Positions 1-64,000 of a stretch of DNA of 64,000 bases are shown in pieces (position 1 is the stretch's first letter; the number at the start of each line of letters is the position of its first letter). The stretch covers positions 32,001-96,000 of IMG/VR virus record IMGVR_UViG_3300037067_022448; one strand, given 5' to 3'. Position numbers and translations under genes: made by a program. The notes beneath the pieces are model-generated. The model saw nothing but the letters and a program-made list of their open reading frames with translations, was not told the DNA's origin and ran no database searches. The stretch comes from a virus (Duplodnaviria > Caudoviricetes).

Positions 1-441
1 GCTAACATGATCAGCAATTTTTCCTTTGGCATAATCTTGTGCTTCAAGCCCAAGAGCATCACATTTTACTCTTAAATTGATATCTTTAGAAACTACTATT
101 ACTTGTTTACCCTCCTGTTTAAGACCTAGTGCAGAGCTAATAATTCTATTATCTACTTTATCCACAGCCAAACTAGATGGTAAATTACCACAATGATTTA
201 ACTCTACTCTAATAATAGATTCATTTAACTTAACTCCTTCACTTAGCGAACCGCTTTTACGCAGATCGTCCAACATCCTAATTACCAGACGAGCATTTCG
301 TCCAACCTCATCAAGGCGACTTTTCGTACCATCTAGTTCATCTAATACTGGAAGTGGAATTACTACTTCATTATCGGAGAAAACTTTAAGACTGGCAGGA
401 TCGTATAACAAAACGTTGGTATCTAAAAGAAATGTTTTCAA
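1..441 (-). CDS. PIN-domain/PhoH family protein (PhoH2/YlaK-like), runs off the window edge
   Basis: Not in ORF track. Manual translation from TTG at 441 (GAGGAGG SD at 450-456): MKTFLLDTNVLLYDPASLKVFSDNEVVIPLPVLDELDGTKSRLDEVGRNAR...DNRII...VSKDINLRVKCDALG, the characteristic N-terminal PIN domain of PhoH2 proteins. Confidence 0.88.
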   Translation of the reverse strand, partial: MKTFLLDTNVLLYDPASLKVFSDNEVVIPLPVLDELDGTKSRLDEVGRNARLVIRMLDDLRKSGSLSEGVKLNESIIRVELNHCGNLPSSLAVDKVDNRIISSALGLKQEGKQVIVVSKDINLRVKCDALGLEAQDYAKGKIADHVS

Positions 442-499
442 ATTGAAATCCTCCTCGGTAAGCATTGCTTTCAATTTTAATAAAAAATATTAGTAGTTG

Positions 500-1003
500 T
501 TAGCGTCCGCGTCTGTTTCTTCGTGTATCACAACGCTGTTTTACATCCATAACTTCTTTATATTCCTCTACTGTCAAAGGGGTCGGCATAATGATATTTT
601 TTTTAGCTTTTCCTCTCAGTTGCTCTTTTACATTTTTTTGAAGAAAACCTAATTTAGAAAGATCATCATCTGCTGTAACACGAACAGCTATATATTGCTT
701 GCTAATATCATCTAAACTACCTAAAACTTCAAAACTTAAATTATATAATGTTATTAAAAAACTGGTACCATTTAAACGCCTTAAAACATCTGAATTATTA
801 ATACTATCACTAACTTCATCAATTTCTGATTCTGGTACGTGCTCTCCATCTTTACCAATACTTACCAAAATAAGCTTATTTTCCCAATCTTTAGTAGATA
901 TTTGTTTAAAATCTGCCGGAATATAATCTCCTCTTCCATTCTTAATATAGAAGCCGCTCATTACTTTTCTCCTTTTCTTGCCATTTGAAACGGTAAAGCC
1001 CAC
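500..1003 (-). CDS. hypothetical protein (likely start 961, TAATG overlap with upstream gene)
   Basis: ORF track; translational coupling with 961..1302. Confidence 0.7.
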   Translation of the reverse strand: MGFTVSNGKKRRKVMSGFYIKNGRGDYIPADFKQISTKDWENKLILVSIGKDGEHVPESEIDEVSDSINNSDVLRRLNGTSFLITLYNLSFEVLGSLDDISKQYIAVRVTADDDLSKLGFLQKNVKEQLRGKAKKNIIMPTPLTVEEYKEVMDVKQRCDTRRNRRGR

Positions 1004-1302
1004 TCGTTGAGATGAATTTCATAATAATACTCATCTTTTTCTTTTTTAAGAATAAGCTTTGGAGCTTTCCACTCTGCAACTAATTTTTCATTTTTCCAGA
1101 TCTTAATAGAAGCTTCACCTAAACCATCAAATATTTCAATACCAACGGTATTCAAAAAGTCGACAACCTCTCTATTACTTAATTCAACAAGAATTTCTTC
1201 TGCCACGCCAAGAGCAAATAAAACTTGATAAACCCACTTTTCTTTCTCTTCAACAATAACTTTTTGTTCATTACCGCGATTTACCAAAATTATATCAGAC
1301 AT
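961..1302 (-). CDS. hypothetical protein
   Basis: ORF track; abuts RNR stop codon. Confidence 0.7.
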   Translation of the reverse strand: MSDIILVNRGNEQKVIVEEKEKWVYQVLFALGVAEEILVELSNREVVDFLNTVGIEIFDGLGEASIKIWKNEKLVAEWKAPKLILKKEKDEYYYEIHLNEWALPFQMARKGEK

Positions 1303-4300
1303 TTAGTTACACTTGCTCCAATTACAATCTAAACAACTAATACAGGATTCTTCTGTTTTAAGATTGGTGCTTCCACAATTGGGGCAACTTGCCTTATCAG
1401 CTAGTACACTTTTACTCAAAATATCATATAATTTAGAAGCTAGAGTACCAGCAAAAGCATGTTCATTTAAAATTTTAAGAGCTTCTGAAAGATTTCCTGT
1501 TTTCATTGATAATGATAAAAATCTAGTCATCTTTATAAGAGAATTATAACTTCTATTAATATATTTAACTATTCTATCTTCTGATGTTCCCTTTTCTTTG
1601 AGCATTTTTATAAGAGAGTTACTTATTTTTACAAAAGAATCAGAATCAGATTTCTTATAATTCATAACAAAAACTTGATATGGTTTAGTAATATCTTTAT
1701 CTTCATAAGAAATCATAATATAAAATTTGTCACCGCCTTCAGCACGAACACAATGAATTGAAGTATTCATATTGGGTATACCAATAGTTTTAGCATATTC
1801 ATCTGTAATTAAAATTCCTTTACGGGAGCCCTCTCTATAAACTGTAATACCTTTCAATCCTTCTTTCCAAGCATTAAAATAAATTCTACCAACTGTAGCC
1901 GCATCTGTATCTTTTGGTAAATTAATTGTTGATGATATACTAGCATCTATATATTTTTGTAATAATCCCTGAAGTTTTACACGATATACATCATTAATAT
2001 CGTGAGCTGTAACCCAATAATTTGGCAGCTCTTGTTTTCCAACCGTGTCAAAAAATCTTGCTATACCTTGATGATGTACAGAAAATTCTTTCCTTTCTTC
2101 TTTTCCAAGCATTACATTTCTAATATAGTGTAAAGCATATATTGGTTCAGCACCGCTAGAGCATTGAGCTATAATTGATAAAGAGCCATTTGGAGCTATT
2201 GTAGAAATTGCTACATTTCTTAGACCATCTATTTTTGCTTTCTCAATTATTCGTTCTGGTAAAGTTGCAGCAAATCCTCTTGTAAAATGTATTTCAGGAT
2301 TATACAATGGAAAAGAACCCCTTTCTCTTGCCAAATAAATTGAAGCCTCATATTCAGTATTTTTCTTAATATCCATAATATAATCTACCGCAGATAAAGC
2401 CTGATCTGAATCATATTTAATTTTAAGTGCAGCAAACATATCAGCCAAACCTGTAACCCCCAAACCAATTCTCCTACCTAACTTACCCGCTTCCTCTTGT
2501 TCTTTCAATGGATGTCGCCCCATATTAAGTTCAACTATATTATCAAGATGTCGTACACCGCGCCTTGTCATTTTAATAAAAGTATCGCTATCAAAATGCG
2601 CCTTATCTGTAAAAGGATCGACAACAAACTTATGTAACAATAGTGAACCTAATACACAAGCTCCACCAGGTTCAAGGATTTGTTCGCCACAATTTAAACT
2701 ATTGAAATAATTAATCTTTTTCTTTCCTTTGTTGGTTATTCCTTCAAACCCACCTACAAAAAAATTATGAAATTCATCAACAGTACCATTATACACGTCT
2801 TCATAACCAACAAATTCAATACTTACAATTTTATGGTTATATTGAGAGGCTGATTCTTTTAATTCTTCAAAGGTATTAAAAAAACTAGGCTTACCAATTC
2901 TGTATGATATTCCCTGAATTTTACATTCTTCCTCTAACTCTTTTCTTTTGGGGTCTCTTCCTAAAACTTGTTTTAATTTTAGAAAAATTTGAACCTGCTT
3001 TTCTCCATTTTCTTTTTTGAGATTGGTATAATATTTCTTCATTCCATTAATAGCTTTTTTTGCTACATCAGAATTTTTATTTCTTTCACTCATATATTTA
3101 GAGTGACACTCTTTCGAACAAATTCCGGATTCTCTACACCTATGATGAACTTTATAAGATTTACCACAAATTTCACAATTTTTAATAATAAAAATATCGT
3201 TATTATCTATAATACAATCATAACCTTGTTCAATAAGATCAATGTAAAATTTTTGGCTGCGCGGATCTAAATCAATATTTTCAAAACCACATTGGATGGC
3301 AGCCCATTTTGCTAAACCCAACAATCCATTAAAATGATCATTCCGCCATTTACTAAATTGTTCTACAACATTATTTTTTTTAGCATATGTTTTCCAATCT
3401 TTATTAGAAAATCTATATCCAAGTCTTCTAGTTAAAATAAGAGCATGGTTTTTAAGTTCTTCATTGGTTATGCCACTAAATCTTCCATTAATATCTCCGC
3501 TTACAGATTCAGACATATTCTTAGAATATTGCTGCCATTTTTCTTCTGACCATTCTGTTTTAGCACGACGCATTGGATTTTTATCACCAAACATATTTTG
3601 AGTATGTAGTTTGTTATGTTCAGAAAAATTCATAATTTCTAAATTTTGTGGAGAATTATTTTTAGTGTTAAAATCTTTATGATGAACAACATATCCTTTT
3701 TCAACAAACTTATCATTAAAAAATTCGGCAATCAATTTATGCTCCGTAGTAGATGATGCAAATTTCCCATTATTAAGCCACCAATAGTCCTTACAACTAA
3801 TATTACCAGAAGACAATTGAATTGAATTTTCAAATTTAGTTATTATGTGCATACTTTCACCAACAACTAAATCTTTTACTTCTTTATATTCTCCCCCTTT
3901 AATTAAAAATTTATGATTATTTGTTGCCTTTAATGAATTCCCATCATCAAATGTAATTTTATATACTGGGGTTTTATATCCTGTAATTCTAGGATTTCTC
4001 ATTGTCCTTACTATAATTCTTTTATTATTATCAAAACAAAAAACAGGGACATCTTTATTTTCTTCTGCTAATTGTTTAATTGAAATATGACCTCGGCCAT
4101 CTGCAACATATACAAGAGTATCTCCCGTAACACAAGGATTTGTGGCATGAACCTTAAGTCTTGGATATGAATCAGATGGAGACATTTCTACCATACGATC
4201 CCAAAAAAGTAAACCCGGCTCCCCAGAATCACGAGCAGAAGTAATAATCCTATTCCACAAATATCTAGCTTTTACTGTACGTATTATACACTCATGAGAG

Positions 4301-6099
4301 GTTTGAAAACTTAAAACAAAGTCTTCATCGTTTTCAACAGCTTTCATAAATTCATCGGTTAATTTGATACTAATATTTGCAAATTTTACTTTTTCTTCAT
4401 TATTGTGCTTCATCTCAATAAAATTCAGAACATCTGGATGAGTTATTGGAATAGTAAGCATAAGGGCGCCGCGCCGACCCTGCTGCCCAATTAAACCAGT
4501 AGTGTGCGAATATAGCTCCATAAAGCTTACCGCACCAGTAGAAAATTTAGCACTATTTGAAACTCTAGAATCTGCAGGTCTTAATTCACCAATACATAAT
4601 CCAATACCACCACCATAAGAATATGTGCGAGCACATCTTTTAGCAGCATCATAAATACCTTCAATACTATCTTCTTCTATTTTTGTTACATAACAGTTGT
4701 GTACAACCATTCCATTAGCAACAAAAGCGTGCACTTTTTCAACACTCATGTCAAAAACTTCTTCCTCGCCAATATCCACAATTTCCTTAACACGAGCAAA
4801 TAAATTATCACTTTTAAATTCATCTGAAAGAGCATCTTTTAAAATCTGTTTTTTGCGCGGATGTAAAAATCCAATAATATTTGCGAATTTCTTAAAAGAT
4901 TCGCAAGATATTCTAAGAACCCAACTGTGTTTGCATTTATACACACCTTTGGGAAATTTTCCTATTCCATTACCATGCTTATATATTGAAGATTTAATAC
5001 CAAAAATGGTGAGCAATTTTTGAACATTTTGTAAAAAATTAAAATTAGATTGAACCAAACAAATTGAACGATTTATATTTCCCCTACTATCACAATAATT
5101 AGATACCGAGCCATCAGCATCAAACATACCGCATAGAAAGCCACAAATATATGATTTTGTTTGATAAAACAATTTTTCTGTAATTGTTTTGTTTTTGTGT
5201 TTTATTCCTAAACTGAATAACATATCTTTTGCCCAAGCAGTACTATTATATGAAAGATAATTTTCTTTTGTAAGAATATTTCCACCATATAGCTCTGCAA
5301 CTTTTTGAATTGGCAAAAAACTCTTTTCTTTAAAAAGCCTAATATTTGCAACCAAAAAATCTTCTCCAGCGAACGTACCATCGCCGACAAAAAGTCCAGA
5401 AGCATATCCGCGATCAAAATCTTTTGAATCTAAATCGAATGTTCTGTCATCAAAATTAAGACGAATTTTTTCTCCAAAACTTAAATCTTTAATTTTTTTC
5501 CAGGAACCATCCGATAGTTGTATTTTGTGGTCTCTAGTAATTTTGATAGAATATCCCTCGATGGTTTTCAGTTCGACTACGTGCTTAACTCCGTTAGACC
5601 AAGCTATCGCTCTATATTGTTCGTTTTCTAACAAAATATTAAAACCATCTGTAGAAGTCAAATCTTTAATTTTAGAAAGCCCATTTGTGGTAAGAACTAA
5701 ACTACCACCAACTATACAATTTGTAAAAGTGGCTTTTTTTAAATAATTGTTGCCTAGAGCGAGCATTTGTCTACCAGCAGGAAGAAAATAATCATATAGA
5801 TCACGGAAATATTTTGGTTTTCTGACCGTTTCGCAATCAAACTTAAATTCTGCTTCGGCAACGGCATTTGCCCAGCGATTTTTAGCATCCTCTAAAGTAA
5901 ATTCAATAATTTTATTATCATTATCCCTAATTGCATATTTCTTTAAAAATATTGAAGCTGCTGATTCATCGCCATCAAAAGAGCGGAGAGTATGAGAAAC
6001 TTTTTCTGCGGTCAGGCCGCAACCATCAAAATCTTTATCTTGCACAATATTGTTAACAGTTGAATCGAAATCACCAACTAAATAAATTAATTTACTCAT
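1303..6099 (-). CDS. nrdJ: class II (adenosylcobalamin-dependent) ribonucleotide reductase with two inteins (~776 aa after splicing)
   Basis: FLPAGR, TN^CYV, GGGIG, GRRGALM, NP^CGEQ, RRIGLGVTGLAD, TIAPNGSLS, KGITVYREGSR motifs; C-terminal CPNCG...CLDC..SKC zinc ribbon; no small subunit nearby. Confidence 0.9.
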   Translation of the reverse strand: MSKLIYLVGDFDSTVNNIVQDKDFDGCGLTAEKVSHTLRSFDGDESAASIFLKKYAIRDNDNKIIEFTLEDAKNRWANAVAEAEFKFDCETVRKPKYFRDLYDYFLPAGRQMLALGNNYLKKATFTNCIVGGSLVLTTNGLSKIKDLTSTDGFNILLENEQYRAIAWSNGVKHVVELKTIEGYSIKITRDHKIQLSDGSWKKIKDLSFGEKIRLNFDDRTFDLDSKDFDRGYASGLFVGDGTFAGEDFLVANIRLFKEKSFLPIQKVAELYGGNILTKENYLSYNSTAWAKDMLFSLGIKHKNKTITEKLFYQTKSYICGFLCGMFDADGSVSNYCDSRGNINRSICLVQSNFNFLQNVQKLLTIFGIKSSIYKHGNGIGKFPKGVYKCKHSWVLRISCESFKKFANIIGFLHPRKKQILKDALSDEFKSDNLFARVKEIVDIGEEEVFDMSVEKVHAFVANGMVVHNCYVTKIEEDSIEGIYDAAKRCARTYSYGGGIGLCIGELRPADSRVSNSAKFSTGAVSFMELYSHTTGLIGQQGRRGALMLTIPITHPDVLNFIEMKHNNEEKVKFANISIKLTDEFMKAVENDEDFVLSFQTSHECIIRTVKARYLWNRIITSARDSGEPGLLFWDRMVEMSPSDSYPRLKVHATNPCVTGDTLVYVADGRGHISIKQLAEENKDVPVFCFDNNKRIIVRTMRNPRITGYKTPVYKITFDDGNSLKATNNHKFLIKGGEYKEVKDLVVGESMHIITKFENSIQLSSGNISCKDYWWLNNGKFASSTTEHKLIAEFFNDKFVEKGYVVHHKDFNTKNNSPQNLEIMNFSEHNKLHTQNMFGDKNPMRRAKTEWSEEKWQQYSKNMSESVSGDINGRFSGITNEELKNHALILTRRLGYRFSNKDWKTYAKKNNVVEQFSKWRNDHFNGLLGLAKWAAIQCGFENIDLDPRSQKFYIDLIEQGYDCIIDNNDIFIIKNCEICGKSYKVHHRCRESGICSKECHSKYMSERNKNSDVAKKAINGMKKYYTNLKKENGEKQVQIFLKLKQVLGRDPKRKELEEECKIQGISYRIGKPSFFNTFEELKESASQYNHKIVSIEFVGYEDVYNGTVDEFHNFFVGGFEGITNKGKKKINYFNSLNCGEQILEPGGACVLGSLLLHKFVVDPFTDKAHFDSDTFIKMTRRGVRHLDNIVELNMGRHPLKEQEEAGKLGRRIGLGVTGLADMFAALKIKYDSDQALSAVDYIMDIKKNTEYEASIYLARERGSFPLYNPEIHFTRGFAATLPERIIEKAKIDGLRNVAISTIAPNGSLSIIAQCSSGAEPIYALHYIRNVMLGKEERKEFSVHHQGIARFFDTVGKQELPNYWVTAHDINDVYRVKLQGLLQKYIDASISSTINLPKDTDAATVGRIYFNAWKEGLKGITVYREGSRKGILITDEYAKTIGIPNMNTSIHCVRAEGGDKFYIMISYEDKDITKPYQVFVMNYKKSDSDSFVKISNSLIKMLKEKGTSEDRIVKYINRSYNSLIKMTRFLSLSMKTGNLSEALKILNEHAFAGTLASKLYDILSKSVLADKASCPNCGSTNLKTEESCISCLDCNWSKCN
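2692..4134 (-). mobile_element. intein 2 in RNR (481 aa) carrying an HNH endonuclease
   Basis: Begins CVTGDTLV after ATNP; block B TNNHKF; HNH motif VVHHKDFNTKNNSPQNLEIM..EHNKLH; block F DVYNGTVDEFHNFF; ends SLN before CGEQ. Confidence 0.88.
4696..5718 (-). mobile_element. intein 1 in RNR (341 aa) with LAGLIDADG endonuclease
   Basis: Begins CIVGGSLV; TRDHKI; GLFVGDG and GMFDADG motifs; ends FVANGMVVHN before CYV. Confidence 0.93.
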
Positions 6100-6105
6100 A
6101 AGTGC

Positions 6106-6729
6106 CTACCTCACCAATAATCTAATTTCTGTATTATTTTTAAGTCTAAGAAGTGCTCTTTTCTGAATCTGTTCTATACGCTGTTTTGATAAAAACAATT
6201 CATCACCAATCTGTTTAAATGTATAAAAATTATTATTATTTATTCCAAAACGCATTATTAAAACCCTTTTATCTATTTCTGGTAATTTATTAAGTGCGTT
6301 TATTATTGTTTGCTTAACTTCAGCTTGTTCAAAAATATCTGAAGAACATTCTTCATAAGTACCAAAATAATTATCTTCATCTTTCAAAACCATATTTATT
6401 TTTTTATACCAATGTAAATAAAGCTTAATACGATGTTGTATATGCCAACAAGCAAATTTGAAAAAATTAATTCCACGTACTGGATCAAAATCTTTTATTG
6501 CCTTAAGAAGGCCAAGTTTTCCTTCCTGTAATAAATCTCCATAAAAAAGTTGGTGTTTGTAACCTTTTATTTTTGATTGGACTAAATATCCCAATTGTTT
6601 AACCAGCGAAGCAAGAACTTTTTCTTTATCTTTTGTGGAAGACTCTTTAAGAATTTTTAACAATGCAAGAACATGATCATTACATACATAATATGTACCA
6701 CAAATAAAGCCATTTATTTCATTATTCAT
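6106..6729 (-). CDS. sigma-70 family RNA polymerase sigma factor (regions 2 and 4)
   Basis: DLLQEGKLGLLKAIKDFDP.RG..F (region 2); MRFGI...TFKQIGDELFLSKQRIEQIQKRAL.RLK (region 4 HTH). Confidence 0.9.
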   Translation of the reverse strand: MNNEINGFICGTYYVCNDHVLALLKILKESSTKDKEKVLASLVKQLGYLVQSKIKGYKHQLFYGDLLQEGKLGLLKAIKDFDPVRGINFFKFACWHIQHRIKLYLHWYKKINMVLKDEDNYFGTYEECSSDIFEQAEVKQTIINALNKLPEIDKRVLIMRFGINNNNFYTFKQIGDELFLSKQRIEQIQKRALLRLKNNTEIRLLVR

Positions 6730-7285
6730 TGCTAAATGCCTTCATTGTTGATGGAGTCCAACCCTTTTTAAGATTTTCATTAAAAAGTGGGCACAAATTA
6801 TCAAGTGCGTTAAAAACAAATTTTGATTTTTTAAGACCATATTTTATCGCATTATATGTACCACCCCGGCGCTTACCTACCCAAAAAGCTACAACAAAAT
6901 TTGCTTCATCTATCATTCTTTCATTACGCTTTTGATAATTACCAATAAAATACTCTGCTTCTGGATTGGGTTCTACTATATTTATTCCCGCAGCAAACTT
7001 AACCTGCCTAGCGAGTTCATCTTTTTGTTCTTGTGTCCAGAATTTAGATTGAACATCTGGATGAAATGGAAGATAAAGAACATACGGAACATTTTGATCA
7101 ATACAAGCCGCTCCAACCCATTGATCAACACCTATAGCTCCCCCTAGATTAAACATAAGCTCATCTTTATGCTCTCTTTTAAAAATAGCAACCATATCAT
7201 TTGCAGCTCTTTGTATAGTTTCTAGCAAATAATGTGATACTAAAAAAGCATCTGGTCGATGCCCCGTAATAGCAATTTTTATCAT
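6722..7285 (-). CDS. SLOG superfamily protein (YspA/DUF1273-like)
   Basis: IAITGHRP, GGAIGVDQW, YQKRNERMID, GGTYNAIKY motifs. Confidence 0.82.
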   Translation of the reverse strand: MIKIAITGHRPDAFLVSHYLLETIQRAANDMVAIFKREHKDELMFNLGGAIGVDQWVGAACIDQNVPYVLYLPFHPDVQSKFWTQEQKDELARQVKFAAGINIVEPNPEAEYFIGNYQKRNERMIDEANFVVAFWVGKRRGGTYNAIKYGLKKSKFVFNALDNLCPLFNENLKKGWTPSTMKAFSNE

Positions 7286-7293
7286 ATTTTCTC

Positions 7294-8784
7294 CTACGGA
7301 ATTATAATTCTATTTCCACATAATACAGGCTTTTTCTCCTCTTCCTCTTCCATAATAAAACTCAATTCTTCTTCTAAATCTCGCTCATAAGCCCCAGCTT
7401 CATCAAAACAAATAGCTATGCTGCCACCATCATCATTTTTTGTATGTAATTCAACTGGCGCAGCCCACAAATCCCAAATATATTCAATGGTTCTTTTTAC
7501 AAAATTATTGTCCAATGTACCAAATGTACCAAATTCCTCATTATCATGATTTAATAATAATGTTCCTTCTTGACCAATCCCAGTAATAACAATTTTTGGG
7601 GCACCTCCATTATAGATTGGTCTAACTAAAGATTCGACAATTTCATCACAGAAACGCTCTTTGATCTCAATAAATCGTTCGCCCGTATAATCTTGTGCAT
7701 AATCCTTAATATATCCATAAGTAAATAAATTTAATTTATCAACCAATTCAGTTGTTAAATAATTTCGCAAAAATGAAATGTCATCTTCCTCTGTACGGAC
7801 CTCAAATATTTTTTGTTTACCAGCACCTTTCCCATATTCTTCATCCCATCTTTTTTCAATATCTTTAAAAATTTTGAACCCAAGATAATATGGATTTATT
7901 CTAAATGGATTGTCACCCGGTTGAACTACTTTTTCATGTGTTCTAACAAAATCTAAATATTCTTCTGGATTTAAATCATATTGAAACATAAGTTCAGCGT
8001 GCCAATAGCTCGCCCAACCTTCGTTCATAATTTTTGTCATTTTTTGTGGATAAAAATAATATGATTCTTCTCTAACAATATCAAGAACGTCTCGTTCCCA
8101 ATCTTCTAACGGCGCATAGTTTATAAAAAACCATAACAAATCTCTTTCCGGATGGGGAGGGAAATTACCATTTTCAATAGAACGGGTTGTGTAAACAGGT
8201 TTTGTAAAAGCTACATCATCAAACTCACCACACTTTTTATAACAGGTTATAATTCTCTTGCCACCATATGGTTTACGAATTAAACCTTTATGCCAGTCAA
8301 TATGTTCGTCTAGGGCAAAAGCTATATCCATCAAATGTTCTACTTTTTCAAAACCATAAGTTTCAATGTATTGTTCTATTCTACCAGCATGTTCAGCAGC
8401 GTGGTAAATCATGTTTCTATCTGAGTCTTTAAAAGTACAATTATTTTTAAAAAAATCTGAATGTCCAAGACAATGTGCAGTAATAAAAATATTTTGAACT
8501 TCTGTATTTGTATCAAGCATAAAAGCATATGATGGATTGTTGTTCAGAATAACCTCATATATTTTAGAGTATCCCATCTCTCCATATGTTTTTTGATAAT
8601 CATACGAACGCCCATAGCTCCAGTGTCGTGCCTTTGTTGGCAATCCGTATGACACAACATTAGTCATTGTAGATCTTTCTACCGTTTCAAACACCACCGG
8701 AAATGGTTCTAGACCATTATCTAAAGCTAATTGAGTTATTTCTTCCATTCGTTTATTTTGCATTGCTTTTCTCATCAATCCCAT
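7294..8784 (-). CDS. spoVR: SpoVR/YcgB family protein
   Basis: YGLP...HWSYG, IYEVILN.NP, AHCLGHSDFFKNN, PQKMTKIMNEGWASYWH, NPYYLG motifs; exact start uncertain. Confidence 0.93.
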   Translation of the reverse strand: MGLMRKAMQNKRMEEITQLALDNGLEPFPVVFETVERSTMTNVVSYGLPTKARHWSYGRSYDYQKTYGEMGYSKIYEVILNNNPSYAFMLDTNTEVQNIFITAHCLGHSDFFKNNCTFKDSDRNMIYHAAEHAGRIEQYIETYGFEKVEHLMDIAFALDEHIDWHKGLIRKPYGGKRIITCYKKCGEFDDVAFTKPVYTTRSIENGNFPPHPERDLLWFFINYAPLEDWERDVLDIVREESYYFYPQKMTKIMNEGWASYWHAELMFQYDLNPEEYLDFVRTHEKVVQPGDNPFRINPYYLGFKIFKDIEKRWDEEYGKGAGKQKIFEVRTEEDDISFLRNYLTTELVDKLNLFTYGYIKDYAQDYTGERFIEIKERFCDEIVESLVRPIYNGGAPKIVITGIGQEGTLLLNHDNEEFGTFGTLDNNFVKRTIEYIWDLWAAPVELHTKNDDGGSIAICFDEAGAYERDLEEELSFIMEEEEEKKPVLCGNRIIIP

Positions 8785-9934
8785 GTAAAAAAGCTCTCAA
8801 GCAGTTATATATATCTTCGCGCCGATGGATGGTCGCACAAATAAATCGTTCCACGCTTGAAAGTTCAGAATCATTTTCAAAAACACTAAGCAAATTAGAT
8901 ACAGATACGGAACCACCGTCCCACTTATAGAAAGAATCATTATAATTAACTTCACCATAGCCTACAGCTTGACATTTAGGCAATATCTGTTTTACCGTTT
9001 CTATACAAAAATAATTATCCTCTGGCCAATTATCTCCGTCGGAAAAAGCAAAAACATAATTATTCCAAATAGCAGGAGGAAATCTATCATCAATAATTTG
9101 ATTGGCAAGTTTAAAAGCTGAACTTACCATTGTGCCACCCATCTGAGATATTTTAAAAAAATTCTCTTCTTCAACTTCTCTGGCTTCGGTATCATGAGCA
9201 ATAAAAACAAGATCAACATTTTTATATTTTCTTTCTATAAATCTAACCATCCACCAAAAAAATGATTTTACAATATATTTCTTTTCTTGAGTCATACTTC
9301 CTGAACGATCCATTAAAAGAAATATAGCCGCATTAGAATGACGCTCTTTAATCTGTTCCCACACCCGATAACGAAGGTCACTTAAATCAAAACCTCCAAT
9401 TCTCATTTTTCCTTTAAGAGCATTCTTCTTCATGTTCTGTAAAACTGTACGCCTTTTATCTATATTTGATGGCAAGCCTCTTTCCGAAATATCCTGAAAG
9501 ACTGTTTCTTCTGTTTCAATTTCAACAGTATTTTCTTTTTCTTCAAGCCATGGAAGATTTAAATCCTCGAGCATCATTTCAATAATTTCTTCAACATCAA
9601 TATCTTCTTCATATACTTCTTCGCCTACATCAGAGCCTGCTCCAGTGCCGCCCTGGCCTTCTGGAAGTTCCTTAGCAATAACATCTCCAGGATCTCCGTC
9701 GCCATGACCTACACCTTTAGACTTATTATTTTTGCCATATTTAAATCTCCACATATCTAAATATTTCATGGGAATTTTTATCTTTTTGCCACCTTTTGAA
9801 GAAATAATATTTTCTTCAGAAATAAGTTCATGGAGTCGCTCTTTAATGGCTTCACGTATTCTTTGTTTGTGTCGCGCAGAATCCCGTGCACCGGGCTGCC
9901 GTAATTTCCAAAGATCCTTAAAACTATCACTCAT
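8753..9934 (-). CDS. yeaH: YeaH/YhbH (DUF444) vWA-domain protein
   Basis: D..RHK, G.GDGDPGDVI, DLRYR, LMDRSGSM (MIDAS), FIAHDTEA, GGT.VSSA, FSDGDNW. Confidence 0.92.
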   Translation of the reverse strand: MSDSFKDLWKLRQPGARDSARHKQRIREAIKERLHELISEENIISSKGGKKIKIPMKYLDMWRFKYGKNNKSKGVGHGDGDPGDVIAKELPEGQGGTGAGSDVGEEVYEEDIDVEEIIEMMLEDLNLPWLEEKENTVEIETEETVFQDISERGLPSNIDKRRTVLQNMKKNALKGKMRIGGFDLSDLRYRVWEQIKERHSNAAIFLLMDRSGSMTQEKKYIVKSFFWWMVRFIERKYKNVDLVFIAHDTEAREVEEENFFKISQMGGTMVSSAFKLANQIIDDRFPPAIWNNYVFAFSDGDNWPEDNYFCIETVKQILPKCQAVGYGEVNYNDSFYKWDGGSVSVSNLLSVFENDSELSSVERFICATIHRREDIYNCLRAFLHGIDEKSNAK

Positions 9935-10626
9935 TTATTTTTCTCCAATTTATCTTTATGTAATATTAAAATTTTCTGTATCTTGGCAAAAAAATTATCT
10001 TGAGACATAGTTAATTTCATTTTATTACAATCTGGACAACATGGGATAACATTATTTAAAACATACCCAATATTATTATCAATACGATCCAACCCGCTCA
10101 TTATTCCCGCTCTGTTATAATCACCGCAATACCAACATGGCTGATGAACGAGTATACTAAATTCATCAAAAGATATTTCAAAAACATAATTTCTACTTTT
10201 TGCACTTGTTTTATATGTTCTAAACATCTGTTCTGGTATATACAAATTATAGCATGCAGTACAAATGGGTTCGTGTGTATCCGATCTGGCATTAACTGGT
10301 TTAAGTTGTTTACAAAATTTGCAAACTTCTGCATTCATTTTTGAACGACAGTTTCCACAAATAGATTTACCATCTTCATTACGGGTACAAATTGTCTTTA
10401 ATTCATTACAAATACAACAAATTTCTGTATGAGAGGCATCATAACATTTATGGCACAAAGTTGTTTTACCATCTATTTTCGTGGCAGCAATTCTTAATTC
10501 TCCACATACAGAACAAATTACTTTACGATTTATTTCATTATAACATTTTCCACAAAGATTTTGATTATTGCTTTTACAAACAATTTGTCTTGTCTCTTTA
10601 CACTTAGAACAAATACCCATAATCAT
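9931..10626 (-). CDS. free-standing HNH-type endonuclease with four N-terminal CxxC..CxxC repeats
   Basis: C-terminal CWYCG...GLDRIDNNIGYVLNNVIPCCPDCNKMK; inserted between prkA and yeaH. Confidence 0.78.
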   Translation of the reverse strand: MIMGICSKCKETRQIVCKSNNQNLCGKCYNEINRKVICSVCGELRIAATKIDGKTTLCHKCYDASHTEICCICNELKTICTRNEDGKSICGNCRSKMNAEVCKFCKQLKPVNARSDTHEPICTACYNLYIPEQMFRTYKTSAKSRNYVFEISFDEFSILVHQPCWYCGDYNRAGIMSGLDRIDNNIGYVLNNVIPCCPDCNKMKLTMSQDNFFAKIQKILILHKDKLEKNK

Positions 10627-10633
10627 AACAATC

Positions 10634-13600
10634 TCAACTGTTTTTTGACATTATATCTGAAACATATCTCAGAAGCTCATTCGCGCTTTCAGCCGTATAA
10701 CCATGTTTTTCGACAAGAACATTAACAACCTCATTGATCTTCTTAAGACCTTCAGGATCGGGATTACGTACAGAAACTGTTAATCTAATAACATCTTTGC
10801 GCTCATTAAAGAGTTGTTTTTGGAGGGCTTCCTTAAGTTTTGGATGGGATTGATAATTATATTGGCCCGAGGCGCTCTTTGATTTAATCATTTTACGATA
10901 TACTTCTTGACGAAATTCATCTTTTCCGCTAGTTGTAATATTAATTTTTTCTTCAATACTGCGCATTAACTTCTCATCAGCTTCTACCATGTCGCCCCAT
11001 TCATTTTCAATCTTGGAATCATCTAAATATGCGCCAACATTATCAATATAGTTTGAAAGCAGATTTTTAATCTCATATTCAAAATTTACGAAGAAGGCTT
11101 TTTGTACTTCATTGGTAGCAATTTTACTATATTCCTCAATACATAAAGAAATAAGTTCTTCAAGTTTATGAATTTGTTCTTTATCAAGTTTGGCATTTGT
11201 AGAAAGACCCTCTTGAATACTACGAATAGCTGCGATTGGAGTAACAGCTCGAACGCCATGACGAGCAAAACAGGCAGCCAATCTATTAACAATATATCTT
11301 GGCGATATACCATCTAACCCTTCACGTTGAGCATCTTCTTGAAGCTCTTTAATATCTTCTGGGCTCAAACCTTCTATGTTTTCACTATTATATAGTCTCA
11401 TCTTTTGAAGAAGAGTAATACTTCTATCTTTAGGTTCTTCGAGACGAGAAAGAATAGCAAACATAGCTGCGATATATAGGGTATGTGGAGCAATATGTAC
11501 CCCTTGAAAACCAGAAGTTTGACAAATTAGTTTTTCATAGATTTTAACTTCATCATCTAATCTAAGATTATACGGGAACTTAACAACCCAGAGTCTGTCA
11601 TGAAGGGCCTCTTCAGTTTTATTAGCAACAAACTTATTAAATTCAGTTTCGTTAGTGTTGTGACATACAACATTTCCTACACCACATGTAAATGAATGAT
11701 TATCTTCACATTCAATATCATATACTGTTATATCTTCTACTAAAACTTCTTCTATGGTATTATTCTGATCTTTTTTTGTAGATTCTCTATACCTTATTTC
11801 AAAAGCTTCTTTCCCGGTAGAAGTATAAGAATGAGATATACTAAAATCCATTCCAAGCATGGTAGATAAAAAGCCAAATTGTGAGGCAAGCATTTTACTT
11901 GTAGTTTTATAACGATAGCATTTATCTAAATAGGATTGAGATTTGATTGCCAAATTACTTGGAACTACTGTTCCATCTCCTTTTACCATCTCATAGAAAA
12001 AATATTCTATGTCTTGTCTTGATAAATTAAAAATAAAGTCCGGAATCCGTTTATTTTCGCTGTATTTACAGCAATTATATTCTAAAATCTCTCTCCAAAC
12101 ACGAGTTGATAAATGAAGCCTACTTGTCCCATCTAATTTATCACTTCTATTTTGTAAAGATCCCTTTGAAGAAGAAATAGATTCGGCAGAAATTTTTATA
12201 TCCTGTAAAACATCAATATTATTTTGACTAATAATAGCATGAGATTCATTAACATGTCCCTCAGTAATAAACCACGCCATGACTTTCAAAAGATCGCGTA
12301 GATCTTTTGATTCAGTTCTGTATTCAGATTTTAACCAATATTTGCCATATTCTCCATCTATCTTCTTATTACCTGATGGTTTCACAAAAATTTTATTTTC
12401 TACTACATGTAAACTATCCGGAATAGGTAATGAAAAACTACCAATCTTTTCCGATTTTTCTGGCAAGGTTCTAAAAGTTAAAGCACTCTGTTTAGAGTCT
12501 GGATAAAACGGTTTAAGATCTTTTCCAATTATAGAGTGATTCCAAGTAGTATCAACAATACCATTTGATTGTATAGTTTTAATTAAACGACCAGAAAATT
12601 GATGTTGAGAAAACGATTTAACATTCGTCCAAACAGGATTTCCTTTACCATCAGTTGCTAAAACTTGAATTTTAGTGTCATTTTTATCAATTAAATCTTT
12701 CATAGTGCTAAAACAAATTTCTTCATTTTTTTTATATGGAATTGGTGTATCTCCGGTTACACTATGTGCAATTGGTACCAAATCGGCATAAATAAGAGGG
12801 AAACGCTCAACCTTGATGCGCTTCTCTTGTGCGAGAGTTAGCAGAATATGTCTAAATTTAGGGTCTACCTTTAACATTTCAATAAATTCCATTAGTCCGC
12901 GATTGGCCACATTAAGCTCGCCATCAAAATTATAAGCAAGAGGGTGAGATTCAATGCCAAAATCTTCTAACTTGGCAAAATTAACTGAGCCTACTAATTC
13001 TGACTGAGACTGACTGTTATGAGAAATAAACCCATTTGCTATAAATTTGTGATGTTCAGGAACTTCTATGTCATAGACATCACCAATCTCTTTATTTATG
13101 GAAGTTATTTGGACATATAAATATTTCTTATCTGCTATGTTTTTAACCACGTTTAAAATATCTTTTGGGCAACCGTTTTGTTCTGCCTGTTCAGCAAATT
13201 TTAATAAACTGTTTCTTGAAAATCTGCGACCATAAGACTTTGTACTAACCGTATATCTATGCCAATCACTCATATAATTTATAGATTTACAAACATTTCG
13301 TATTAGTGTATCTATTCTTGGCATTAAATAAGTGTTTTCATTGTGTTTAACGGTAGATAAATCCCTTGTATATTTATATTTAGGAATATTAAGAATATCT
13401 GCTAGATGTTCTACTCTTTCGCCTGTTATTAAAATTTTATAGGCCCCAGAAGTTCCAATAGAAGGATCATAGATTCTATTAGAGGGAATTCCTAGAAAAA
13501 GTAATAGAAGATGTGTTTGGTGTGCCAATATGGGAGAAACAGTGCTATATATTGCTTCATTTGTGTCTTTAACGCTGTGTTTTCCTATATTCCCATCTCC

Positions 13601-14944
13601 TAGCCACATTCCAAATAAAATATCTTTTATTAGACCCGAAGTAAAACACGCTGATGGAATATGTTTTAAATGCGCGCCAGTAGTAAATCCTAATTCTTTC
13701 ATAAAATTAACTAATTTTTCCCCCCAAACAAAAACGCCTTTTCCATCTTTTCTATAGGTCATATGAAGGCCCGCCTCGATACTAAATTCTTTTATCATGT
13801 TTTTAACATTTTCATTACAATTAGATATTTCTACACCAACGTTTTCTTTTAAAAAGCGTCCCTCGGAAATATAAAGACCCAAAAAACGAGCAAAACTTTG
13901 GGTCCATTTTAAATTAAGTTTATTTTCCATTAATTCTTCTTTTTTAAAATCGAGCCCATGCCCTTTTGACATTACGAGAGTGTCTCCTATTGCCAATTCT
14001 TCAGCATTTTTCCAAACAAATTCTCCATTATCACACACTGTCATTAGAGGATGGTTTGGTGTTGCTTCTATATTATATCCCAAGTTTGTATCAATTTTTA
14101 AAATTTCTCTGTCACTGTATCTGAAAAATTTAGTTGCTCTAGCCATTTTACCATTATCCAAAACAACATTAATATTAATATCTTCTTCATTTTCATTACC
14201 GAGTTCAGAAATATCTTTTAAAGAATTATCTAATAGTATCAATGAGTTCCTGGTACACTTTGTGTCGCCAGGCTGGAAAGTGCCGATACCAATACGATTC
14301 ATTTCAGACATAAAAACTCTTTTAACTGGAATTCGCCAAAAATCACCACCAAATTCTTCTTTTAACCTATAAGCACATTTGGGACACAAATCGCCTTCAA
14401 TTACTAATCCGTACTTTTCTCTAATTGCTTTGCGGGCAGCAAGAGGAATGGCATTGAGTGGATTCTCGTGCATCGGACAACCATCAATTCCAAAAACCCT
14501 ACCTTCCTTTGTACGCGTAAATTTCTCTAAACCGTGCTTTAACATAATAGAAAATTGAGATTTACCGGAACTAGTCGGTCCCCAGAGAAGAAGAATTCTT
14601 CTGCTTACCTCAGAACCAGCAGCAGCAGCTTTAAAATATTGCATAATTTGAGCCAAAACATGATCAACACCAAACAGCTCTTTTTTGAAGAAATTATAGA
14701 AAGGCATCTTTTTCCTTTCATCTTTATCCTCAAACTCAACACCAGCAGACTCAATCATTCTACAGATTCTAGAATGTGCAAGCTCATTAAGATATGGTTC
14801 CTCAACAACCATAGGTAAATATTCTCGCAATGTACCATTCCATTGCGTTAAATCTTCTTCACTAGTACAAAAATCAATTAAGTCTAGAATACTGGACAAT
14901 TCTGCTACTTCCTCTTTTTTCTTTGTGTTTTTTACTATGGTCAT
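10634..14944 (-). CDS. prkA: PrkA/YeaG family AAA+ protein (serine kinase family) with two inteins (~653 aa after splicing)
   Basis: LLLWGPTSSGKS Walker A, CPMHENPL, GIGTFQPGD.K^SQ, DGELNVANRGLMEFIEMLK, AH^TNETEF, EALHDR, EGLDGISPRY. Confidence 0.93.
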   Translation of the reverse strand: MTIVKNTKKKEEVAELSSILDLIDFCTSEEDLTQWNGTLREYLPMVVEEPYLNELAHSRICRMIESAGVEFEDKDERKKMPFYNFFKKELFGVDHVLAQIMQYFKAAAAGSEVSRRILLLWGPTSSGKSQFSIMLKHGLEKFTRTKEGRVFGIDGCPMHENPLNAIPLAARKAIREKYGLVIEGDLCPKCAYRLKEEFGGDFWRIPVKRVFMSEMNRIGIGTFQPGDTKCTRNSLILLDNSLKDISELGNENEEDININVVLDNGKMARATKFFRYSDREILKIDTNLGYNIEATPNHPLMTVCDNGEFVWKNAEELAIGDTLVMSKGHGLDFKKEELMENKLNLKWTQSFARFLGLYISEGRFLKENVGVEISNCNENVKNMIKEFSIEAGLHMTYRKDGKGVFVWGEKLVNFMKELGFTTGAHLKHIPSACFTSGLIKDILFGMWLGDGNIGKHSVKDTNEAIYSTVSPILAHQTHLLLLFLGIPSNRIYDPSIGTSGAYKILITGERVEHLADILNIPKYKYTRDLSTVKHNENTYLMPRIDTLIRNVCKSINYMSDWHRYTVSTKSYGRRFSRNSLLKFAEQAEQNGCPKDILNVVKNIADKKYLYVQITSINKEIGDVYDIEVPEHHKFIANGFISHNSQSQSELVGSVNFAKLEDFGIESHPLAYNFDGELNVANRGLMEFIEMLKVDPKFRHILLTLAQEKRIKVERFPLIYADLVPIAHSVTGDTPIPYKKNEEICFSTMKDLIDKNDTKIQVLATDGKGNPVWTNVKSFSQHQFSGRLIKTIQSNGIVDTTWNHSIIGKDLKPFYPDSKQSALTFRTLPEKSEKIGSFSLPIPDSLHVVENKIFVKPSGNKKIDGEYGKYWLKSEYRTESKDLRDLLKVMAWFITEGHVNESHAIISQNNIDVLQDIKISAESISSSKGSLQNRSDKLDGTSRLHLSTRVWREILEYNCCKYSENKRIPDFIFNLSRQDIEYFFYEMVKGDGTVVPSNLAIKSQSYLDKCYRYKTTSKMLASQFGFLSTMLGMDFSISHSYTSTGKEAFEIRYRESTKKDQNNTIEEVLVEDITVYDIECEDNHSFTCGVGNVVCHNTNETEFNKFVANKTEEALHDRLWVVKFPYNLRLDDEVKIYEKLICQTSGFQGVHIAPHTLYIAAMFAILSRLEEPKDRSITLLQKMRLYNSENIEGLSPEDIKELQEDAQREGLDGISPRYIVNRLAACFARHGVRAVTPIAAIRSIQEGLSTNAKLDKEQIHKLEELISLCIEEYSKIATNEVQKAFFVNFEYEIKNLLSNYIDNVGAYLDDSKIENEWGDMVEADEKLMRSIEEKINITTSGKDEFRQEVYRKMIKSKSASGQYNYQSHPKLKEALQKQLFNERKDVIRLTVSVRNPDPEGLKKINEVVNVLVEKHGYTAESANELLRYVSDIMSKNS
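11657..12763 (-). mobile_element. intein 2 in PrkA (369 aa), Ser1 / Thr+1, LAGLIDADG-type
   Basis: Begins SVTGDTPI after PIAH; TWNHSI; WFITEG and MVKGDG; ends FTCGVGNVVCHN before TNETE. Confidence 0.9.
13016..14257 (-). mobile_element. intein 1 in PrkA (414 aa), LAGLIDADG-type
   Basis: Begins CTRNSLI after PGDTK; ATPNHPL; GLYISEG and GMWLGDG; ends FIANGFISHN before SQS. Confidence 0.92.
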
Positions 14945-15021
14945 CTAATCTCCTAAATTGAAAATTATGCCACGAGGCATCTTTATATTTTAATCTAGTT
15001 AAAACGAATTAATTCAACAAT

Positions 15022-15282
15022 TTATTTATCACCGAAAATATTTGCTGCTGATTCCTCATCACCGCTTTTTATTTTCTTAGCAATTCTTTTGGCATCAGGT
15101 TTTATAACTTTTTCATAATACTCTTTGGAATTCTGATAATTAATATCAGGAGAACACAGTGAAATTATTTTTTTTAGTTTGCCACTACATTTAGGGCATA
15201 CTTGTAACAACTCATCATTAATACTCTGAAGCTCAATTAATTGATGAGAACAAGCGAGGCATCGATATTCATATAACGGCAT
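15022..15282 (-). CDS. FmdB family zinc-ribbon protein
   Basis: MPLYEYRCLACSH...CPKCSGKLKKIIS; GGAGG SD upstream. Confidence 0.85.
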   Translation of the reverse strand: MPLYEYRCLACSHQLIELQSINDELLQVCPKCSGKLKKIISLCSPDINYQNSKEYYEKVIKPDAKRIAKKIKSGDEESAANIFGDK

Positions 15283-15514
15283 ACTTCCTCCTTAGCGTAC
15301 TTACATATTTCTTCACTGCTCATATTTTTATATTTACTATTTTTCTTATAATTATTATTCGATAAAACCAATGTTCGCTTGTTTACACACATAAAAACCA
15401 TTTCTTAATCTAAGCAGATCATCGGATACAATAATATTAAAAAAACCTGTATACTTTTTAAGTAACCTATCATACTTCTAAAGTCGCCACGCCGTTTATA
15501 ATTTCATTCCATCT

Positions 15515-15658
15515 TCATTCTCTACAATTAATTTTAAATTTATAATCTTCCCATTCTCGTAATATTTTCTGTCGCCAAACTGAGTCGACAACTTTAAATT
15601 TAAGAAACAACTCCTGATAAATTACCGTATACAATTCATCTATTTCAGTCTCCGTCAT
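15515..15658 (-). CDS. small hypothetical protein (47 aa, MTETEIDELYTVIYQELF...)
   Basis: Manual translation; ATG overlaps the end of dnaB; below ORF-track length cutoff. Confidence 0.4.
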   Translation of the reverse strand: MTETEIDELYTVIYQELFLKFKVVDSVWRQKILREWEDYKFKINCRE

Positions 15659-17057
15659 TTTCGTAACCATCCATTACATTATAAGTCTCCGGCGCCCATC
15701 CTGGCACATCATCATAAATACGCATTATATCTAGGCGTTTATGCAAAACAAATGCCCCTTTCTCACCATCACGCATTTTACTAATATAAACTTCCATATC
15801 TGGTCGCAAATGCTCATCCTTTCGTGTTTTAATATTAAGAAGAATATTTGCATTTTGTGTTAACATAATAGATCTACCAACTCTATGTTGATCTGGAGAA
15901 GGCGGCTCTCCACCATCATGTTGTTTAGGTGGTCGATTAAGTTGCACGGGCGAAATTACTGCTATATTATATTGTCTACAAAATTCATGCATCTGTTCTG
16001 CCAATCTTCCTAAATTAAGCCAGTCTGAACCCTCATCTCTATCTGGAGTCATCAAGCTTATATAATCAATAATAATTAAATCTGGTTGATATTCAAAACA
16101 TTTTTCAATATATGCAGACTCGATTTGTGCCATAGTACAACCACGCGGTACGTCAACAATATGGAAATGTTTATGATATCGCCTTTGGAATTTAAGAGCT
16201 GCCTTAAAACGTTCTGTTTCCTCTAATGTTAATTTACCATCACGTAGATTATATAATTGAATACCGGCTAATGAACAATCGATGCGCCGACGCAAATTGG
16301 CATAAGGCATTTCAATTGTAAAAAATAAAACATTGATACCTGAATCATTAAATTCCATTTTCTCTGCTTCAGCAATAGTACTTGATATAACATTAGTTCC
16401 GCACCAAGCATTAAGAGCCATTTGCATACAAAGTGCTGATTTACCAGATGACGATTCTCCACCAATTAACATTAGCTCTGCTGGTTGTAATCCATTAGTT
16501 ATTTTATCAAATTCTCTTAATCCAAGATGTATTCCTCTTGTAAGCTCTGGATTATCTCTAGCAATTTTATAATTATTCCAAGCTTCTACAACAGTTTCTG
16601 CTAAAGACCCTTCCTTAAAAACACGATTGCTATAAATACCATCAATATTGCCAACAATCCTCCTAAGATCTTTATTGGCCGAACTTAAATCGGTAAATTT
16701 TTTTCCATCCCAGTTTTCTCTAAAAATATTTTTACCTAATTTAAGAAGTAGTTGAGTATTATATCTAGTTTTGAGTTTATCAAGGTCAGATGGAAATTCT
16801 CTAACATCGTAAGATATTGTTATTATTTCTGTATAAACTGCGGATAATTGTTCATTCCAGATAACACCGCCCTGTTCTTCCATAACTTTAGGAGTTGGGA
16901 GTTCGCGAAATTTTTCAAAACATAACATCAATAATCGATAAAAAATTTGAGCTTCTGGATGTAAGTAATCAGTTGTAATAATCGTTTGTAGTTGAAGTGC
17001 AATACGCTTCTCTCCTAAAACATATGCCAAAATCTTTTTATCTAACTCTGGAATCAT
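15645..17057 (-). CDS. dnaB: DnaB-like replicative helicase
   Basis: GLQPAELMLIGGESSSGKS, FFTIEM, IIIDYISLM, PVQLNR, KMRDGE. Confidence 0.9.
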   Translation of the reverse strand: MIPELDKKILAYVLGEKRIALQLQTIITTDYLHPEAQIFYRLLMLCFEKFRELPTPKVMEEQGGVIWNEQLSAVYTEIITISYDVREFPSDLDKLKTRYNTQLLLKLGKNIFRENWDGKKFTDLSSANKDLRRIVGNIDGIYSNRVFKEGSLAETVVEAWNNYKIARDNPELTRGIHLGLREFDKITNGLQPAELMLIGGESSSGKSALCMQMALNAWCGTNVISSTIAEAEKMEFNDSGINVLFFTIEMPYANLRRRIDCSLAGIQLYNLRDGKLTLEETERFKAALKFQRRYHKHFHIVDVPRGCTMAQIESAYIEKCFEYQPDLIIIDYISLMTPDRDEGSDWLNLGRLAEQMHEFCRQYNIAVISPVQLNRPPKQHDGGEPPSPDQHRVGRSIMLTQNANILLNIKTRKDEHLRPDMEVYISKMRDGEKGAFVLHKRLDIMRIYDDVPGWAPETYNVMDGYENDGD

Positions 17058-17725
17058 AATTTTTCCTTACCTTCTCTAGCATCCTTTCCGCTTGCCGGTA
17101 GCACTCTAATAAATTGTGCACCTAATGATTCGAAAGATTTTTTAAACTCTCCTCCAAAAATCTGACTAATATCTAAAGAATTACTACATAAAATTGTAGG
17201 AAGTCTGTTTTGCATCCTATTACGAAGAATATTTTCAAGCTGATTTCCAAATAATTCCATGCTTTGTTGGGTAGGAAAAAATCTCTGATCAACTTCATCT
17301 ATAGCTACAAAGTCAAACTCTTTCATTAGTAATTTTAATTCTGGATTTGGCCCTACAATATTAGCTACTAAATCTGAAAGTGTAATATAAAACACACTAA
17401 AATTTTCAAGAATGGCTTTCTTGAGTATAGCGCAAGCTGCTAATGTTTTGCCACGACCACGCTCACCAACTAAACATAAAGTTATACCTCTACTATATTC
17501 ATTACTAATATTTTTAATATATTCTACTATAGAATCTTTAAAATTAACTTCACCATAAAAATTATCCATCATTTTGTACCAATAATCAACTGGTATTTCT
17601 GCTTCAGCCATTTTATCAATGAACACACAATATCCAAAACAGGCGCTACAACCTAGACCTTTACATTTTTGGCAATTACTTACAATTTTTTTCTTCTCAG
17701 ATTCTATCTTTTTAGTAGAAATCAT
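17054..17725 (-). CDS. DnaC/IstB-like ATPase (helicase loader)
   Basis: N-terminal Cys cluster; LVGERGRGKTLAACAI; VAIDEV; RNRMQNRLPTILCSN; adjacent to dnaB. Confidence 0.82.
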   Translation of the reverse strand: MISTKKIESEKKKIVSNCQKCKGLGCSACFGYCVFIDKMAEAEIPVDYWYKMMDNFYGEVNFKDSIVEYIKNISNEYSRGITLCLVGERGRGKTLAACAILKKAILENFSVFYITLSDLVANIVGPNPELKLLMKEFDFVAIDEVDQRFFPTQQSMELFGNQLENILRNRMQNRLPTILCSNSLDISQIFGGEFKKSFESLGAQFIRVLPASGKDAREGKEKL

Positions 17726-18147
17726 TTTTCACTCCTATTTGTATTTCTCACAAAACTTGGAGGCGTATATGATGTTTGTACAACATCGCTTGTAGTTGGT
17801 ATAGCCATCGAAAAATCATTAGGTCGCTTGTTTATTTTGGCAGCCAGTCTAACTGTATTTTGCACATCTCCGCACAAAACATTATCCGTATTTGCTTCAT
17901 CAGTAGAATTAATTTCTTGTACTGGATAAAACTGTCTATCTTCTTTGATATTATATTTATCATGTGGAACATTTTGTGATTGACCACGAATAGCTGCAAC
18001 TTCACCTAAACAAACCATAGTTTGTTTAAACAAACCATGTTCATTAATTTCCATAAAACCTTCGTGTATATTTGTAATAAATCCTTTTATCACAACGCCA
18101 CTTTTAAGATAAATATCAGCTTCTCTAAAAATCATCTTACTAAACAT
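17722..18147 (-). CDS. hypothetical protein
   Basis: ORF track; coupled to neighbours. Confidence 0.65.
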   Translation of the reverse strand: MFSKMIFREADIYLKSGVVIKGFITNIHEGFMEINEHGLFKQTMVCLGEVAAIRGQSQNVPHDKYNIKEDRQFYPVQEINSTDEANTDNVLCGDVQNTVRLAAKINKRPNDFSMAIPTTSDVVQTSYTPPSFVRNTNRSEK

Positions 18148-18927
18148 TCAATCCTCCAATTTCTTAAATTCTAGCTCATTATTAATAATAATAATCATTT
18201 TCCTATTAACAGCTTCCATAACCACCTTCTTTTCTAAATCTGCTGTCTTATATGTTTTTATAAACGATATTAAACCATTAAGATCATTCCAGGTTTTAAA
18301 ATCGTGCGTTTCAAATAAAGCCGGACATTCTGATTTACACCATTCAAGATAATCTTGTGGCAATGGCGTCTGCCGACGTAATAGCTGATTTTGTGCTTTA
18401 GCATATTTATATTCGTTTATAAATTCTGATAATGTAAAAAATCCAAGACTAGTTATTGGTTTTTTCCTACTGCGCACTTTTTTAGCAAAAACCCATTTAA
18501 TATATGTCGCCGCATCTCTAGCATCATCATCAAACATAGCAATAATCCTACGAGCCATAGTAAATTCTTTTCCTTTATATGGAATAGGATTAGAAACATC
18601 AAAAGTATATGGATATTCATAAAACTCATTAAACTTATAACAAAAATATCCTATAAGACATGATGGTTTATCTTTAATATTTTTCCAATATTCTTTTTCT
18701 TTCCAACGCGTGCTATACATTTCCCACCACTTTTCCCACTCATTAGTTCCGTAGCCACATTTGGGGCATGAGAATACTGGATACTTGGCACCTTTACCCT
18801 CAAATATTACTTCAGTTTCTAAACCACAAACTTTACATTTTGGTTTTTCAGATTTTTTAGACATAAGCGCCTCCGTTCCAATAAATATACAAATAAAAAT
18901 GGCAAGTCGACTTCGAACTTGTAACAT
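18148..18927 (-). CDS. hypothetical zinc-ribbon protein (likely start 18864 with GGAGG SD)
   Basis: CKVCG...CPKCG; lies in the replication module. Confidence 0.7.
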   Translation of the reverse strand: MLQVRSRLAIFICIFIGTEALMSKKSEKPKCKVCGLETEVIFEGKGAKYPVFSCPKCGYGTNEWEKWWEMYSTRWKEKEYWKNIKDKPSCLIGYFCYKFNEFYEYPYTFDVSNPIPYKGKEFTMARRIIAMFDDDARDAATYIKWVFAKKVRSRKKPITSLGFFTLSEFINEYKYAKAQNQLLRRQTPLPQDYLEWCKSECPALFETHDFKTWNDLNGLISFIKTYKTADLEKKVVMEAVNRKMIIIINNELEFKKLED

Positions 18928-18946
18928 CTAGAAAATAAAAGGGACT

Positions 18947-21505
18947 TTAGGAACCAACTTTTTGTAATATTTTTTTTGATCGTTTAATTTTAGTTGAATC
19001 AAATTTTTTGGGGAGCTTAATTTTAAAACGGGATTCCGTTTCATAGACAGAAATTCTAATAGCAGAATGTTTATCAAGATATTTAACATTATCAAAAAAA
19101 TCTACAACAATAGCATCAGATTTGTTAGGGAAACCACGGATAACACGACCAATGCGTTGAAGAGCACGTACCGTAGATTTACCACCACCACCAAGAATCA
19201 AAGCATCTAAACATGGTATATCAACACCAATATCATATACGCTGGAAGCAATTAGGCATTTGAATCTTCCATTCTCAAATTCTTTTTTAACTACCTCTCT
19301 CATTTCTCCATCTACTTCTCCATTTACAAAGTATAATGGGATATCAGATAGAAGTTTTGATAAAGCGTTTCCATGAGATATATATCTAACTAATATTAAA
19401 ACCTTTCTTCCTTTGTTAATAAGACTCCTAGCAGAATCCACTATCATGCTATTTCTTATTTCATTGTTTGTAATATAGTCATGATATACACTATGATAAT
19501 TGTTTCCTGTTTTTTTTGTGATTTCTGGTACATCAAACACTACAATATTGGCTGGCACCAAAAATCCGGAATCAATCAGCTTGGATGCTGGCATATTGAA
19601 AATTCTAGGACCACAAACCGATTCTAGCAACAAATCTGCGCCGTCGTCACGCCAATCTGTTCCACTCAATCCAAATAAATATCTACATTGTTTCCCTGCT
19701 TTATAAATCGATTGCAACGTGTCGGTTGCCAGAAAGTGCGCTTCATCGTAAATAGCTACATTGCTATTTTCTATAGCTTTTTTAATTGCTTTTTTCTGTT
19801 CAGAACCTATTTCGCAGATTTCTGGTGACCAATCTTCATCATCAAGAGAGACTTTAGATTTTAAACCAAAAGCAGTAATTGCGGTCCAAACTGAACAAAC
19901 ATTAATTTTCTTAATCTCACAATGGCCATCACCAATTATACCGATTTCTATTTTTATTGCTTTCTGTAGTTCTCGACGAAATTGGTATAACAAATCTTTA
20001 CCAACTACATAAACCATAGTTGGTAAATTATATTTGGCTACAATCATTGCGGCTATATAGGTATTATGAGTTACAGTAAAATCTCCCAATAAAAATCTGC
20101 CGTCGCCATCGAGTTCAATTCCAACATAATAGTCTTGCCCTGCGGGTTCAACTTTAAAACCAGTTTTCAATGTGTCTTTTTTTTGAGTTCGTTTTGTAGC
20201 TTTTTTCCTTTCAATCTTAACTGGAATTTCGCTAACATCGCCAGAAATGCTTATTCTATAATAATCTAAATTGAATTTTCTGTCGTGTTTTACAGACATC
20301 AGCGCCCTAAATCCAAGAGATCTTGCTAAAAATACAACTGAATCTGCCCAATCTTTTCGTTTTTGAGTAATTTCATAAGAGTTATTATGTAAATACCCGT
20401 CAGTATCAATCCAGCCAGCCAAGAACTGTAATCTGTTTGCTCTGGATGATGTTAAGTATGTATGGGGGACTATAAGTTCTGGGCCTAACAATTCTCTAAC
20501 ACCTTCCAATAATTTTTTTTCTTTCAAAAAACCACTAATTCGACAACGGAGTGCGCGGCTTCTTTTGTCTTTTCTGATTTTAAGACACTTGTCATATTTT
20601 TCAACAAATATCTTAAGATAATCAATTATTTCTTGATCAATAGTTGTTATACAAAGATGGTCTAATTTCCCCTTTGTAACAAGTTTGTCACCATCTCCAA
20701 AAAATATCCCCAAAAAATACGGATCTATAGAAATTTCTGTATCATTTTTAAAATCAACACCAACACTAAATTGTTTGTAACAATGCTTAAATTTTTTACT
20801 TTTATTTTTATAATCTCGAATGTTAATATCTATTATTTCATTTGAAACTGTATGCTTTAGAGTTAAAATATGTTCATCATTACAATACCACGGCTCTCCT
20901 TTAATTGGAGAAATTTTACATATATTTCCATATTGGATATTTGTTGATAAAATTTTCCGTGGCCTGCTATCTGGACCCATTAATAAATCTCCGGATTTAA
21001 GTTCTTCAACTTTACAAATAGTTCCATCATACTTTATAACTTTTGTACCAATTTTCGGGCTCTTGCCGCCGCCTGTGCCAACGCGAATTATACCGCGCTC
21101 GTTTTGAACAGTGGCATCTAATGCATCTTTTTGATATTGTCTCGGAGTGTGCCCATATAAGGGCAATTCTATAGATTGGTAAGTTTCGCGTTTATCATCT
21201 ATAACATAATCTATTTTATGTTCTTGGAGAAAATCTGTAACCAGCTTGAGTAATCCGGTTGGAAAAACCATTTTTGAAGTAAGCAGATGTCTTCTCCCAT
21301 CCCAATGTATAAACTTTTGGGACTCAGGATCAAACCAGCCCGAGCGGAAAGCTTTGGTGTACTGATAACCCTCAACATAAAAACTGGTAATCTTGTCAAG
21401 ACTATCAACGATCTCAATATCTTTGAGACCACTGATTCTCGACCAAACATTGCTTACAGAAATGGTTACTATCAATTTTATCTCTTTAAAAGTTTTAAAA
21501 ATCAT
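18947..21505 (-). CDS. superfamily 2 DEAH helicase (UvsW/ResIII-like) with intein
   Basis: PRQYQ, GTGGGK^T Walker A, YDEAH, GLSGT, DIGVDIP, LQRIGRVIR. Confidence 0.9.
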   Translation of the reverse strand: MIFKTFKEIKLIVTISVSNVWSRISGLKDIEIVDSLDKITSFYVEGYQYTKAFRSGWFDPESQKFIHWDGRRHLLTSKMVFPTGLLKLVTDFLQEHKIDYVIDDKRETYQSIELPLYGHTPRQYQKDALDATVQNERGIIRVGTGGGKSPKIGTKVIKYDGTICKVEELKSGDLLMGPDSRPRKILSTNIQYGNICKISPIKGEPWYCNDEHILTLKHTVSNEIIDINIRDYKNKSKKFKHCYKQFSVGVDFKNDTEISIDPYFLGIFFGDGDKLVTKGKLDHLCITTIDQEIIDYLKIFVEKYDKCLKIRKDKRSRALRCRISGFLKEKKLLEGVRELLGPELIVPHTYLTSSRANRLQFLAGWIDTDGYLHNNSYEITQKRKDWADSVVFLARSLGFRALMSVKHDRKFNLDYYRISISGDVSEIPVKIERKKATKRTQKKDTLKTGFKVEPAGQDYYVGIELDGDGRFLLGDFTVTHNTYIAAMIVAKYNLPTMVYVVGKDLLYQFRRELQKAIKIEIGIIGDGHCEIKKINVCSVWTAITAFGLKSKVSLDDEDWSPEICEIGSEQKKAIKKAIENSNVAIYDEAHFLATDTLQSIYKAGKQCRYLFGLSGTDWRDDGADLLLESVCGPRIFNMPASKLIDSGFLVPANIVVFDVPEITKKTGNNYHSVYHDYITNNEIRNSMIVDSARSLINKGRKVLILVRYISHGNALSKLLSDIPLYFVNGEVDGEMREVVKKEFENGRFKCLIASSVYDIGVDIPCLDALILGGGGKSTVRALQRIGRVIRGFPNKSDAIVVDFFDNVKYLDKHSAIRISVYETESRFKIKLPKKFDSTKIKRSKKILQKVGS
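20063..21061 (-). mobile_element. intein in helicase Walker A (333 aa), LAGLIDADG-type
   Basis: Begins SPKIGTKVIKYDG after GGGK; NDEHIL; YFLGIFFGDG and LAGWIDTDG; ends FLLGDFTVTHN before T. Confidence 0.92.
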
Positions 21506-21739
21506 CCTACGATGATTTAAAAACTAGCTAATCCTTCTCAGCAGGAAGAAAATGAATTATCGTTGCCCATCATCCTGTCGTGTCCATGTTAATGCTTCTA
21601 CTGAACACAAATTGATTGCCCATATAATTAAGAATAACATCGAGCGGAAGTGGAGTTTTTTCTCCCGACGCAATAAGATCTTGTACCAATTTTTGTCATT
21701 GTTTTCATATTATTATCCTTTTCTAAACTTCAATTTCTG

Positions 21740-23176
21740 TTATCTTTTTCTTCTATCTATAATCCGCTTACCCGCATTATTGGTAAGAACTCCAAATCCA
21801 GATTTCTTTTGTTGAATAACACGATGAACTTCTTGTGCTTTCGTTTGAGTATCATTCCCAGTACCATAATCAACTGCCATCTTTTCTGCCCTTGTTTTCT
21901 CTTTTTCACGCATAACCGCCATTTGTTCGGCAGCTTGATTTTTAAGAGTTTCTATTCTAGCTGCTGGTAAACCAAGGCCACTAAACATCGTATAAACTCT
22001 AACTACATCTTCTGATATATCTTCCATTTCATAAACGCCACGAACTAATGATGGAAAATTACAAGCTTCACTAATTACATGGTTGGCATATTCAATATTG
22101 ATAGCTGGTAGTTTTTTAAGTGTAGCTTGATTTGCTGTTACAATATAACCACCAAACCTGGTTTCCTTTAGATTAAAATCACTCACCAATAAACCAGCTT
22201 CTAGATTTTCAATAACCGCCTCAGCAATAGCTGTCGTTTCTAAATAATTAGAAATTTCAAGCATTCCATAAATTGTACAATCGCCGGTTGTAAAAATTCT
22301 ACCAAAATCCATAGAATCTAAAGAATCGTATTGAGTTGGCATAGCTGACAAATGATTAAAAATATGAAGAGGATCAACTATGGCCTGATTTGCAACCGTC
22401 CAAAATTCAGCCTTACTTAATCCTGGATAAAGCAGCTCAATTTTAGAATTGTCGACCACCATTAAAGCCGTAATGACATCGGCGCTTGCCATTTTGGCAA
22501 GTTTCCCGAGAGTTGAAACAGAATTATGTTTGCTTAGAGCATCTTCTGATTCCATGGGCAAAATATAAATAACACCCATTGGTTTTCCAAGTGTAGACAT
22601 AATACCAATAAGAGCTTCTGCTCCACCTGAACCAGTTCCGCCACCACCAGAAACAGCAAGAATAAGCATTTCTTGATTGTCACCAAAATTTTCATTTAGT
22701 TTATCAAGAATTATTTCCGCATTCTGTTCAACAGCTTGTCTACCATTATCTAATTCTTTACCGGCACCACCTAATGCGAATGGTAGAAAAATTTTCTTGT
22801 TCGTTGGTAAATTAATATGTTCAAGGTCTTGAGTTGCTGTGTTAAAAACACAAGCCTCGTACCCCAAATCAAAAAAAGTTTCAGCAACTCGCGAACCAGC
22901 TTGACCTAATCCAATAACACCAAAATATAAACTTCTATCACGCTTTGCTACAGCCTTCATTGGTTCCTCCTTTGCTTGTTTGTTTTTGAGCGCAGCCAAA
23001 ACGTTTAGATCTAATGCTGGCTTCGGTTTTAAAACTTCTTCGAGTTTTGCATTCTCCTGAGCGATTTCTGCGTCTGTTTTTATTTGTGTGTGCGCGATTT
23101 TTTCATCAGTGACAACCACGCGATGTTGTTTATCATTTTCAGACATTTTATTTCTCCTATAAAATTTACTTGACAA
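21740..23176 (-). CDS. tubulin/FtsZ superfamily GTPase (PhuZ/TubZ/CetZ-like); likely start 23146
   Basis: GVIGLGQAGSR, GGAGK, tubulin signature GGGTGSG, VVDN, LDSMD, SGLGLP. Confidence 0.88.
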   Translation of the reverse strand: MSSKFYRRNKMSENDKQHRVVVTDEKIAHTQIKTDAEIAQENAKLEEVLKPKPALDLNVLAALKNKQAKEEPMKAVAKRDRSLYFGVIGLGQAGSRVAETFFDLGYEACVFNTATQDLEHINLPTNKKIFLPFALGGAGKELDNGRQAVEQNAEIILDKLNENFGDNQEMLILAVSGGGGTGSGGAEALIGIMSTLGKPMGVIYILPMESEDALSKHNSVSTLGKLAKMASADVITALMVVDNSKIELLYPGLSKAEFWTVANQAIVDPLHIFNHLSAMPTQYDSLDSMDFGRIFTTGDCTIYGMLEISNYLETTAIAEAVIENLEAGLLVSDFNLKETRFGGYIVTANQATLKKLPAINIEYANHVISEACNFPSLVRGVYEMEDISEDVVRVYTMFSGLGLPAARIETLKNQAAEQMAVMREKEKTRAEKMAVDYGTGNDTQTKAQEVHRVIQQKKSGFGVLTNNAGKRIIDRRKR

Positions 23177-23223
23177 TTTTCGATTTCCAAATAAGTTAAT
23201 GATTGAGGACCAAGGCCATATAG

Positions 23224-24090
23224 TTATAGATTAAAAGCCCATCTATTATGATCAAACCACTTTATAGTTTTTTCTAGAGAACTATTTATATTATTAGAAT
23301 CTGGCTTCCAATTATTTATAATATCACCGTTATATTCTTTTACCATATAATCATGGTCAAAACTTGGTTTTGACACACAAATATTAAAATCAATATTATA
23401 TAATCTTTGTATACATTCTGCAATTTCTTTTTCACTTAAATATCCTAATACTGGCATTTTTATATGACCCTTTATTTTATTATCTAAAACAAACCATATT
23501 AAAGATGCAACATCCTCAGCAAATACCCAAGGAAACTTTTCATCTCGTACTTTTACTGTCTTATGTTTTAATAAACTGTTTTGTATCCATGGAACACTAA
23601 ACCAAGGTTCAACTCTTTGTCTACACCCAAAGACATTTGGTATTTCTATGACTGTTTCTCCATCATTTTCTATAATTTTACTTATACAATTCCAAAAACC
23701 TATATAATCAAATAATGGTTCTATACACCCACATATTTGAATTAAAGGTGCTTTTGCACGCAATAAATTAGTAGTACCTGTTAATATTTCGTTAAAATTA
23801 TTTGCTTGTTGATTTGTATAAAAACATCCATTTACAATAAAGTCTGGATTTTCTATAAAAAGCAATCTATCTATAAAATACTCATCTGCTATATTTCCAA
23901 TATAAAACTTGTGATCTTTATTTAAATAAACTCTTTTATAATCATTTATTTTTTTTAGTTTATCTACACTTACAATCTCAAATTCTTTTGTTTCACGCGT
24001 CATATACATCAAATAGCGGATAAAATTTGACATCAAAAATCCCGCTGAACCACAAACTAAAATTTTTTTCTTTTCCATTATTTTCCCCAA
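23224..24090 (-). CDS. NAD-dependent epimerase/dehydratase-like protein (RfbB-like, degenerate)
   Basis: KILVCGSAGFLMSNFIRY, VSVDKL, NVFG.RQ, WVFAED, LEKTIKWF. Confidence 0.7.
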   Translation of the reverse strand: MGKIMEKKKILVCGSAGFLMSNFIRYLMYMTRETKEFEIVSVDKLKKINDYKRVYLNKDHKFYIGNIADEYFIDRLLFIENPDFIVNGCFYTNQQANNFNEILTGTTNLLRAKAPLIQICGCIEPLFDYIGFWNCISKIIENDGETVIEIPNVFGCRQRVEPWFSVPWIQNSLLKHKTVKVRDEKFPWVFAEDVASLIWFVLDNKIKGHIKMPVLGYLSEKEIAECIQRLYNIDFNICVSKPSFDHDYMVKEYNGDIINNWKPDSNNINSSLEKTIKWFDHNRWAFNL

Positions 24091-24884
24091 ATATAATGCT
24101 GTTGTTGTTTTGTTTCAATTATAAAAGGTGGTGCATCATTTTTAACAAAACCATCAATTCCTCTTCTTTTAAGAGTTTCCTCTAGTGCTTTCTTGGCATT
24201 TATATCTTGTTCTGGCCGCGCTTTTGTTGAAACCTGATGAGGATGTTGTCTATAATAATAAGATATGGGATCTTTAATTCTATGAATTTTAGTAATCTCA
24301 TCAACTTTAAGAGCTAAATCATAATCAACAGCAGATGTTAGTTCATTTGAATAACCACCAACTTTTAATACAATAGACCTTCGATAAAATCTCATTGGAA
24401 AAAGACACATATACTTAAGCAACAAATTTGAATCGTACTCTCCACTATTGGCCACATGTGGTAAAGCCCAAGTTTTCCCTTCATCATTAAAGCATAAAAA
24501 GTTTCCACAACATACTCCTATATCTGGATTTTTATCCATAAAGTCAACAAACATTTTTAAACAATAGGACGGCATTAAATCATCAGACCCTAAATGACAA
24601 ATATATTCATAATTTTTTGAAAACTTAGAAATAGCCTCATTTTTTATTTTGCCAATTCTCCCATCATGGCCATTATGTCTAAAAACTTTTATATTTTCTG
24701 AACTGTAAAATAAAGCTTTTTTATATGTATTATCGTAAGATCCATCATCTATTATAACCAGTTCCCAATTAATATAAGTTTGATTTTTAATTGATTCTAT
24801 TGATTTATTTATATATTTTTCAACATTATAACATGGCATAAAAATACCTACATTTATCATTTTAAAATCCTTTTTATTAACCAA
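24078..24884 (-). CDS. glycosyltransferase family 2
   Basis: FMPCYNVEKYI, ELVIIDDGSYD, LGSDD, AVDYDL, YYYRQH. Confidence 0.9.
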   Translation of the reverse strand: MVNKKDFKMINVGIFMPCYNVEKYINKSIESIKNQTYINWELVIIDDGSYDNTYKKALFYSSENIKVFRHNGHDGRIGKIKNEAISKFSKNYEYICHLGSDDLMPSYCLKMFVDFMDKNPDIGVCCGNFLCFNDEGKTWALPHVANSGEYDSNLLLKYMCLFPMRFYRRSIVLKVGGYSNELTSAVDYDLALKVDEITKIHRIKDPISYYYRQHPHQVSTKARPEQDINAKKALEETLKRRGIDGFVKNDAPPFIIETKQQQHYIWGK

Positions 24885-24902
24885 AAAAATTATAGTTTTT
24901 AA

Positions 24903-27056
24903 TTATTTTATATCAATCCCTAATAATTTACAATCATGTTCAACCATAATTTTAACTAATTCTTCAAATTTTATAGTAGGTTTCCAACCAATTTTAGATT
25001 CAGTTAAAGAATAATCACCTTGTAAAGCATCAACTTCTGATGGACGCATAAGAAATCTATCAAATTCAACATGTTCTTGCCAATTAAGATTTACATATGA
25101 AAAAGCTAATTCGCAAAACTCTTTAACTGAATGCATTTCATTTGTTGCAAAAATATAATCATCTGGTTTTGTTTGTTGTAGGGCTAGCCAAAAACCCTGG
25201 CAATAATCTTTAGCAAAACCCCAATCTCTTTTAGCATCTAAATTGCCAAGTTTTAATTTAAAACTTGGATTTTTTAAAGATTGTGCGACACCCATAGTTA
25301 TTTTTCTTGTCACAAAATTAGCACCTCTACGAGGTCCCTCATGATTAAAAGTTATTCCAGCGCAACAATACACATTATATGCTTCTCTATAGAGCCTTAT
25401 AAAATTATGACTTGCAACTTTTGCAATAGCATATGGGCTACATGGGATAAACATAGTTTCAATTGTTTGTGGTGGATCAGCAGAACCAAACATTTCACTA
25501 GTACTACAATGAAATATTCTAGTTGTAAAACCCAAATTTCTAACCACTTCAAGAATATTTACTACACCTTTTGTGTCTATATCTAAAGTAGCCAAGGGTT
25601 GTTCAAAACTTGTATGAACATGACTATTATGAACAACAATATTACCTAAACCAGCACAAAAATTGTTTACTTCATCGACTGAAATATCATAAACAAAACC
25701 TTCATAATTAATTTCTTCATAATCATTTATTTCCTGATTGTTTTGATAATTTTGAATTGAGACAAGTTCAAAATTATCATCCCCATTTTTTGTATCATGT
25801 TTATAAAAACTATAATTAAAATCTATTTCTAATTTTGTATATATGTAACAAAGTTGAGCAATTAATTTTTTAGAAGTACTCATATATTTTATGTTTGTAC
25901 AATTTTTACAAAAATTAGAAGATTCATCTTCCTTATGTAAAGTTTGTAATAATTCAGGCCATAAATTTTCTACTAACAAGAAAAAAAAATCAGGAATTTG
26001 TTTATTTGTACTTTTTTTCCCACAATATTTTCTTATTATGCTATACAGAATTTGGCTTGAAATTTGTAATTGCCAAACAGATTGACAATTTTCTTTTTTA
26101 TTTTCAATAATATATGACGAACCAGTATAAAAAAGCTGTAAATCATTTTGTAATTTTTCTAACCATTTTCGATCAGTATGATCTATACTTGTTTTAAATG
26201 TTTTATTTGTTACATTATAAGATGTCCAACCTTCAGCAATAAAAGCCCCACAAAATCGTAAAAAAGCTTGTAAAGTCCCATCTGTAATATTTAAAACTGA
26301 TTTTACAGATTTATTTGATTCATTTTTATAACAAATCCAATCATTTTCGACAATTTTTTCCCCAACATTATATGTTTTTAATTTAACAGAAGTTTCACCA
26401 CACTTATTATAATAATTTATCTTTCTTACGGCTAAAAGATTTGGGTTTATCGTTGGTTTTTGTAATTTTCCATTTTCATCGTAAACTGAATGATTAGGAG
26501 TTACTATGATTTCTCCACATTTTTGACGTAACCTAATTAATTTTCCTTTATATAAATGTCTTGAAATTTGTTTTATTTTAAACCATTGAGCTTTACCATT
26601 TTTAAAACCCAAAACAAATAAATTTTTATTATTTTTTAAATTAATTAATTCTATATCAATTTCTCCACCTTCTGATAAAAATCTTTCCTTTTCAACTTTT
26701 ATATTTTTAATTCTTATATTATTCCACAATTTTTCAATTTTAATAGGTTTAGTAAATTTTCCAGGTCCTATTCGATGAATATTTACATATGTTTCAGGAT
26801 GTACGGACATCGCAGCAGTATTATAAAGTTCATTTGGCCTTACTTGTTGAATAATTCTAAACATTGATGACATATCAGTTATATCACCCTCAATTATATC
26901 AACATCATTTTCTAAATGTTTTGCATTCCCTAAATCATGTGTAGCATTTCTACGCATTATACCAAAAACATTATAATCTTTTTCAAGTAATAAATCTGCT
27001 AACAGAGACCCATCCATTCCACAAATTCCTGTAATAAGAGCTGTTTTTTGTTTCAT
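24903..27056 (-). CDS. gmd: GDP-mannose 4,6-dehydratase with intein (~323 aa after splicing)
   Basis: ALITGICGMDGS, YNTAAM^SHV..SF, STSEMFG, SPYAIAK, FNHEGPRRG.NFVTRKI, LGNLDAKRDWG. Confidence 0.93.
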   Translation of the reverse strand: MKQKTALITGICGMDGSLLADLLLEKDYNVFGIMRRNATHDLGNAKHLENDVDIIEGDITDMSSMFRIIQQVRPNELYNTAAMSVHPETYVNIHRIGPGKFTKPIKIEKLWNNIRIKNIKVEKERFLSEGGEIDIELINLKNNKNLFVLGFKNGKAQWFKIKQISRHLYKGKLIRLRQKCGEIIVTPNHSVYDENGKLQKPTINPNLLAVRKINYYNKCGETSVKLKTYNVGEKIVENDWICYKNESNKSVKSVLNITDGTLQAFLRFCGAFIAEGWTSYNVTNKTFKTSIDHTDRKWLEKLQNDLQLFYTGSSYIIENKKENCQSVWQLQISSQILYSIIRKYCGKKSTNKQIPDFFFLLVENLWPELLQTLHKEDESSNFCKNCTNIKYMSTSKKLIAQLCYIYTKLEIDFNYSFYKHDTKNGDDNFELVSIQNYQNNQEINDYEEINYEGFVYDISVDEVNNFCAGLGNIVVHNSHVHTSFEQPLATLDIDTKGVVNILEVVRNLGFTTRIFHCSTSEMFGSADPPQTIETMFIPCSPYAIAKVASHNFIRLYREAYNVYCCAGITFNHEGPRRGANFVTRKITMGVAQSLKNPSFKLKLGNLDAKRDWGFAKDYCQGFWLALQQTKPDDYIFATNEMHSVKEFCELAFSYVNLNWQEHVEFDRFLMRPSEVDALQGDYSLTESKIGWKPTIKFEELVKIMVEHDCKLLGIDIK
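25626..26807 (-). mobile_element. intein in Gmd (394 aa), Ser1 / Ser+1, LAGLIDADG-derived
   Basis: Begins SVHPETYV; VTPNHSV; GAFIAEG; VYDISVDEVNNF; ends GNIVVHN before SHV. Confidence 0.9.
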
Positions 27057-28000
27057 TAAAAACCTCGAATATTTGGATAATTATTTTTAAACCACATACA
27101 AGTTTTTATTAATCCAGTATTCAAATTAGTATATTTAAAATCACAAAGATCAGTAAATATTTTATTACTTGAAGGTTTTTTTAATTGTCCTATAGGTTTT
27201 GTAATGTCCCAATAAATTTTTCCTTTAAAATCAAATATCTCTACTATTTTATTTACTATATCTATTATTTTATATTCTTCTATATTACCAACATTAATAG
27301 GATTTGGACTATCATATTTTTCAAGAAGAAATATTAATATTCTAGCCAAGTCATCAACATAAGTAAATTCTCTTAATTGTTGTCCATTACCCCAAATTTC
27401 TACATCAGAATTTCTTAATTTTGATTCAAATATTTTTCTAATTATTGCCGGGATTACATGAGATGATTCTAGATTAAAATTATCATTTTGCCCATAAAGA
27501 TTATTTGGTATTACTGTTATAAAATTTTCTTTAAATTGATCTCTATATGCTCTAGATTGGACATCAAGCATTCTTTTAGTGTAGGCATATGTATAATTAG
27601 ACATATGTGGAGGACCATAATGAATATAATCTTCAATTAATGGATAAGATACTTTATCAGGATATACACAAGTACTTAATAAAGAAATTGTTTTTTTAAT
27701 TTTAAATTTATGGCAACAATCTAAAACATTAGTATTTATTCTAATATTATCAATAAAAAAATCAACCAAATTATCAGAATTTGCTTTAATTCCTCCAACC
27801 TTAGCTGCTGTATGAATAACATAATCTGGCTTAAAAGCTCTAAAAAGTTCTTCAGTTTTGTTTTGATTTCTAAGATCAATTGGTAAATCTACTTCAATTA
27901 TGTTTTTTGTTGGAAAATTTTCAAGATTTCTTAACAAAGCTTGACCTAACATCCCATTGCTACCAGTAATTAGTAAAGTTTTTTTCTCAAAATCTATCAT
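27056..28000 (-). CDS. fcl: GDP-L-fucose synthase (epimerase-reductase)
   Basis: ITGSNGMLG, AAKVGGIKAN, LSTCVYP, YAYTKR, PNNLYG.NDNF, SHVIPA, WGNG..LREF.YVDDLA. Confidence 0.92.
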   Translation of the reverse strand: MIDFEKKTLLITGSNGMLGQALLRNLENFPTKNIIEVDLPIDLRNQNKTEELFRAFKPDYVIHTAAKVGGIKANSDNLVDFFIDNIRINTNVLDCCHKFKIKKTISLLSTCVYPDKVSYPLIEDYIHYGPPHMSNYTYAYTKRMLDVQSRAYRDQFKENFITVIPNNLYGQNDNFNLESSHVIPAIIRKIFESKLRNSDVEIWGNGQQLREFTYVDDLARILIFLLEKYDSPNPINVGNIEEYKIIDIVNKIVEIFDFKGKIYWDITKPIGQLKKPSSNKIFTDLCDFKYTNLNTGLIKTCMWFKNNYPNIRGF

Positions 28001-28162
28001 TTATCTCTATTACTCCATTTTTACATTTAATTAGATTTATAAATCAAGAACTAAGACATCCATCAAAATTAAATTTATATGCTACAATTCATATTTTTTA
28101 TTAAGTATTAATTTATTTAGTGAACTTATAAAAATTAAAAAAATTTTTATTTTATACGTCAT

Positions 28163-29038
28163 TTAGTATAAAATCTCTTTTGATACTATTGCTTCCAAAT
28201 TTCCCCATTCAATATTATTATTTGATATTGGATTTTTTGATAATAAATTTTCTTTCATTAATATTAAATTATTAGACTTTAATTGATTAAATTTTTTTGT
28301 AAATCTAACATTATGAACTTCATCATTTTTGTCTACAATACTATGATCTTGATGAATCCCAATCATACGATGTTCAAAAACTGGATTTATTCCTAAAAAT
28401 TTCATACGATTTGCAAAATCATCATCTTCTGCACATAATCCATTTAAAAATCTTTCATCAACACCATGAATAGCAAAAACATATGTTTTGTTAACAGCCA
28501 TAAAGTACCAATATGCTGGAGGATGAGGAGGACATGTTCTACAATCACTTCTAGCTCCAGGAATATTTAATAAATAAGAAAAATTATTTAGTTTCCAATT
28601 TTTATCATCAGACAAATGTTCATTAAATTCATAAGAAGATCTAAAAACTAATCCATAAGCACATTCTTTTCTATTGATCATAGTTGATGCTATTTTAATA
28701 TTATTTTCACAAATTAATGTTTCTGGACCAGAAATAACTACAACATCTCCAAGGGCCAATTTAAAACCAATATTGTTAGTAAGAGCGGGGGTAAAAGAAT
28801 TGGTATGATAATTAATTTTTGTTGGATCTATTTTTATATATTGGAAATTAAGGCCGAAATTTTTATTAAACTCTTTACACAAACTACATACTTCTACGCG
28901 ATCTTTATCATCAATAACTAAAATCTCAAAAAATTTTTTTGGAAAATTTTGCTTATAATAAGTATATAAAGAGTTTTCAAAAAGTTTAATTCGACCATCA
29001 CAAGCTGAGATTATAACTGAAACTTTAATATTGTTCAT
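28163..29038 (-). CDS. glycosyltransferase family 2 (GT-A fold)
   Basis: VSVIIS, EILVIDD, N.G...A.GD, GVDERF..G...EDDDFANR, HQDH. Confidence 0.8.
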   Translation of the reverse strand: MNNIKVSVIISACDGRIKLFENSLYTYYKQNFPKKFFEILVIDDKDRVEVCSLCKEFNKNFGLNFQYIKIDPTKINYHTNSFTPALTNNIGFKLALGDVVVISGPETLICENNIKIASTMINRKECAYGLVFRSSYEFNEHLSDDKNWKLNNFSYLLNIPGARSDCRTCPPHPPAYWYFMAVNKTYVFAIHGVDERFLNGLCAEDDDFANRMKFLGINPVFEHRMIGIHQDHSIVDKNDEVHNVRFTKKFNQLKSNNLILMKENLLSKNPISNNNIEWGNLEAIVSKEILY

Positions 29039-29714
29039 TTAAACTCTTACAAACAAAAATACTGGATGTTCCAAAAAATTTTTTTATAAAATAGTTATTT
29101 TGTAAAAAATTTAAGAATTTTGGAAGCCTCCTACCAGAAATTTTTATAATACGTAAATTTGATTTACGAATTAACTTGGACCATTTTCTCACAGATAAAA
29201 ATCTTTCATTACCAAATTCTTGAACTTTCGTAAATCTTCTATTATTTGGTATATCAAAAATAATTAACTTTGCAAATTTTGACTGTTCTGTTAAACTTCT
29301 AATAATATCTTCATCGCTAAAATGTTCCATTAATCCCTGATGGAATATACAATCAATTTTTTTTGATATTTGTATATTAAACATATCAATATTTTTTGTG
29401 TTTAAAAAAGGAATGGATTTATTAATATTAATAAGAACTTTTTCATCTATATCAGAAACTAAAATATTTTTTCTATCAGAAAAGAATAATGATAATGAAG
29501 AAAGACCACTACCAGAACCAAGTTCTAATAAAAAAGAGTCTTTATTTGTAAAATTAATAATTTCATTTAAAAAATCATATTGAATTTTAATTGTTTTTAT
29601 AATTGACCATCCATTAAAAAAGGATGACCAATCATTAATGTTATTTTCCAATATTTTCCTCACTATTTGCACAAAGTTTTTTTGAAAATTCACAATTTTT
29701 ATAAAAACTTTCAT
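29025..29714 (-). CDS. SAM-dependent methyltransferase
   Basis: LLELGSGSG, SDID, DMF, HQGLMEHF. Confidence 0.85.
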   Translation of the reverse strand: MKVFIKIVNFQKNFVQIVRKILENNINDWSSFFNGWSIIKTIKIQYDFLNEIINFTNKDSFLLELGSGSGLSSLSLFFSDRKNILVSDIDEKVLININKSIPFLNTKNIDMFNIQISKKIDCIFHQGLMEHFSDEDIIRSLTEQSKFAKLIIFDIPNNRRFTKVQEFGNERFLSVRKWSKLIRKSNLRIIKISGRRLPKFLNFLQNNYFIKKFFGTSSIFVCKSLNEQY

Positions 29715-30660
29715 TATCTTGATATGGAGTAATATTACTCATACAACTGTTTTCAATTTGTAATATAAGATCATAATTTTGTAGATTAAAATAATTAAAA
29801 GGTATTTCTTGTATTTCTTGTATTTCTTGTATTTCTTGTATTTCTGAATTGTCATTTTTAAATGTTATAAATAAATCAGCAGTTGAATAAAATGATTTAA
29901 CACGATTAATATAATATATTAATAACTTAATATCAATACATTTTGTAACAAAAAAACAAATAGAATAATTAATATTTCCAGTATATTGTCCAAATCTTCT
30001 ATTTATTACATAAAATTTTTGGGAGCCACCAGATTTAAGATAATTAGTTACATTTGTTTCTTTTATTAAATCCTTTATTGAATAATGATTAATAAAAGCT
30101 TCACAAGAAACTATTTTTCCGCCCATTCTGTAAATTTTTGAACAAATATCTTGATCTTGAGCATAATACAAAAAATCAATATTCCAGTAATTATATTTTT
30201 TTAAAGTTTCTGTATACATACATCCTACATATGGACAAGGAAAACTATTAATCATGGGGACAAAATATCCTAATTCTGGCTGTAGCATTCTTTTCATTTT
30301 GAAGGCCCCCATGTCATTTTTAGAAAGACTTTCCATTAAATTACACATAACAAAAAGTCCATTATCGACAATAATTTCATCATCACTTAACCAAGTAACA
30401 AATTTACCTCTAGCTTGTTTAAAACAATTATTATATGCATTTGTTACACCATTTTTGTTTCCAAAAATTGGAATTATATTATTATTTTTTATACTTTTAA
30501 GATATTCTATAGTCCCATCTGTTGAACCAGCATCATTGATAATTATTTCAAATTTTTTGGGTATTGCGCTATTTAAAAAACAAGTTAAAGCTTGTTTTAA
30601 ACTATTTATTCTATTATATGTTCCTAAAACAATACTAATATCTATTTTATCCGTAAACAT
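29641..30660 (-). CDS. glycosyltransferase family 2
   Basis: ISIVLGTYNR, EIIINDAGSTDGT, ARGKFVTWLSDD. Confidence 0.88.
   Translation of the reverse strand: MFTDKIDISIVLGTYNRINSLKQALTCFLNSAIPKKFEIIINDAGSTDGTIEYLKSIKNNNIIPIFGNKNGVTNAYNNCFKQARGKFVTWLSDDEIIVDNGLFVMCNLMESLSKNDMGAFKMKRMLQPELGYFVPMINSFPCPYVGCMYTETLKKYNYWNIDFLYYAQDQDICSKIYRMGGKIVSCEAFINHYSIKDLIKETNVTNYLKSGGSQKFYVINRRFGQYTGNINYSICFFVTKCIDIKLLIYYINRVKSFYSTADLFITFKNDNSEIQEIQEIQEIQEIPFNYFNLQNYDLILQIENSCMSNITPYQDNESFYKNCEFSKKLCANSEENIGK
29802..29845. repeat. 9-bp tandem repeat (GTATTTCTT, ~4.9 copies) encoding EIQ repeats
   Basis: Read directly from sequence; in frame within the GT2 C-terminus. Confidence 0.9.
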
Positions 30661-31241
30661 TATAATTTTATTGCTTCTAAATGGATTGTCGGATATGCAT
30701 TAATATTGGACAATTCTTTAAAATTTCCAAAATTATATTCTCCTAAAAGTTTTTTAAGCGAATTATTAGTATAACCACAATAATGATGAGACCAAATATT
30801 TTTTTGTGTTCCATATAAATATCTTATTGCCAGATTTTCAAGATCTTCTGTATTTGAGTCAATTAGCAATTTTGCCAAACCTTTTGTATCAGGAACACTT
30901 ATTAAAATTTTTCCACCAGTAATTAAAATACGATTCATGTTTTGTAAAAGTTTACCAACATTATATTGTTGAAAATGTTCTACAACTTGATATATAACAA
31001 TTTCTTCTACAGAATTATCTTGAAATGGTAAAGGATATTGTATATCATGATTTAAATCTGCTACAGTTAAAAAATTTTTATTAAGTGAAAATAAAAAATC
31101 ATATTTATAATATTTATCCAAAACTGTCTTATTATTTTCAATTATTTCTTTTGGACAATTATGTATAAGAAAATCTGGATTACAATCTATATTTACATAT
31201 CCAATTAGATAAACTGGACCACATCCTATATGTATCTTCAT
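30660..31241 (-). CDS. SAM-dependent methyltransferase-like protein
   Basis: KIHIGCG..GYVNID, LPFQDNSVEEI...VVEHF, RIL..GG.I.ISVPD. Confidence 0.82.
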   Translation of the reverse strand: MKIHIGCGPVYLIGYVNIDCNPDFLIHNCPKEIIENNKTVLDKYYKYDFLFSLNKNFLTVADLNHDIQYPLPFQDNSVEEIVIYQVVEHFQQYNVGKLLQNMNRILITGGKILISVPDTKGLAKLLIDSNTEDLENLAIRYLYGTQKNIWSHHYCGYTNNSLKKLLGEYNFGNFKELSNINAYPTIHLEAIKL

Positions 31242-31256
31242 TAAAAAAATCTCCTA

Positions 31257-34200
31257 TTAAATAAAATTTAATCTTTTGCTAAGTTCTTCAACTCTTTTAT
31301 AATAAGTGTGTTTATTTTTAACAACCTCTGCTCCTGCTTTTCCAATTTTTTTAGATATTTCAGGATTTGCTAGACAATAATTAACTAATTGTAAACATTC
31401 CTCTGGTGTCTTAAACCATAGAATATTTTCCATATGAGTGAAATATTTTTCCATTCCTGGGATATAATGAGAAACTACTGGCGTACCACTAGCCATAGCT
31501 ATTAGTTGCCTTGCAGAAAAGTACATTTCTACATTATTAAAATTATTTATACTTATAACTACTTTTGCGCTATTATATACTATATTTTGTTCAAAATATA
31601 ATAAGTGCCCCTTACAACATTTTAAATTATCAGGCCAATACATACCATATAAAGAAAAAGCATTTCCAATATTTTTTTCAAGAAGATTTATTATTTCTTT
31701 TCGTATTAATTCCCCTTTATAAAAATATGTTGGATTATGATTTGCACAAAAAACAACATCATTAATTGTTTTGTCTTTTAAATTTTCATCTAGAGGGTAA
31801 AATTTTTCTGGATCATATCCAATTTGCCAATATTCAACATTTTTACATCCAGCATTTCTGTACATCTCTAATTGACCAATGCTACTTATTAACGAAAGAT
31901 CTACTACTTTGCTTATATCTACAAAATAAGAAATAGCTTCGTTTCTTATATCACCTGTCCAATTTGTTATAAATGCTGAAGGACATATTTGTTTAATATC
32001 AGAAATTGTTTGTGGAGAAAATGTATGAGTATCTTGTAATTGCATATGAATCCAATCTGGATTAAAAAACTTTGCTACAGATTTTAATAGTTGACTAGCA
32101 GTATCAATTCCTTCATTTCTGTAACATGTATAAAAATCAAAACTACACAAATTAAAACCATTTTTTAAAAAAGCATCTTCCATTCCTGTTTGTCTGATTT
32201 CTCTGTTATTTATAGGTAAATATAAAACCCTTTTTGATACTAAATTTTCATTAAAAATTTTTACGTAATTTAAATTAAGATCTACAATTTCAATATCAAA
32301 ATTGCTAGTACTAATGTCATTTATAATTTTTTTTATAAAGTCAAGACTAACATTTGTTCCATTTGTATTTTTCGATTCTATCCCATTTTCATTTATTGAA
32401 AAAATTAAATCACACTGTTCATTTTTTAATAATTTAACAAATGGTAGTTGTTTTACGACAAATTCATATGACTCATTATTTGAAATAAAAAAATAAGCAT
32501 TTTTATAATAACTGTACATAATTTTTATTAATTTTATAAGTTTTTGTTTATTTTGTATATTATTAATAAATAAAAACATTGGATATTGAGAAGATGATAG
32601 AATACCATATCTTTCATTATAAATTATATGAAATTTTTGTCCATAACATTCCTTATTATATTCAGTAATATTTTGTTGTTTAAGCCCATTAAGACAATTT
32701 AAATGATCTATATTTAAATTATCTGTGCTCAAAATTTTTCCACCCATACGCAAACACCGTGCATTAAATTCAATATCTTGCCCATATTGAGGATAATCTG
32801 TATTCCAATAGTTTAATTTTTTAAGTGTTTCTTTACTTACACAAGCAATAACTGGACACAAAAAGGAACCAATTTTTGGAATCCAATATTTTTCATTTAT
32901 ATTATTTCTATAACTAAATGCCCCAACATCATATAATTTTGAATCTAGCATTAAATTATACATTCTTTCTAAAGAATTATCAATTGGAATAGTATCATCA
33001 CTTAACCAAGTAACAAATTTACCTCTAACTTGTCTAAAACTTTTGTTGTAAGCTTCTGTTATATTTGTTCTATTTCCACTAAAAATTGGTTTAATATGAT
33101 TATCAAATTTACTTAAATTATCTAAATATTTAATAGTTCCATCTGTCGATCCTGCATCATTTATAATTATTTCATATGATATTGGACCAATCGAAAGTAC
33201 TATTGAATTTATAACATTTTTTAATGTTTCTAATCGATTATAAGTACCAAGAACAATACTCATTTTTGGTTCAGTATCTAAAAAATTTAATCTTTTGCTA
33301 AGTTCTTCAACTCTTTTATAATAAGTGTGTTTATTTTTAACAACCTCTGCTCCTGCTTTTCCAATTTTTTTAGATATTTCAGGATTTGTTAGACAATAAT
33401 TAACTAATTGTAAACATTCCTCTGGTGTCTTAAACCATAGAATATTTTCCATATGAGTGAAATATTTTTCCATTCCTGGGATATAATGAGAAACTACTGG
33501 CGTACCACTAGCCATAGCTATTAGTTGCCTTGCAGAAAAGTACATTTCTACATTATTAAAATTATTTATACTTATAACTACTTTTGCGCTATTATATACT
33601 ATATTTTGTTCAAAATATAATAAGTGCCCCTTACAACATTTTAAATTATCAGGCCAATACATACCATATAAAGAAAAAGCATTTCCAATATTTTTTTCAA
33701 GAAGATTTATTATTTCTTTTCGTATTAATTCCCCTTTATAAAAATATGTTGGATTATGATTTGCACAAAAAACAACATCATTAATTGTTTTGTCTTTTAA
33801 ATTTTCATCTAGAGGGTAAAATTTTTCTGGATCATATCCAATTTGCCAATATTCAACATTTTTACATCCAGCATTTCTGTACATCTCTAATTGACCAATG
33901 CTACTTATTAACGAAAGATCTACTACTTTGCTTATATCTACAAAATAAGAAATAGCTTCGTTTCTTATATCACCTGTCCAATTTGTTATAAATGCTGAAG
34001 GACATATTTGTTTAATATCAGAAATTGTTTGTGGAGAAAATGTATGAGTATCTTGTAATTGCATATGAATCCAATCTGGATTAAAAAACTTTGCTACAGA
34101 TTTTAATAGTTGACTAGCAGTATCAATTCCTTCATTTCTGTAACATGTATAAAAATCAAAACTACACAAATTAAAACCATTTTTTAAAAAAGCATCTTCC

Positions 34201-34850
34201 ATTCCTGTTTGTCTGATTTCTCTGTTATTTATAGGTAAATATAAAACCCGATGTGAATTAAGGTTTTTATCAAAATACTTAATATATTTTGTATTTTTAG
34301 TAATAGTTGTATTTTGTAATGTTGCTATTTCTGTTGTTGTAGAATTTATAGTATTTGGTATTGGCGGCGACACAATTGGAGAATTAGATGATGAAGAAAT
34401 GGGAACAAATAAGCTAGGATTTTTTGAATTTTCTACTGCTATTTTTGAAATAAAACAAACTGTATTATTTTCAACCAATTCAACTATAATTTTTCTAATA
34501 AATAAAGAACCAGTCCCTCCAGGATTTCTCCAAATCCTAAAAACCATTGGAACTAATTTTGGGAAATCTAAAGTTTTTATATTAAAATTATATAAATACC
34601 AGTCTGTACTATCACAACAAAATTTAATTTGAGGGAAATCATAACTTGGGTTTCCATAAATATTACAGTATAAAATTCCATTGCCATTTCTTTTAGCCAT
34701 TTCAAGTTTAATACAATACGTTACATTTGGCAAAACACTTACTGGAACAAATATTAATGCTTGACTACCACACATTTCTATAAATTTTCCATTAGTGTCT
34801 TTTCTTACTCCAAGATTTTTCCCTCTAAAAGAAGGTTGAAAAATTTCCAT
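31257..34850 (-). CDS. multidomain glycosyltransferase: CBM-like N-terminus, S/T/P linker, CgeB-like GT-B domain, GT2 domain, second copy of the CgeB-like domain
   Basis: GYDP..FYP, DVVFCAN, YNSAKVVISIN, SARQ..AMASG, HTY.KR in both copies; central SIVLGTYNR/DAGSTDGT/WLSDD. Confidence 0.85.
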   Translation of the reverse strand: MEIFQPSFRGKNLGVRKDTNGKFIEMCGSQALIFVPVSVLPNVTYCIKLEMAKRNGNGILYCNIYGNPSYDFPQIKFCCDSTDWYLYNFNIKTLDFPKLVPMVFRIWRNPGGTGSLFIRKIIVELVENNTVCFISKIAVENSKNPSLFVPISSSSNSPIVSPPIPNTINSTTTEIATLQNTTITKNTKYIKYFDKNLNSHRVLYLPINNREIRQTGMEDAFLKNGFNLCSFDFYTCYRNEGIDTASQLLKSVAKFFNPDWIHMQLQDTHTFSPQTISDIKQICPSAFITNWTGDIRNEAISYFVDISKVVDLSLISSIGQLEMYRNAGCKNVEYWQIGYDPEKFYPLDENLKDKTINDVVFCANHNPTYFYKGELIRKEIINLLEKNIGNAFSLYGMYWPDNLKCCKGHLLYFEQNIVYNSAKVVISINNFNNVEMYFSARQLIAMASGTPVVSHYIPGMEKYFTHMENILWFKTPEECLQLVNYCLTNPEISKKIGKAGAEVVKNKHTYYKRVEELSKRLNFLDTEPKMSIVLGTYNRLETLKNVINSIVLSIGPISYEIIINDAGSTDGTIKYLDNLSKFDNHIKPIFSGNRTNITEAYNKSFRQVRGKFVTWLSDDTIPIDNSLERMYNLMLDSKLYDVGAFSYRNNINEKYWIPKIGSFLCPVIACVSKETLKKLNYWNTDYPQYGQDIEFNARCLRMGGKILSTDNLNIDHLNCLNGLKQQNITEYNKECYGQKFHIIYNERYGILSSSQYPMFLFINNIQNKQKLIKLIKIMYSYYKNAYFFISNNESYEFVVKQLPFVKLLKNEQCDLIFSINENGIESKNTNGTNVSLDFIKKIINDISTSNFDIEIVDLNLNYVKIFNENLVSKRVLYLPINNREIRQTGMEDAFLKNGFNLCSFDFYTCYRNEGIDTASQLLKSVAKFFNPDWIHMQLQDTHTFSPQTISDIKQICPSAFITNWTGDIRNEAISYFVDISKVVDLSLISSIGQLEMYRNAGCKNVEYWQIGYDPEKFYPLDENLKDKTINDVVFCANHNPTYFYKGELIRKEIINLLEKNIGNAFSLYGMYWPDNLKCCKGHLLYFEQNIVYNSAKVVISINNFNNVEMYFSARQLIAMASGTPVVSHYIPGMEKYFTHMENILWFKTPEECLQLVNYCLANPEISKKIGKAGAEVVKNKHTYYKRVEELSKRLNFI
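31263..32230. repeat. 968-bp direct repeat, copy A
   Basis: Matches 33282..34249 at offset 2019; one mismatch seen (31370 C vs 33389 T). Confidence 0.93.
33282..34249. repeat. 968-bp direct repeat, copy B
   Basis: Matches 31263..32230; identical antisense ORFs 31565..31765 and 33584..33784 confirm the offset. Confidence 0.93.
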
Positions 34851-34862
34851 TTGTTCTATCCT

Positions 34863-37136
34863 TTAAAACATTAATTTATATAATTTATTTATATCTGTGT
34901 TTTTTGCTTGTTCTTCAAAAGAACCTACAATTGCTTTACAATTTATAGAGAAATTATTCCATAGTTTTTCATATCTAAGTTTTGTAATGGAGGCTATATA
35001 TCCCAAGTAATCATTGTAATTATTTAATAGAAAACCATTAACTCCATCTTTAATTATTTCAGATATTGCGCCAACATTAGAAGCTATAACGGGAGTACCA
35101 ACACTCATTGCCTCAAGAATAACTAGTGGCATACCTTCCATTATGGATGGAAGCATTAAAACATCAAAAGCGGCATAATATTTTTCAACGTTTGTCTGTT
35201 TACCAACAAAGAATATATTTTTTAACGGGGCTGCTATTTGTCGTAAAGCCATTTCTTGAGGACCATTCCCAACAAAAACAAAAGAAATATCAGGCATATT
35301 TTTAGCACATTGAAAAATTACAGGAATATTTTTCTCTGGTGAAAGCCTACCAACAAATCCAACAGTAAATCCATCTGGAATTCCATACTGTTTTAAAATC
35401 TCTTTAGAGCGTTCTATTTTGAACCTATTCCAATCAATAGGTTGTGGTAGAACAACAACATTTCTGTTACCAAATTTATTTAATTTTTGAGCCATGGTTT
35501 GTGAAACGGCAACTATCATTGTAACCATTTTTTCCCTGGTTGCAACTTTAGTCATTGAATCGCTCCAACTTAAGTCGCTATGTACTGTTTCAACAACCCG
35601 ACATCTCCACCCTTGTGTCCAAGCTAATTTAAGAATTTCATAGACACCAAAGCTATTGTAAAAATGGATTATAGCATAATTCTCTGCTTCCAGGGCACAC
35701 TTAAGAGACCAAAGTTGTCCATTGTTTGTAAAATCTTCAACATAAGCGCCAACATCGACAAACATTTTTTTAAGTTCTGGTGTTGCATTTAAACAAGCAA
35801 CATAAGGTTCATAAATATCCTTATCTAATTGTTTAATAACTTCTTTAATCCAAGTTTCGCCGCCACCACATATTTCATAAGGAACAACATAAAGTACTTT
35901 TTTTTTAGATTTAATTCTAAAAGACTTTTCTGGAATTGGAAGATCAAGAATCATTTGAGCTGCCGACTCCCAAGAAAATTTTTCAACTGTTTCTTTTGCA
36001 GCCATTTTAATCCGCGCCTTCTCTTTGTCTAGATTTTCATAAGCATATCTTAATAGTTCAGTAAAATGTTTTATGCTTGGGTCACCAGTTAAAGCTTTTG
36101 TGTTGTATGTCCAATATTGATGAGATGCTGGTGCTTCCATCTCTTTTGTATCAACCAATAATGAATTGTCATCGTTTAAGTATTCGAGTTGTCCACCATA
36201 ACGAGGAGCTATTACTATATTTCCACAGGCAAGACTTTCAAGACCAGGAAGCCAAAAACACTCAATAGAACTCATATTTACTACTATATCACAGGCAGTA
36301 TATAGAGAACCTATATTTTCAATAAACGTATCATTTATAACTTCAATTTCTGGTGGGTTTTTATATTGTGAATATAATTTTTCAAGAATTTCTTTAACAT
36401 CAACCTCAAAAGCCATTTTTGAATTTGGCTTTTTGAAATTAGTTTTAAGCACTAAACAAACATCATCCTTTGATGTAAAAGCGTCCAAGTATCCTTTAAA
36501 AACACGATCATATAGTTTTCTACCATGTGGTTGTATAGTGTTACAAAATATTTTAATTTTTTTTTGTGTTTGTAATTTAAAAGGTGGAATATCTGGATTA
36601 AAAATAGTAGTATCTACTCCATGTGGAATAATCAACATTTTATCTTTTGGTATTCCATTTTGTTTAAATATTTCATGAGCAAATTTACTAGAAGGCAAAA
36701 TATAGTCAAGCGCCCTATGATATTCTTGCCAACCTGGAGGAAATACTGAATTATCTAAATTCCAAATTATAGCTCTAGCACGCGACTGCGGATAAAATCT
36801 ACGAGGAGCTTGATAAAGAATTGTATATGCTAACTCTAGATCATAAAAATTTCTATCCTGAATTTCTGGAAAACGATTTTTTGATGTGGTTATAATAATA
36901 TTTCTATTTTCATCTAGAAAATCGGCATCAATAAATTCACCTTGTTCATTTATCAAATGACTATGATATCCTGGTAAAAGTAAATGTTTTAAGTTGTCCG
37001 GAAAATATTTTAAACTATTTGTTGATTTTATGAAAATTTCATGACCACCAATTTTATCCATTGCTCTAGCTAGTGATTGAGTAACAATTGACCAAGAATG
37101 AAGTTGTCCAACCATTCCATGCCATCTTATACGCAT
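34863..37136 (-). CDS. tandem two-domain GT4-like (GT-B) glycosyltransferase
   Basis: IPHGVD, ECFWLPGLESLACG; GGGE, VGFVGRLSPEKN, EGMPLVILEAMSVGTPVIASNVG. Confidence 0.9.
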   Translation of the reverse strand: MRIRWHGMVGQLHSWSIVTQSLARAMDKIGGHEIFIKSTNSLKYFPDNLKHLLLPGYHSHLINEQGEFIDADFLDENRNIIITTSKNRFPEIQDRNFYDLELAYTILYQAPRRFYPQSRARAIIWNLDNSVFPPGWQEYHRALDYILPSSKFAHEIFKQNGIPKDKMLIIPHGVDTTIFNPDIPPFKLQTQKKIKIFCNTIQPHGRKLYDRVFKGYLDAFTSKDDVCLVLKTNFKKPNSKMAFEVDVKEILEKLYSQYKNPPEIEVINDTFIENIGSLYTACDIVVNMSSIECFWLPGLESLACGNIVIAPRYGGQLEYLNDDNSLLVDTKEMEAPASHQYWTYNTKALTGDPSIKHFTELLRYAYENLDKEKARIKMAAKETVEKFSWESAAQMILDLPIPEKSFRIKSKKKVLYVVPYEICGGGETWIKEVIKQLDKDIYEPYVACLNATPELKKMFVDVGAYVEDFTNNGQLWSLKCALEAENYAIIHFYNSFGVYEILKLAWTQGWRCRVVETVHSDLSWSDSMTKVATREKMVTMIVAVSQTMAQKLNKFGNRNVVVLPQPIDWNRFKIERSKEILKQYGIPDGFTVGFVGRLSPEKNIPVIFQCAKNMPDISFVFVGNGPQEMALRQIAAPLKNIFFVGKQTNVEKYYAAFDVLMLPSIMEGMPLVILEAMSVGTPVIASNVGAISEIIKDGVNGFLLNNYNDYLGYIASITKLRYEKLWNNFSINCKAIVGSFEEQAKNTDINKLYKLMF

Positions 37137-37148
37137 ATATCTTTCCTC

Positions 37149-37355
37149 TTATCTTTTTGTTATAATTACTTTTTCATTTTCATCAACAACAATACGATCT
37201 TTATAAGCTTTATAAAGATCAGCTATTATTTCTCTTACTACTCCTGTAACTGTTTTATAATTTTCTTTCGAATATCCAATTAGAAAATCAAAGAGTTCTC
37301 TTTCTAATCTTATATTAATCTGTTTCCTTTCTATATTTTTTGATAATTTATCCAT
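37149..37355 (-). CDS. ribbon-helix-helix (CopG/Arc-like) DNA-binding protein
   Basis: KQINIRLERELFDFL...TVTGVVREII pattern; first gene after an AT-rich intergenic gap. Confidence 0.65.
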   Translation of the reverse strand: MDKLSKNIERKQINIRLERELFDFLIGYSKENYKTVTGVVREIIADLYKAYKDRIVVDENEKVIITKR

Positions 37356-37512
37356 TTTACCTACTTGTAGTAATTAAAAAATTTATTTATTCACACTGAA
37401 AAACCCAATCAACTTGCTGCCGAGCAGTTCACACCTGTATATAATTTATATCTAAATGAATACTTATTGATAGATTTTTAATTTAAAAAATTGTTAGTAT
37501 TTTATACAAAAT

Positions 37513-40365
37513 CTATATACCCAAAAGAGATCGCATTTGATCTTTAGTAACAACCCCAGTTTGATTGCTAAACCCAGCATGTTTTAGATATACAGTTACT
37601 AAAATTTTAGTAGAAAGTGCGGGTATTAAATTTCCATGTAAATCATCGTACAAATCATCCATATATAACATTAATAAAGAAGTAGAAGGATCATAATAAA
37701 GTCCAACCAAATCCTTAATTGTCCCACCGATTGCTACGTCGTACTCATTAGTAATTGATTGCAAAGCTGCTGTTATTTTAACCCTATTTTTGCCAAAATC
37801 TAAAATTTGTACATATGAGCCGTCAGCATATTTCATAGCAGGAAATTTGGTAGAAGTTAATCCATCAGAAGATTCCGCAACAAAATTATCAAATAATAAT
37901 ATTCCTCTATATCCATCAAGAAAAGTTGGGTTTCCATAAGAATCCGTAACTGGGATATCAAGAGATAAGTGGTTAATTTCAAGATCTACAGAATAAAAAG
38001 TTTCATCTGGATTTAAAATAAATCCCTCTAACAATAAATTCCCAGGAATAAAGAAATTGTTTAATCCACTAGGATATTCTGTGGAAACTGGTTTTGTATA
38101 CGTAGTTGCGAGCAACCTTCTTAAGTCAATTGTTGCTAATAAATCTGGAATCCAGGTAGCAAAATAATCAATTTCCCACGGGATACAATTTACTATTGGT
38201 GTTATAAATGATGTACAACAAGAATCAGGTATATCCGCAACAGCCACCAAAGGATTTAACAAATTTTCAACTTGAAGCTCTGTTCTAGAAAAAGTTGAAC
38301 CAACAGGAAACGTTGTTACAGCTCTATTTATGTAATCTTCAATCAAATCTCTATCGTTAATGTCTACATCACCATCTCCATCTACATCTGCTCGCAAAAA
38401 TTCGAGAATATTAAGATAGCCATCTATTACTAATTGCTGAACATAACCATCACTCATACTTAATGGTACATAACTAGGCCACCTTGAAAGCCAGCCGTCA
38501 ACAATAGATAAATCTGTGAGATTTATTTCTCCATCACCGTTAACATCACCGTATGCATCATTAAAATGCGTTTGTTTTATAATTCTGAATTCACAATCGC
38601 TGCCACCACAGGATGTGCTTGGATATAATATTGAACCAACAAGATTGTTTTGTAAGATATCTGCATCTGGTAATAAAATATTAAAGATATTTCCATTTGC
38701 TAAGCCTGGCAAACAAGTCTCTCCAGAAATTGTAGAAGGATTTCCTCTTGGATTTTCATCTCTTACTGAGGCTAATAATACTGGGTCCGGAGTTGTTTCT
38801 ACTAAGACCGAGAGAGCAGCGGAATTTATTAAAGAGATATCCGGTACAGGCGTTACTCTTGAATAAATATCATCCCCAGTTCGCTGATCTTGTTCTGGAT
38901 CTGAAAATTCCTCGGAAGTTTCTAATAATACATAATTATATGCATCATATGTTACTGTATAAAATGGAAGTTCATCAAGTATATACGGAACTTCGGTGTT
39001 TGTATTATCCGGAGCTATTCTTGGAATTTGAACACCTATACCATTATCATAAGCAATACCATCTGATACTTTTATATAGTCTCCATAAATTGCAAACCAC
39101 ATATCACTTTCTGTAATATTTACCCATTGTGTACCATCATATATAACCATATAGCTATTATCTATTCTATCAGAAGCCTCTTCAAATAAAAGAGTCCCAT
39201 ATGTCGCTGCGCCCGCTCTACCAATTGTAAATACATAATATTTACCAACTTCTATATTAGAACGGATTGGATCTGAGACATTAGAGCCAGTAAAAACAAA
39301 ATCTATAATTTGTGGTACACCGTTTAAAACAACTCCCTGATATTTTAGGTCATCATCACTTAGCGCTATTTGACCAATAATTGTTGGATCGGGATCAAAA
39401 TCAATAGTGTTGTCGGGTGTTGGAGTAACCGGACATTCAACCTCTGTTTGAAGTTTGTGGAGTGTTAAGATTATATCTCCTCTCCATTCATAACCGTCCT
39501 CTCCAGGAAGATGAGATGAATTATATTTTACTGAAGCTAATATAGAAATTTTTTGTATATTAGCGCCACTAGCTAAGAATTTTTGACCTATACGTGTCGT
39601 AACATCATTAGAGGGAATTTCTCTTTGGGCCTCAGACGACATTCCTATATTAAGATCCGCCAAAGATTTTGTTGGACCAATCGCATTTTGTAGCATTTCC
39701 ACAACAGTGGTTGTGTATGAAGATGGAGAAAAATCGCTCCAGAACATACTTGGTTGTGCAACTTGAGCAGCGATTATTGGGTCTGCAGAAATTTCCATTG
39801 CCACGGCTTCTCTCACAACACAACGACCAATTAAGTTATAACCATCTATTTCAGCAGCATATTTTCTATTATTTGTAAGGCTGCCAGCAAAATTATTGAA
39901 TAGTATGGCTCTTATATTTTTATATCTGCCTCGTGTTATCTGAGTACCATTTGTATTAAAAATTAAATCATCATGAATAAGTGCGTCACCAAATTCATCA
40001 CCCATAATGCTAACCTTAATATGTGCGGCGCCATCCAATCTAGCGCCCGTTATTTGTATGGCAAGATTTACTCCATTTATAGTATCAGATACCTCAACCA
40101 GATCGGAGCCAACATAAACATTTTGACCATCAAAACTATATGAATCTAATAAAGATTGTTGTAACGAATTTAGACTATTTGTATCAAAAATAACAGGAGG
40201 ATATGGAAATTCATCCAATACACCGCTTCCAAAAAAGTTATTTTCGTTAGCCGCATCTATCCCAACATTTCTAGTTTGTTCGTCGGTAAGGTCAGTTTCT
40301 GTAATCTGCTCTCCATCAAAAAAATTACAATTTTTAAGATTTACAGGAAGTAATCTACTAGTCAT
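37513..40365 (-). CDS. putative virion structural protein with dockerin-like paired Ca-binding loops
   Basis: Acidic, beta-rich composition; N-terminal FFDGEQITETDLTDEQ; GDVNGDGEINLTDL and ADVDGDGDVDINDRDLI; follows baseplate genes. Confidence 0.65.
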   Translation of the reverse strand: MTSRLLPVNLKNCNFFDGEQITETDLTDEQTRNVGIDAANENNFFGSGVLDEFPYPPVIFDTNSLNSLQQSLLDSYSFDGQNVYVGSDLVEVSDTINGVNLAIQITGARLDGAAHIKVSIMGDEFGDALIHDDLIFNTNGTQITRGRYKNIRAILFNNFAGSLTNNRKYAAEIDGYNLIGRCVVREAVAMEISADPIIAAQVAQPSMFWSDFSPSSYTTTVVEMLQNAIGPTKSLADLNIGMSSEAQREIPSNDVTTRIGQKFLASGANIQKISILASVKYNSSHLPGEDGYEWRGDIILTLHKLQTEVECPVTPTPDNTIDFDPDPTIIGQIALSDDDLKYQGVVLNGVPQIIDFVFTGSNVSDPIRSNIEVGKYYVFTIGRAGAATYGTLLFEEASDRIDNSYMVIYDGTQWVNITESDMWFAIYGDYIKVSDGIAYDNGIGVQIPRIAPDNTNTEVPYILDELPFYTVTYDAYNYVLLETSEEFSDPEQDQRTGDDIYSRVTPVPDISLINSAALSVLVETTPDPVLLASVRDENPRGNPSTISGETCLPGLANGNIFNILLPDADILQNNLVGSILYPSTSCGGSDCEFRIIKQTHFNDAYGDVNGDGEINLTDLSIVDGWLSRWPSYVPLSMSDGYVQQLVIDGYLNILEFLRADVDGDGDVDINDRDLIEDYINRAVTTFPVGSTFSRTELQVENLLNPLVAVADIPDSCCTSFITPIVNCIPWEIDYFATWIPDLLATIDLRRLLATTYTKPVSTEYPSGLNNFFIPGNLLLEGFILNPDETFYSVDLEINHLSLDIPVTDSYGNPTFLDGYRGILLFDNFVAESSDGLTSTKFPAMKYADGSYVQILDFGKNRVKITAALQSITNEYDVAIGGTIKDLVGLYYDPSTSLLMLYMDDLYDDLHGNLIPALSTKILVTVYLKHAGFSNQTGVVTKDQMRSLLGI

Positions 40366-41123
40366 TTTTTAATCTCCCACCTATATGATAGAGATTTTAT
40401 TGGCGATTCGCCAATAATCTCTAATAAATTAATTAAGCTTTTCTGTGGAAAATATATTCTAAAAATAACTTTTCCACTAGGATTTTTTCTTGGGCAGGCT
40501 TTTGTTTTTAACCCAAATGTATTATTTAATAAGTTTGATAAAAATATCACCTCATTCTCAGTAAAACAGTCAGTACACAAAGAGCCACTACGTATATTAA
40601 TAGAGCCATCACCCAGCCACCAATGAAGAACAGTATTTGGAGTCAACTTTAGAGCTTGGGGGACAGTTTTTATTCCATTAATATACCAAACATTATATAT
40701 TTCTTTAAACTCAATGGAACATTTGGTTCCAAAAGCAAATCTTGTATATATTTTGTTTGTTCGAGAGTCGCATTGTTGAACTTTTTTAATTCCACCATTA
40801 GATAAGGGAATAGAAAATTTTTCAAAACAGGAAGAAAGCCACTCCATGTATTCAAGATGTTTACTAGTAAACTTACAAGCAGCCTGATATTTGCTTGAAT
40901 ACATTCCACCATCTCCCAATAATTCTCCCTCAATTCTTTCTAAAAGCTCCTCTGGAATTTCAATATGTTTTTCTCTTGATAATCTTTTTGATTCTTCGCG
41001 ATCCCGAATCATAATGTTGTTTTTAAGTAATATGTTTTTTACAGTAGCGTGAGCCAAATGAAAGTTTTTTACTAAAAAGTTCATCGATTTCCCACCTAAA
41101 TAACAGTTAATAAGATCTTTCAT
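40362..41123 (-). CDS. free-standing LAGLIDADG homing endonuclease
   Basis: IEGELLGDGG and HWWLGDGS motifs; WYINGIKTVP; LCTDCFT. Confidence 0.85.
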   Translation of the reverse strand: MKDLINCYLGGKSMNFLVKNFHLAHATVKNILLKNNIMIRDREESKRLSREKHIEIPEELLERIEGELLGDGGMYSSKYQAACKFTSKHLEYMEWLSSCFEKFSIPLSNGGIKKVQQCDSRTNKIYTRFAFGTKCSIEFKEIYNVWYINGIKTVPQALKLTPNTVLHWWLGDGSINIRSGSLCTDCFTENEVIFLSNLLNNTFGLKTKACPRKNPSGKVIFRIYFPQKSLINLLEIIGESPIKSLSYRWEIKK

Positions 41124-41134
41124 TAATCTCTCCT

Positions 41135-44100
41135 CTATTTTGTAAAGCTTACAAATGCTCTGGTGTGTGCTGGTTTTAGTTTCTCAATAAGACTTGTTAG
41201 CAATTCGTGCGCCAAATCAGTATCGATCAAACCAAAAGTATCTATCACTTCTACATAAAAATCAAATATACCAGTAGCCATATTTCTAACAGTAGCAAGA
41301 TACTCTACCTTTTCTTGCGGTGTATCAAAATCCAATAATAACCTCGTTAAAGCATCACTTACAACTGGCTGCGCTGTATTCACGTTGCTAGTATATAAAA
41401 TATCTTTTCCAATAAGTTGTCCTGGCCCACTACCACCCAAGTAAACTATTTGTCTCATTTCACTAGAAAATCTTAGATTATCCACTCTAGCCATGGCGGG
41501 GAATTGACCTGTAAAATCTGCGCCAATATTTATTATGTTAAACAAATCAGTTAAATTAATATCAGCTAAAATGTTTCTGGCTGCGATTGTTCCAGCCGTT
41601 GCCGAACCCCAAACTGTAGGGGATCCGTATAGATGGCCTGCACCATATTTTAGCCCGGTGCCGTATCTAATAATACCAGCCTCAGTACCATCAACCATTA
41701 AAACAAGGCGGTCCTGATTATCTATATTATTGAGACTCCAACCAACAAAAACTCTATGCCAAGAGTTTTTCTTCCAATATATTGGAGCCCGTATTTGATA
41801 ATCTACTCCAGAAGCTGTAACTAAGAGGTTGAACGCGCCGAATTCATCTTTATATAAACTAAATCTGTCTCCTTGGCTTGTAATTGGTACATATGTAACG
41901 ATTACTTCTTGTATGTTTTTTGGTAAAGTTTGTCCAAGCCTTATTATATATCCATCATTGGAAAGTGTTCCACCAGTAAAATAGTTTTTAGAACTTCCAG
42001 AAACAGTTACCGAATCGATTGTTCTAGCTCTTACAGAAAGCCTTATTAACAAGTTTGATATAATGCCACTCTGAGCTACAGTGGTCGCTCTTCCTACAGT
42101 TATTTGTTGAGCAGGTGTTAAATCCACAAAATATCTTTTTGTTGGGTCATTATATGTATCTAAAATCGGGCTCACCCAAAACTCAATAGTCCCACTATTA
42201 TTATTAAATATTGATTTATTATCAACTTTTAGGGGCTGTTTTTTATTAAAAATCGCTGATTGTTTGAAATTAGCATTAACACTGTTTTCACTTTGATTGT
42301 AAACTGGAGAATAGCTTGAATAAAAACTTGCGCTATTTGTTACATTATTATCAAAATGAAACAGCCCAAGCGTTTGTATTGTTGAGCTTAATTCTCTTAC
42401 AATTAAATTATCAGTTGTAATAGAACGACCTGAACTTGGTACAGGCGAACCTTTGCCAGTATCAACCGACATCTCATCAAGAATTCTCATTTCATCAATA
42501 ACCGCATTTGCTTGATGTTCAGCTCTAAAATCTGAACCCACAAAAAAAAGTTTGGGGGTTTCTGGCCAAGGAACAGTAAGATATGTTGGGAAATCAACTT
42601 CATACCAACAACTACCTAATAAGAAAGGTTGGCCACCCGATCTTGCAATTTCTAAGGTTATTAGACCGTTTGCAAATCCGCTATCTCCATATGAAGTTGC
42701 GAGCATTTTCCAACTTACGTTTGAATAAGATGCTGACCAACTTACAGAGCCACCACCATAAGTTTCTAACACTATAGTATTAGAATCTTTAACTTTTCCA
42801 CTTGGATCTAATAAGACATCCTGGATTTTGTAGACATTAGCAATAGCCGAAGGAGAAGTAATGTTTATTATTTTTCCAATATCTTCAACTCCAAATCTAG
42901 AATATCCGTCTATTAATTTATTATCTCCAGAAACAACTACACCATTTATTCCAGCCTGTTGTTGAACAGAAAGGAAAATTTGTGCATAGTTTCCATTATT
43001 TTCTTGCCAGTTTAGTGGATGTGTTTCACGAATTTCAATTGCTCCAGCGGGTTTAGTCGGATCCATCGGCGAAACTGATACAAAAATATCTGTAATTGTG
43101 GTAAAAAACTTTTCTGTCGTTTGAGTTCCTGGTGCTGTCCAAGTTAAAACCTCATTATCATAGCCATCCGCAGTTATTCCATCAATTATAACATTGTTAA
43201 GACCAGCCCAATCAATGTTGTTTCCATATAAAGTGGCGGAAATCTTTCTTCCAGTTACTCTATTTGATGGTTGACAAAAGTTAGCTATATTTACATATAT
43301 AACTGGAATCATGTGCCCACCAACAAGAGTGGCTATTAATGAAAAAACTGTTGGATCTATTAGCATTCGTTTTACAATAATTTTAGTAACATTTATTTTG
43401 CTAATATCTGTAGGCTGTGGCATAATTGTGTTTAAAACGTTTGTTTTTAAATTTGGCCACACAAATACATATTGTCTGCAGCGACTTTGCATTAGTCCGT
43501 AGGATTTTAATAATACACTATCATTTATAGCAATCCCATCATATACATTTACATATTCAACATATCCATCATTGGAAAACCCATATTGAGGGGTTAAAGA
43601 ACCTGGGGCATATAATTCGGTTTCTATGTTATAACCGTCTCCCGAAAAAACGCGGACGTGTTCTACATCATTGTCACTCAATGTTGTAAGTTGAAGTGGA
43701 TTCACTGAAAATCTTACATTACTAAGAGAAAGAACGGCATTATAGTCCGCGCCAAGTCCCGTTTGTAATGTTAAGTAGTTTTCTCCCAATGTTTTTACAA
43801 AAACATAAGGATACGTTTGTGTATTAGTCCCATCTTCTGTATCATCCAGAATTTCGAACTTATCACCTATTGAAACTCCAGATGTAGCAAAAGTAGAACC
43901 TACAGAAACAACCAGATTAGAACCAGCTGTTGTTTGAAGATCGAAACCACCAATAGTTGGAGCGATAGCGGTCATAGCAAGCACTTCTGTGCTTGAATCT
44001 AAAAACAATGCATCTTGTGGGGGTTCAAAATATCCACGGTATCTATAATTATTAGGAATTTCAGCGCCATCCACAAACAAATGAAGCTCATCTCGTTGCT

Positions 44101-47100
44101 CTATGGTTCCAATTTTCCAAGAGCAGGCTATATGATGTGTTTCAAGTTTTTGCCAATTATGCAAATTGGCACTTAACATTTTAATACGATTATTACCATC
44201 ATAAACTCTGAATCTTAAAAATCCTTTACCATCTTTATATAAAGACATTCGGCAATAGTTTTCACGCACTCCCGTATCGAAGAAATAGTGTGGATTATCT
44301 GAAGAAAAGTCAATACCATCAAAACCACCACGTATTCCTAATCCATAATTATCGTAGGCGTCATAATTATTATTAATCGCGTCATAAGCATCTAAAATAA
44401 AAGAAAATTTTATCTTTGTATCTGATGAGGTTATTTTATCTGTAAATTCATTTATATCATAATAACCATCGATAAAACTATAACCATCATATCCATCTGC
44501 TGTCGCTCCCCTAGAGACATCATAAAATTCTCCACCAGTTGATATTGTACCAGTAAAAGTTCTAAGTTCTATTCCAACTGGTGCTCTAACACGGCAACGC
44601 CACTTTTTGGCCCCAATATCATACCAAATAAAATATCCAGTTTCAGTATGGATTGTGCTTGGTTTCCCCAAGGTTTTCGTGTCAGTTATGCTTAAACTAA
44701 ATGGAATTTCTGTTGGATTTTCATTATTACTACCAATAAAGATTTTATCTGTTCTATAATATCCATCAAATTTTAAATCAAAAGTAAGCAGTGCGTCATT
44801 TTCTATACCAGACCAATTTGGTACTACAAATGCTTCCCAAGTTCCTTCATTAAATCTTACATTTGATGTTGCAGGAATAATTGCTGTTTGGCCATCATTA
44901 CTAAGAAGGAGGCCATCTCCAAATTTTCCAGGAGCATAAGTTGGTAATTCCTCATTAGAATTTGCTCCAAGTTTCATTTTTTCTAGGTGAATAAAATCTC
45001 TACCCAAAATCCATTCCAAAAATATCGTTTCGGTAATCTTTGGATCGATCTGAGTTAGAGCACTAACTAAATCTTTAATTGAAGGAATGGTCGGTCCTTT
45101 CGGAAAAGACTGTAAAGAACCCTCAACCATATGTCTGTAAGTTTCTCTGTCAAGTTCGTCAGGAATAGTTGAAAGCTCATCAATACCAGTCAAAATACCA
45201 AAATTATCGCGCAGAGAGTTTCTCAGCGCCCCATAACGATAACTTACATAGTAAGTTTCACCAGCTTCTAGGGTATCAGAAATACTCCAATCAAGTATAT
45301 TATCCCCATATTCGTAACTAATTAATATTTCATCTGTAGTGTAAGCATAATCAATAAAAACATCGCCCACGCTATAGTTAACTAATACAGCAGCCCCATC
45401 TCTTAGTTTAGCACGATATGTTGCTGTTACTGTACGGCCTGCTGCAAAACTAGCCCCAGTTGGAAGATAAATTCTATTGGTTGTGGCATCTATATATCCA
45501 TCGCTACCATATGAAAAATAGTTGATGCCGCTATTTATATCTATTGCGCTTATAGCTGATTTTAATTCAGCATATCCGCTTGTTACAAGAGTAGAAATTC
45601 TTTGAGCACTAAAATAAACTCTAGTACCAGAAGTCTCTATTAGCAAGCCATAACCATCGTTATTATCTGCTATAAGAACACCAGTAGCATCTAGTGTAGC
45701 TGTATCTAGTGTCGATGATGAAACTACTGCGCCTACACCAAAGTCTATAGGATTTGAACGAGTCTGTAAATCTGTAATCTGAAAAACATGATATAATCTA
45801 AAGATATCATAATTAACTTCAATAGTTCCGCTACTTACTTGGATTGGTTGTAATGTTGTATTTCCATACGAATCAGTTACACTAATCTCCCTTTCTCCAG
45901 CAATATCTAGATCCGTTACGGCAATAGTTGTATCAGAAATTTCACCAATAGAATAGGTTTTAGAAATCTGGCCAACTTTTGGACTCCTGAAAATGTCTGT
46001 AGCGCGGATTATATGTTTATTTCTGGTTTTAAATGTTGTTTTTTTATAAGTTGCATCTCCAATTTCTGTATCTGCTGTATCTAACTGAGCCAAATACACA
46101 ATACCCGTATCATAATCAACTACATAGTCACCAATTTGTTCAAGTCTAGATAAATTAGTAGCTAGAGTATCTGTTGGATCAAAGAAAAATTCGCGAATAA
46201 ATCTAGTTGTATCTGAAAACGTTAGAGAGCTGTTAAAACTAGCCCCTATAAAAGAGCCGGTCGCAGAACCAATCTCACTATTAAGTAATTCAATTTTAAA
46301 AGCAACAAAAGATTTGCCAGTAATACTAATATGATCTACAATAACCAATTGAGATTGGATAACATCCTCAAAATTGGCTGCTTCTCGACTAACCTCAACA
46401 ACATTTGGGGGTGTTGTTGCACTGAAATAAACCTCATTATTTGTAATTCTCGTTGGAGTATATAATTCTCCAGTCGTCTCATTAAAAATTCTAAAAACCT
46501 CATTTACTGGATATTTTTTTGTATAGAGACCTATATTCTCAATAAGACGATTTTCTACGCGTTCATTTATTTCTTCAATGTGAGAGTTAAAGTTAAAATC
46601 TGTACCATCTGCGTATGTATCCTCATATTCAAATTTTACTAAAGCTGGGCTATACCTTAAATCTCTATCTGGTATGGAAGCGACTTCGTTTAAATCAGTA
46701 TAAAAAATATAATCTAGCCCATTTTGATAAGTTTTAAGATATGAATAGTTTGCTACAGGTGGTATTACTGTAGTGCCATCGGTACCAGTTCCATCAACAC
46801 CAAAAACAAAAACCCTGCCGGTACTATAATCTACCATAAATTGCCCTGGCAAGCTTGGCAAGCTGTATTGGTTAAAAGATAGTTCTGAAGTAAAAGCCGG
46901 ATGTTTAACTGTTGGATCAAAATTTTGCTGAGGATTTAACCACACAATACCATTTTTTGTAGGTATATTTCCATTTTGATCTACTATTGGTGCATGGTTT
47001 AAGAAAAATGTTGTTGCAACAGCCGGCACTGATTCGCGAATTATATTTACAACCCTAGTAATATCCAAACTTTCTGGTTCAACAATTCTTCCTTCCTTTT

Positions 47101-48040
47101 TATAATAGTAAGTAATTATAAATGAATCTGTTCCTTGTGGAAATGGAAATGTGGGTCCAACAGCCGCATCATTCAATATAATCTGATTGTTATTTAAATC
47201 TAGTGCTGGATATGCATTATCTGGATCATATTTATAATTTTTAATACCGTAACGATATTGATTTATATCATAAGTGTATTGTACAAAATCTCTTACCAAA
47301 ATCACTGAATTTACAATAATAACAGAGCCCTTTGCTAAAGATACTGTTAAACCAATAAAACCATTACCAATGGTACTAGTATTAGAAACAATCTCTCCAG
47401 AAACTAATTCTTGCTGTAAACTAATAGGAGCCGCAGGAAAACTATCATAAGTTATAGTTTTTTCTTCAATATTACCAGTTATTGTAGAACCTACTCTTAA
47501 TATTTGAAAAGCGCCTTCATTAGCAAAACGATCAAATGGACCAGTGCCTCGTGTCATTTCTTCATCATCGATTTCTATTGAAACGTAACCAGCACTTTTA
47601 ACCTCTCCAACAATATTAGAAGACTTTTCTATTTCTTTTGCGCTTGCACTTACAGTATTAAAAATAACAGAACCAGAATCTTTATTATATATATCTGGTA
47701 TATTATTAAAAATATCATCTCGTACTGTGCTTTCTTCTATCTCTCCAACAAAAAAAACAACATTAGAGGTTCCATCTTCAATAAATTGTTCGCCACGAGC
47801 ACCAGCAAGATTAGTTAGTGTTAATTGATAATAGGCACCAGATATCATTGGCCTTACATTAATAATTAATATATTACTGGATACAGAAACAGAAGTTACA
47901 ATCAAATCCGGAATTCCACTATAAGCTCCTTTAATAGATATACTATCAGTAGAAACCGATGGATCTAGATTTGTTGTAAAATCAACTTCAAGTTGAGAAC
48001 TGCTTTTTATTTTAAGCCTAACAATTCTAATATTTGCCAT
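41135..48040 (-). CDS. giant baseplate wedge protein (P2 gpI/T4 gp7-like core) with LamG-like domains
   Basis: KGPTIPSIKDLV and C-terminal LKPAHT wedge motifs; GTWEAFV/GTIEFWV, HHIACSW, LFVDG, IDEMRI LamG-like segments; follows baseplate J. Confidence 0.7.
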   Translation of the reverse strand: MANIRIVRLKIKSSSQLEVDFTTNLDPSVSTDSISIKGAYSGIPDLIVTSVSVSSNILIINVRPMISGAYYQLTLTNLAGARGEQFIEDGTSNVVFFVGEIEESTVRDDIFNNIPDIYNKDSGSVIFNTVSASAKEIEKSSNIVGEVKSAGYVSIEIDDEEMTRGTGPFDRFANEGAFQILRVGSTITGNIEEKTITYDSFPAAPISLQQELVSGEIVSNTSTIGNGFIGLTVSLAKGSVIIVNSVILVRDFVQYTYDINQYRYGIKNYKYDPDNAYPALDLNNNQIILNDAAVGPTFPFPQGTDSFIITYYYKKEGRIVEPESLDITRVVNIIRESVPAVATTFFLNHAPIVDQNGNIPTKNGIVWLNPQQNFDPTVKHPAFTSELSFNQYSLPSLPGQFMVDYSTGRVFVFGVDGTGTDGTTVIPPVANYSYLKTYQNGLDYIFYTDLNEVASIPDRDLRYSPALVKFEYEDTYADGTDFNFNSHIEEINERVENRLIENIGLYTKKYPVNEVFRIFNETTGELYTPTRITNNEVYFSATTPPNVVEVSREAANFEDVIQSQLVIVDHISITGKSFVAFKIELLNSEIGSATGSFIGASFNSSLTFSDTTRFIREFFFDPTDTLATNLSRLEQIGDYVVDYDTGIVYLAQLDTADTEIGDATYKKTTFKTRNKHIIRATDIFRSPKVGQISKTYSIGEISDTTIAVTDLDIAGEREISVTDSYGNTTLQPIQVSSGTIEVNYDIFRLYHVFQITDLQTRSNPIDFGVGAVVSSSTLDTATLDATGVLIADNNDGYGLLIETSGTRVYFSAQRISTLVTSGYAELKSAISAIDINSGINYFSYGSDGYIDATTNRIYLPTGASFAAGRTVTATYRAKLRDGAAVLVNYSVGDVFIDYAYTTDEILISYEYGDNILDWSISDTLEAGETYYVSYRYGALRNSLRDNFGILTGIDELSTIPDELDRETYRHMVEGSLQSFPKGPTIPSIKDLVSALTQIDPKITETIFLEWILGRDFIHLEKMKLGANSNEELPTYAPGKFGDGLLLSNDGQTAIIPATSNVRFNEGTWEAFVVPNWSGIENDALLTFDLKFDGYYRTDKIFIGSNNENPTEIPFSLSITDTKTLGKPSTIHTETGYFIWYDIGAKKWRCRVRAPVGIELRTFTGTISTGGEFYDVSRGATADGYDGYSFIDGYYDINEFTDKITSSDTKIKFSFILDAYDAINNNYDAYDNYGLGIRGGFDGIDFSSDNPHYFFDTGVRENYCRMSLYKDGKGFLRFRVYDGNNRIKMLSANLHNWQKLETHHIACSWKIGTIEQRDELHLFVDGAEIPNNYRYRGYFEPPQDALFLDSSTEVLAMTAIAPTIGGFDLQTTAGSNLVVSVGSTFATSGVSIGDKFEILDDTEDGTNTQTYPYVFVKTLGENYLTLQTGLGADYNAVLSLSNVRFSVNPLQLTTLSDNDVEHVRVFSGDGYNIETELYAPGSLTPQYGFSNDGYVEYVNVYDGIAINDSVLLKSYGLMQSRCRQYVFVWPNLKTNVLNTIMPQPTDISKINVTKIIVKRMLIDPTVFSLIATLVGGHMIPVIYVNIANFCQPSNRVTGRKISATLYGNNIDWAGLNNVIIDGITADGYDNEVLTWTAPGTQTTEKFFTTITDIFVSVSPMDPTKPAGAIEIRETHPLNWQENNGNYAQIFLSVQQQAGINGVVVSGDNKLIDGYSRFGVEDIGKIINITSPSAIANVYKIQDVLLDPSGKVKDSNTIVLETYGGGSVSWSASYSNVSWKMLATSYGDSGFANGLITLEIARSGGQPFLLGSCWYEVDFPTYLTVPWPETPKLFFVGSDFRAEHQANAVIDEMRILDEMSVDTGKGSPVPSSGRSITTDNLIVRELSSTIQTLGLFHFDNNVTNSASFYSSYSPVYNQSENSVNANFKQSAIFNKKQPLKVDNKSIFNNNSGTIEFWVSPILDTYNDPTKRYFVDLTPAQQITVGRATTVAQSGIISNLLIRLSVRARTIDSVTVSGSSKNYFTGGTLSNDGYIIRLGQTLPKNIQEVIVTYVPITSQGDRFSLYKDEFGAFNLLVTASGVDYQIRAPIYWKKNSWHRVFVGWSLNNIDNQDRLVLMVDGTEAGIIRYGTGLKYGAGHLYGSPTVWGSATAGTIAARNILADINLTDLFNIINIGADFTGQFPAMARVDNLRFSSEMRQIVYLGGSGPGQLIGKDILYTSNVNTAQPVVSDALTRLLLDFDTPQEKVEYLATVRNMATGIFDFYVEVIDTFGLIDTDLAHELLTSLIEKLKPAHTRAFVSFTK

Positions 48041-48041
48041 A

Positions 48042-51000
48042 TTAACGTTCCTCTGTACTTACAGTTACTATTCCAGGGGCTATATATTCATTCTTCTGGG
48101 CAACTATACTAAGTTTTGTACCAAGAACTCCAGTTTTATTAAATCTAGTGATTCTCACTCTATCTACTCCTTGGACATTATACACGCTATCAATAATGTC
48201 TGAGGAATCAATTGTTGTTCCTAATGCGGTCGCAGTAAGTGCCGAAGTTATATTATCAGAAACATCCTGTTTTACCGTACTTTTCTGATCCTTATAAGCA
48301 TTAGATACAATAATTACTGCAGAAACATCCACTTCAATCTTACTGGCTGCCTTTTCCAGAACATCTGCAGTTATTGGTCTCTTTTGCTCTACCGCAGTAG
48401 TTGCGTCTACAATTAATTTATTATATTCATAGTTTATTGTAATTCTTTCATTATCTTTAGGAGCTTTATAAATATAACTAGTTAAATATGTTTCGTTTAT
48501 TGTTGGCTGATTTAAAGTGTCAATTTGGACTGACCCAATAATGGTGCCACCAGAATCTTGTAAACCAGAAATTCTATTTATTGATGATATATAACCAAAT
48601 CGTTTATTAGTTATCGCCTTACCACTTCTCGAGAAATATAAATCTTCATAATCATTTGGTTTAGCATAATAGAAAGTTACTAATAGTTTTGTTCCTGTTA
48701 CTATAGTTGAACTATTATTATATGTTGTCGAGGCTAATCTCACTCCAGTCATCGAGATATTTGAATTTTCAATTGAGTGTGCTATGTCCCACCTTGTATC
48801 TCTGATTGCATAATTTGTTAAATCGTACTCAAAATCTGTTGATGAGATAGCTCCGCTAATATTTGTGGTCACTTTATCAATTTTAGTAACCCTTACAACA
48901 TAAATGTTTGGAATACTAGATGTACCCTCTGCTGATTTTATTAGACCATACAAATCTATTGTATTATCTGCGGTAGCAGTAAGAATTCCTGTTACTTTAT
49001 TTATTGTAGTTCCTACAATTCTAATAGAACCCCCTGTTGTAGGAATGTTTGAGAGAGTAACAACTAAATTAGAGGGCGATCTTCTTTGGTTAGCGGTAAT
49101 AACTGTTCCAGAAAAACTATTAAGTGCCGGCTGATATCCATCAACATCCACAAATGAATTAAAGCCATCTCCGGAAATTGGAAAATTAGCTATCTGAGTT
49201 GAAGTTGGAATAACGTTTGAAATATTTGCTACATAATTAACTCTTACAAATGTACCAGAAGTAACAATTGTATTTGGAAGAATATAAATATCGTTATTTA
49301 CAAAAAGCCCACTATCGTATCCATCAACTTCAGCAATATTATTTAGGTTATAAATAACCGATACTATGTCGCCCGCTCTTGCTAATGTATCAGTTGGTAA
49401 TGTAATAACCCTATATGAGAATTTTCCATCATTTTCTTTGGTGTTATATACTTCAGGCTCACCAGTTAAGGAGGCATCTTTTATACTATATACATTAGAA
49501 ACAGAATCTGTTGTAGTAATTGTTTTATCAATAGCAACAACTAATGTTTCCGATTTAAAAATATTAACAGAAAGTATGCGACTTATTGGATATAAAGTTT
49601 TAACCATTAAGTTACCATAAGAATCCAAAATTGCTTGAGATATTTCATCTCTTATATAGTTTGAATAGCCCCACTCTACAGAATCTTGAGTTGAATCCAA
49701 AGGATCTCTTGGATTTAAATTATCAAAATCTACATATTTATCATATGGAAAAACCCAAGTATAATCTACTTGTAGAATATCACTTACTGTTGGTAAAGTA
49801 CTTCCACTAATCTTGATCCTGCCTGTTGTATTAAGATTACCAGTCCCATCTGGGTTTTGGTCTAATATGATATATCTTTCTCCAGTGGTTAAATTAAAAA
49901 TGCGGCTTACGGTTCTAACTGGCTTGTGTTTGGTGGTTATGTATGACCTAGAAGAATTTTGAACAGACGAGTTTTCATTAGTAATTTGAATATCTTGTGT
50001 AATCCCAGTTAATTCTGATATTTCAGTATAGGCTAAAGAATCAACTGAATTAAATTGACCTTTAGTACTAGATTCATCAGATAGATCAATATAGCTAGAT
50101 GTCCATGCAAACTTGTCTAATCCAAAAGAACTTCCACCAGCACTGCCAGTATCTTTAATTAGTTTATAATTTCCTTTATATTGTCCGGTTGTTGTGTCTA
50201 AATATTGTTCTACAAAATTAGTTCCAGATAGGCTTCCACTTACTGATGTAATTTTAGAAACTGGTTGATTTGGAATTGCAGCGCCTTCTGACAAAGTTGC
50301 AACCCTACGAGAATTAAGTGTTAAACTAGTACTTGCTGTAAGATTGCTTTGTCCTAGAACAAAATTATTGGCAGGGTCTGATGCATCTCCTGTTCCACTT
50401 TGATCGTAATATACAAAACTATCTGTCGCGGGTTGTAAATTTTCACCCATAACATAGATATCTATTCTACCACCAGTTCCAGGTTTTGAGACTATGGTGT
50501 TTCCATAACTATCAACTGTTGTAACCGTTCCATCTCTAGTCATTAGTGGGTCGCCAGGTTCAATTACAAGAGCGTCTATTGCATCTGCAAGATTCAAAAT
50601 AATACTTCTATAACATAAGGCCGTGCCAATATTTGCACTTGAAAATGTAGCTAGAATTCGTGCTCTAAAAGCAACATCATCTTCTAAGTTTGTACCACCA
50701 GTAAAAGGAGAAACATTTGTAACATTACTTACTCCAGAAATATTTTGGCTTACTATTGAGTATGACGAAATGTTTCCAACACTACCAGTGCTCTGAGTTT
50801 GTACAGACACCTCAATAGCAAAAGTATCAGTGATGCCAGCAGTATTAAGTTGTTGTCTTAATCTAGTTGCCGTGGCTCTCAAAGAGTTTGCTTGTGATGT
50901 CGTTACTGTTGTACTTGATACTGTTAAAAATGGTATTCCATTTCTTGTTCTAACAATAGAATTTTGTGGAATTGGAACATCTGAGCTGAGTGATTTAAAA

Positions 51001-51278
51001 GTAAGAACCACATTACCATAAGCTTTGGTTCCGGTTTGTCTAGAAATACCATAATTTGAGCCATAATTAGTAAGATCTTGGCCCGTCAAATTTGCCACAG
51101 ATTGCATAGCCGCAACATTTTTAATTGCATCGTATATGATTGAAACTTGTTGAGCTTGAGCGTCAACAAATAAATCGCGAGCCACTGATGCAGGTTTTGT
51201 ATCCAAGCTTGGTTGAGTCAATCGTAGATAGTTTAATATATCTAGAACTATATTATTAAAGCTTTTATAAGTTACCAT
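48042..51278 (-). CDS. baseplate J / gp6-like wedge protein with large insertion
   Basis: SVARDL, TGQDL..YG.NYGISR..GTKAYG.V, G..GNI, VTN..PFTGG.N.EDD..FRARI; C-terminal LGTTIDSSDII..VYNVQGVD. Confidence 0.85.
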   Translation of the reverse strand: MVTYKSFNNIVLDILNYLRLTQPSLDTKPASVARDLFVDAQAQQVSIIYDAIKNVAAMQSVANLTGQDLTNYGSNYGISRQTGTKAYGNVVLTFKSLSSDVPIPQNSIVRTRNGIPFLTVSSTTVTTSQANSLRATATRLRQQLNTAGITDTFAIEVSVQTQSTGSVGNISSYSIVSQNISGVSNVTNVSPFTGGTNLEDDVAFRARILATFSSANIGTALCYRSIILNLADAIDALVIEPGDPLMTRDGTVTTVDSYGNTIVSKPGTGGRIDIYVMGENLQPATDSFVYYDQSGTGDASDPANNFVLGQSNLTASTSLTLNSRRVATLSEGAAIPNQPVSKITSVSGSLSGTNFVEQYLDTTTGQYKGNYKLIKDTGSAGGSSFGLDKFAWTSSYIDLSDESSTKGQFNSVDSLAYTEISELTGITQDIQITNENSSVQNSSRSYITTKHKPVRTVSRIFNLTTGERYIILDQNPDGTGNLNTTGRIKISGSTLPTVSDILQVDYTWVFPYDKYVDFDNLNPRDPLDSTQDSVEWGYSNYIRDEISQAILDSYGNLMVKTLYPISRILSVNIFKSETLVVAIDKTITTTDSVSNVYSIKDASLTGEPEVYNTKENDGKFSYRVITLPTDTLARAGDIVSVIYNLNNIAEVDGYDSGLFVNNDIYILPNTIVTSGTFVRVNYVANISNVIPTSTQIANFPISGDGFNSFVDVDGYQPALNSFSGTVITANQRRSPSNLVVTLSNIPTTGGSIRIVGTTINKVTGILTATADNTIDLYGLIKSAEGTSSIPNIYVVRVTKIDKVTTNISGAISSTDFEYDLTNYAIRDTRWDIAHSIENSNISMTGVRLASTTYNNSSTIVTGTKLLVTFYYAKPNDYEDLYFSRSGKAITNKRFGYISSINRISGLQDSGGTIIGSVQIDTLNQPTINETYLTSYIYKAPKDNERITINYEYNKLIVDATTAVEQKRPITADVLEKAASKIEVDVSAVIIVSNAYKDQKSTVKQDVSDNITSALTATALGTTIDSSDIIDSVYNVQGVDRVRITRFNKTGVLGTKLSIVAQKNEYIAPGIVTVSTEER

Positions 51279-51292
51279 TTTTAGAAAAACTC

Positions 51293-51721
51293 CTATAATG
51301 TTAAAGAGAATGTTTCTTCAACAACATTAAGCTTGCGCGTAAGTACGCTTACAGTAATGTCATACTGTCTTGGATCAATATTACTTCTTAACACAGTAAC
51401 ATTTCTAATGGCAGCAATCATCTCGCCTGCTGAAACATACTGGGTTCTTGCTTGAGCATTTTGTAATGAAATTAATTGAGATAAAGTATTTTGAATAGAG
51501 CGTTCTGCCTCAGATGTAACAAAATCATTATCTAAAACCTGACCAATTAGATTTAACGACAAAGAGCTTCCATACCATGAAAAAAATTTATTATCACCTG
51601 TTGTAGTTAGCAATGCCTTTATAATATCTTGAATAAGTTTTTGATTATCTCTAACAGTTTGAATCGAACCGTCAGGATTTATCTTAAGATCATTATTTTC
51701 AATTCGCAGATCGAATGACAT
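51293..51721 (-). CDS. baseplate wedge subunit gp25/gpW-like
   Basis: DLRIENNDL, KLIQDIIKALLT..G...F..WYGS.L; precedes baseplate J. Confidence 0.75.
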   Translation of the reverse strand: MSFDLRIENNDLKINPDGSIQTVRDNQKLIQDIIKALLTTTGDNKFFSWYGSSLSLNLIGQVLDNDFVTSEAERSIQNTLSQLISLQNAQARTQYVSAGEMIAAIRNVTVLRSNIDPRQYDITVSVLTRKLNVVEETFSLTL

Positions 51722-51782
51722 TATAATTCTTCTCCCAATGCTGTAATTTCTTGACCAGCTTTAACTTCTTCTTGCTCTGTTG

Positions 51783-53441
51783 TTATGATGTTTTTACTTG
51801 ATCATTATAATAATTTAAAGACTTTGTTACAGATCTTACATTTTTTGCATCCTTTGCCCTCGCCGACCGGTCTGAATTTGTTTTGATATAAGTATTTAGT
51901 AAATCAAAAATCCAAGTTACTGTTTTTTCTAAACTATCAACAGCTCCTTTGGCAGTATCTAAACCATCTATTAAGTTTAAAGACTCAAGAGCCGCAGCAA
52001 GCACCTTATCTTTTTTCATTTCATCTATTGTGTCTCTATCTAACAAAGAAACCAACTCTTGTTTACTTATTGTAAATAATGCTATTATAATAGAAACAAT
52101 ATCTATTACTGAAAGCCCTGTAAATTCCCCGGTCATCATCTCTAATTCTAATCTAAGAGCTTCCATTCTTTGATTTGTTTTTTGAATTTGGTCCTCAATT
52201 TTTTTAATTTTATCTTGAGTATCATCAATATCAGGAGTTAATAATTTTATAAATGCTATTACAAGATTCATAAAAACAGTATTTTTGGTCATATTTTTAG
52301 CGTTTGTATCACTACCAAGAATTGTATCATCACTTGGCAAAAGCATTTGTATTGCTTGGTCTTTTGCTAGTTTTTTTTGTAAAGCTTGTATTTGTTGAGC
52401 AAATTCTGATTCTGGATTTAATATAATTTCAGCCGAGGTAGTTCTTTTTCCAAAGGGACTATTTTGAGCTGACGTTGTTCTTACAGATATTGTACATTTT
52501 ATTTTTTGATATAATAGCTCTTGGTTTTTAAGTAACTCGTTCCATTTTTTTGCGAGTTGCGGCAAAGATGAAAGAAGACGCCTCAAAATAAGATTCTCTA
52601 ACATTCCGCCGGAATCTACCGATGAAAGAACGCTATTAGTTTCAGCAGATATTGATGCAAACGCTTTATCTCCTATATCTTTTTGTATAGCTTTTTTAAT
52701 ATCATCTGCTTTAGCTTTTCCGGCAGAATTCTCTGCATTAGCTGCCGTTACTAGTCGTATTCTTATTACAGTCTCAATAAAAGATTTTGGTAATTTTGTC
52801 TGGCTATCAGGCATCTGATCTTTAGTATATTGTAAAAATGGCCGAGCAGTTTCATTTTTTACTGGAGTTACTTTTATATAAGATGTAACCAAAGGAAATA
52901 TTTTTTTAAAAACTTTCCTACAACCAGCTGGCGCTTTTTTTGAATCCTTATAGTTTAAAAGAGCGCCATTTGGTCCCACAATACCTTCAACATTTGGAGC
53001 CAGAGGAATGGCATATCTCATAGCTTGCGTCATTGCGTCGTCCATTTCCTGAGTTCCGACTTTATTCTCTCTATCTAACAAAGTAGATTCTCTTTTTGCT
53101 AAAGAAAAAGAAAGATCATCATCTTTTTCGGTATTCTGTAAAATGTATTGAGAAAATTTATTACCATAATAACCTGGTGTTAAATTTCTTTCACCTGATA
53201 AATTGCCACTTGGTTTCGATTTATTATTTTTGTTGCGCTTCTCAATACTTACAAACATTGGTAGCCCAATTAATCTAAAAAACGCATTAACTCTTGATTC
53301 AATTGGTTTATGTTCTTTTTGGCTAGTATCATTATCAGCTTGGTCAAACTCATACGAACGAATTTGATCTACTTCGCCAAGAATTTTCTTTGCGAAATCA
53401 ATGATGTCAAAATCGGCCACGCTCTGAAAATCATTAGCCAT
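51783..53441 (-). CDS. hypothetical helical/coiled-coil protein in the baseplate module
   Basis: ORF track; context. Confidence 0.65.
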   Translation of the reverse strand: MANDFQSVADFDIIDFAKKILGEVDQIRSYEFDQADNDTSQKEHKPIESRVNAFFRLIGLPMFVSIEKRNKNNKSKPSGNLSGERNLTPGYYGNKFSQYILQNTEKDDDLSFSLAKRESTLLDRENKVGTQEMDDAMTQAMRYAIPLAPNVEGIVGPNGALLNYKDSKKAPAGCRKVFKKIFPLVTSYIKVTPVKNETARPFLQYTKDQMPDSQTKLPKSFIETVIRIRLVTAANAENSAGKAKADDIKKAIQKDIGDKAFASISAETNSVLSSVDSGGMLENLILRRLLSSLPQLAKKWNELLKNQELLYQKIKCTISVRTTSAQNSPFGKRTTSAEIILNPESEFAQQIQALQKKLAKDQAIQMLLPSDDTILGSDTNAKNMTKNTVFMNLVIAFIKLLTPDIDDTQDKIKKIEDQIQKTNQRMEALRLELEMMTGEFTGLSVIDIVSIIIALFTISKQELVSLLDRDTIDEMKKDKVLAAALESLNLIDGLDTAKGAVDSLEKTVTWIFDLLNTYIKTNSDRSARAKDAKNVRSVTKSLNYYNDQVKTS

Positions 53442-55429
53442 TATGATCTCCCAACCCCAAGAGGCTCGTTAGAACCTTCAGTACGAACTTGATAATCGCT
53501 TGGCTCAACAAATTGAACATAAACATATCTTGGTTGCAGACTATAACCATCGAAATATGCTACGTCATAACCATCTATGGTTGCTCCAATCTGAGAAGTT
53601 ATTGGTACGAAACTATTTAAAGTAGCGCCAAAAATTCCAGTAGAAATTCCATATTCATCAAGAATTTCCATAGTAGAAGAAAGTTCTCCAGAAGAAGCAG
53701 ATATTTCTACATCAATAGTTCCGGGTGGCAATCCTAAAGTAAGTACTGCGCCATTTTTATCTAAAGGTATTACATTTATAGTCGCATCATGTCCAATCAT
53801 TTGAATTGGGGGCTCAGTAGCTAGAATACTATTTTCTAAATCTAAAACCTTATCAATTAGTTTCTTCAAATAATCAACCATATCATTTTTAAAATTATTG
53901 AGTGAGTCGGCAACACAAGATTGAAGACCAACTATATTTGTTGCCATAGAACTATAATTATCAAGGACCCAATCCGAAGTAATATTTAACGGAGCGACAG
54001 CTGTTAAGCATCCATTTAAATCAGAAATAAGCTTATCCAAATCAGGAAGTTCTGGTAGAACTGTATCTTTAAGTTGTGGGAATCTATTTTCTACGCCAGC
54101 CACAGTTGCTCTAACTGCAGGATGGCAACCAATTCCTATCAAATTATGTCTTATTAATTCTTCATGATTAATATCTAATAAATACTTTTTATTAGAGCCA
54201 AGTTGTGGAGCCATACACCATTTGATATCGCTAAAATTTGTACCATAAGACCAAGTAAGGGTTCCGGTTTTCTCTAATAATGAGCTATAACCATCATAGA
54301 TGCCTTTAATAAGCCAAGTTCCATTATTATTAGCCGCCTCGGTTGCTCCTCTTCTATCCTGCAAAACAATATACCTTGTATTTTCATAAGTAGAAACAAA
54401 TGCATCCCTACTTGTACAAAATCTAGCACATGTCGTTGGCAATGGTGCACCATACATGTCAACATTTGATAAATAACCATCAGTAATGTAACTTGATTCA
54501 GTTAGAAGTAGAATTGCTGAACCACCAGAATCAACACCCGACATAGCAAAATCTGTATTTTCAACAGTAAGAACATATGGCAGTTTATCTTTATCTGTAA
54601 CACTAACATAATTAAAACCGGCAGGGAAAAAATCTCTGATTGATTTAAGATCATTTACAAGGGATGGCGCACTAAAATAAATTAATGGAATTTCATAAGT
54701 ATAATATACATTAAGAATTCCATCTGAACCACTAATTGTTGTTGAATTCTTTATAATTGGTGGGCAATTTTCATCATTACAACAAGCATCACTTCCTCTA
54801 CAAGGAATTCCTATACCTAAATTAAGAAGGGTCTTAATCATCTCCCAAAGAGCACCCAAAGTGGCTAATATGCCCAATATATTTTGTAATTCTTTAAATA
54901 AAGATGTAATTTTAAAAGCAATGGCTAATTGTGCGTCCTGATTATTACTAGCAAAAGCATTAATTAACATTTGTATATTCTTTATTATATCATTGATGAG
55001 TGGAACTATTACCGTAAGTATGTATTCAATTATAGCTAATATTATTTTAATCAGACATATAATAATTGCAGGAATTGTTAACTGTGGAAATATCGAAATA
55101 AAATCTGGTAAACAAGTACCAAATAGTTTAATAATAGCGGCAATCACGGAAAACGGATTTACTAGTGCACAAAGGACTTCAATAATACAACTAATCATCC
55201 TTATTACAACAGTAATCATTCCATATGCAGACGTAAAACCTGAAAGTAAGCGAGCTTGCTCCGAAATAACATCGCCTAAATTTTTAGTTGCACTCGGTAA
55301 TGGAGATGGCTTGATTATAGCACCAGCTGGACACGTACATTTTAATTTATTAACGTATTCCGAATAAGTAGTCGGAATCATACCCTTCTGGGGAAACAAG
55401 TTAATTGGTTTTACTTGGGGAACACTCAT
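53441..55429 (-). CDS. hypothetical tail-module protein with long hydrophobic N-terminal segment and possible C-terminal Ig-like domain
   Basis: ORF track; ~80-residue Ile/Leu/Val/Cys-rich stretch; context downstream of spike gene. Confidence 0.65.
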   Translation of the reverse strand: MSVPQVKPINLFPQKGMIPTTYSEYVNKLKCTCPAGAIIKPSPLPSATKNLGDVISEQARLLSGFTSAYGMITVVIRMISCIIEVLCALVNPFSVIAAIIKLFGTCLPDFISIFPQLTIPAIIICLIKIILAIIEYILTVIVPLINDIIKNIQMLINAFASNNQDAQLAIAFKITSLFKELQNILGILATLGALWEMIKTLLNLGIGIPCRGSDACCNDENCPPIIKNSTTISGSDGILNVYYTYEIPLIYFSAPSLVNDLKSIRDFFPAGFNYVSVTDKDKLPYVLTVENTDFAMSGVDSGGSAILLLTESSYITDGYLSNVDMYGAPLPTTCARFCTSRDAFVSTYENTRYIVLQDRRGATEAANNNGTWLIKGIYDGYSSLLEKTGTLTWSYGTNFSDIKWCMAPQLGSNKKYLLDINHEELIRHNLIGIGCHPAVRATVAGVENRFPQLKDTVLPELPDLDKLISDLNGCLTAVAPLNITSDWVLDNYSSMATNIVGLQSCVADSLNNFKNDMVDYLKKLIDKVLDLENSILATEPPIQMIGHDATINVIPLDKNGAVLTLGLPPGTIDVEISASSGELSSTMEILDEYGISTGIFGATLNSFVPITSQIGATIDGYDVAYFDGYSLQPRYVYVQFVEPSDYQVRTEGSNEPLGVGRS

Positions 55430-56385
55430 TCTACCACCTGTAAATTATATTTATTAGTTATAAAGTTACAAAAATTTACAAACTCATCTAAATTATATTT
55501 ATTATTTTTACTTAAGTTTTCTTCTTTTTTAAGCCATTGATGGTTTTCAGGAGAAAAAGCTATAATAATTTGAGTTTTATTATCAAAATTAAAAGCACTT
55601 ATAGGAAATATATGGTCTATATGATAGTCTTTTCTGTCGCCGGGACAAGGGCCCAGATATTTTAAAATTTCTTCATAATTTATTCCATATTCTTTTGAAC
55701 TTTTAATTTTACCAGTTGTAGAATAATTTATAAAAGCTTTTCTAATTCGTTCTCTTAATAAACAAGCTAAGCGCAAATTTTCGTTATTTTCTTTACGGAT
55801 CTGACCATAACAACTCTTACAGAAATTTTTATTATCACTAATTTTATGAACGGGCTTTATTTTATGACACCTAAAACATTCTTGTTTTGGTCTATAATTT
55901 TTATCATAACATTTTAAACATATTGGATTATAGTTAATATATTTATGAATTGGCTCTATTTTACCACAGCAAAAACATTCTACCTTTTTAGCAAAATTTT
56001 TATCATAACATTTATTACAAAAAGATTTTTCATCGACATTTATACTAATTCTTTTAGTTTTGCCACATCCATCACATTTTCTTTTTGGCTGTGCTGTTTT
56101 TTGATAACAACTTCTACAAATACAAAATTTATCACTAGTTTTACTAATTGGCCCAATATTTCCACAAATTCCACACCTTTTTTGAATTCGATAATTTTTA
56201 TAATATTTATGGCATATGGGCTCATTGTTAATATTTTTAGCAATAGCTCTTATTTCTCCACAATCACGACATTTTCTTTTTGGTTTATTTTCATTATAGC
56301 AAGAGTTACAAATTGGCCTATTCTTTTTTAAACCAACTTTTATTTTTTTGTTTTTGTCACAAATACTACAAACAGCTTCTGCCAT
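55426..56385 (-). CDS. free-standing HNH-type endonuclease with six N-terminal CxxC..CxxC repeats
   Basis: C-terminal YHIDHIFPISAF...NHQWL...ENLSKNNK. Confidence 0.78.
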   Translation of the reverse strand: MAEAVCSICDKNKKIKVGLKKNRPICNSCYNENKPKRKCRDCGEIRAIAKNINNEPICHKYYKNYRIQKRCGICGNIGPISKTSDKFCICRSCYQKTAQPKRKCDGCGKTKRISINVDEKSFCNKCYDKNFAKKVECFCCGKIEPIHKYINYNPICLKCYDKNYRPKQECFRCHKIKPVHKISDNKNFCKSCYGQIRKENNENLRLACLLRERIRKAFINYSTTGKIKSSKEYGINYEEILKYLGPCPGDRKDYHIDHIFPISAFNFDNKTQIIIAFSPENHQWLKKEENLSKNNKYNLDEFVNFCNFITNKYNLQVVE

Positions 56386-56399
56386 AATTTTCTCCTTAC

Positions 56400-58640
56400 T
56401 TACATTATTCTTCCATCCCTAACAATAAATTTTGGATTATCAATATAATTTTGAACAACTGGTGCATCAAACAAAATTCTGCTTTCACTTTTTAGAGTCA
56501 TATCAAGCTTACTTATTAAGTTTAATCTTCCAGCAGTTACTAGCGTTACACCAGTATCATCTAAGATTAAAAAACTATCATCTTCATCTGGACCAGTTCC
56601 TGAGGGATTTGCTCTCATTAGCTTAATTACCATCTTGCCACTTTTATAACGTTTTGGATCGCCCGGCAAAGATGTTGTTCGTGAATCGCCCCTACCAACA
56701 AATCTAGTGTCAACTGTATCATTTGCGCCTTCTCCGACAAAATCAAATCCACCGATTTCTATAGCTACAGTTCCGTCCGCTTGAATAACTGCGCTTCTAC
56801 CCTTCCTATCGCGCCCCAAACGTGTTATAATGGCTCCTGCTGTGTCTAGGACCCATGAAACCCTATCGATAGTATTTGCTCCAATAGACATCTCCAAACT
56901 TCCATCAAGGTTTATTTGAGCGCTGCGGCCTCCCGCATTTGGTTGTCCTTCAACCAAGCCCGTTTTTGGGTTTCTCTGAGCATTTGATGATTCAGCTTTC
57001 GGAACACTTGCATCTACCTCATTTGTTATCGCGGGTGGGTCAGCTTCTATTGTAGAACTTTCATCGAATATATCTGATGCAGTAATATTGATAGTGTTTT
57101 TAAGAAGAGACATGGCAGTTTGTGTAATATCATGAAAAGCTGTGCCAGCTTCTATATATTTTGGTAAAGAATATTGAGAATCAGTTTTATCTTTCCAGCT
57201 TGTTTTATTTCCTTGTAACCTGTTTTCTATTTTATTAACCGATGAATCTGAAAGTTTGATTCCACCTGGTCCAAACTGATCATGAAAAATATCTTGATTT
57301 TTTGAATTTCTATATAAACCATCTGGATCAGAGCGTTGTCCTTTATGAACCGCCCCTTTATCATCTACGCTTAGTGTGCTTGAGGTTTCTTGTCTAGTTA
57401 ATAAAGGGATATTACCTGTTTCAGATGTAGCAGGAATATTTACAGTAGTAAGACCTTCTTTATCAACCCTTAATGCCCAACGACTACGATCTCTAGCATT
57501 ATTTGCTGAAATCATAGGATTTGGAAACCCCTCAAGAAAAATGGGTTTCTTTGTTGTTGCTTTTCCTTCGCGATATCCGTAGCCTTTTTTGGTATTTATT
57601 TCCATATGAAAAGCAACCGTATGTCGATTTATTTCAAAAATTTCTTTAAGCAAATCATTTGCCTTTGTGCCTTGCGGCGTAGGCAACATTATTTTATTTA
57701 TTGTTAGAAGATTTCCAAAAATATCAACTAACGTGCCGCTTACTTTTTCAATAAGTTCGTTCGGATTTGTTTGAGATAAACTAAGAACATTACTTCGTCT
57801 TGCACCCCTATCTGTTGGATTATTTAAAGAAACTTCAGCATCTTCAAGTCTTTTTAATTCTGTTAAAAAATCTTTAACATACCAGTCTTTTCCAAATTCA
57901 TACAAGAGTTGTCTATCTTCAACAAATGCTGGATTTTTAAAGTGTTTGTCGTTAGTGGCGGCATTTCCTTTTGTGGTTGGTGTTCTTGAAACATAAGCAA
58001 CTCTTTTAGTTACGTCCCATCCTACCTCTTCAAGTGTTTTTTCGGCATCTAGACTAATAAGATAATCTGCGTAATCACTTTCGCCCTCTTCTACACGCAT
58101 ATCTCTACGAACTAAACCAGTTGCCTTAACACCTGCATGCGAAACGGAATAAGCTAGTGGAGATGGAGTTTCAATAGAACATCTTACCGATTCATCGGTG
58201 TCACCACCATAAATGATACCTTCACCAAAAGCTGTGCTAATTAGTATATCTCCATCGCAATTATAACGAAGTTGCCCACCAGTAGCCCCCTGAATAACTA
58301 CATCACCTGCATTTAGATATGGAAACCCAATATCATCGAAACTTGCTTCTGAAACAGATAAAAGGTCATCATAAGCACCAGGAATAGCAACAAGAGATAC
58401 TGGTATATATCTTTCGTTTGAAAGCATAGCTAGAGCAATTATGTTTCCCTTTCTTATACCTGAATATATACCCTCTCCTTTTTGACCCGGAAATGGGTGG
58501 GGAATAGCTACTATTGGGCCATCTTCTCCAGCTTGGTCCATCCATTTTGTATATACAACACCACTACTATAATCAACTTTATCAACTGTTGCTAGTCGTA
58601 GTACGTTGGAAACCAATCTACTCATTTGTCCATCCTCCAA
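56400..58640 (-). CDS. putative baseplate central spike (gp5/gpV-like); likely start 58625
   Basis: N-terminal OB-fold-like LRLATVDKVDY..G.V; C-terminal short beta repeats; located between hub and gp25. Confidence 0.55.
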   Translation of the reverse strand: MEDGQMSRLVSNVLRLATVDKVDYSSGVVYTKWMDQAGEDGPIVAIPHPFPGQKGEGIYSGIRKGNIIALAMLSNERYIPVSLVAIPGAYDDLLSVSEASFDDIGFPYLNAGDVVIQGATGGQLRYNCDGDILISTAFGEGIIYGGDTDESVRCSIETPSPLAYSVSHAGVKATGLVRRDMRVEEGESDYADYLISLDAEKTLEEVGWDVTKRVAYVSRTPTTKGNAATNDKHFKNPAFVEDRQLLYEFGKDWYVKDFLTELKRLEDAEVSLNNPTDRGARRSNVLSLSQTNPNELIEKVSGTLVDIFGNLLTINKIMLPTPQGTKANDLLKEIFEINRHTVAFHMEINTKKGYGYREGKATTKKPIFLEGFPNPMISANNARDRSRWALRVDKEGLTTVNIPATSETGNIPLLTRQETSSTLSVDDKGAVHKGQRSDPDGLYRNSKNQDIFHDQFGPGGIKLSDSSVNKIENRLQGNKTSWKDKTDSQYSLPKYIEAGTAFHDITQTAMSLLKNTINITASDIFDESSTIEADPPAITNEVDASVPKAESSNAQRNPKTGLVEGQPNAGGRSAQINLDGSLEMSIGANTIDRVSWVLDTAGAIITRLGRDRKGRSAVIQADGTVAIEIGGFDFVGEGANDTVDTRFVGRGDSRTTSLPGDPKRYKSGKMVIKLMRANPSGTGPDEDDSFLILDDTGVTLVTAGRLNLISKLDMTLKSESRILFDAPVVQNYIDNPKFIVRDGRIM

Positions 58641-61600
58641 TAGGTGGTTGTCTTAATCTTATTTCCACTACTCCAAAAAATGGCGGGTCTAGTACAAAAG
58701 TTTCTTGAGAAGCTATTATTCCTTGAGATAACAATATCTTATCATCATCAGTTGGATAATCTTGGCTCACTGTCTGAATTTTTATCAAACCTGGATCTAT
58801 TCTATACTTACCAACATCTGTACTGCCACCAAATTTAGAAACAGTATTAGATAGCCCACCACCAACCCCATTAACTCCTTGGCCACCCATTGCAGCGCCG
58901 GGCTTTACAGGGTTACTTAACCATTTTTGTACAGATTTACACCTTGATTGTTGTACTGAACTCTCTCCAAAAAATGTCATACAATATAATCTTGGGCTAG
59001 TTAAAGGTTTTGTTTTATCAATCTCAGTTTGTGCAATAGTTAAAGCATTAACTAATTGCTCATAATTTCTTTTAGAATGTTTTCCTACAAATATATCATT
59101 ACTATCTGGAGGACTAAAAACCACTGTTCCAATAAGAGCATCAAGTTGTGGAGTTTCTCTTCTAATTCTATATGAGCCTTGTGAATTTCCTTTTGTAACC
59201 TGCATTTTACCAATAAGATCTAATGGTGTAGGTATATATTGTCCAGGAGGATGTCCATATTTAAGCTCAAGAGTTGTTTTAAAATCGCCATTATATCCAA
59301 AAGTGTGTGATATTTTTGTAACATAATATAACATTTGTCTGTGAGCAACATAAACAACGTCACCAAGTTGATAAAACTCATTTCCTACAACTGTAGCTGT
59401 TCCAGTTACAATATTTTTACGTTGTCTTGATAACAGCATTACAGCATATGGAGCACATTGATAATCAGCACTCGAAAAAAAGGGCTTATCAATGGTTTTA
59501 TCAGATCTAAATCCATATTGTCTCCACAAATCAAAATCAACCCCAAATGCCGTAAATACTGGCATTCCTGCCATACCACCAGATTCACCAACTATAGCTT
59601 GGCTGCCCTGAATAGTACAAATTGTCATTTCTGGAGGAGCCTCAGTAAAGGAGCACTCATAAATACTTTCATCTTTTATTATAAATCTATCTCCCGACAT
59701 GTGTCCTAAATAATCTTTTCTATCATCTTCAATAAGTTTTTCAGATATTCCAGATGGAAGTTCATCCACATTTGTGGTTGTTTTACTTACAGAAGATTCT
59801 CCACCCTCACTTAATGTTGTAATTTCTATACTTTGTTCTAGCATTTTTCCTAGAGATCGAATTAATTTTGATCTTTGGCTTATAAGTGATTCAATATTAG
59901 AAACAATTCTAGCAACATCACTTGCCGGAGTTGATATTCCATTTTTAGTAGCACCAACTTTTGCTTTATCATACTCTAAATAAGTCCTTAATGGATTTCC
60001 AGTTAATGTAGAAAGGTTTTTAATAGCATTATCATATGCACTTTTATTTCCAATATTCTCAGTGTTCGTGGTACGATTTATAATTTCATTTTGTAAATTT
60101 ATTTGAGAAATTGCATCGAATAGACCGCTCCCGGAAACCATCAATTGCGTTGATGAATTTAATGTTTTTATTAAATCCCCTAATTGTTTTTTTTCCTGTG
60201 GATTTAATGGTAAATTGGCGTCTATTATTGCTGCTAAAGAACTACCATTATTAGTTAGAAATTCAAAATAAGCCCCAGTTTTACCAATTATAGTTGATGA
60301 AATATCTTGTGTTGAATTTTTACCTAACAAGGCAAAATTCATTCTTATTTCCCACTCAATCATTTCTATTTGTGAAAATAAAGCCTGTTCTCTAGTTTGA
60401 AATAAACTTGTTAAAAAGTCTGGGAAAAGTTTAATTCCACCTGTGCGATTAAGTAACAACATTTGTTCTAACAGTGTGCGAGGTGTTCTGTTGTACTGTG
60501 GTGGTCTAAAAACTATATGGCCCTGAGATGAACAAAAAAATTCGAAATCCAAAGTTTCTGCAACTTGTTTACAAAGTTGACGTACTGGTTGCCAAGAACT
60601 TTTCCACATATCTGGCGCACGCTCCCGTAATTTCAAGACAAAAGCCTGAATATCATAATCTTTATCATATTCATCAGAAACAATAAAATAATTCTTATCC
60701 TTATTTCGTATTACATCTTCTCTGCGGCGTAGGACAGCAAAAGCCAACTTATCTCCAAACAACTTATATTCTTCATTGTTTGTAATACTTTCTAAATCAA
60801 ATGATATATCATTTCCGGCAACCACAATTAAATTTTTGCCAAGTTCCTGTTGACCTTTTGACAATTCTGATAAATCAGTTGCCATGTTGTTTATCTTTTC
60901 AGTTAAACTGTTTAATTTTACACCTAAACCGTCTTTAAGAGAGGGGTCGTTTAAATTTTTTGAAATATTTAATATTTGATCTTTAAGTTTTGCCTCTTGA
61001 TTCCTTAACTGAGAAAGCTCATAAGATTTATCAAAAATTTTGCGCTGATAATAAATGGAGCGAGCTAAATCTAACGGATCTATAGTTATAGACTTAAAAG
61101 GTACAAAACCACCATTTGCTTTAGTGTTAGATTTCTGCATGCTCAATATACTATGAAAATAATCTTTACCACTATTTAAAGTTGTATCTGGATTATATGC
61201 TCCAGTATTTAATGCGCTTTGAATAAATGTTGCAGCATTATATGGCATACCTGTTATTAATGTGCTTAGCACATTAGCCGCATCCATATTATCAAAGGGA
61301 GTATTTGATGCAAAGAATCCGACATCACGTCGTAACTGACTCAAAGTTGATAAACTTCCATCAAGTGGATTTGTTGTTGAAGAATTATATGTAGCTGTCA
61401 TTATGCCCTCTTTCCACTTATATACTAAACCAGGAGCGTGTTGATATAAATTGATAATATTATTACCAATAACCAAAACATCTTGTTTCATGTCTTTAGT
61501 GTCTTCAAGTTTTTTCCCGATATTTGGCCCGGTATTAAAATAATAGCATCCTTGTTTTAACATTTGTTGGTTTGCAGCACTTAATTTAACATTTCCTATT

Positions 61601-63297
61601 GGCAAACCAGTAGCTTTATCAGTCTTAATATCAAAAGGAGTCATTGGATCATACATAACCCCTTGGGTCTGATCCAAAGAAGGTTGGGCATTATATCTAG
61701 ATATATCAAGCCATCCCATGTTTGATGTACCAGAAACAGATATATTATAACTTCCACTATCAGCATTAAATTGATCTACCACTTGATTTACAAAACCGCC
61801 AAAAACATGAACGCCGCTTTCTGTAGATAAACTCAAAGTCCTTAATTTTTTAAATGTTTCGAAATCTGGAAACTCTCCAGCACGACGCCACTCATTTAGA
61901 AGCAAGTCATCATCTATAGCTGTAGTTCTTAAACCAAGTGCGTTTGCTGCAAAATTTACTGCTCCCTTAAAAGAAAGTATATCTGTATTTTCTATGTCCT
62001 CACATTCTCCACCACGTCTAGTTCCCCCATCAATGAAAATATTTATAGTATCCATTGGCTGAATTAAAGACTTTCCTAAATAAAAAAGGCGCAGTTTGTT
62101 TCTCGCATATGTCATTTGGGCACGAATTTCTTCAATCTGTTTGTCCAAATCTATTCCCATTAGAAGTCGTTTGCTTATTGATTCTTGATAGATTTTAAGA
62201 TTAGATATGGTTGAAAGAAATAATCTTTGTTCAGTACTATCAAGCGCCTGCTCTTCGGGAATATCATCTAAATTATTTGAGTTTATTTGTAAACCTATTA
62301 CATCAATAATAGCATTTACACCAGAACCAAAATTTAATCCAACATTTATGGTTATTTCGCTTTTGCCGCGTTCCCTTCGATGTTTTGCTAGCATTGAATC
62401 CATAGATTGGGCAGTATTTAAAGCCTGGCCAGCAATTGTATCTAACTGGTTACTTATTCCGGAAAGAGCTGTTTCACGAATAGCTGTTTCAATATCTTCT
62501 TCTGTAATAAAAAGTATTCTATATGGATCTTCAATATTCATACTAAAACTTCCATCTCCTTCTAGACCAAGACTGGTATTAAGAGTAGCAACTGCAGTTA
62601 ATTCAAAAACTCCACTACCAGTTCCTAATTCTTCGAGAAAAGGCATATCCGAATCAACAAAATATGTTGTAGTTTTTACTGGTTGTCTATCAAAAACAAC
62701 ATTCTGAAATTCTATCATTGAGCTAAAAGTAGTATCATCACCAGATTCTTCTTGGCCAGAAGATATCAAAGAGGTTAAAATCACGCTCGTTGCTGCTCCA
62801 GCATCAACCAACTTTTCAATTTTAGTAAGACGTTCATAGTCGGACATTATTTTACATTTTCTAGCAACTAATCTTTTTGTTGCTCGAATTAGCCACTTTT
62901 CTGCTGGGTCCATATATGCGGGATTGTATAAATCTTGTAAAGAAGAAAAGGCTCTTTTCTTTATTAAAATACTTGCTTGTGGCGTTTGAGTATATACTTT
63001 TCTAGTATTTGCGGTTTCAATATTTGGTCCTTTGCCGCCTTCTATACCACTACCAATAGCAACCTGACGCCCACTTTCTACAAAATTGGGATCAAAAACT
63101 TCCGAAGAGCGACCTAGTAGTTTATTAAAAACGCTATTCATTTTATCTTGAACAGCCAATATATCTGAAGTTGCCTTACCAGTTCCTCCCGAATTTGGAA
63201 AACCAGGTATACCTAGTGTTTCTCCAAAACTACCTAAAGCGTTGCCGACAACATTTTCGGAATATACGTTTGTTTGGGAAGAAAGAATTATTGCCAT
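58618..63297 (-). CDS. putative baseplate hub protein (gp27/gpD-like) with large insertions
   Basis: FEFFCSSQGHIVFRPPQYN; GTATVVGNEFYQLGDVVYV...YYVTKISHTF...FKTTLELKYG. Confidence 0.68.
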   Translation of the reverse strand: MAIILSSQTNVYSENVVGNALGSFGETLGIPGFPNSGGTGKATSDILAVQDKMNSVFNKLLGRSSEVFDPNFVESGRQVAIGSGIEGGKGPNIETANTRKVYTQTPQASILIKKRAFSSLQDLYNPAYMDPAEKWLIRATKRLVARKCKIMSDYERLTKIEKLVDAGAATSVILTSLISSGQEESGDDTTFSSMIEFQNVVFDRQPVKTTTYFVDSDMPFLEELGTGSGVFELTAVATLNTSLGLEGDGSFSMNIEDPYRILFITEEDIETAIRETALSGISNQLDTIAGQALNTAQSMDSMLAKHRRERGKSEITINVGLNFGSGVNAIIDVIGLQINSNNLDDIPEEQALDSTEQRLFLSTISNLKIYQESISKRLLMGIDLDKQIEEIRAQMTYARNKLRLFYLGKSLIQPMDTINIFIDGGTRRGGECEDIENTDILSFKGAVNFAANALGLRTTAIDDDLLLNEWRRAGEFPDFETFKKLRTLSLSTESGVHVFGGFVNQVVDQFNADSGSYNISVSGTSNMGWLDISRYNAQPSLDQTQGVMYDPMTPFDIKTDKATGLPIGNVKLSAANQQMLKQGCYYFNTGPNIGKKLEDTKDMKQDVLVIGNNIINLYQHAPGLVYKWKEGIMTATYNSSTTNPLDGSLSTLSQLRRDVGFFASNTPFDNMDAANVLSTLITGMPYNAATFIQSALNTGAYNPDTTLNSGKDYFHSILSMQKSNTKANGGFVPFKSITIDPLDLARSIYYQRKIFDKSYELSQLRNQEAKLKDQILNISKNLNDPSLKDGLGVKLNSLTEKINNMATDLSELSKGQQELGKNLIVVAGNDISFDLESITNNEEYKLFGDKLAFAVLRRREDVIRNKDKNYFIVSDEYDKDYDIQAFVLKLRERAPDMWKSSWQPVRQLCKQVAETLDFEFFCSSQGHIVFRPPQYNRTPRTLLEQMLLLNRTGGIKLFPDFLTSLFQTREQALFSQIEMIEWEIRMNFALLGKNSTQDISSTIIGKTGAYFEFLTNNGSSLAAIIDANLPLNPQEKKQLGDLIKTLNSSTQLMVSGSGLFDAISQINLQNEIINRTTNTENIGNKSAYDNAIKNLSTLTGNPLRTYLEYDKAKVGATKNGISTPASDVARIVSNIESLISQRSKLIRSLGKMLEQSIEITTLSEGGESSVSKTTTNVDELPSGISEKLIEDDRKDYLGHMSGDRFIIKDESIYECSFTEAPPEMTICTIQGSQAIVGESGGMAGMPVFTAFGVDFDLWRQYGFRSDKTIDKPFFSSADYQCAPYAVMLLSRQRKNIVTGTATVVGNEFYQLGDVVYVAHRQMLYYVTKISHTFGYNGDFKTTLELKYGHPPGQYIPTPLDLIGKMQVTKGNSQGSYRIRRETPQLDALIGTVVFSPPDSNDIFVGKHSKRNYEQLVNALTIAQTEIDKTKPLTSPRLYCMTFFGESSVQQSRCKSVQKWLSNPVKPGAAMGGQGVNGVGGGLSNTVSKFGGSTDVGKYRIDPGLIKIQTVSQDYPTDDDKILLSQGIIASQETFVLDPPFFGVVEIRLRQPPIGGWTNE

Positions 63298-63998
63298 TAT
63301 TTTTCCCCTCTGTATGAAAGCGGAACAGAAGATGAATCTGCTCGATTATAACCTATCGGTCTTCCAGTTGTAGGATCTAAAGTTGCTGGACTTCTTGAAT
63401 ACGAAGTAATATTGCTACGAACACCACGACGATCCACAACGGTAAATTCTAATTGATAATCAAAAATGCCTGGTCCAAGAGAAGTTGATTCATTTATAAT
63501 AAAACTCGTAAAAAATCCCTTAAAAACCCAGCCCTGATAATACATTTCAACCGCAACAGCCAATGAACCTAAAGTTGGCAAAAGAGGCGGATTGGCAGCG
63601 CCGCCTACCAAAGTGTTTACTAAGTTTCCAGCAACAGTTCCTATACCACCCTTTGCGGCTTGATTTACTATGCCGGATAAAGAAGCTCCAGAGGTATATT
63701 CTTGAAGTCTATCAGCGAGTGTTGCAGCTACTTGCTGAAAAGCATCTTGTTCAGCACGATAGACCTGTCTAAGTATATTTATTCCTTCAATACTAGAAGC
63801 TCCAGTTGTTCCACTTAAACTCACAGTGGGCAACTCTTCGCCCCAATACTGTATAATATATCCACCTTTAGTTCTTTGTGTTTTAATTACTTTCTTCTCT
63901 GTAATTCTTAATGATTGAGGATTGATATACATATCAACCTTACCTAATCCAGGAACTCGCCACATTATTGTTTGCCTATTTCGCTTAGCAATTGGCAT
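63297..63998 (-). CDS. putative tail tube initiator / tube-like baseplate protein
   Basis: MYINPQSL.I.EKK....RTKGG..IQYWGEEL..VSLSGTTG; YQGWVFKGFFTSF; upstream of hub. Confidence 0.55.
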   Translation of the reverse strand: MPIAKRNRQTIMWRVPGLGKVDMYINPQSLRITEKKVIKTQRTKGGYIIQYWGEELPTVSLSGTTGASSIEGINILRQVYRAEQDAFQQVAATLADRLQEYTSGASLSGIVNQAAKGGIGTVAGNLVNTLVGGAANPPLLPTLGSLAVAVEMYYQGWVFKGFFTSFIINESTSLGPGIFDYQLEFTVVDRRGVRSNITSYSRSPATLDPTTGRPIGYNRADSSSVPLSYRGEK

Positions 63999-64000
63999 TT

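What the first reader, a model, noticed from the sequence alone, without database searches (positions are those of the whole stretch)
37513..55429. Recurrent DGY (and DSYGN) motif dispersed through four baseplate-module proteins: candidate sequon for a phage-encoded virion modification system
Seen: by manual count DGY occurs 22 times in four proteins totalling ~4990 aa: 5x in 37513..40365, 11x in 41135..48040 (including ADGYDGYSFIDGYYD at ~44462-44497, followed by DAYDAINNNYDAYDNYG), 2x in 48042..51278 and 4x in 53441..55429. DSYGN occurs 4 more times in three of them. I found none in the hub, spike, gp25, tube-like or 552-aa proteins (~3200 aa). With rough frequencies (D~7%, G~7.5%, Y~5%) only about 1-2 would be expected. 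Codons vary (GAT/GAC; GGT/GGC/GGA) and flanks are unrelated, so this is protein-level selection and not a DNA repeat. Established: Tyr O-glycosylation occurs in some Firmicutes S-layer proteins, and some phages glycosylate their virions. Inference: D-[G/S/A]-Y is a surface-turn tag recognised by a phage enzyme. The adjacent downstream glycosyltransferase/fucose/methyltransferase island is the obvious candidate. Alternatives are a docking site for a decoration protein or a metal-binding turn.
Basis: partly seen in the sequence, partly recalled or inferred. Interest (0 to 1): 0.88.

Follow-up and report, generated by a model that had tools for sequence, protein, structure and literature searches.

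The report
DGY tag on huge-phage baseplate proteins
Four outer baseplate and fibre proteins of this uncultured huge phage, and their homologues in more than a hundred related phage contigs, carry the tripeptide Asp-Gly-Tyr about 15 times more often than chance, in surface loops and next to a conserved phage sugar-transferase gene, so it looks like an undescribed surface tag, possibly a sugar-attachment site on tyrosine, though no modification has been shown.

Summary
DGY occurs 5, 11, 2 and 4 times in the four proteins: 22 observed against 1.28 expected (P about 6e-20). It is by far the most enriched tripeptide, with ordinary codon usage. The other tail-module proteins have none.

The signal is specific to the ordered motif: NGY, EGY, DGF, DGW and the permutations are not enriched. 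It holds across three protein families (207 vs 9.5, 294 vs 20.7, 507 vs 43.7). The motif occupies 84-87 different alignment columns in one family, so it was gained repeatedly.

In AlphaFold models, 13 of 14 sites lie in loops or turns of differing length. Homologous positions are mostly polar and indel-prone. Relatives with homologous proteins but without DGY exist, so the motif is not a fold requirement.

Only the N-terminal GT4 half of the 757-aa transferase tracks the clade (67 of 68 loci with long flanks). The fucose and methyltransferase genes do not. Two DGY-poor relatives keep this GT4, and one DGY-rich relative lacks it nearby.

Best reading: a sequon-like surface tag, most plausibly Tyr glycosylation started by that GT4 (about 0.4). 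DSYGN is a separate hairpin motif. The scan has reported the same motif in at least 16 other genomes. No paper was found.

The parts
37513..40365 (-). p950, a fibre-like distal baseplate protein. It has a conserved N-terminal ~620 aa, a variable C-terminus and a dockerin-like Ca-binding module at residues 605-680. It carries 5 DGY (residues 174, 290, 639, 648, 817) and 1 DSYGN (808).
   Evidence: Its family of 149 representatives has 294 DGY vs 20.7 expected.
41135..48040 (-). p2301, a giant baseplate protein made of arrays of beta-sandwich domains. It carries 11 DGY, all between residues 795 and 2029 and none in the first 790 aa, plus 1 DSYGN (723).
   Evidence: Its family of 76 has 507 DGY vs 43.7 expected, in 84-87 distinct columns. 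Model.
44462..44497 (-). Cluster of three DGY within 12 residues (p2301 residues 1182-1193), followed by DAY repeats. It lies in a long low-confidence loop that is deleted in DGY-poor relatives.
   Evidence: model residues 479-502, pLDDT 47-58.
48042..51278 (-). p1078, a Baseplate_J (T4 gp6-like) wedge protein with a long C-terminal extension. It carries 2 DGY (652, 713; both beyond the Baseplate_J domain, 66-288) and 2 DSYGN (256, inside that domain; 552).
53441..55429 (-). p662. The N-terminal part is long hydrophobic helices and the C-terminal part is beta domains ending in an Ig-like domain. It carries 4 DGY (317, 379, 619, 627). Site 317 is DGY in 66 of 67 homologues.
35940..37136 (-). 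GT4N, the N-terminal GT4 half (residues 1-399) of the 757-aa double glycosyltransferase. It has an E-x7-E motif. It is the only island gene conserved next to the fibre gene across the clade, and the candidate reader of DGY.
34863..35939 (-). GT4C, the second GT4 half of the same protein. It is fused only in close relatives, and a homologue was found in 20 of 68 loci.
23224..34850 (-). Variable part of the sugar island: a 1197-aa multi-GT protein, two methyltransferases, two GT2 genes, a GDP-L-fucose synthase-like gene, a GDP-mannose 4,6-dehydratase with an intein, and an SDR. GC is 0.23-0.28.
37149..37355 (-). 68-aa ORF between the fibre gene and the GT4 gene. No terminator-like site was found in the gap.

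Best explanation
DGY is a short linear motif that selection keeps at high density in solvent-exposed loops of the outward-facing tail proteins of one clade of huge phages. The context-free, ordered, three-residue nature of the signal fits a sequon: a tag read by an enzyme on the folded protein in the cytoplasm. The most likely reader is the soluble retaining GT4 glycosyltransferase encoded directly after the fibre gene (GT4N, 35940-37136). It would attach a first sugar to the Tyr hydroxyl, with Asp at -2 as the recognition determinant. The lineage-specific remainder of the island (here a second GT4, a multi-GT protein, GT2s, GDP-fucose synthesis and methyltransferases) would then extend and decorate the glycan. 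Shown: the enrichment, its specificity, its repeated gain, its loop location, its dispensability for the fold, and the GT4N synteny.
For: Enrichment is 17-fold, with P about 6e-20, and DGY is the top tripeptide. The signal is order- and residue-specific: permutations, NGY, EGY, DGF and DGW are near background. It is family-wide: 207 vs 9.5, 294 vs 20.7 and 507 vs 43.7. Gain is repeated: 84 columns in the p2301 family, rank 1 of 2930 tripeptides (ratio 145, median 27, runner-up 85). Between 62-66% identical orthologues, sites turn over while the counts stay at 15-22. Flanks are uninformative and there is no repeat domain. 13 of 14 modelled sites lie in loops or turns of 2 to more than 20 residues. 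The Tyr columns are replaced by polar residues 61-66% of the time and have a gap fraction of 28-30% against 9-11% for other Tyr columns. The motif is not needed for the fold: L091 has 1 DGY in about 4600 aa of homologous baseplate proteins, the conserved DGY columns hold other residues there, and the DGY-rich loop is deleted. Bacillus phage G baseplate proteins are not enriched. Inner tail proteins have none. GT4N follows the fibre gene in 89 of 93 loci with at least 2.5 kb downstream and in 67 of 68 with about 8 kb. It keeps the E-x7-E motif and its invariant Arg-Lys. Relatives without DGY lack GT4N at the syntenic place.
Against: No chemical evidence exists. GT4N is almost universal in the clade, so the synteny has little discriminating power. 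L090 (5 DGY vs 0.92 expected) and L092 (4 vs 0.92) are DGY-poor yet keep a GT4N that retains every column invariant in A5. L039 is DGY-rich but has no GT4N within 7 kb, only a Glyco_trans_1_3 gene. The off examples rest on short contigs (L091, L093) or on a gene list without DNA (P0137). No GT4 enzyme is known to me to glycosylate tyrosine. Asp-Gly is a common beta-turn, and one site (p662 residue 317) is nearly invariant and lies inside a strand, so some sites may be structural. GT4N could serve another substrate.
Confidence: 0.4

Rival explanations
1. DGY is read directly rather than modified. It would be a docking site for a decoration or assembly protein, or a multivalent weak contact (Asp hydrogen bonds plus Tyr stacking, or a metal site) for host surface polysaccharide.
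For: The motif is confined to outward-facing tail proteins and exposed loops. Its density is maintained with turnover. The host proteins are arrays of beta-sandwich domains that resemble carbohydrate-binding modules of glycosidases. DGY-poor relatives that keep GT4N fit a reader other than GT4N.
Against: Three residues in loops of different length and geometry cannot form one defined binding pocket. No candidate partner gene was identified. The strict need for Tyr over Phe or Trp and for Asp over Asn or Glu is more typical of enzyme recognition.
Confidence: 0.2
2. DGY is a purely structural preference of this clade: an Asp-Gly turn followed by a Tyr that starts the next strand and stabilises beta-hairpins in long-lived extracellular proteins. 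Nothing reads it.
For: Most modelled sites sit directly at strand ends, and two or three have classic two-residue D-G turns (p662 619-620, p2301 1092-1093). DG is twofold enriched overall and NG is depleted. One site is nearly invariant.
Against: Loop lengths range from 2 to more than 20 residues, and three sites lie in a low-confidence loop. Beta-branched or other aromatic residues after DG are not similarly favoured. Relatives with homologous proteins have other residues at the same columns. Phage G baseplate proteins show no enrichment. The motif appears in 84 different columns, many of them polar and indel-prone.
Confidence: 0.15
3. DGY is a sequon for a different modification of Tyr or Asp (for example hydroxylation, cross-linking, phosphorylation or nucleotidylation, or isoaspartate formation at Asp-Gly) by an enzyme encoded elsewhere in the phage or host. 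The GT4 neighbour would then be coincidental.
For: The sequon-like properties are the same as above. The imperfect link with GT4N leaves room for another enzyme. Only 111 kb of a probably much larger genome is available.
Against: No candidate enzyme was seen in the 111-kb contig. GT4N is the only gene found consistently beside the module.
Confidence: 0.15

Closest known systems
Virion glycosylation of mycobacteriophages by phage-encoded glycosyltransferases (Freeman et al. 2023, Cell Host Microbe; known here only as described in PMC12619734, since the paper itself is not held)
   Same: Phage-encoded soluble glycosyltransferase genes sit beside virion structural genes, and the proposed substrates are the phage's own virion proteins in the cytoplasm.
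   Different: There the glycans are on the C-termini of capsid and tail-tube subunits, and modification was demonstrated. Here the candidate sites are a dispersed Asp-Gly-Tyr tripeptide in baseplate and fibre loops, the acceptor would be Tyr, and nothing has been demonstrated.
[quoted passage not shown]
   Same: Both involve a minimal three-residue sequon that starts with Asp and marks many unrelated proteins, and both involve fucose-containing glycans.
   Different: The acceptor there is Ser or Thr next to Asp, not Tyr at +2. That system works outside the cytoplasm from a lipid-linked glycan, and no flippase or oligosaccharyltransferase is present in this island.
Tyrosine O-glycosylation of S-layer proteins in Paenibacillus and Thermoanaerobacter (review PMC2943079)
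   Same: Tyr would be the acceptor on a surface-exposed protein lattice.
   Different: Those systems use en bloc transfer by a membrane O-oligosaccharyltransferase from undecaprenyl carriers, and no DGY sequon is known to me. Here only soluble GT-A and GT-B enzymes are encoded.
Chlorovirus PBCV-1 capsid glycosylation
   Same: Virus-encoded cytoplasmic glycosyltransferases, a virus-encoded GDP-mannose dehydratase and GDP-fucose synthase, methylated sugars and non-canonical sequons.
   Different: That is a eukaryotic virus with N-linked glycans on Asn of the capsid protein.
Bacterial N-glycosylation sequon D/E-X-N-X-S/T of PglB (my own knowledge)
   Same: An acidic residue at -2 from the acceptor, in exposed loops.
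   Different: The acceptor is Asn, and a periplasmic oligosaccharyltransferase does the transfer.

Membership tests
Phage-encoded virion glycosylation (mycobacteriophage type) | Phage glycosyltransferase genes adjacent to virion structural genes | tested here: met
   A GT4 gene starts 377 bp after the fibre gene. A GT4N homologue follows the fibre gene in 89 of 93 related loci.
Phage-encoded virion glycosylation (mycobacteriophage type) | Glycan demonstrated on virion proteins | not testable with these tools
   There is no cultured relative: p2301, p950 and p662 have no tblastn match in GenBank phages.
Phage-encoded virion glycosylation (mycobacteriophage type) | Sites at the C-termini of capsid and tail-tube subunits | tested here: not met
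   DGY sites are internal loops of baseplate and fibre proteins, and the tube-like protein has none.
Bacteroidota general O-glycosylation | Motif D-(S/T)-(A/I/L/V/M/T) with a Ser/Thr acceptor | tested here: not met
   The enriched motif is D-G-Y. DS and DA dipeptides are not enriched.
Bacteroidota general O-glycosylation / S-layer Tyr glycosylation | Lipid-linked assembly with a flippase and a membrane oligosaccharyltransferase | tested here: not met
   Pfam on all island proteins found only soluble GT4 and GT2 enzymes, methyltransferases and sugar-nucleotide enzymes. Only the 111-kb contig was searched.
Two-residue type I' Asp-Gly beta-hairpin turn | D-G as the only loop residues between two paired strands | tested here: inconclusive
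   This holds for p662 619-620 and p2301 1092-1093. The other sites lie in loops of 4, 5 or more than 20 residues, or within a strand. Models only; no coordinates were available for solvent accessibility.
GT4 retaining GT-B glycosyltransferases (for GT4N) | Glyco_transf_4 plus Glycos_transf_1 domains and an E-x7-E motif | tested here: met
   Pfam matches both halves of the 757-aa protein. PHROG 2170 matches residues 138-397. E-x7-E can be read in the sequence. R206, K207 and E292 are invariant in 29 homologues.
Ig-like beta-sandwich hairpin motif D-x-x-G-N (for DSYGN) | The motif forms the loop between two strands of a beta-sandwich domain | tested here: met
   p2301 residues 723-727 are exactly the 5-residue loop between strands at 718-722 and 728-732. 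The equivalent D-A-Y-G-N column lies in the Ig-like C-terminal domain of the p662 family. Pfam itself gave no hit on the window's own segments.

The most novel reading that the evidence does not exclude
Asp-Gly-Tyr is the sequon of an undescribed, cytoplasmic, phage-encoded protein tyrosine O-glycosylation system. It would be started by the fibre-adjacent GT4 family and extended by lineage-specific enzymes, and it would coat the distal tail of a large clade of environmental huge phages with glycans.
Probability: 0.35. Interest if true: 0.9.

Novelty: new variant of a known kind. Interest (0 to 1): 0.74.

Why it matters
A three-residue motif enriched 10- to 20-fold, gained again and again in the surface loops of outer tail proteins across more than a hundred huge-phage contigs, points to something that reads it. 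It would also give a general way in which huge phages dress their host-recognition apparatus, which bears on host range, on shielding from defences or grazers, and on engineering site-specific glycoconjugates. Even if no modification exists, the motif is a simple sequence marker for outward-facing virion proteins in an uncultured clade. The hypothesis can be tested directly by co-expressing two genes from this window.

Tried and rejected
DNA-level repeat or codon artefact: rejected. There are six codon combinations, in line with general usage, and the pattern occurs only on the coding strand.

Hidden repeat domain: rejected. There are no significant internal or cross matches, and the flanks are uninformative.

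General property of baseplate proteins: rejected. Bacillus phage G has 2 DGY in about 8300 aa.

Pfam assignment of the segments around DSYGN and the p662 C-terminus: no hit even at E of 5 or less.

Searches for cultured relatives of p2301, p950 and p662 in GenBank phages: none. The baseplate J part alone finds phage G and mycobacteriophages at 25-30% identity.

Reverse test starting from GT4N: the alignment was too diverse for a pattern scan. The protein search found 292 homologues, the listed ones of about 360-400 aa and many on long contigs, but gives no context.

Close relatives of the DGY-free L091 fibre in IMG/VR: none. The DGY-free P0137 contig could not be read as DNA.

Solvent accessibility could not be computed, because model coordinates are not exposed; secondary structure and alignment proxies were used instead.

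Literature: no paper holds both 'DGY motif' and 'phage'. Freeman et al. 2023 is not held.
Full report
**What the window is.** All genes lie on the minus strand. The window is bases 32001-96000 of a 111-kb contig. It carries huge-phage genes:
- a tubulin homologue, a PrkA/DUF444/SpoVR trio, a UvsW-like helicase and DnaB, and several inteins;
- a contractile-tail baseplate module with a Baseplate_J protein (p1078) and a gp25-like sheath initiator.

The closest cultured baseplate J is that of Bacillus phage G, at 28% identity over a quarter of the protein. p2301, p950 and p662 have no match at all in GenBank phages.

**The observation.** The counts are exact: 5, 11, 2 and 4 DGY in p950 (37513-40365), p2301 (41135-48040), p1078 (48042-51278) and p662 (53441-55429).
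- Composition predicts 1.28 and a first-order Markov model predicts 4.1. DGY is the most enriched of all tripeptides (P about 6e-20), and the runner-up has P about 6e-5.
- 22 of 28 Gly-Tyr dipeptides are preceded by Asp. DGF and DGW occur once each and NGY never.
- Codons vary as in the rest of the genes.
- The six other tail-module proteins (3551 aa) have none, and the remaining 12,341 aa of the window have 2 against 1.76 expected.
- Elsewhere on the contig, a 417-aa protein with Ig-like or propeller features has 4, and the tail sheath has 2.

**Is it a repeat or a fold feature?** No.
- The four proteins share no significant internal or mutual repeats. The masked flanks of the sites are barely more alike than random windows, and the small excess comes from overlapping sites.
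- Over 514 distinct sites from the three families, no flanking position carries more than 0.26 bit.

**Relatives.**
- Two IMG/VR contigs at 62-65% identity show the same four orthologues enriched, with 15 and 17 DGY against about 1.3 expected.
- In three-way alignments, about 9 of the 22 sites are conserved in all three. The others alternate with DAY, DGF, DGV, DGT or unrelated residues, and new DGY appear at other columns in the relatives.
- Wider families behave alike. The p662 family (77 sequences) has 207 vs 9.5 expected. The p950 family (149 representatives) has 294 vs 20.7. The p2301 family (76 sequences down to 30% identity) has 507 vs 43.7, and every member has 2-16.
- To remove the effect of shared ancestry I counted alignment columns. 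DGY occupies 84 columns in the p2301 family. Normalised, that is 145, against a median of 27, a 95th percentile of 46 and a runner-up of 85 among 2930 tripeptides. The five permutations, NGY, DGF and TGY are at or below the median, and DAY is mildly raised.
- Bacillus phage G baseplate proteins are not enriched.

**Where the sites sit.**
- The AlphaFold model of p662 (77-sequence alignment, pLDDT 82) puts 379-381, 619-621 and 627-629 in hairpin turns or loops. The nearly invariant 317-319 lies within a strand. The C-terminal domain is Ig-like, resembling invasin, intimin and filamin.
- The model of p2301 residues 700-1800 (pLDDT 77.5) puts all ten of its sites in loops or turns next to strands. 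One is a two-residue turn, several are 4- or 5-residue loops, and the triple cluster lies in a loop of more than 20 residues with low confidence.
- The domains are beta-sandwich arrays with only weak structural neighbours.
- In the alignments, the Tyr columns of DGY are replaced by polar residues in 61-66% of other sequences and have a gap fraction of 28-30%, against 9-11% for other Tyr columns.
- I could not compute accessibility, because coordinates are not exposed.

**The motif is dispensable for the fold.**
- Some relatives have no enrichment. L091 has 1 DGY in about 4600 aa of baseplate J, p2301 and fibre homologues.
- The P0148/P0150/P0151/P0163 fibre clade has none in up to 1958 aa, and so do P0137 and P0128.
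- In an alignment with these, the family's conserved DGY columns hold unrelated residues and the DGY-rich loop 1182-1240 is deleted.

**The sugar genes.** Pfam and NCBIfam confirm the island at 23224-37136:
- a 757-aa protein made of two GT4 halves;
- a 1197-aa multi-GT protein, two methyltransferases and two GT2 genes;
- a GDP-fucose synthase-like gene, and a GDP-mannose 4,6-dehydratase with an intein.

No flippase or oligosaccharyltransferase is present. GC is 0.23-0.28, against about 0.33 around the island.

In 110 related loci fetched with two fibre alignments:
- A homologue of the N-terminal GT4 half (GT4N) is found in 89 of the 93 loci with at least 2.5 kb downstream, at a median of 189 bp after the fibre stop.
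- It is found in 67 of the 68 loci with about 8 kb downstream. The other island genes are found in only 1-20 of those 68.
- GT4N is usually a stand-alone protein of about 370 aa and is fused to a second GT4 only in the window's near relatives.
- It keeps an E-x7-E motif and an invariant Arg-Lys pair. It has 292 homologues, many of them on long phage-sized contigs.

**Co-occurrence test.** The result is suggestive but not clean.
- Without GT4N at the syntenic place: L091 (only 2 kb of flank); L093 (the fibre is followed directly by the 335-aa gene and the epimerase that lie after GT4N in L090); and the P0137 contig, where the order is baseplate J, a 3100-aa protein, fibre, a 104-aa gene, then UvsW, so the whole island and the tubulin gene are missing.
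- Against a strict link: L090 (5 DGY vs 0.92 expected) and L092 (4 vs 0.92) are DGY-poor but keep a GT4N with all invariant residues. DGY-rich L039 has no GT4N within 7 kb but has another GT-B gene. L014 and L020 have extra DGY-bearing fibre genes inserted after the fibre, which may simply push GT4N out of range.

**DSYGN.** It occurs four times against 0.085 expected for D.YGN. In the p2301 model it is exactly the five-residue loop of a hairpin. A D-A-Y-G-N column lies in the Ig-like domain of the p662 family. I read it as the familiar D-x-x-G-N hairpin of bacterial Ig-like domains (from memory; Pfam gave no hit on these segments). It is not part of the DGY phenomenon.

**Interpretation.** An ordered, context-free tripeptide is strictly specific for Asp and Tyr, is gained repeatedly in exposed and variable loops of outward-facing virion proteins, and can be lost without losing the fold. 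It behaves like a sequon or docking tag rather than a structural element.
- The only conserved neighbour is a soluble retaining GT4, which makes Tyr glycosylation started by GT4N the leading mechanism (about 0.4).
- The window's fucose and methyltransferase genes would be a lineage-specific elaboration.
- The rivals are direct ligand binding or docking (0.2), a purely structural turn preference (0.15), and another modification by an unseen enzyme (0.15).

**What is already known.**
- No paper holds both 'DGY motif' and 'phage'.
- The nearest described systems are mycobacteriophage virion glycosylation (as cited in PMC12619734), the Bacteroidota D-(S/T)-(A/I/L/V/M/T) sequon (PMC8550257) and S-layer tyrosine glycosylation (PMC2943079).
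- Earlier notes of this scan report the same motif in at least 16 other genomes of this phage group. My tests here were run independently and agree on the enrichment, the repeated gain and the outer-versus-inner contrast. They give a more mixed picture of the glycosyltransferase co-occurrence than two of those notes state.

Noticed in passing
window 40362-41123 (-): A free-standing LAGLIDADG_2 homing endonuclease gene lies between the p2301 and p950 genes. In relatives L001 and L002 the two genes abut, with no such gene between them.
   Followed up: partly
window 38326-38553 (-), p950 residues 605-680: A dockerin type I module (26.9 bits, cut-off 22.9) sits inside a phage fibre protein. Faint dockerin hits recur in distant homologues (L092, L094). 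Two DGY lie between its two calcium-binding loops.
   Followed up: no
window 53441-55429 (-), p662 residues 50-205: Four long, very hydrophobic helices with conserved Cys residues (C81, C87, C106 invariant) and a weak tape-measure PHROG hit precede the beta domains. This is unusual for a protein encoded among baseplate genes.
   Followed up: no
window 24903-27056, 10634-14944, 18947-21505 and 1303-6099 (-): Inteins interrupt GDP-mannose 4,6-dehydratase, PrkA and the UvsW-like helicase. The 1598-aa protein at 1303-6099 looks like a ribonucleotide reductase with an intein, judged from the sequence only. In relative L002 a GT1 gene downstream of the fibre also carries an intein.
   Followed up: no
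window 23224-34850: The sugar island is markedly AT-richer (GC 0.23-0.28) than the flanking tail and replication genes (0.31-0.35). Most of its genes are missing from relatives, which suggests recent acquisition.
   Followed up: partly
G000 contig 26946-28199 (L004:10946-12199, minus strand): A 417-aa protein outside the window has 4 DGY (expected 0.13). It has no Pfam or PHROG match and shows weak Ig-like and beta-propeller resemblance. Its 418-aa neighbour has a weak, sub-threshold Big_7 hit. These may be further outer virion proteins.
   Followed up: partly
L121:7751-8215 (+): A 154-aa ORF with 3 DGY lies after the p2301 homologue in a relative whose large baseplate proteins are otherwise DGY-poor (2 in 4420 aa).
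   Followed up: no
L039:13072-14313 and 18656-19789 (+): In one DGY-rich relative the fibre gene is followed by an FAD-dependent oxidoreductase, a Glyco_trans_1_3 gene and a nucleoside 2-deoxyribosyltransferase fusion, instead of GT4N.
   Followed up: no
L008 and L089: DGY-free homologues of the fibre's N-terminal domain (about 1957 aa) lie next to VapE-like primase and replication genes rather than a baseplate module. The domain has therefore moved into another phage type.
   Followed up: no
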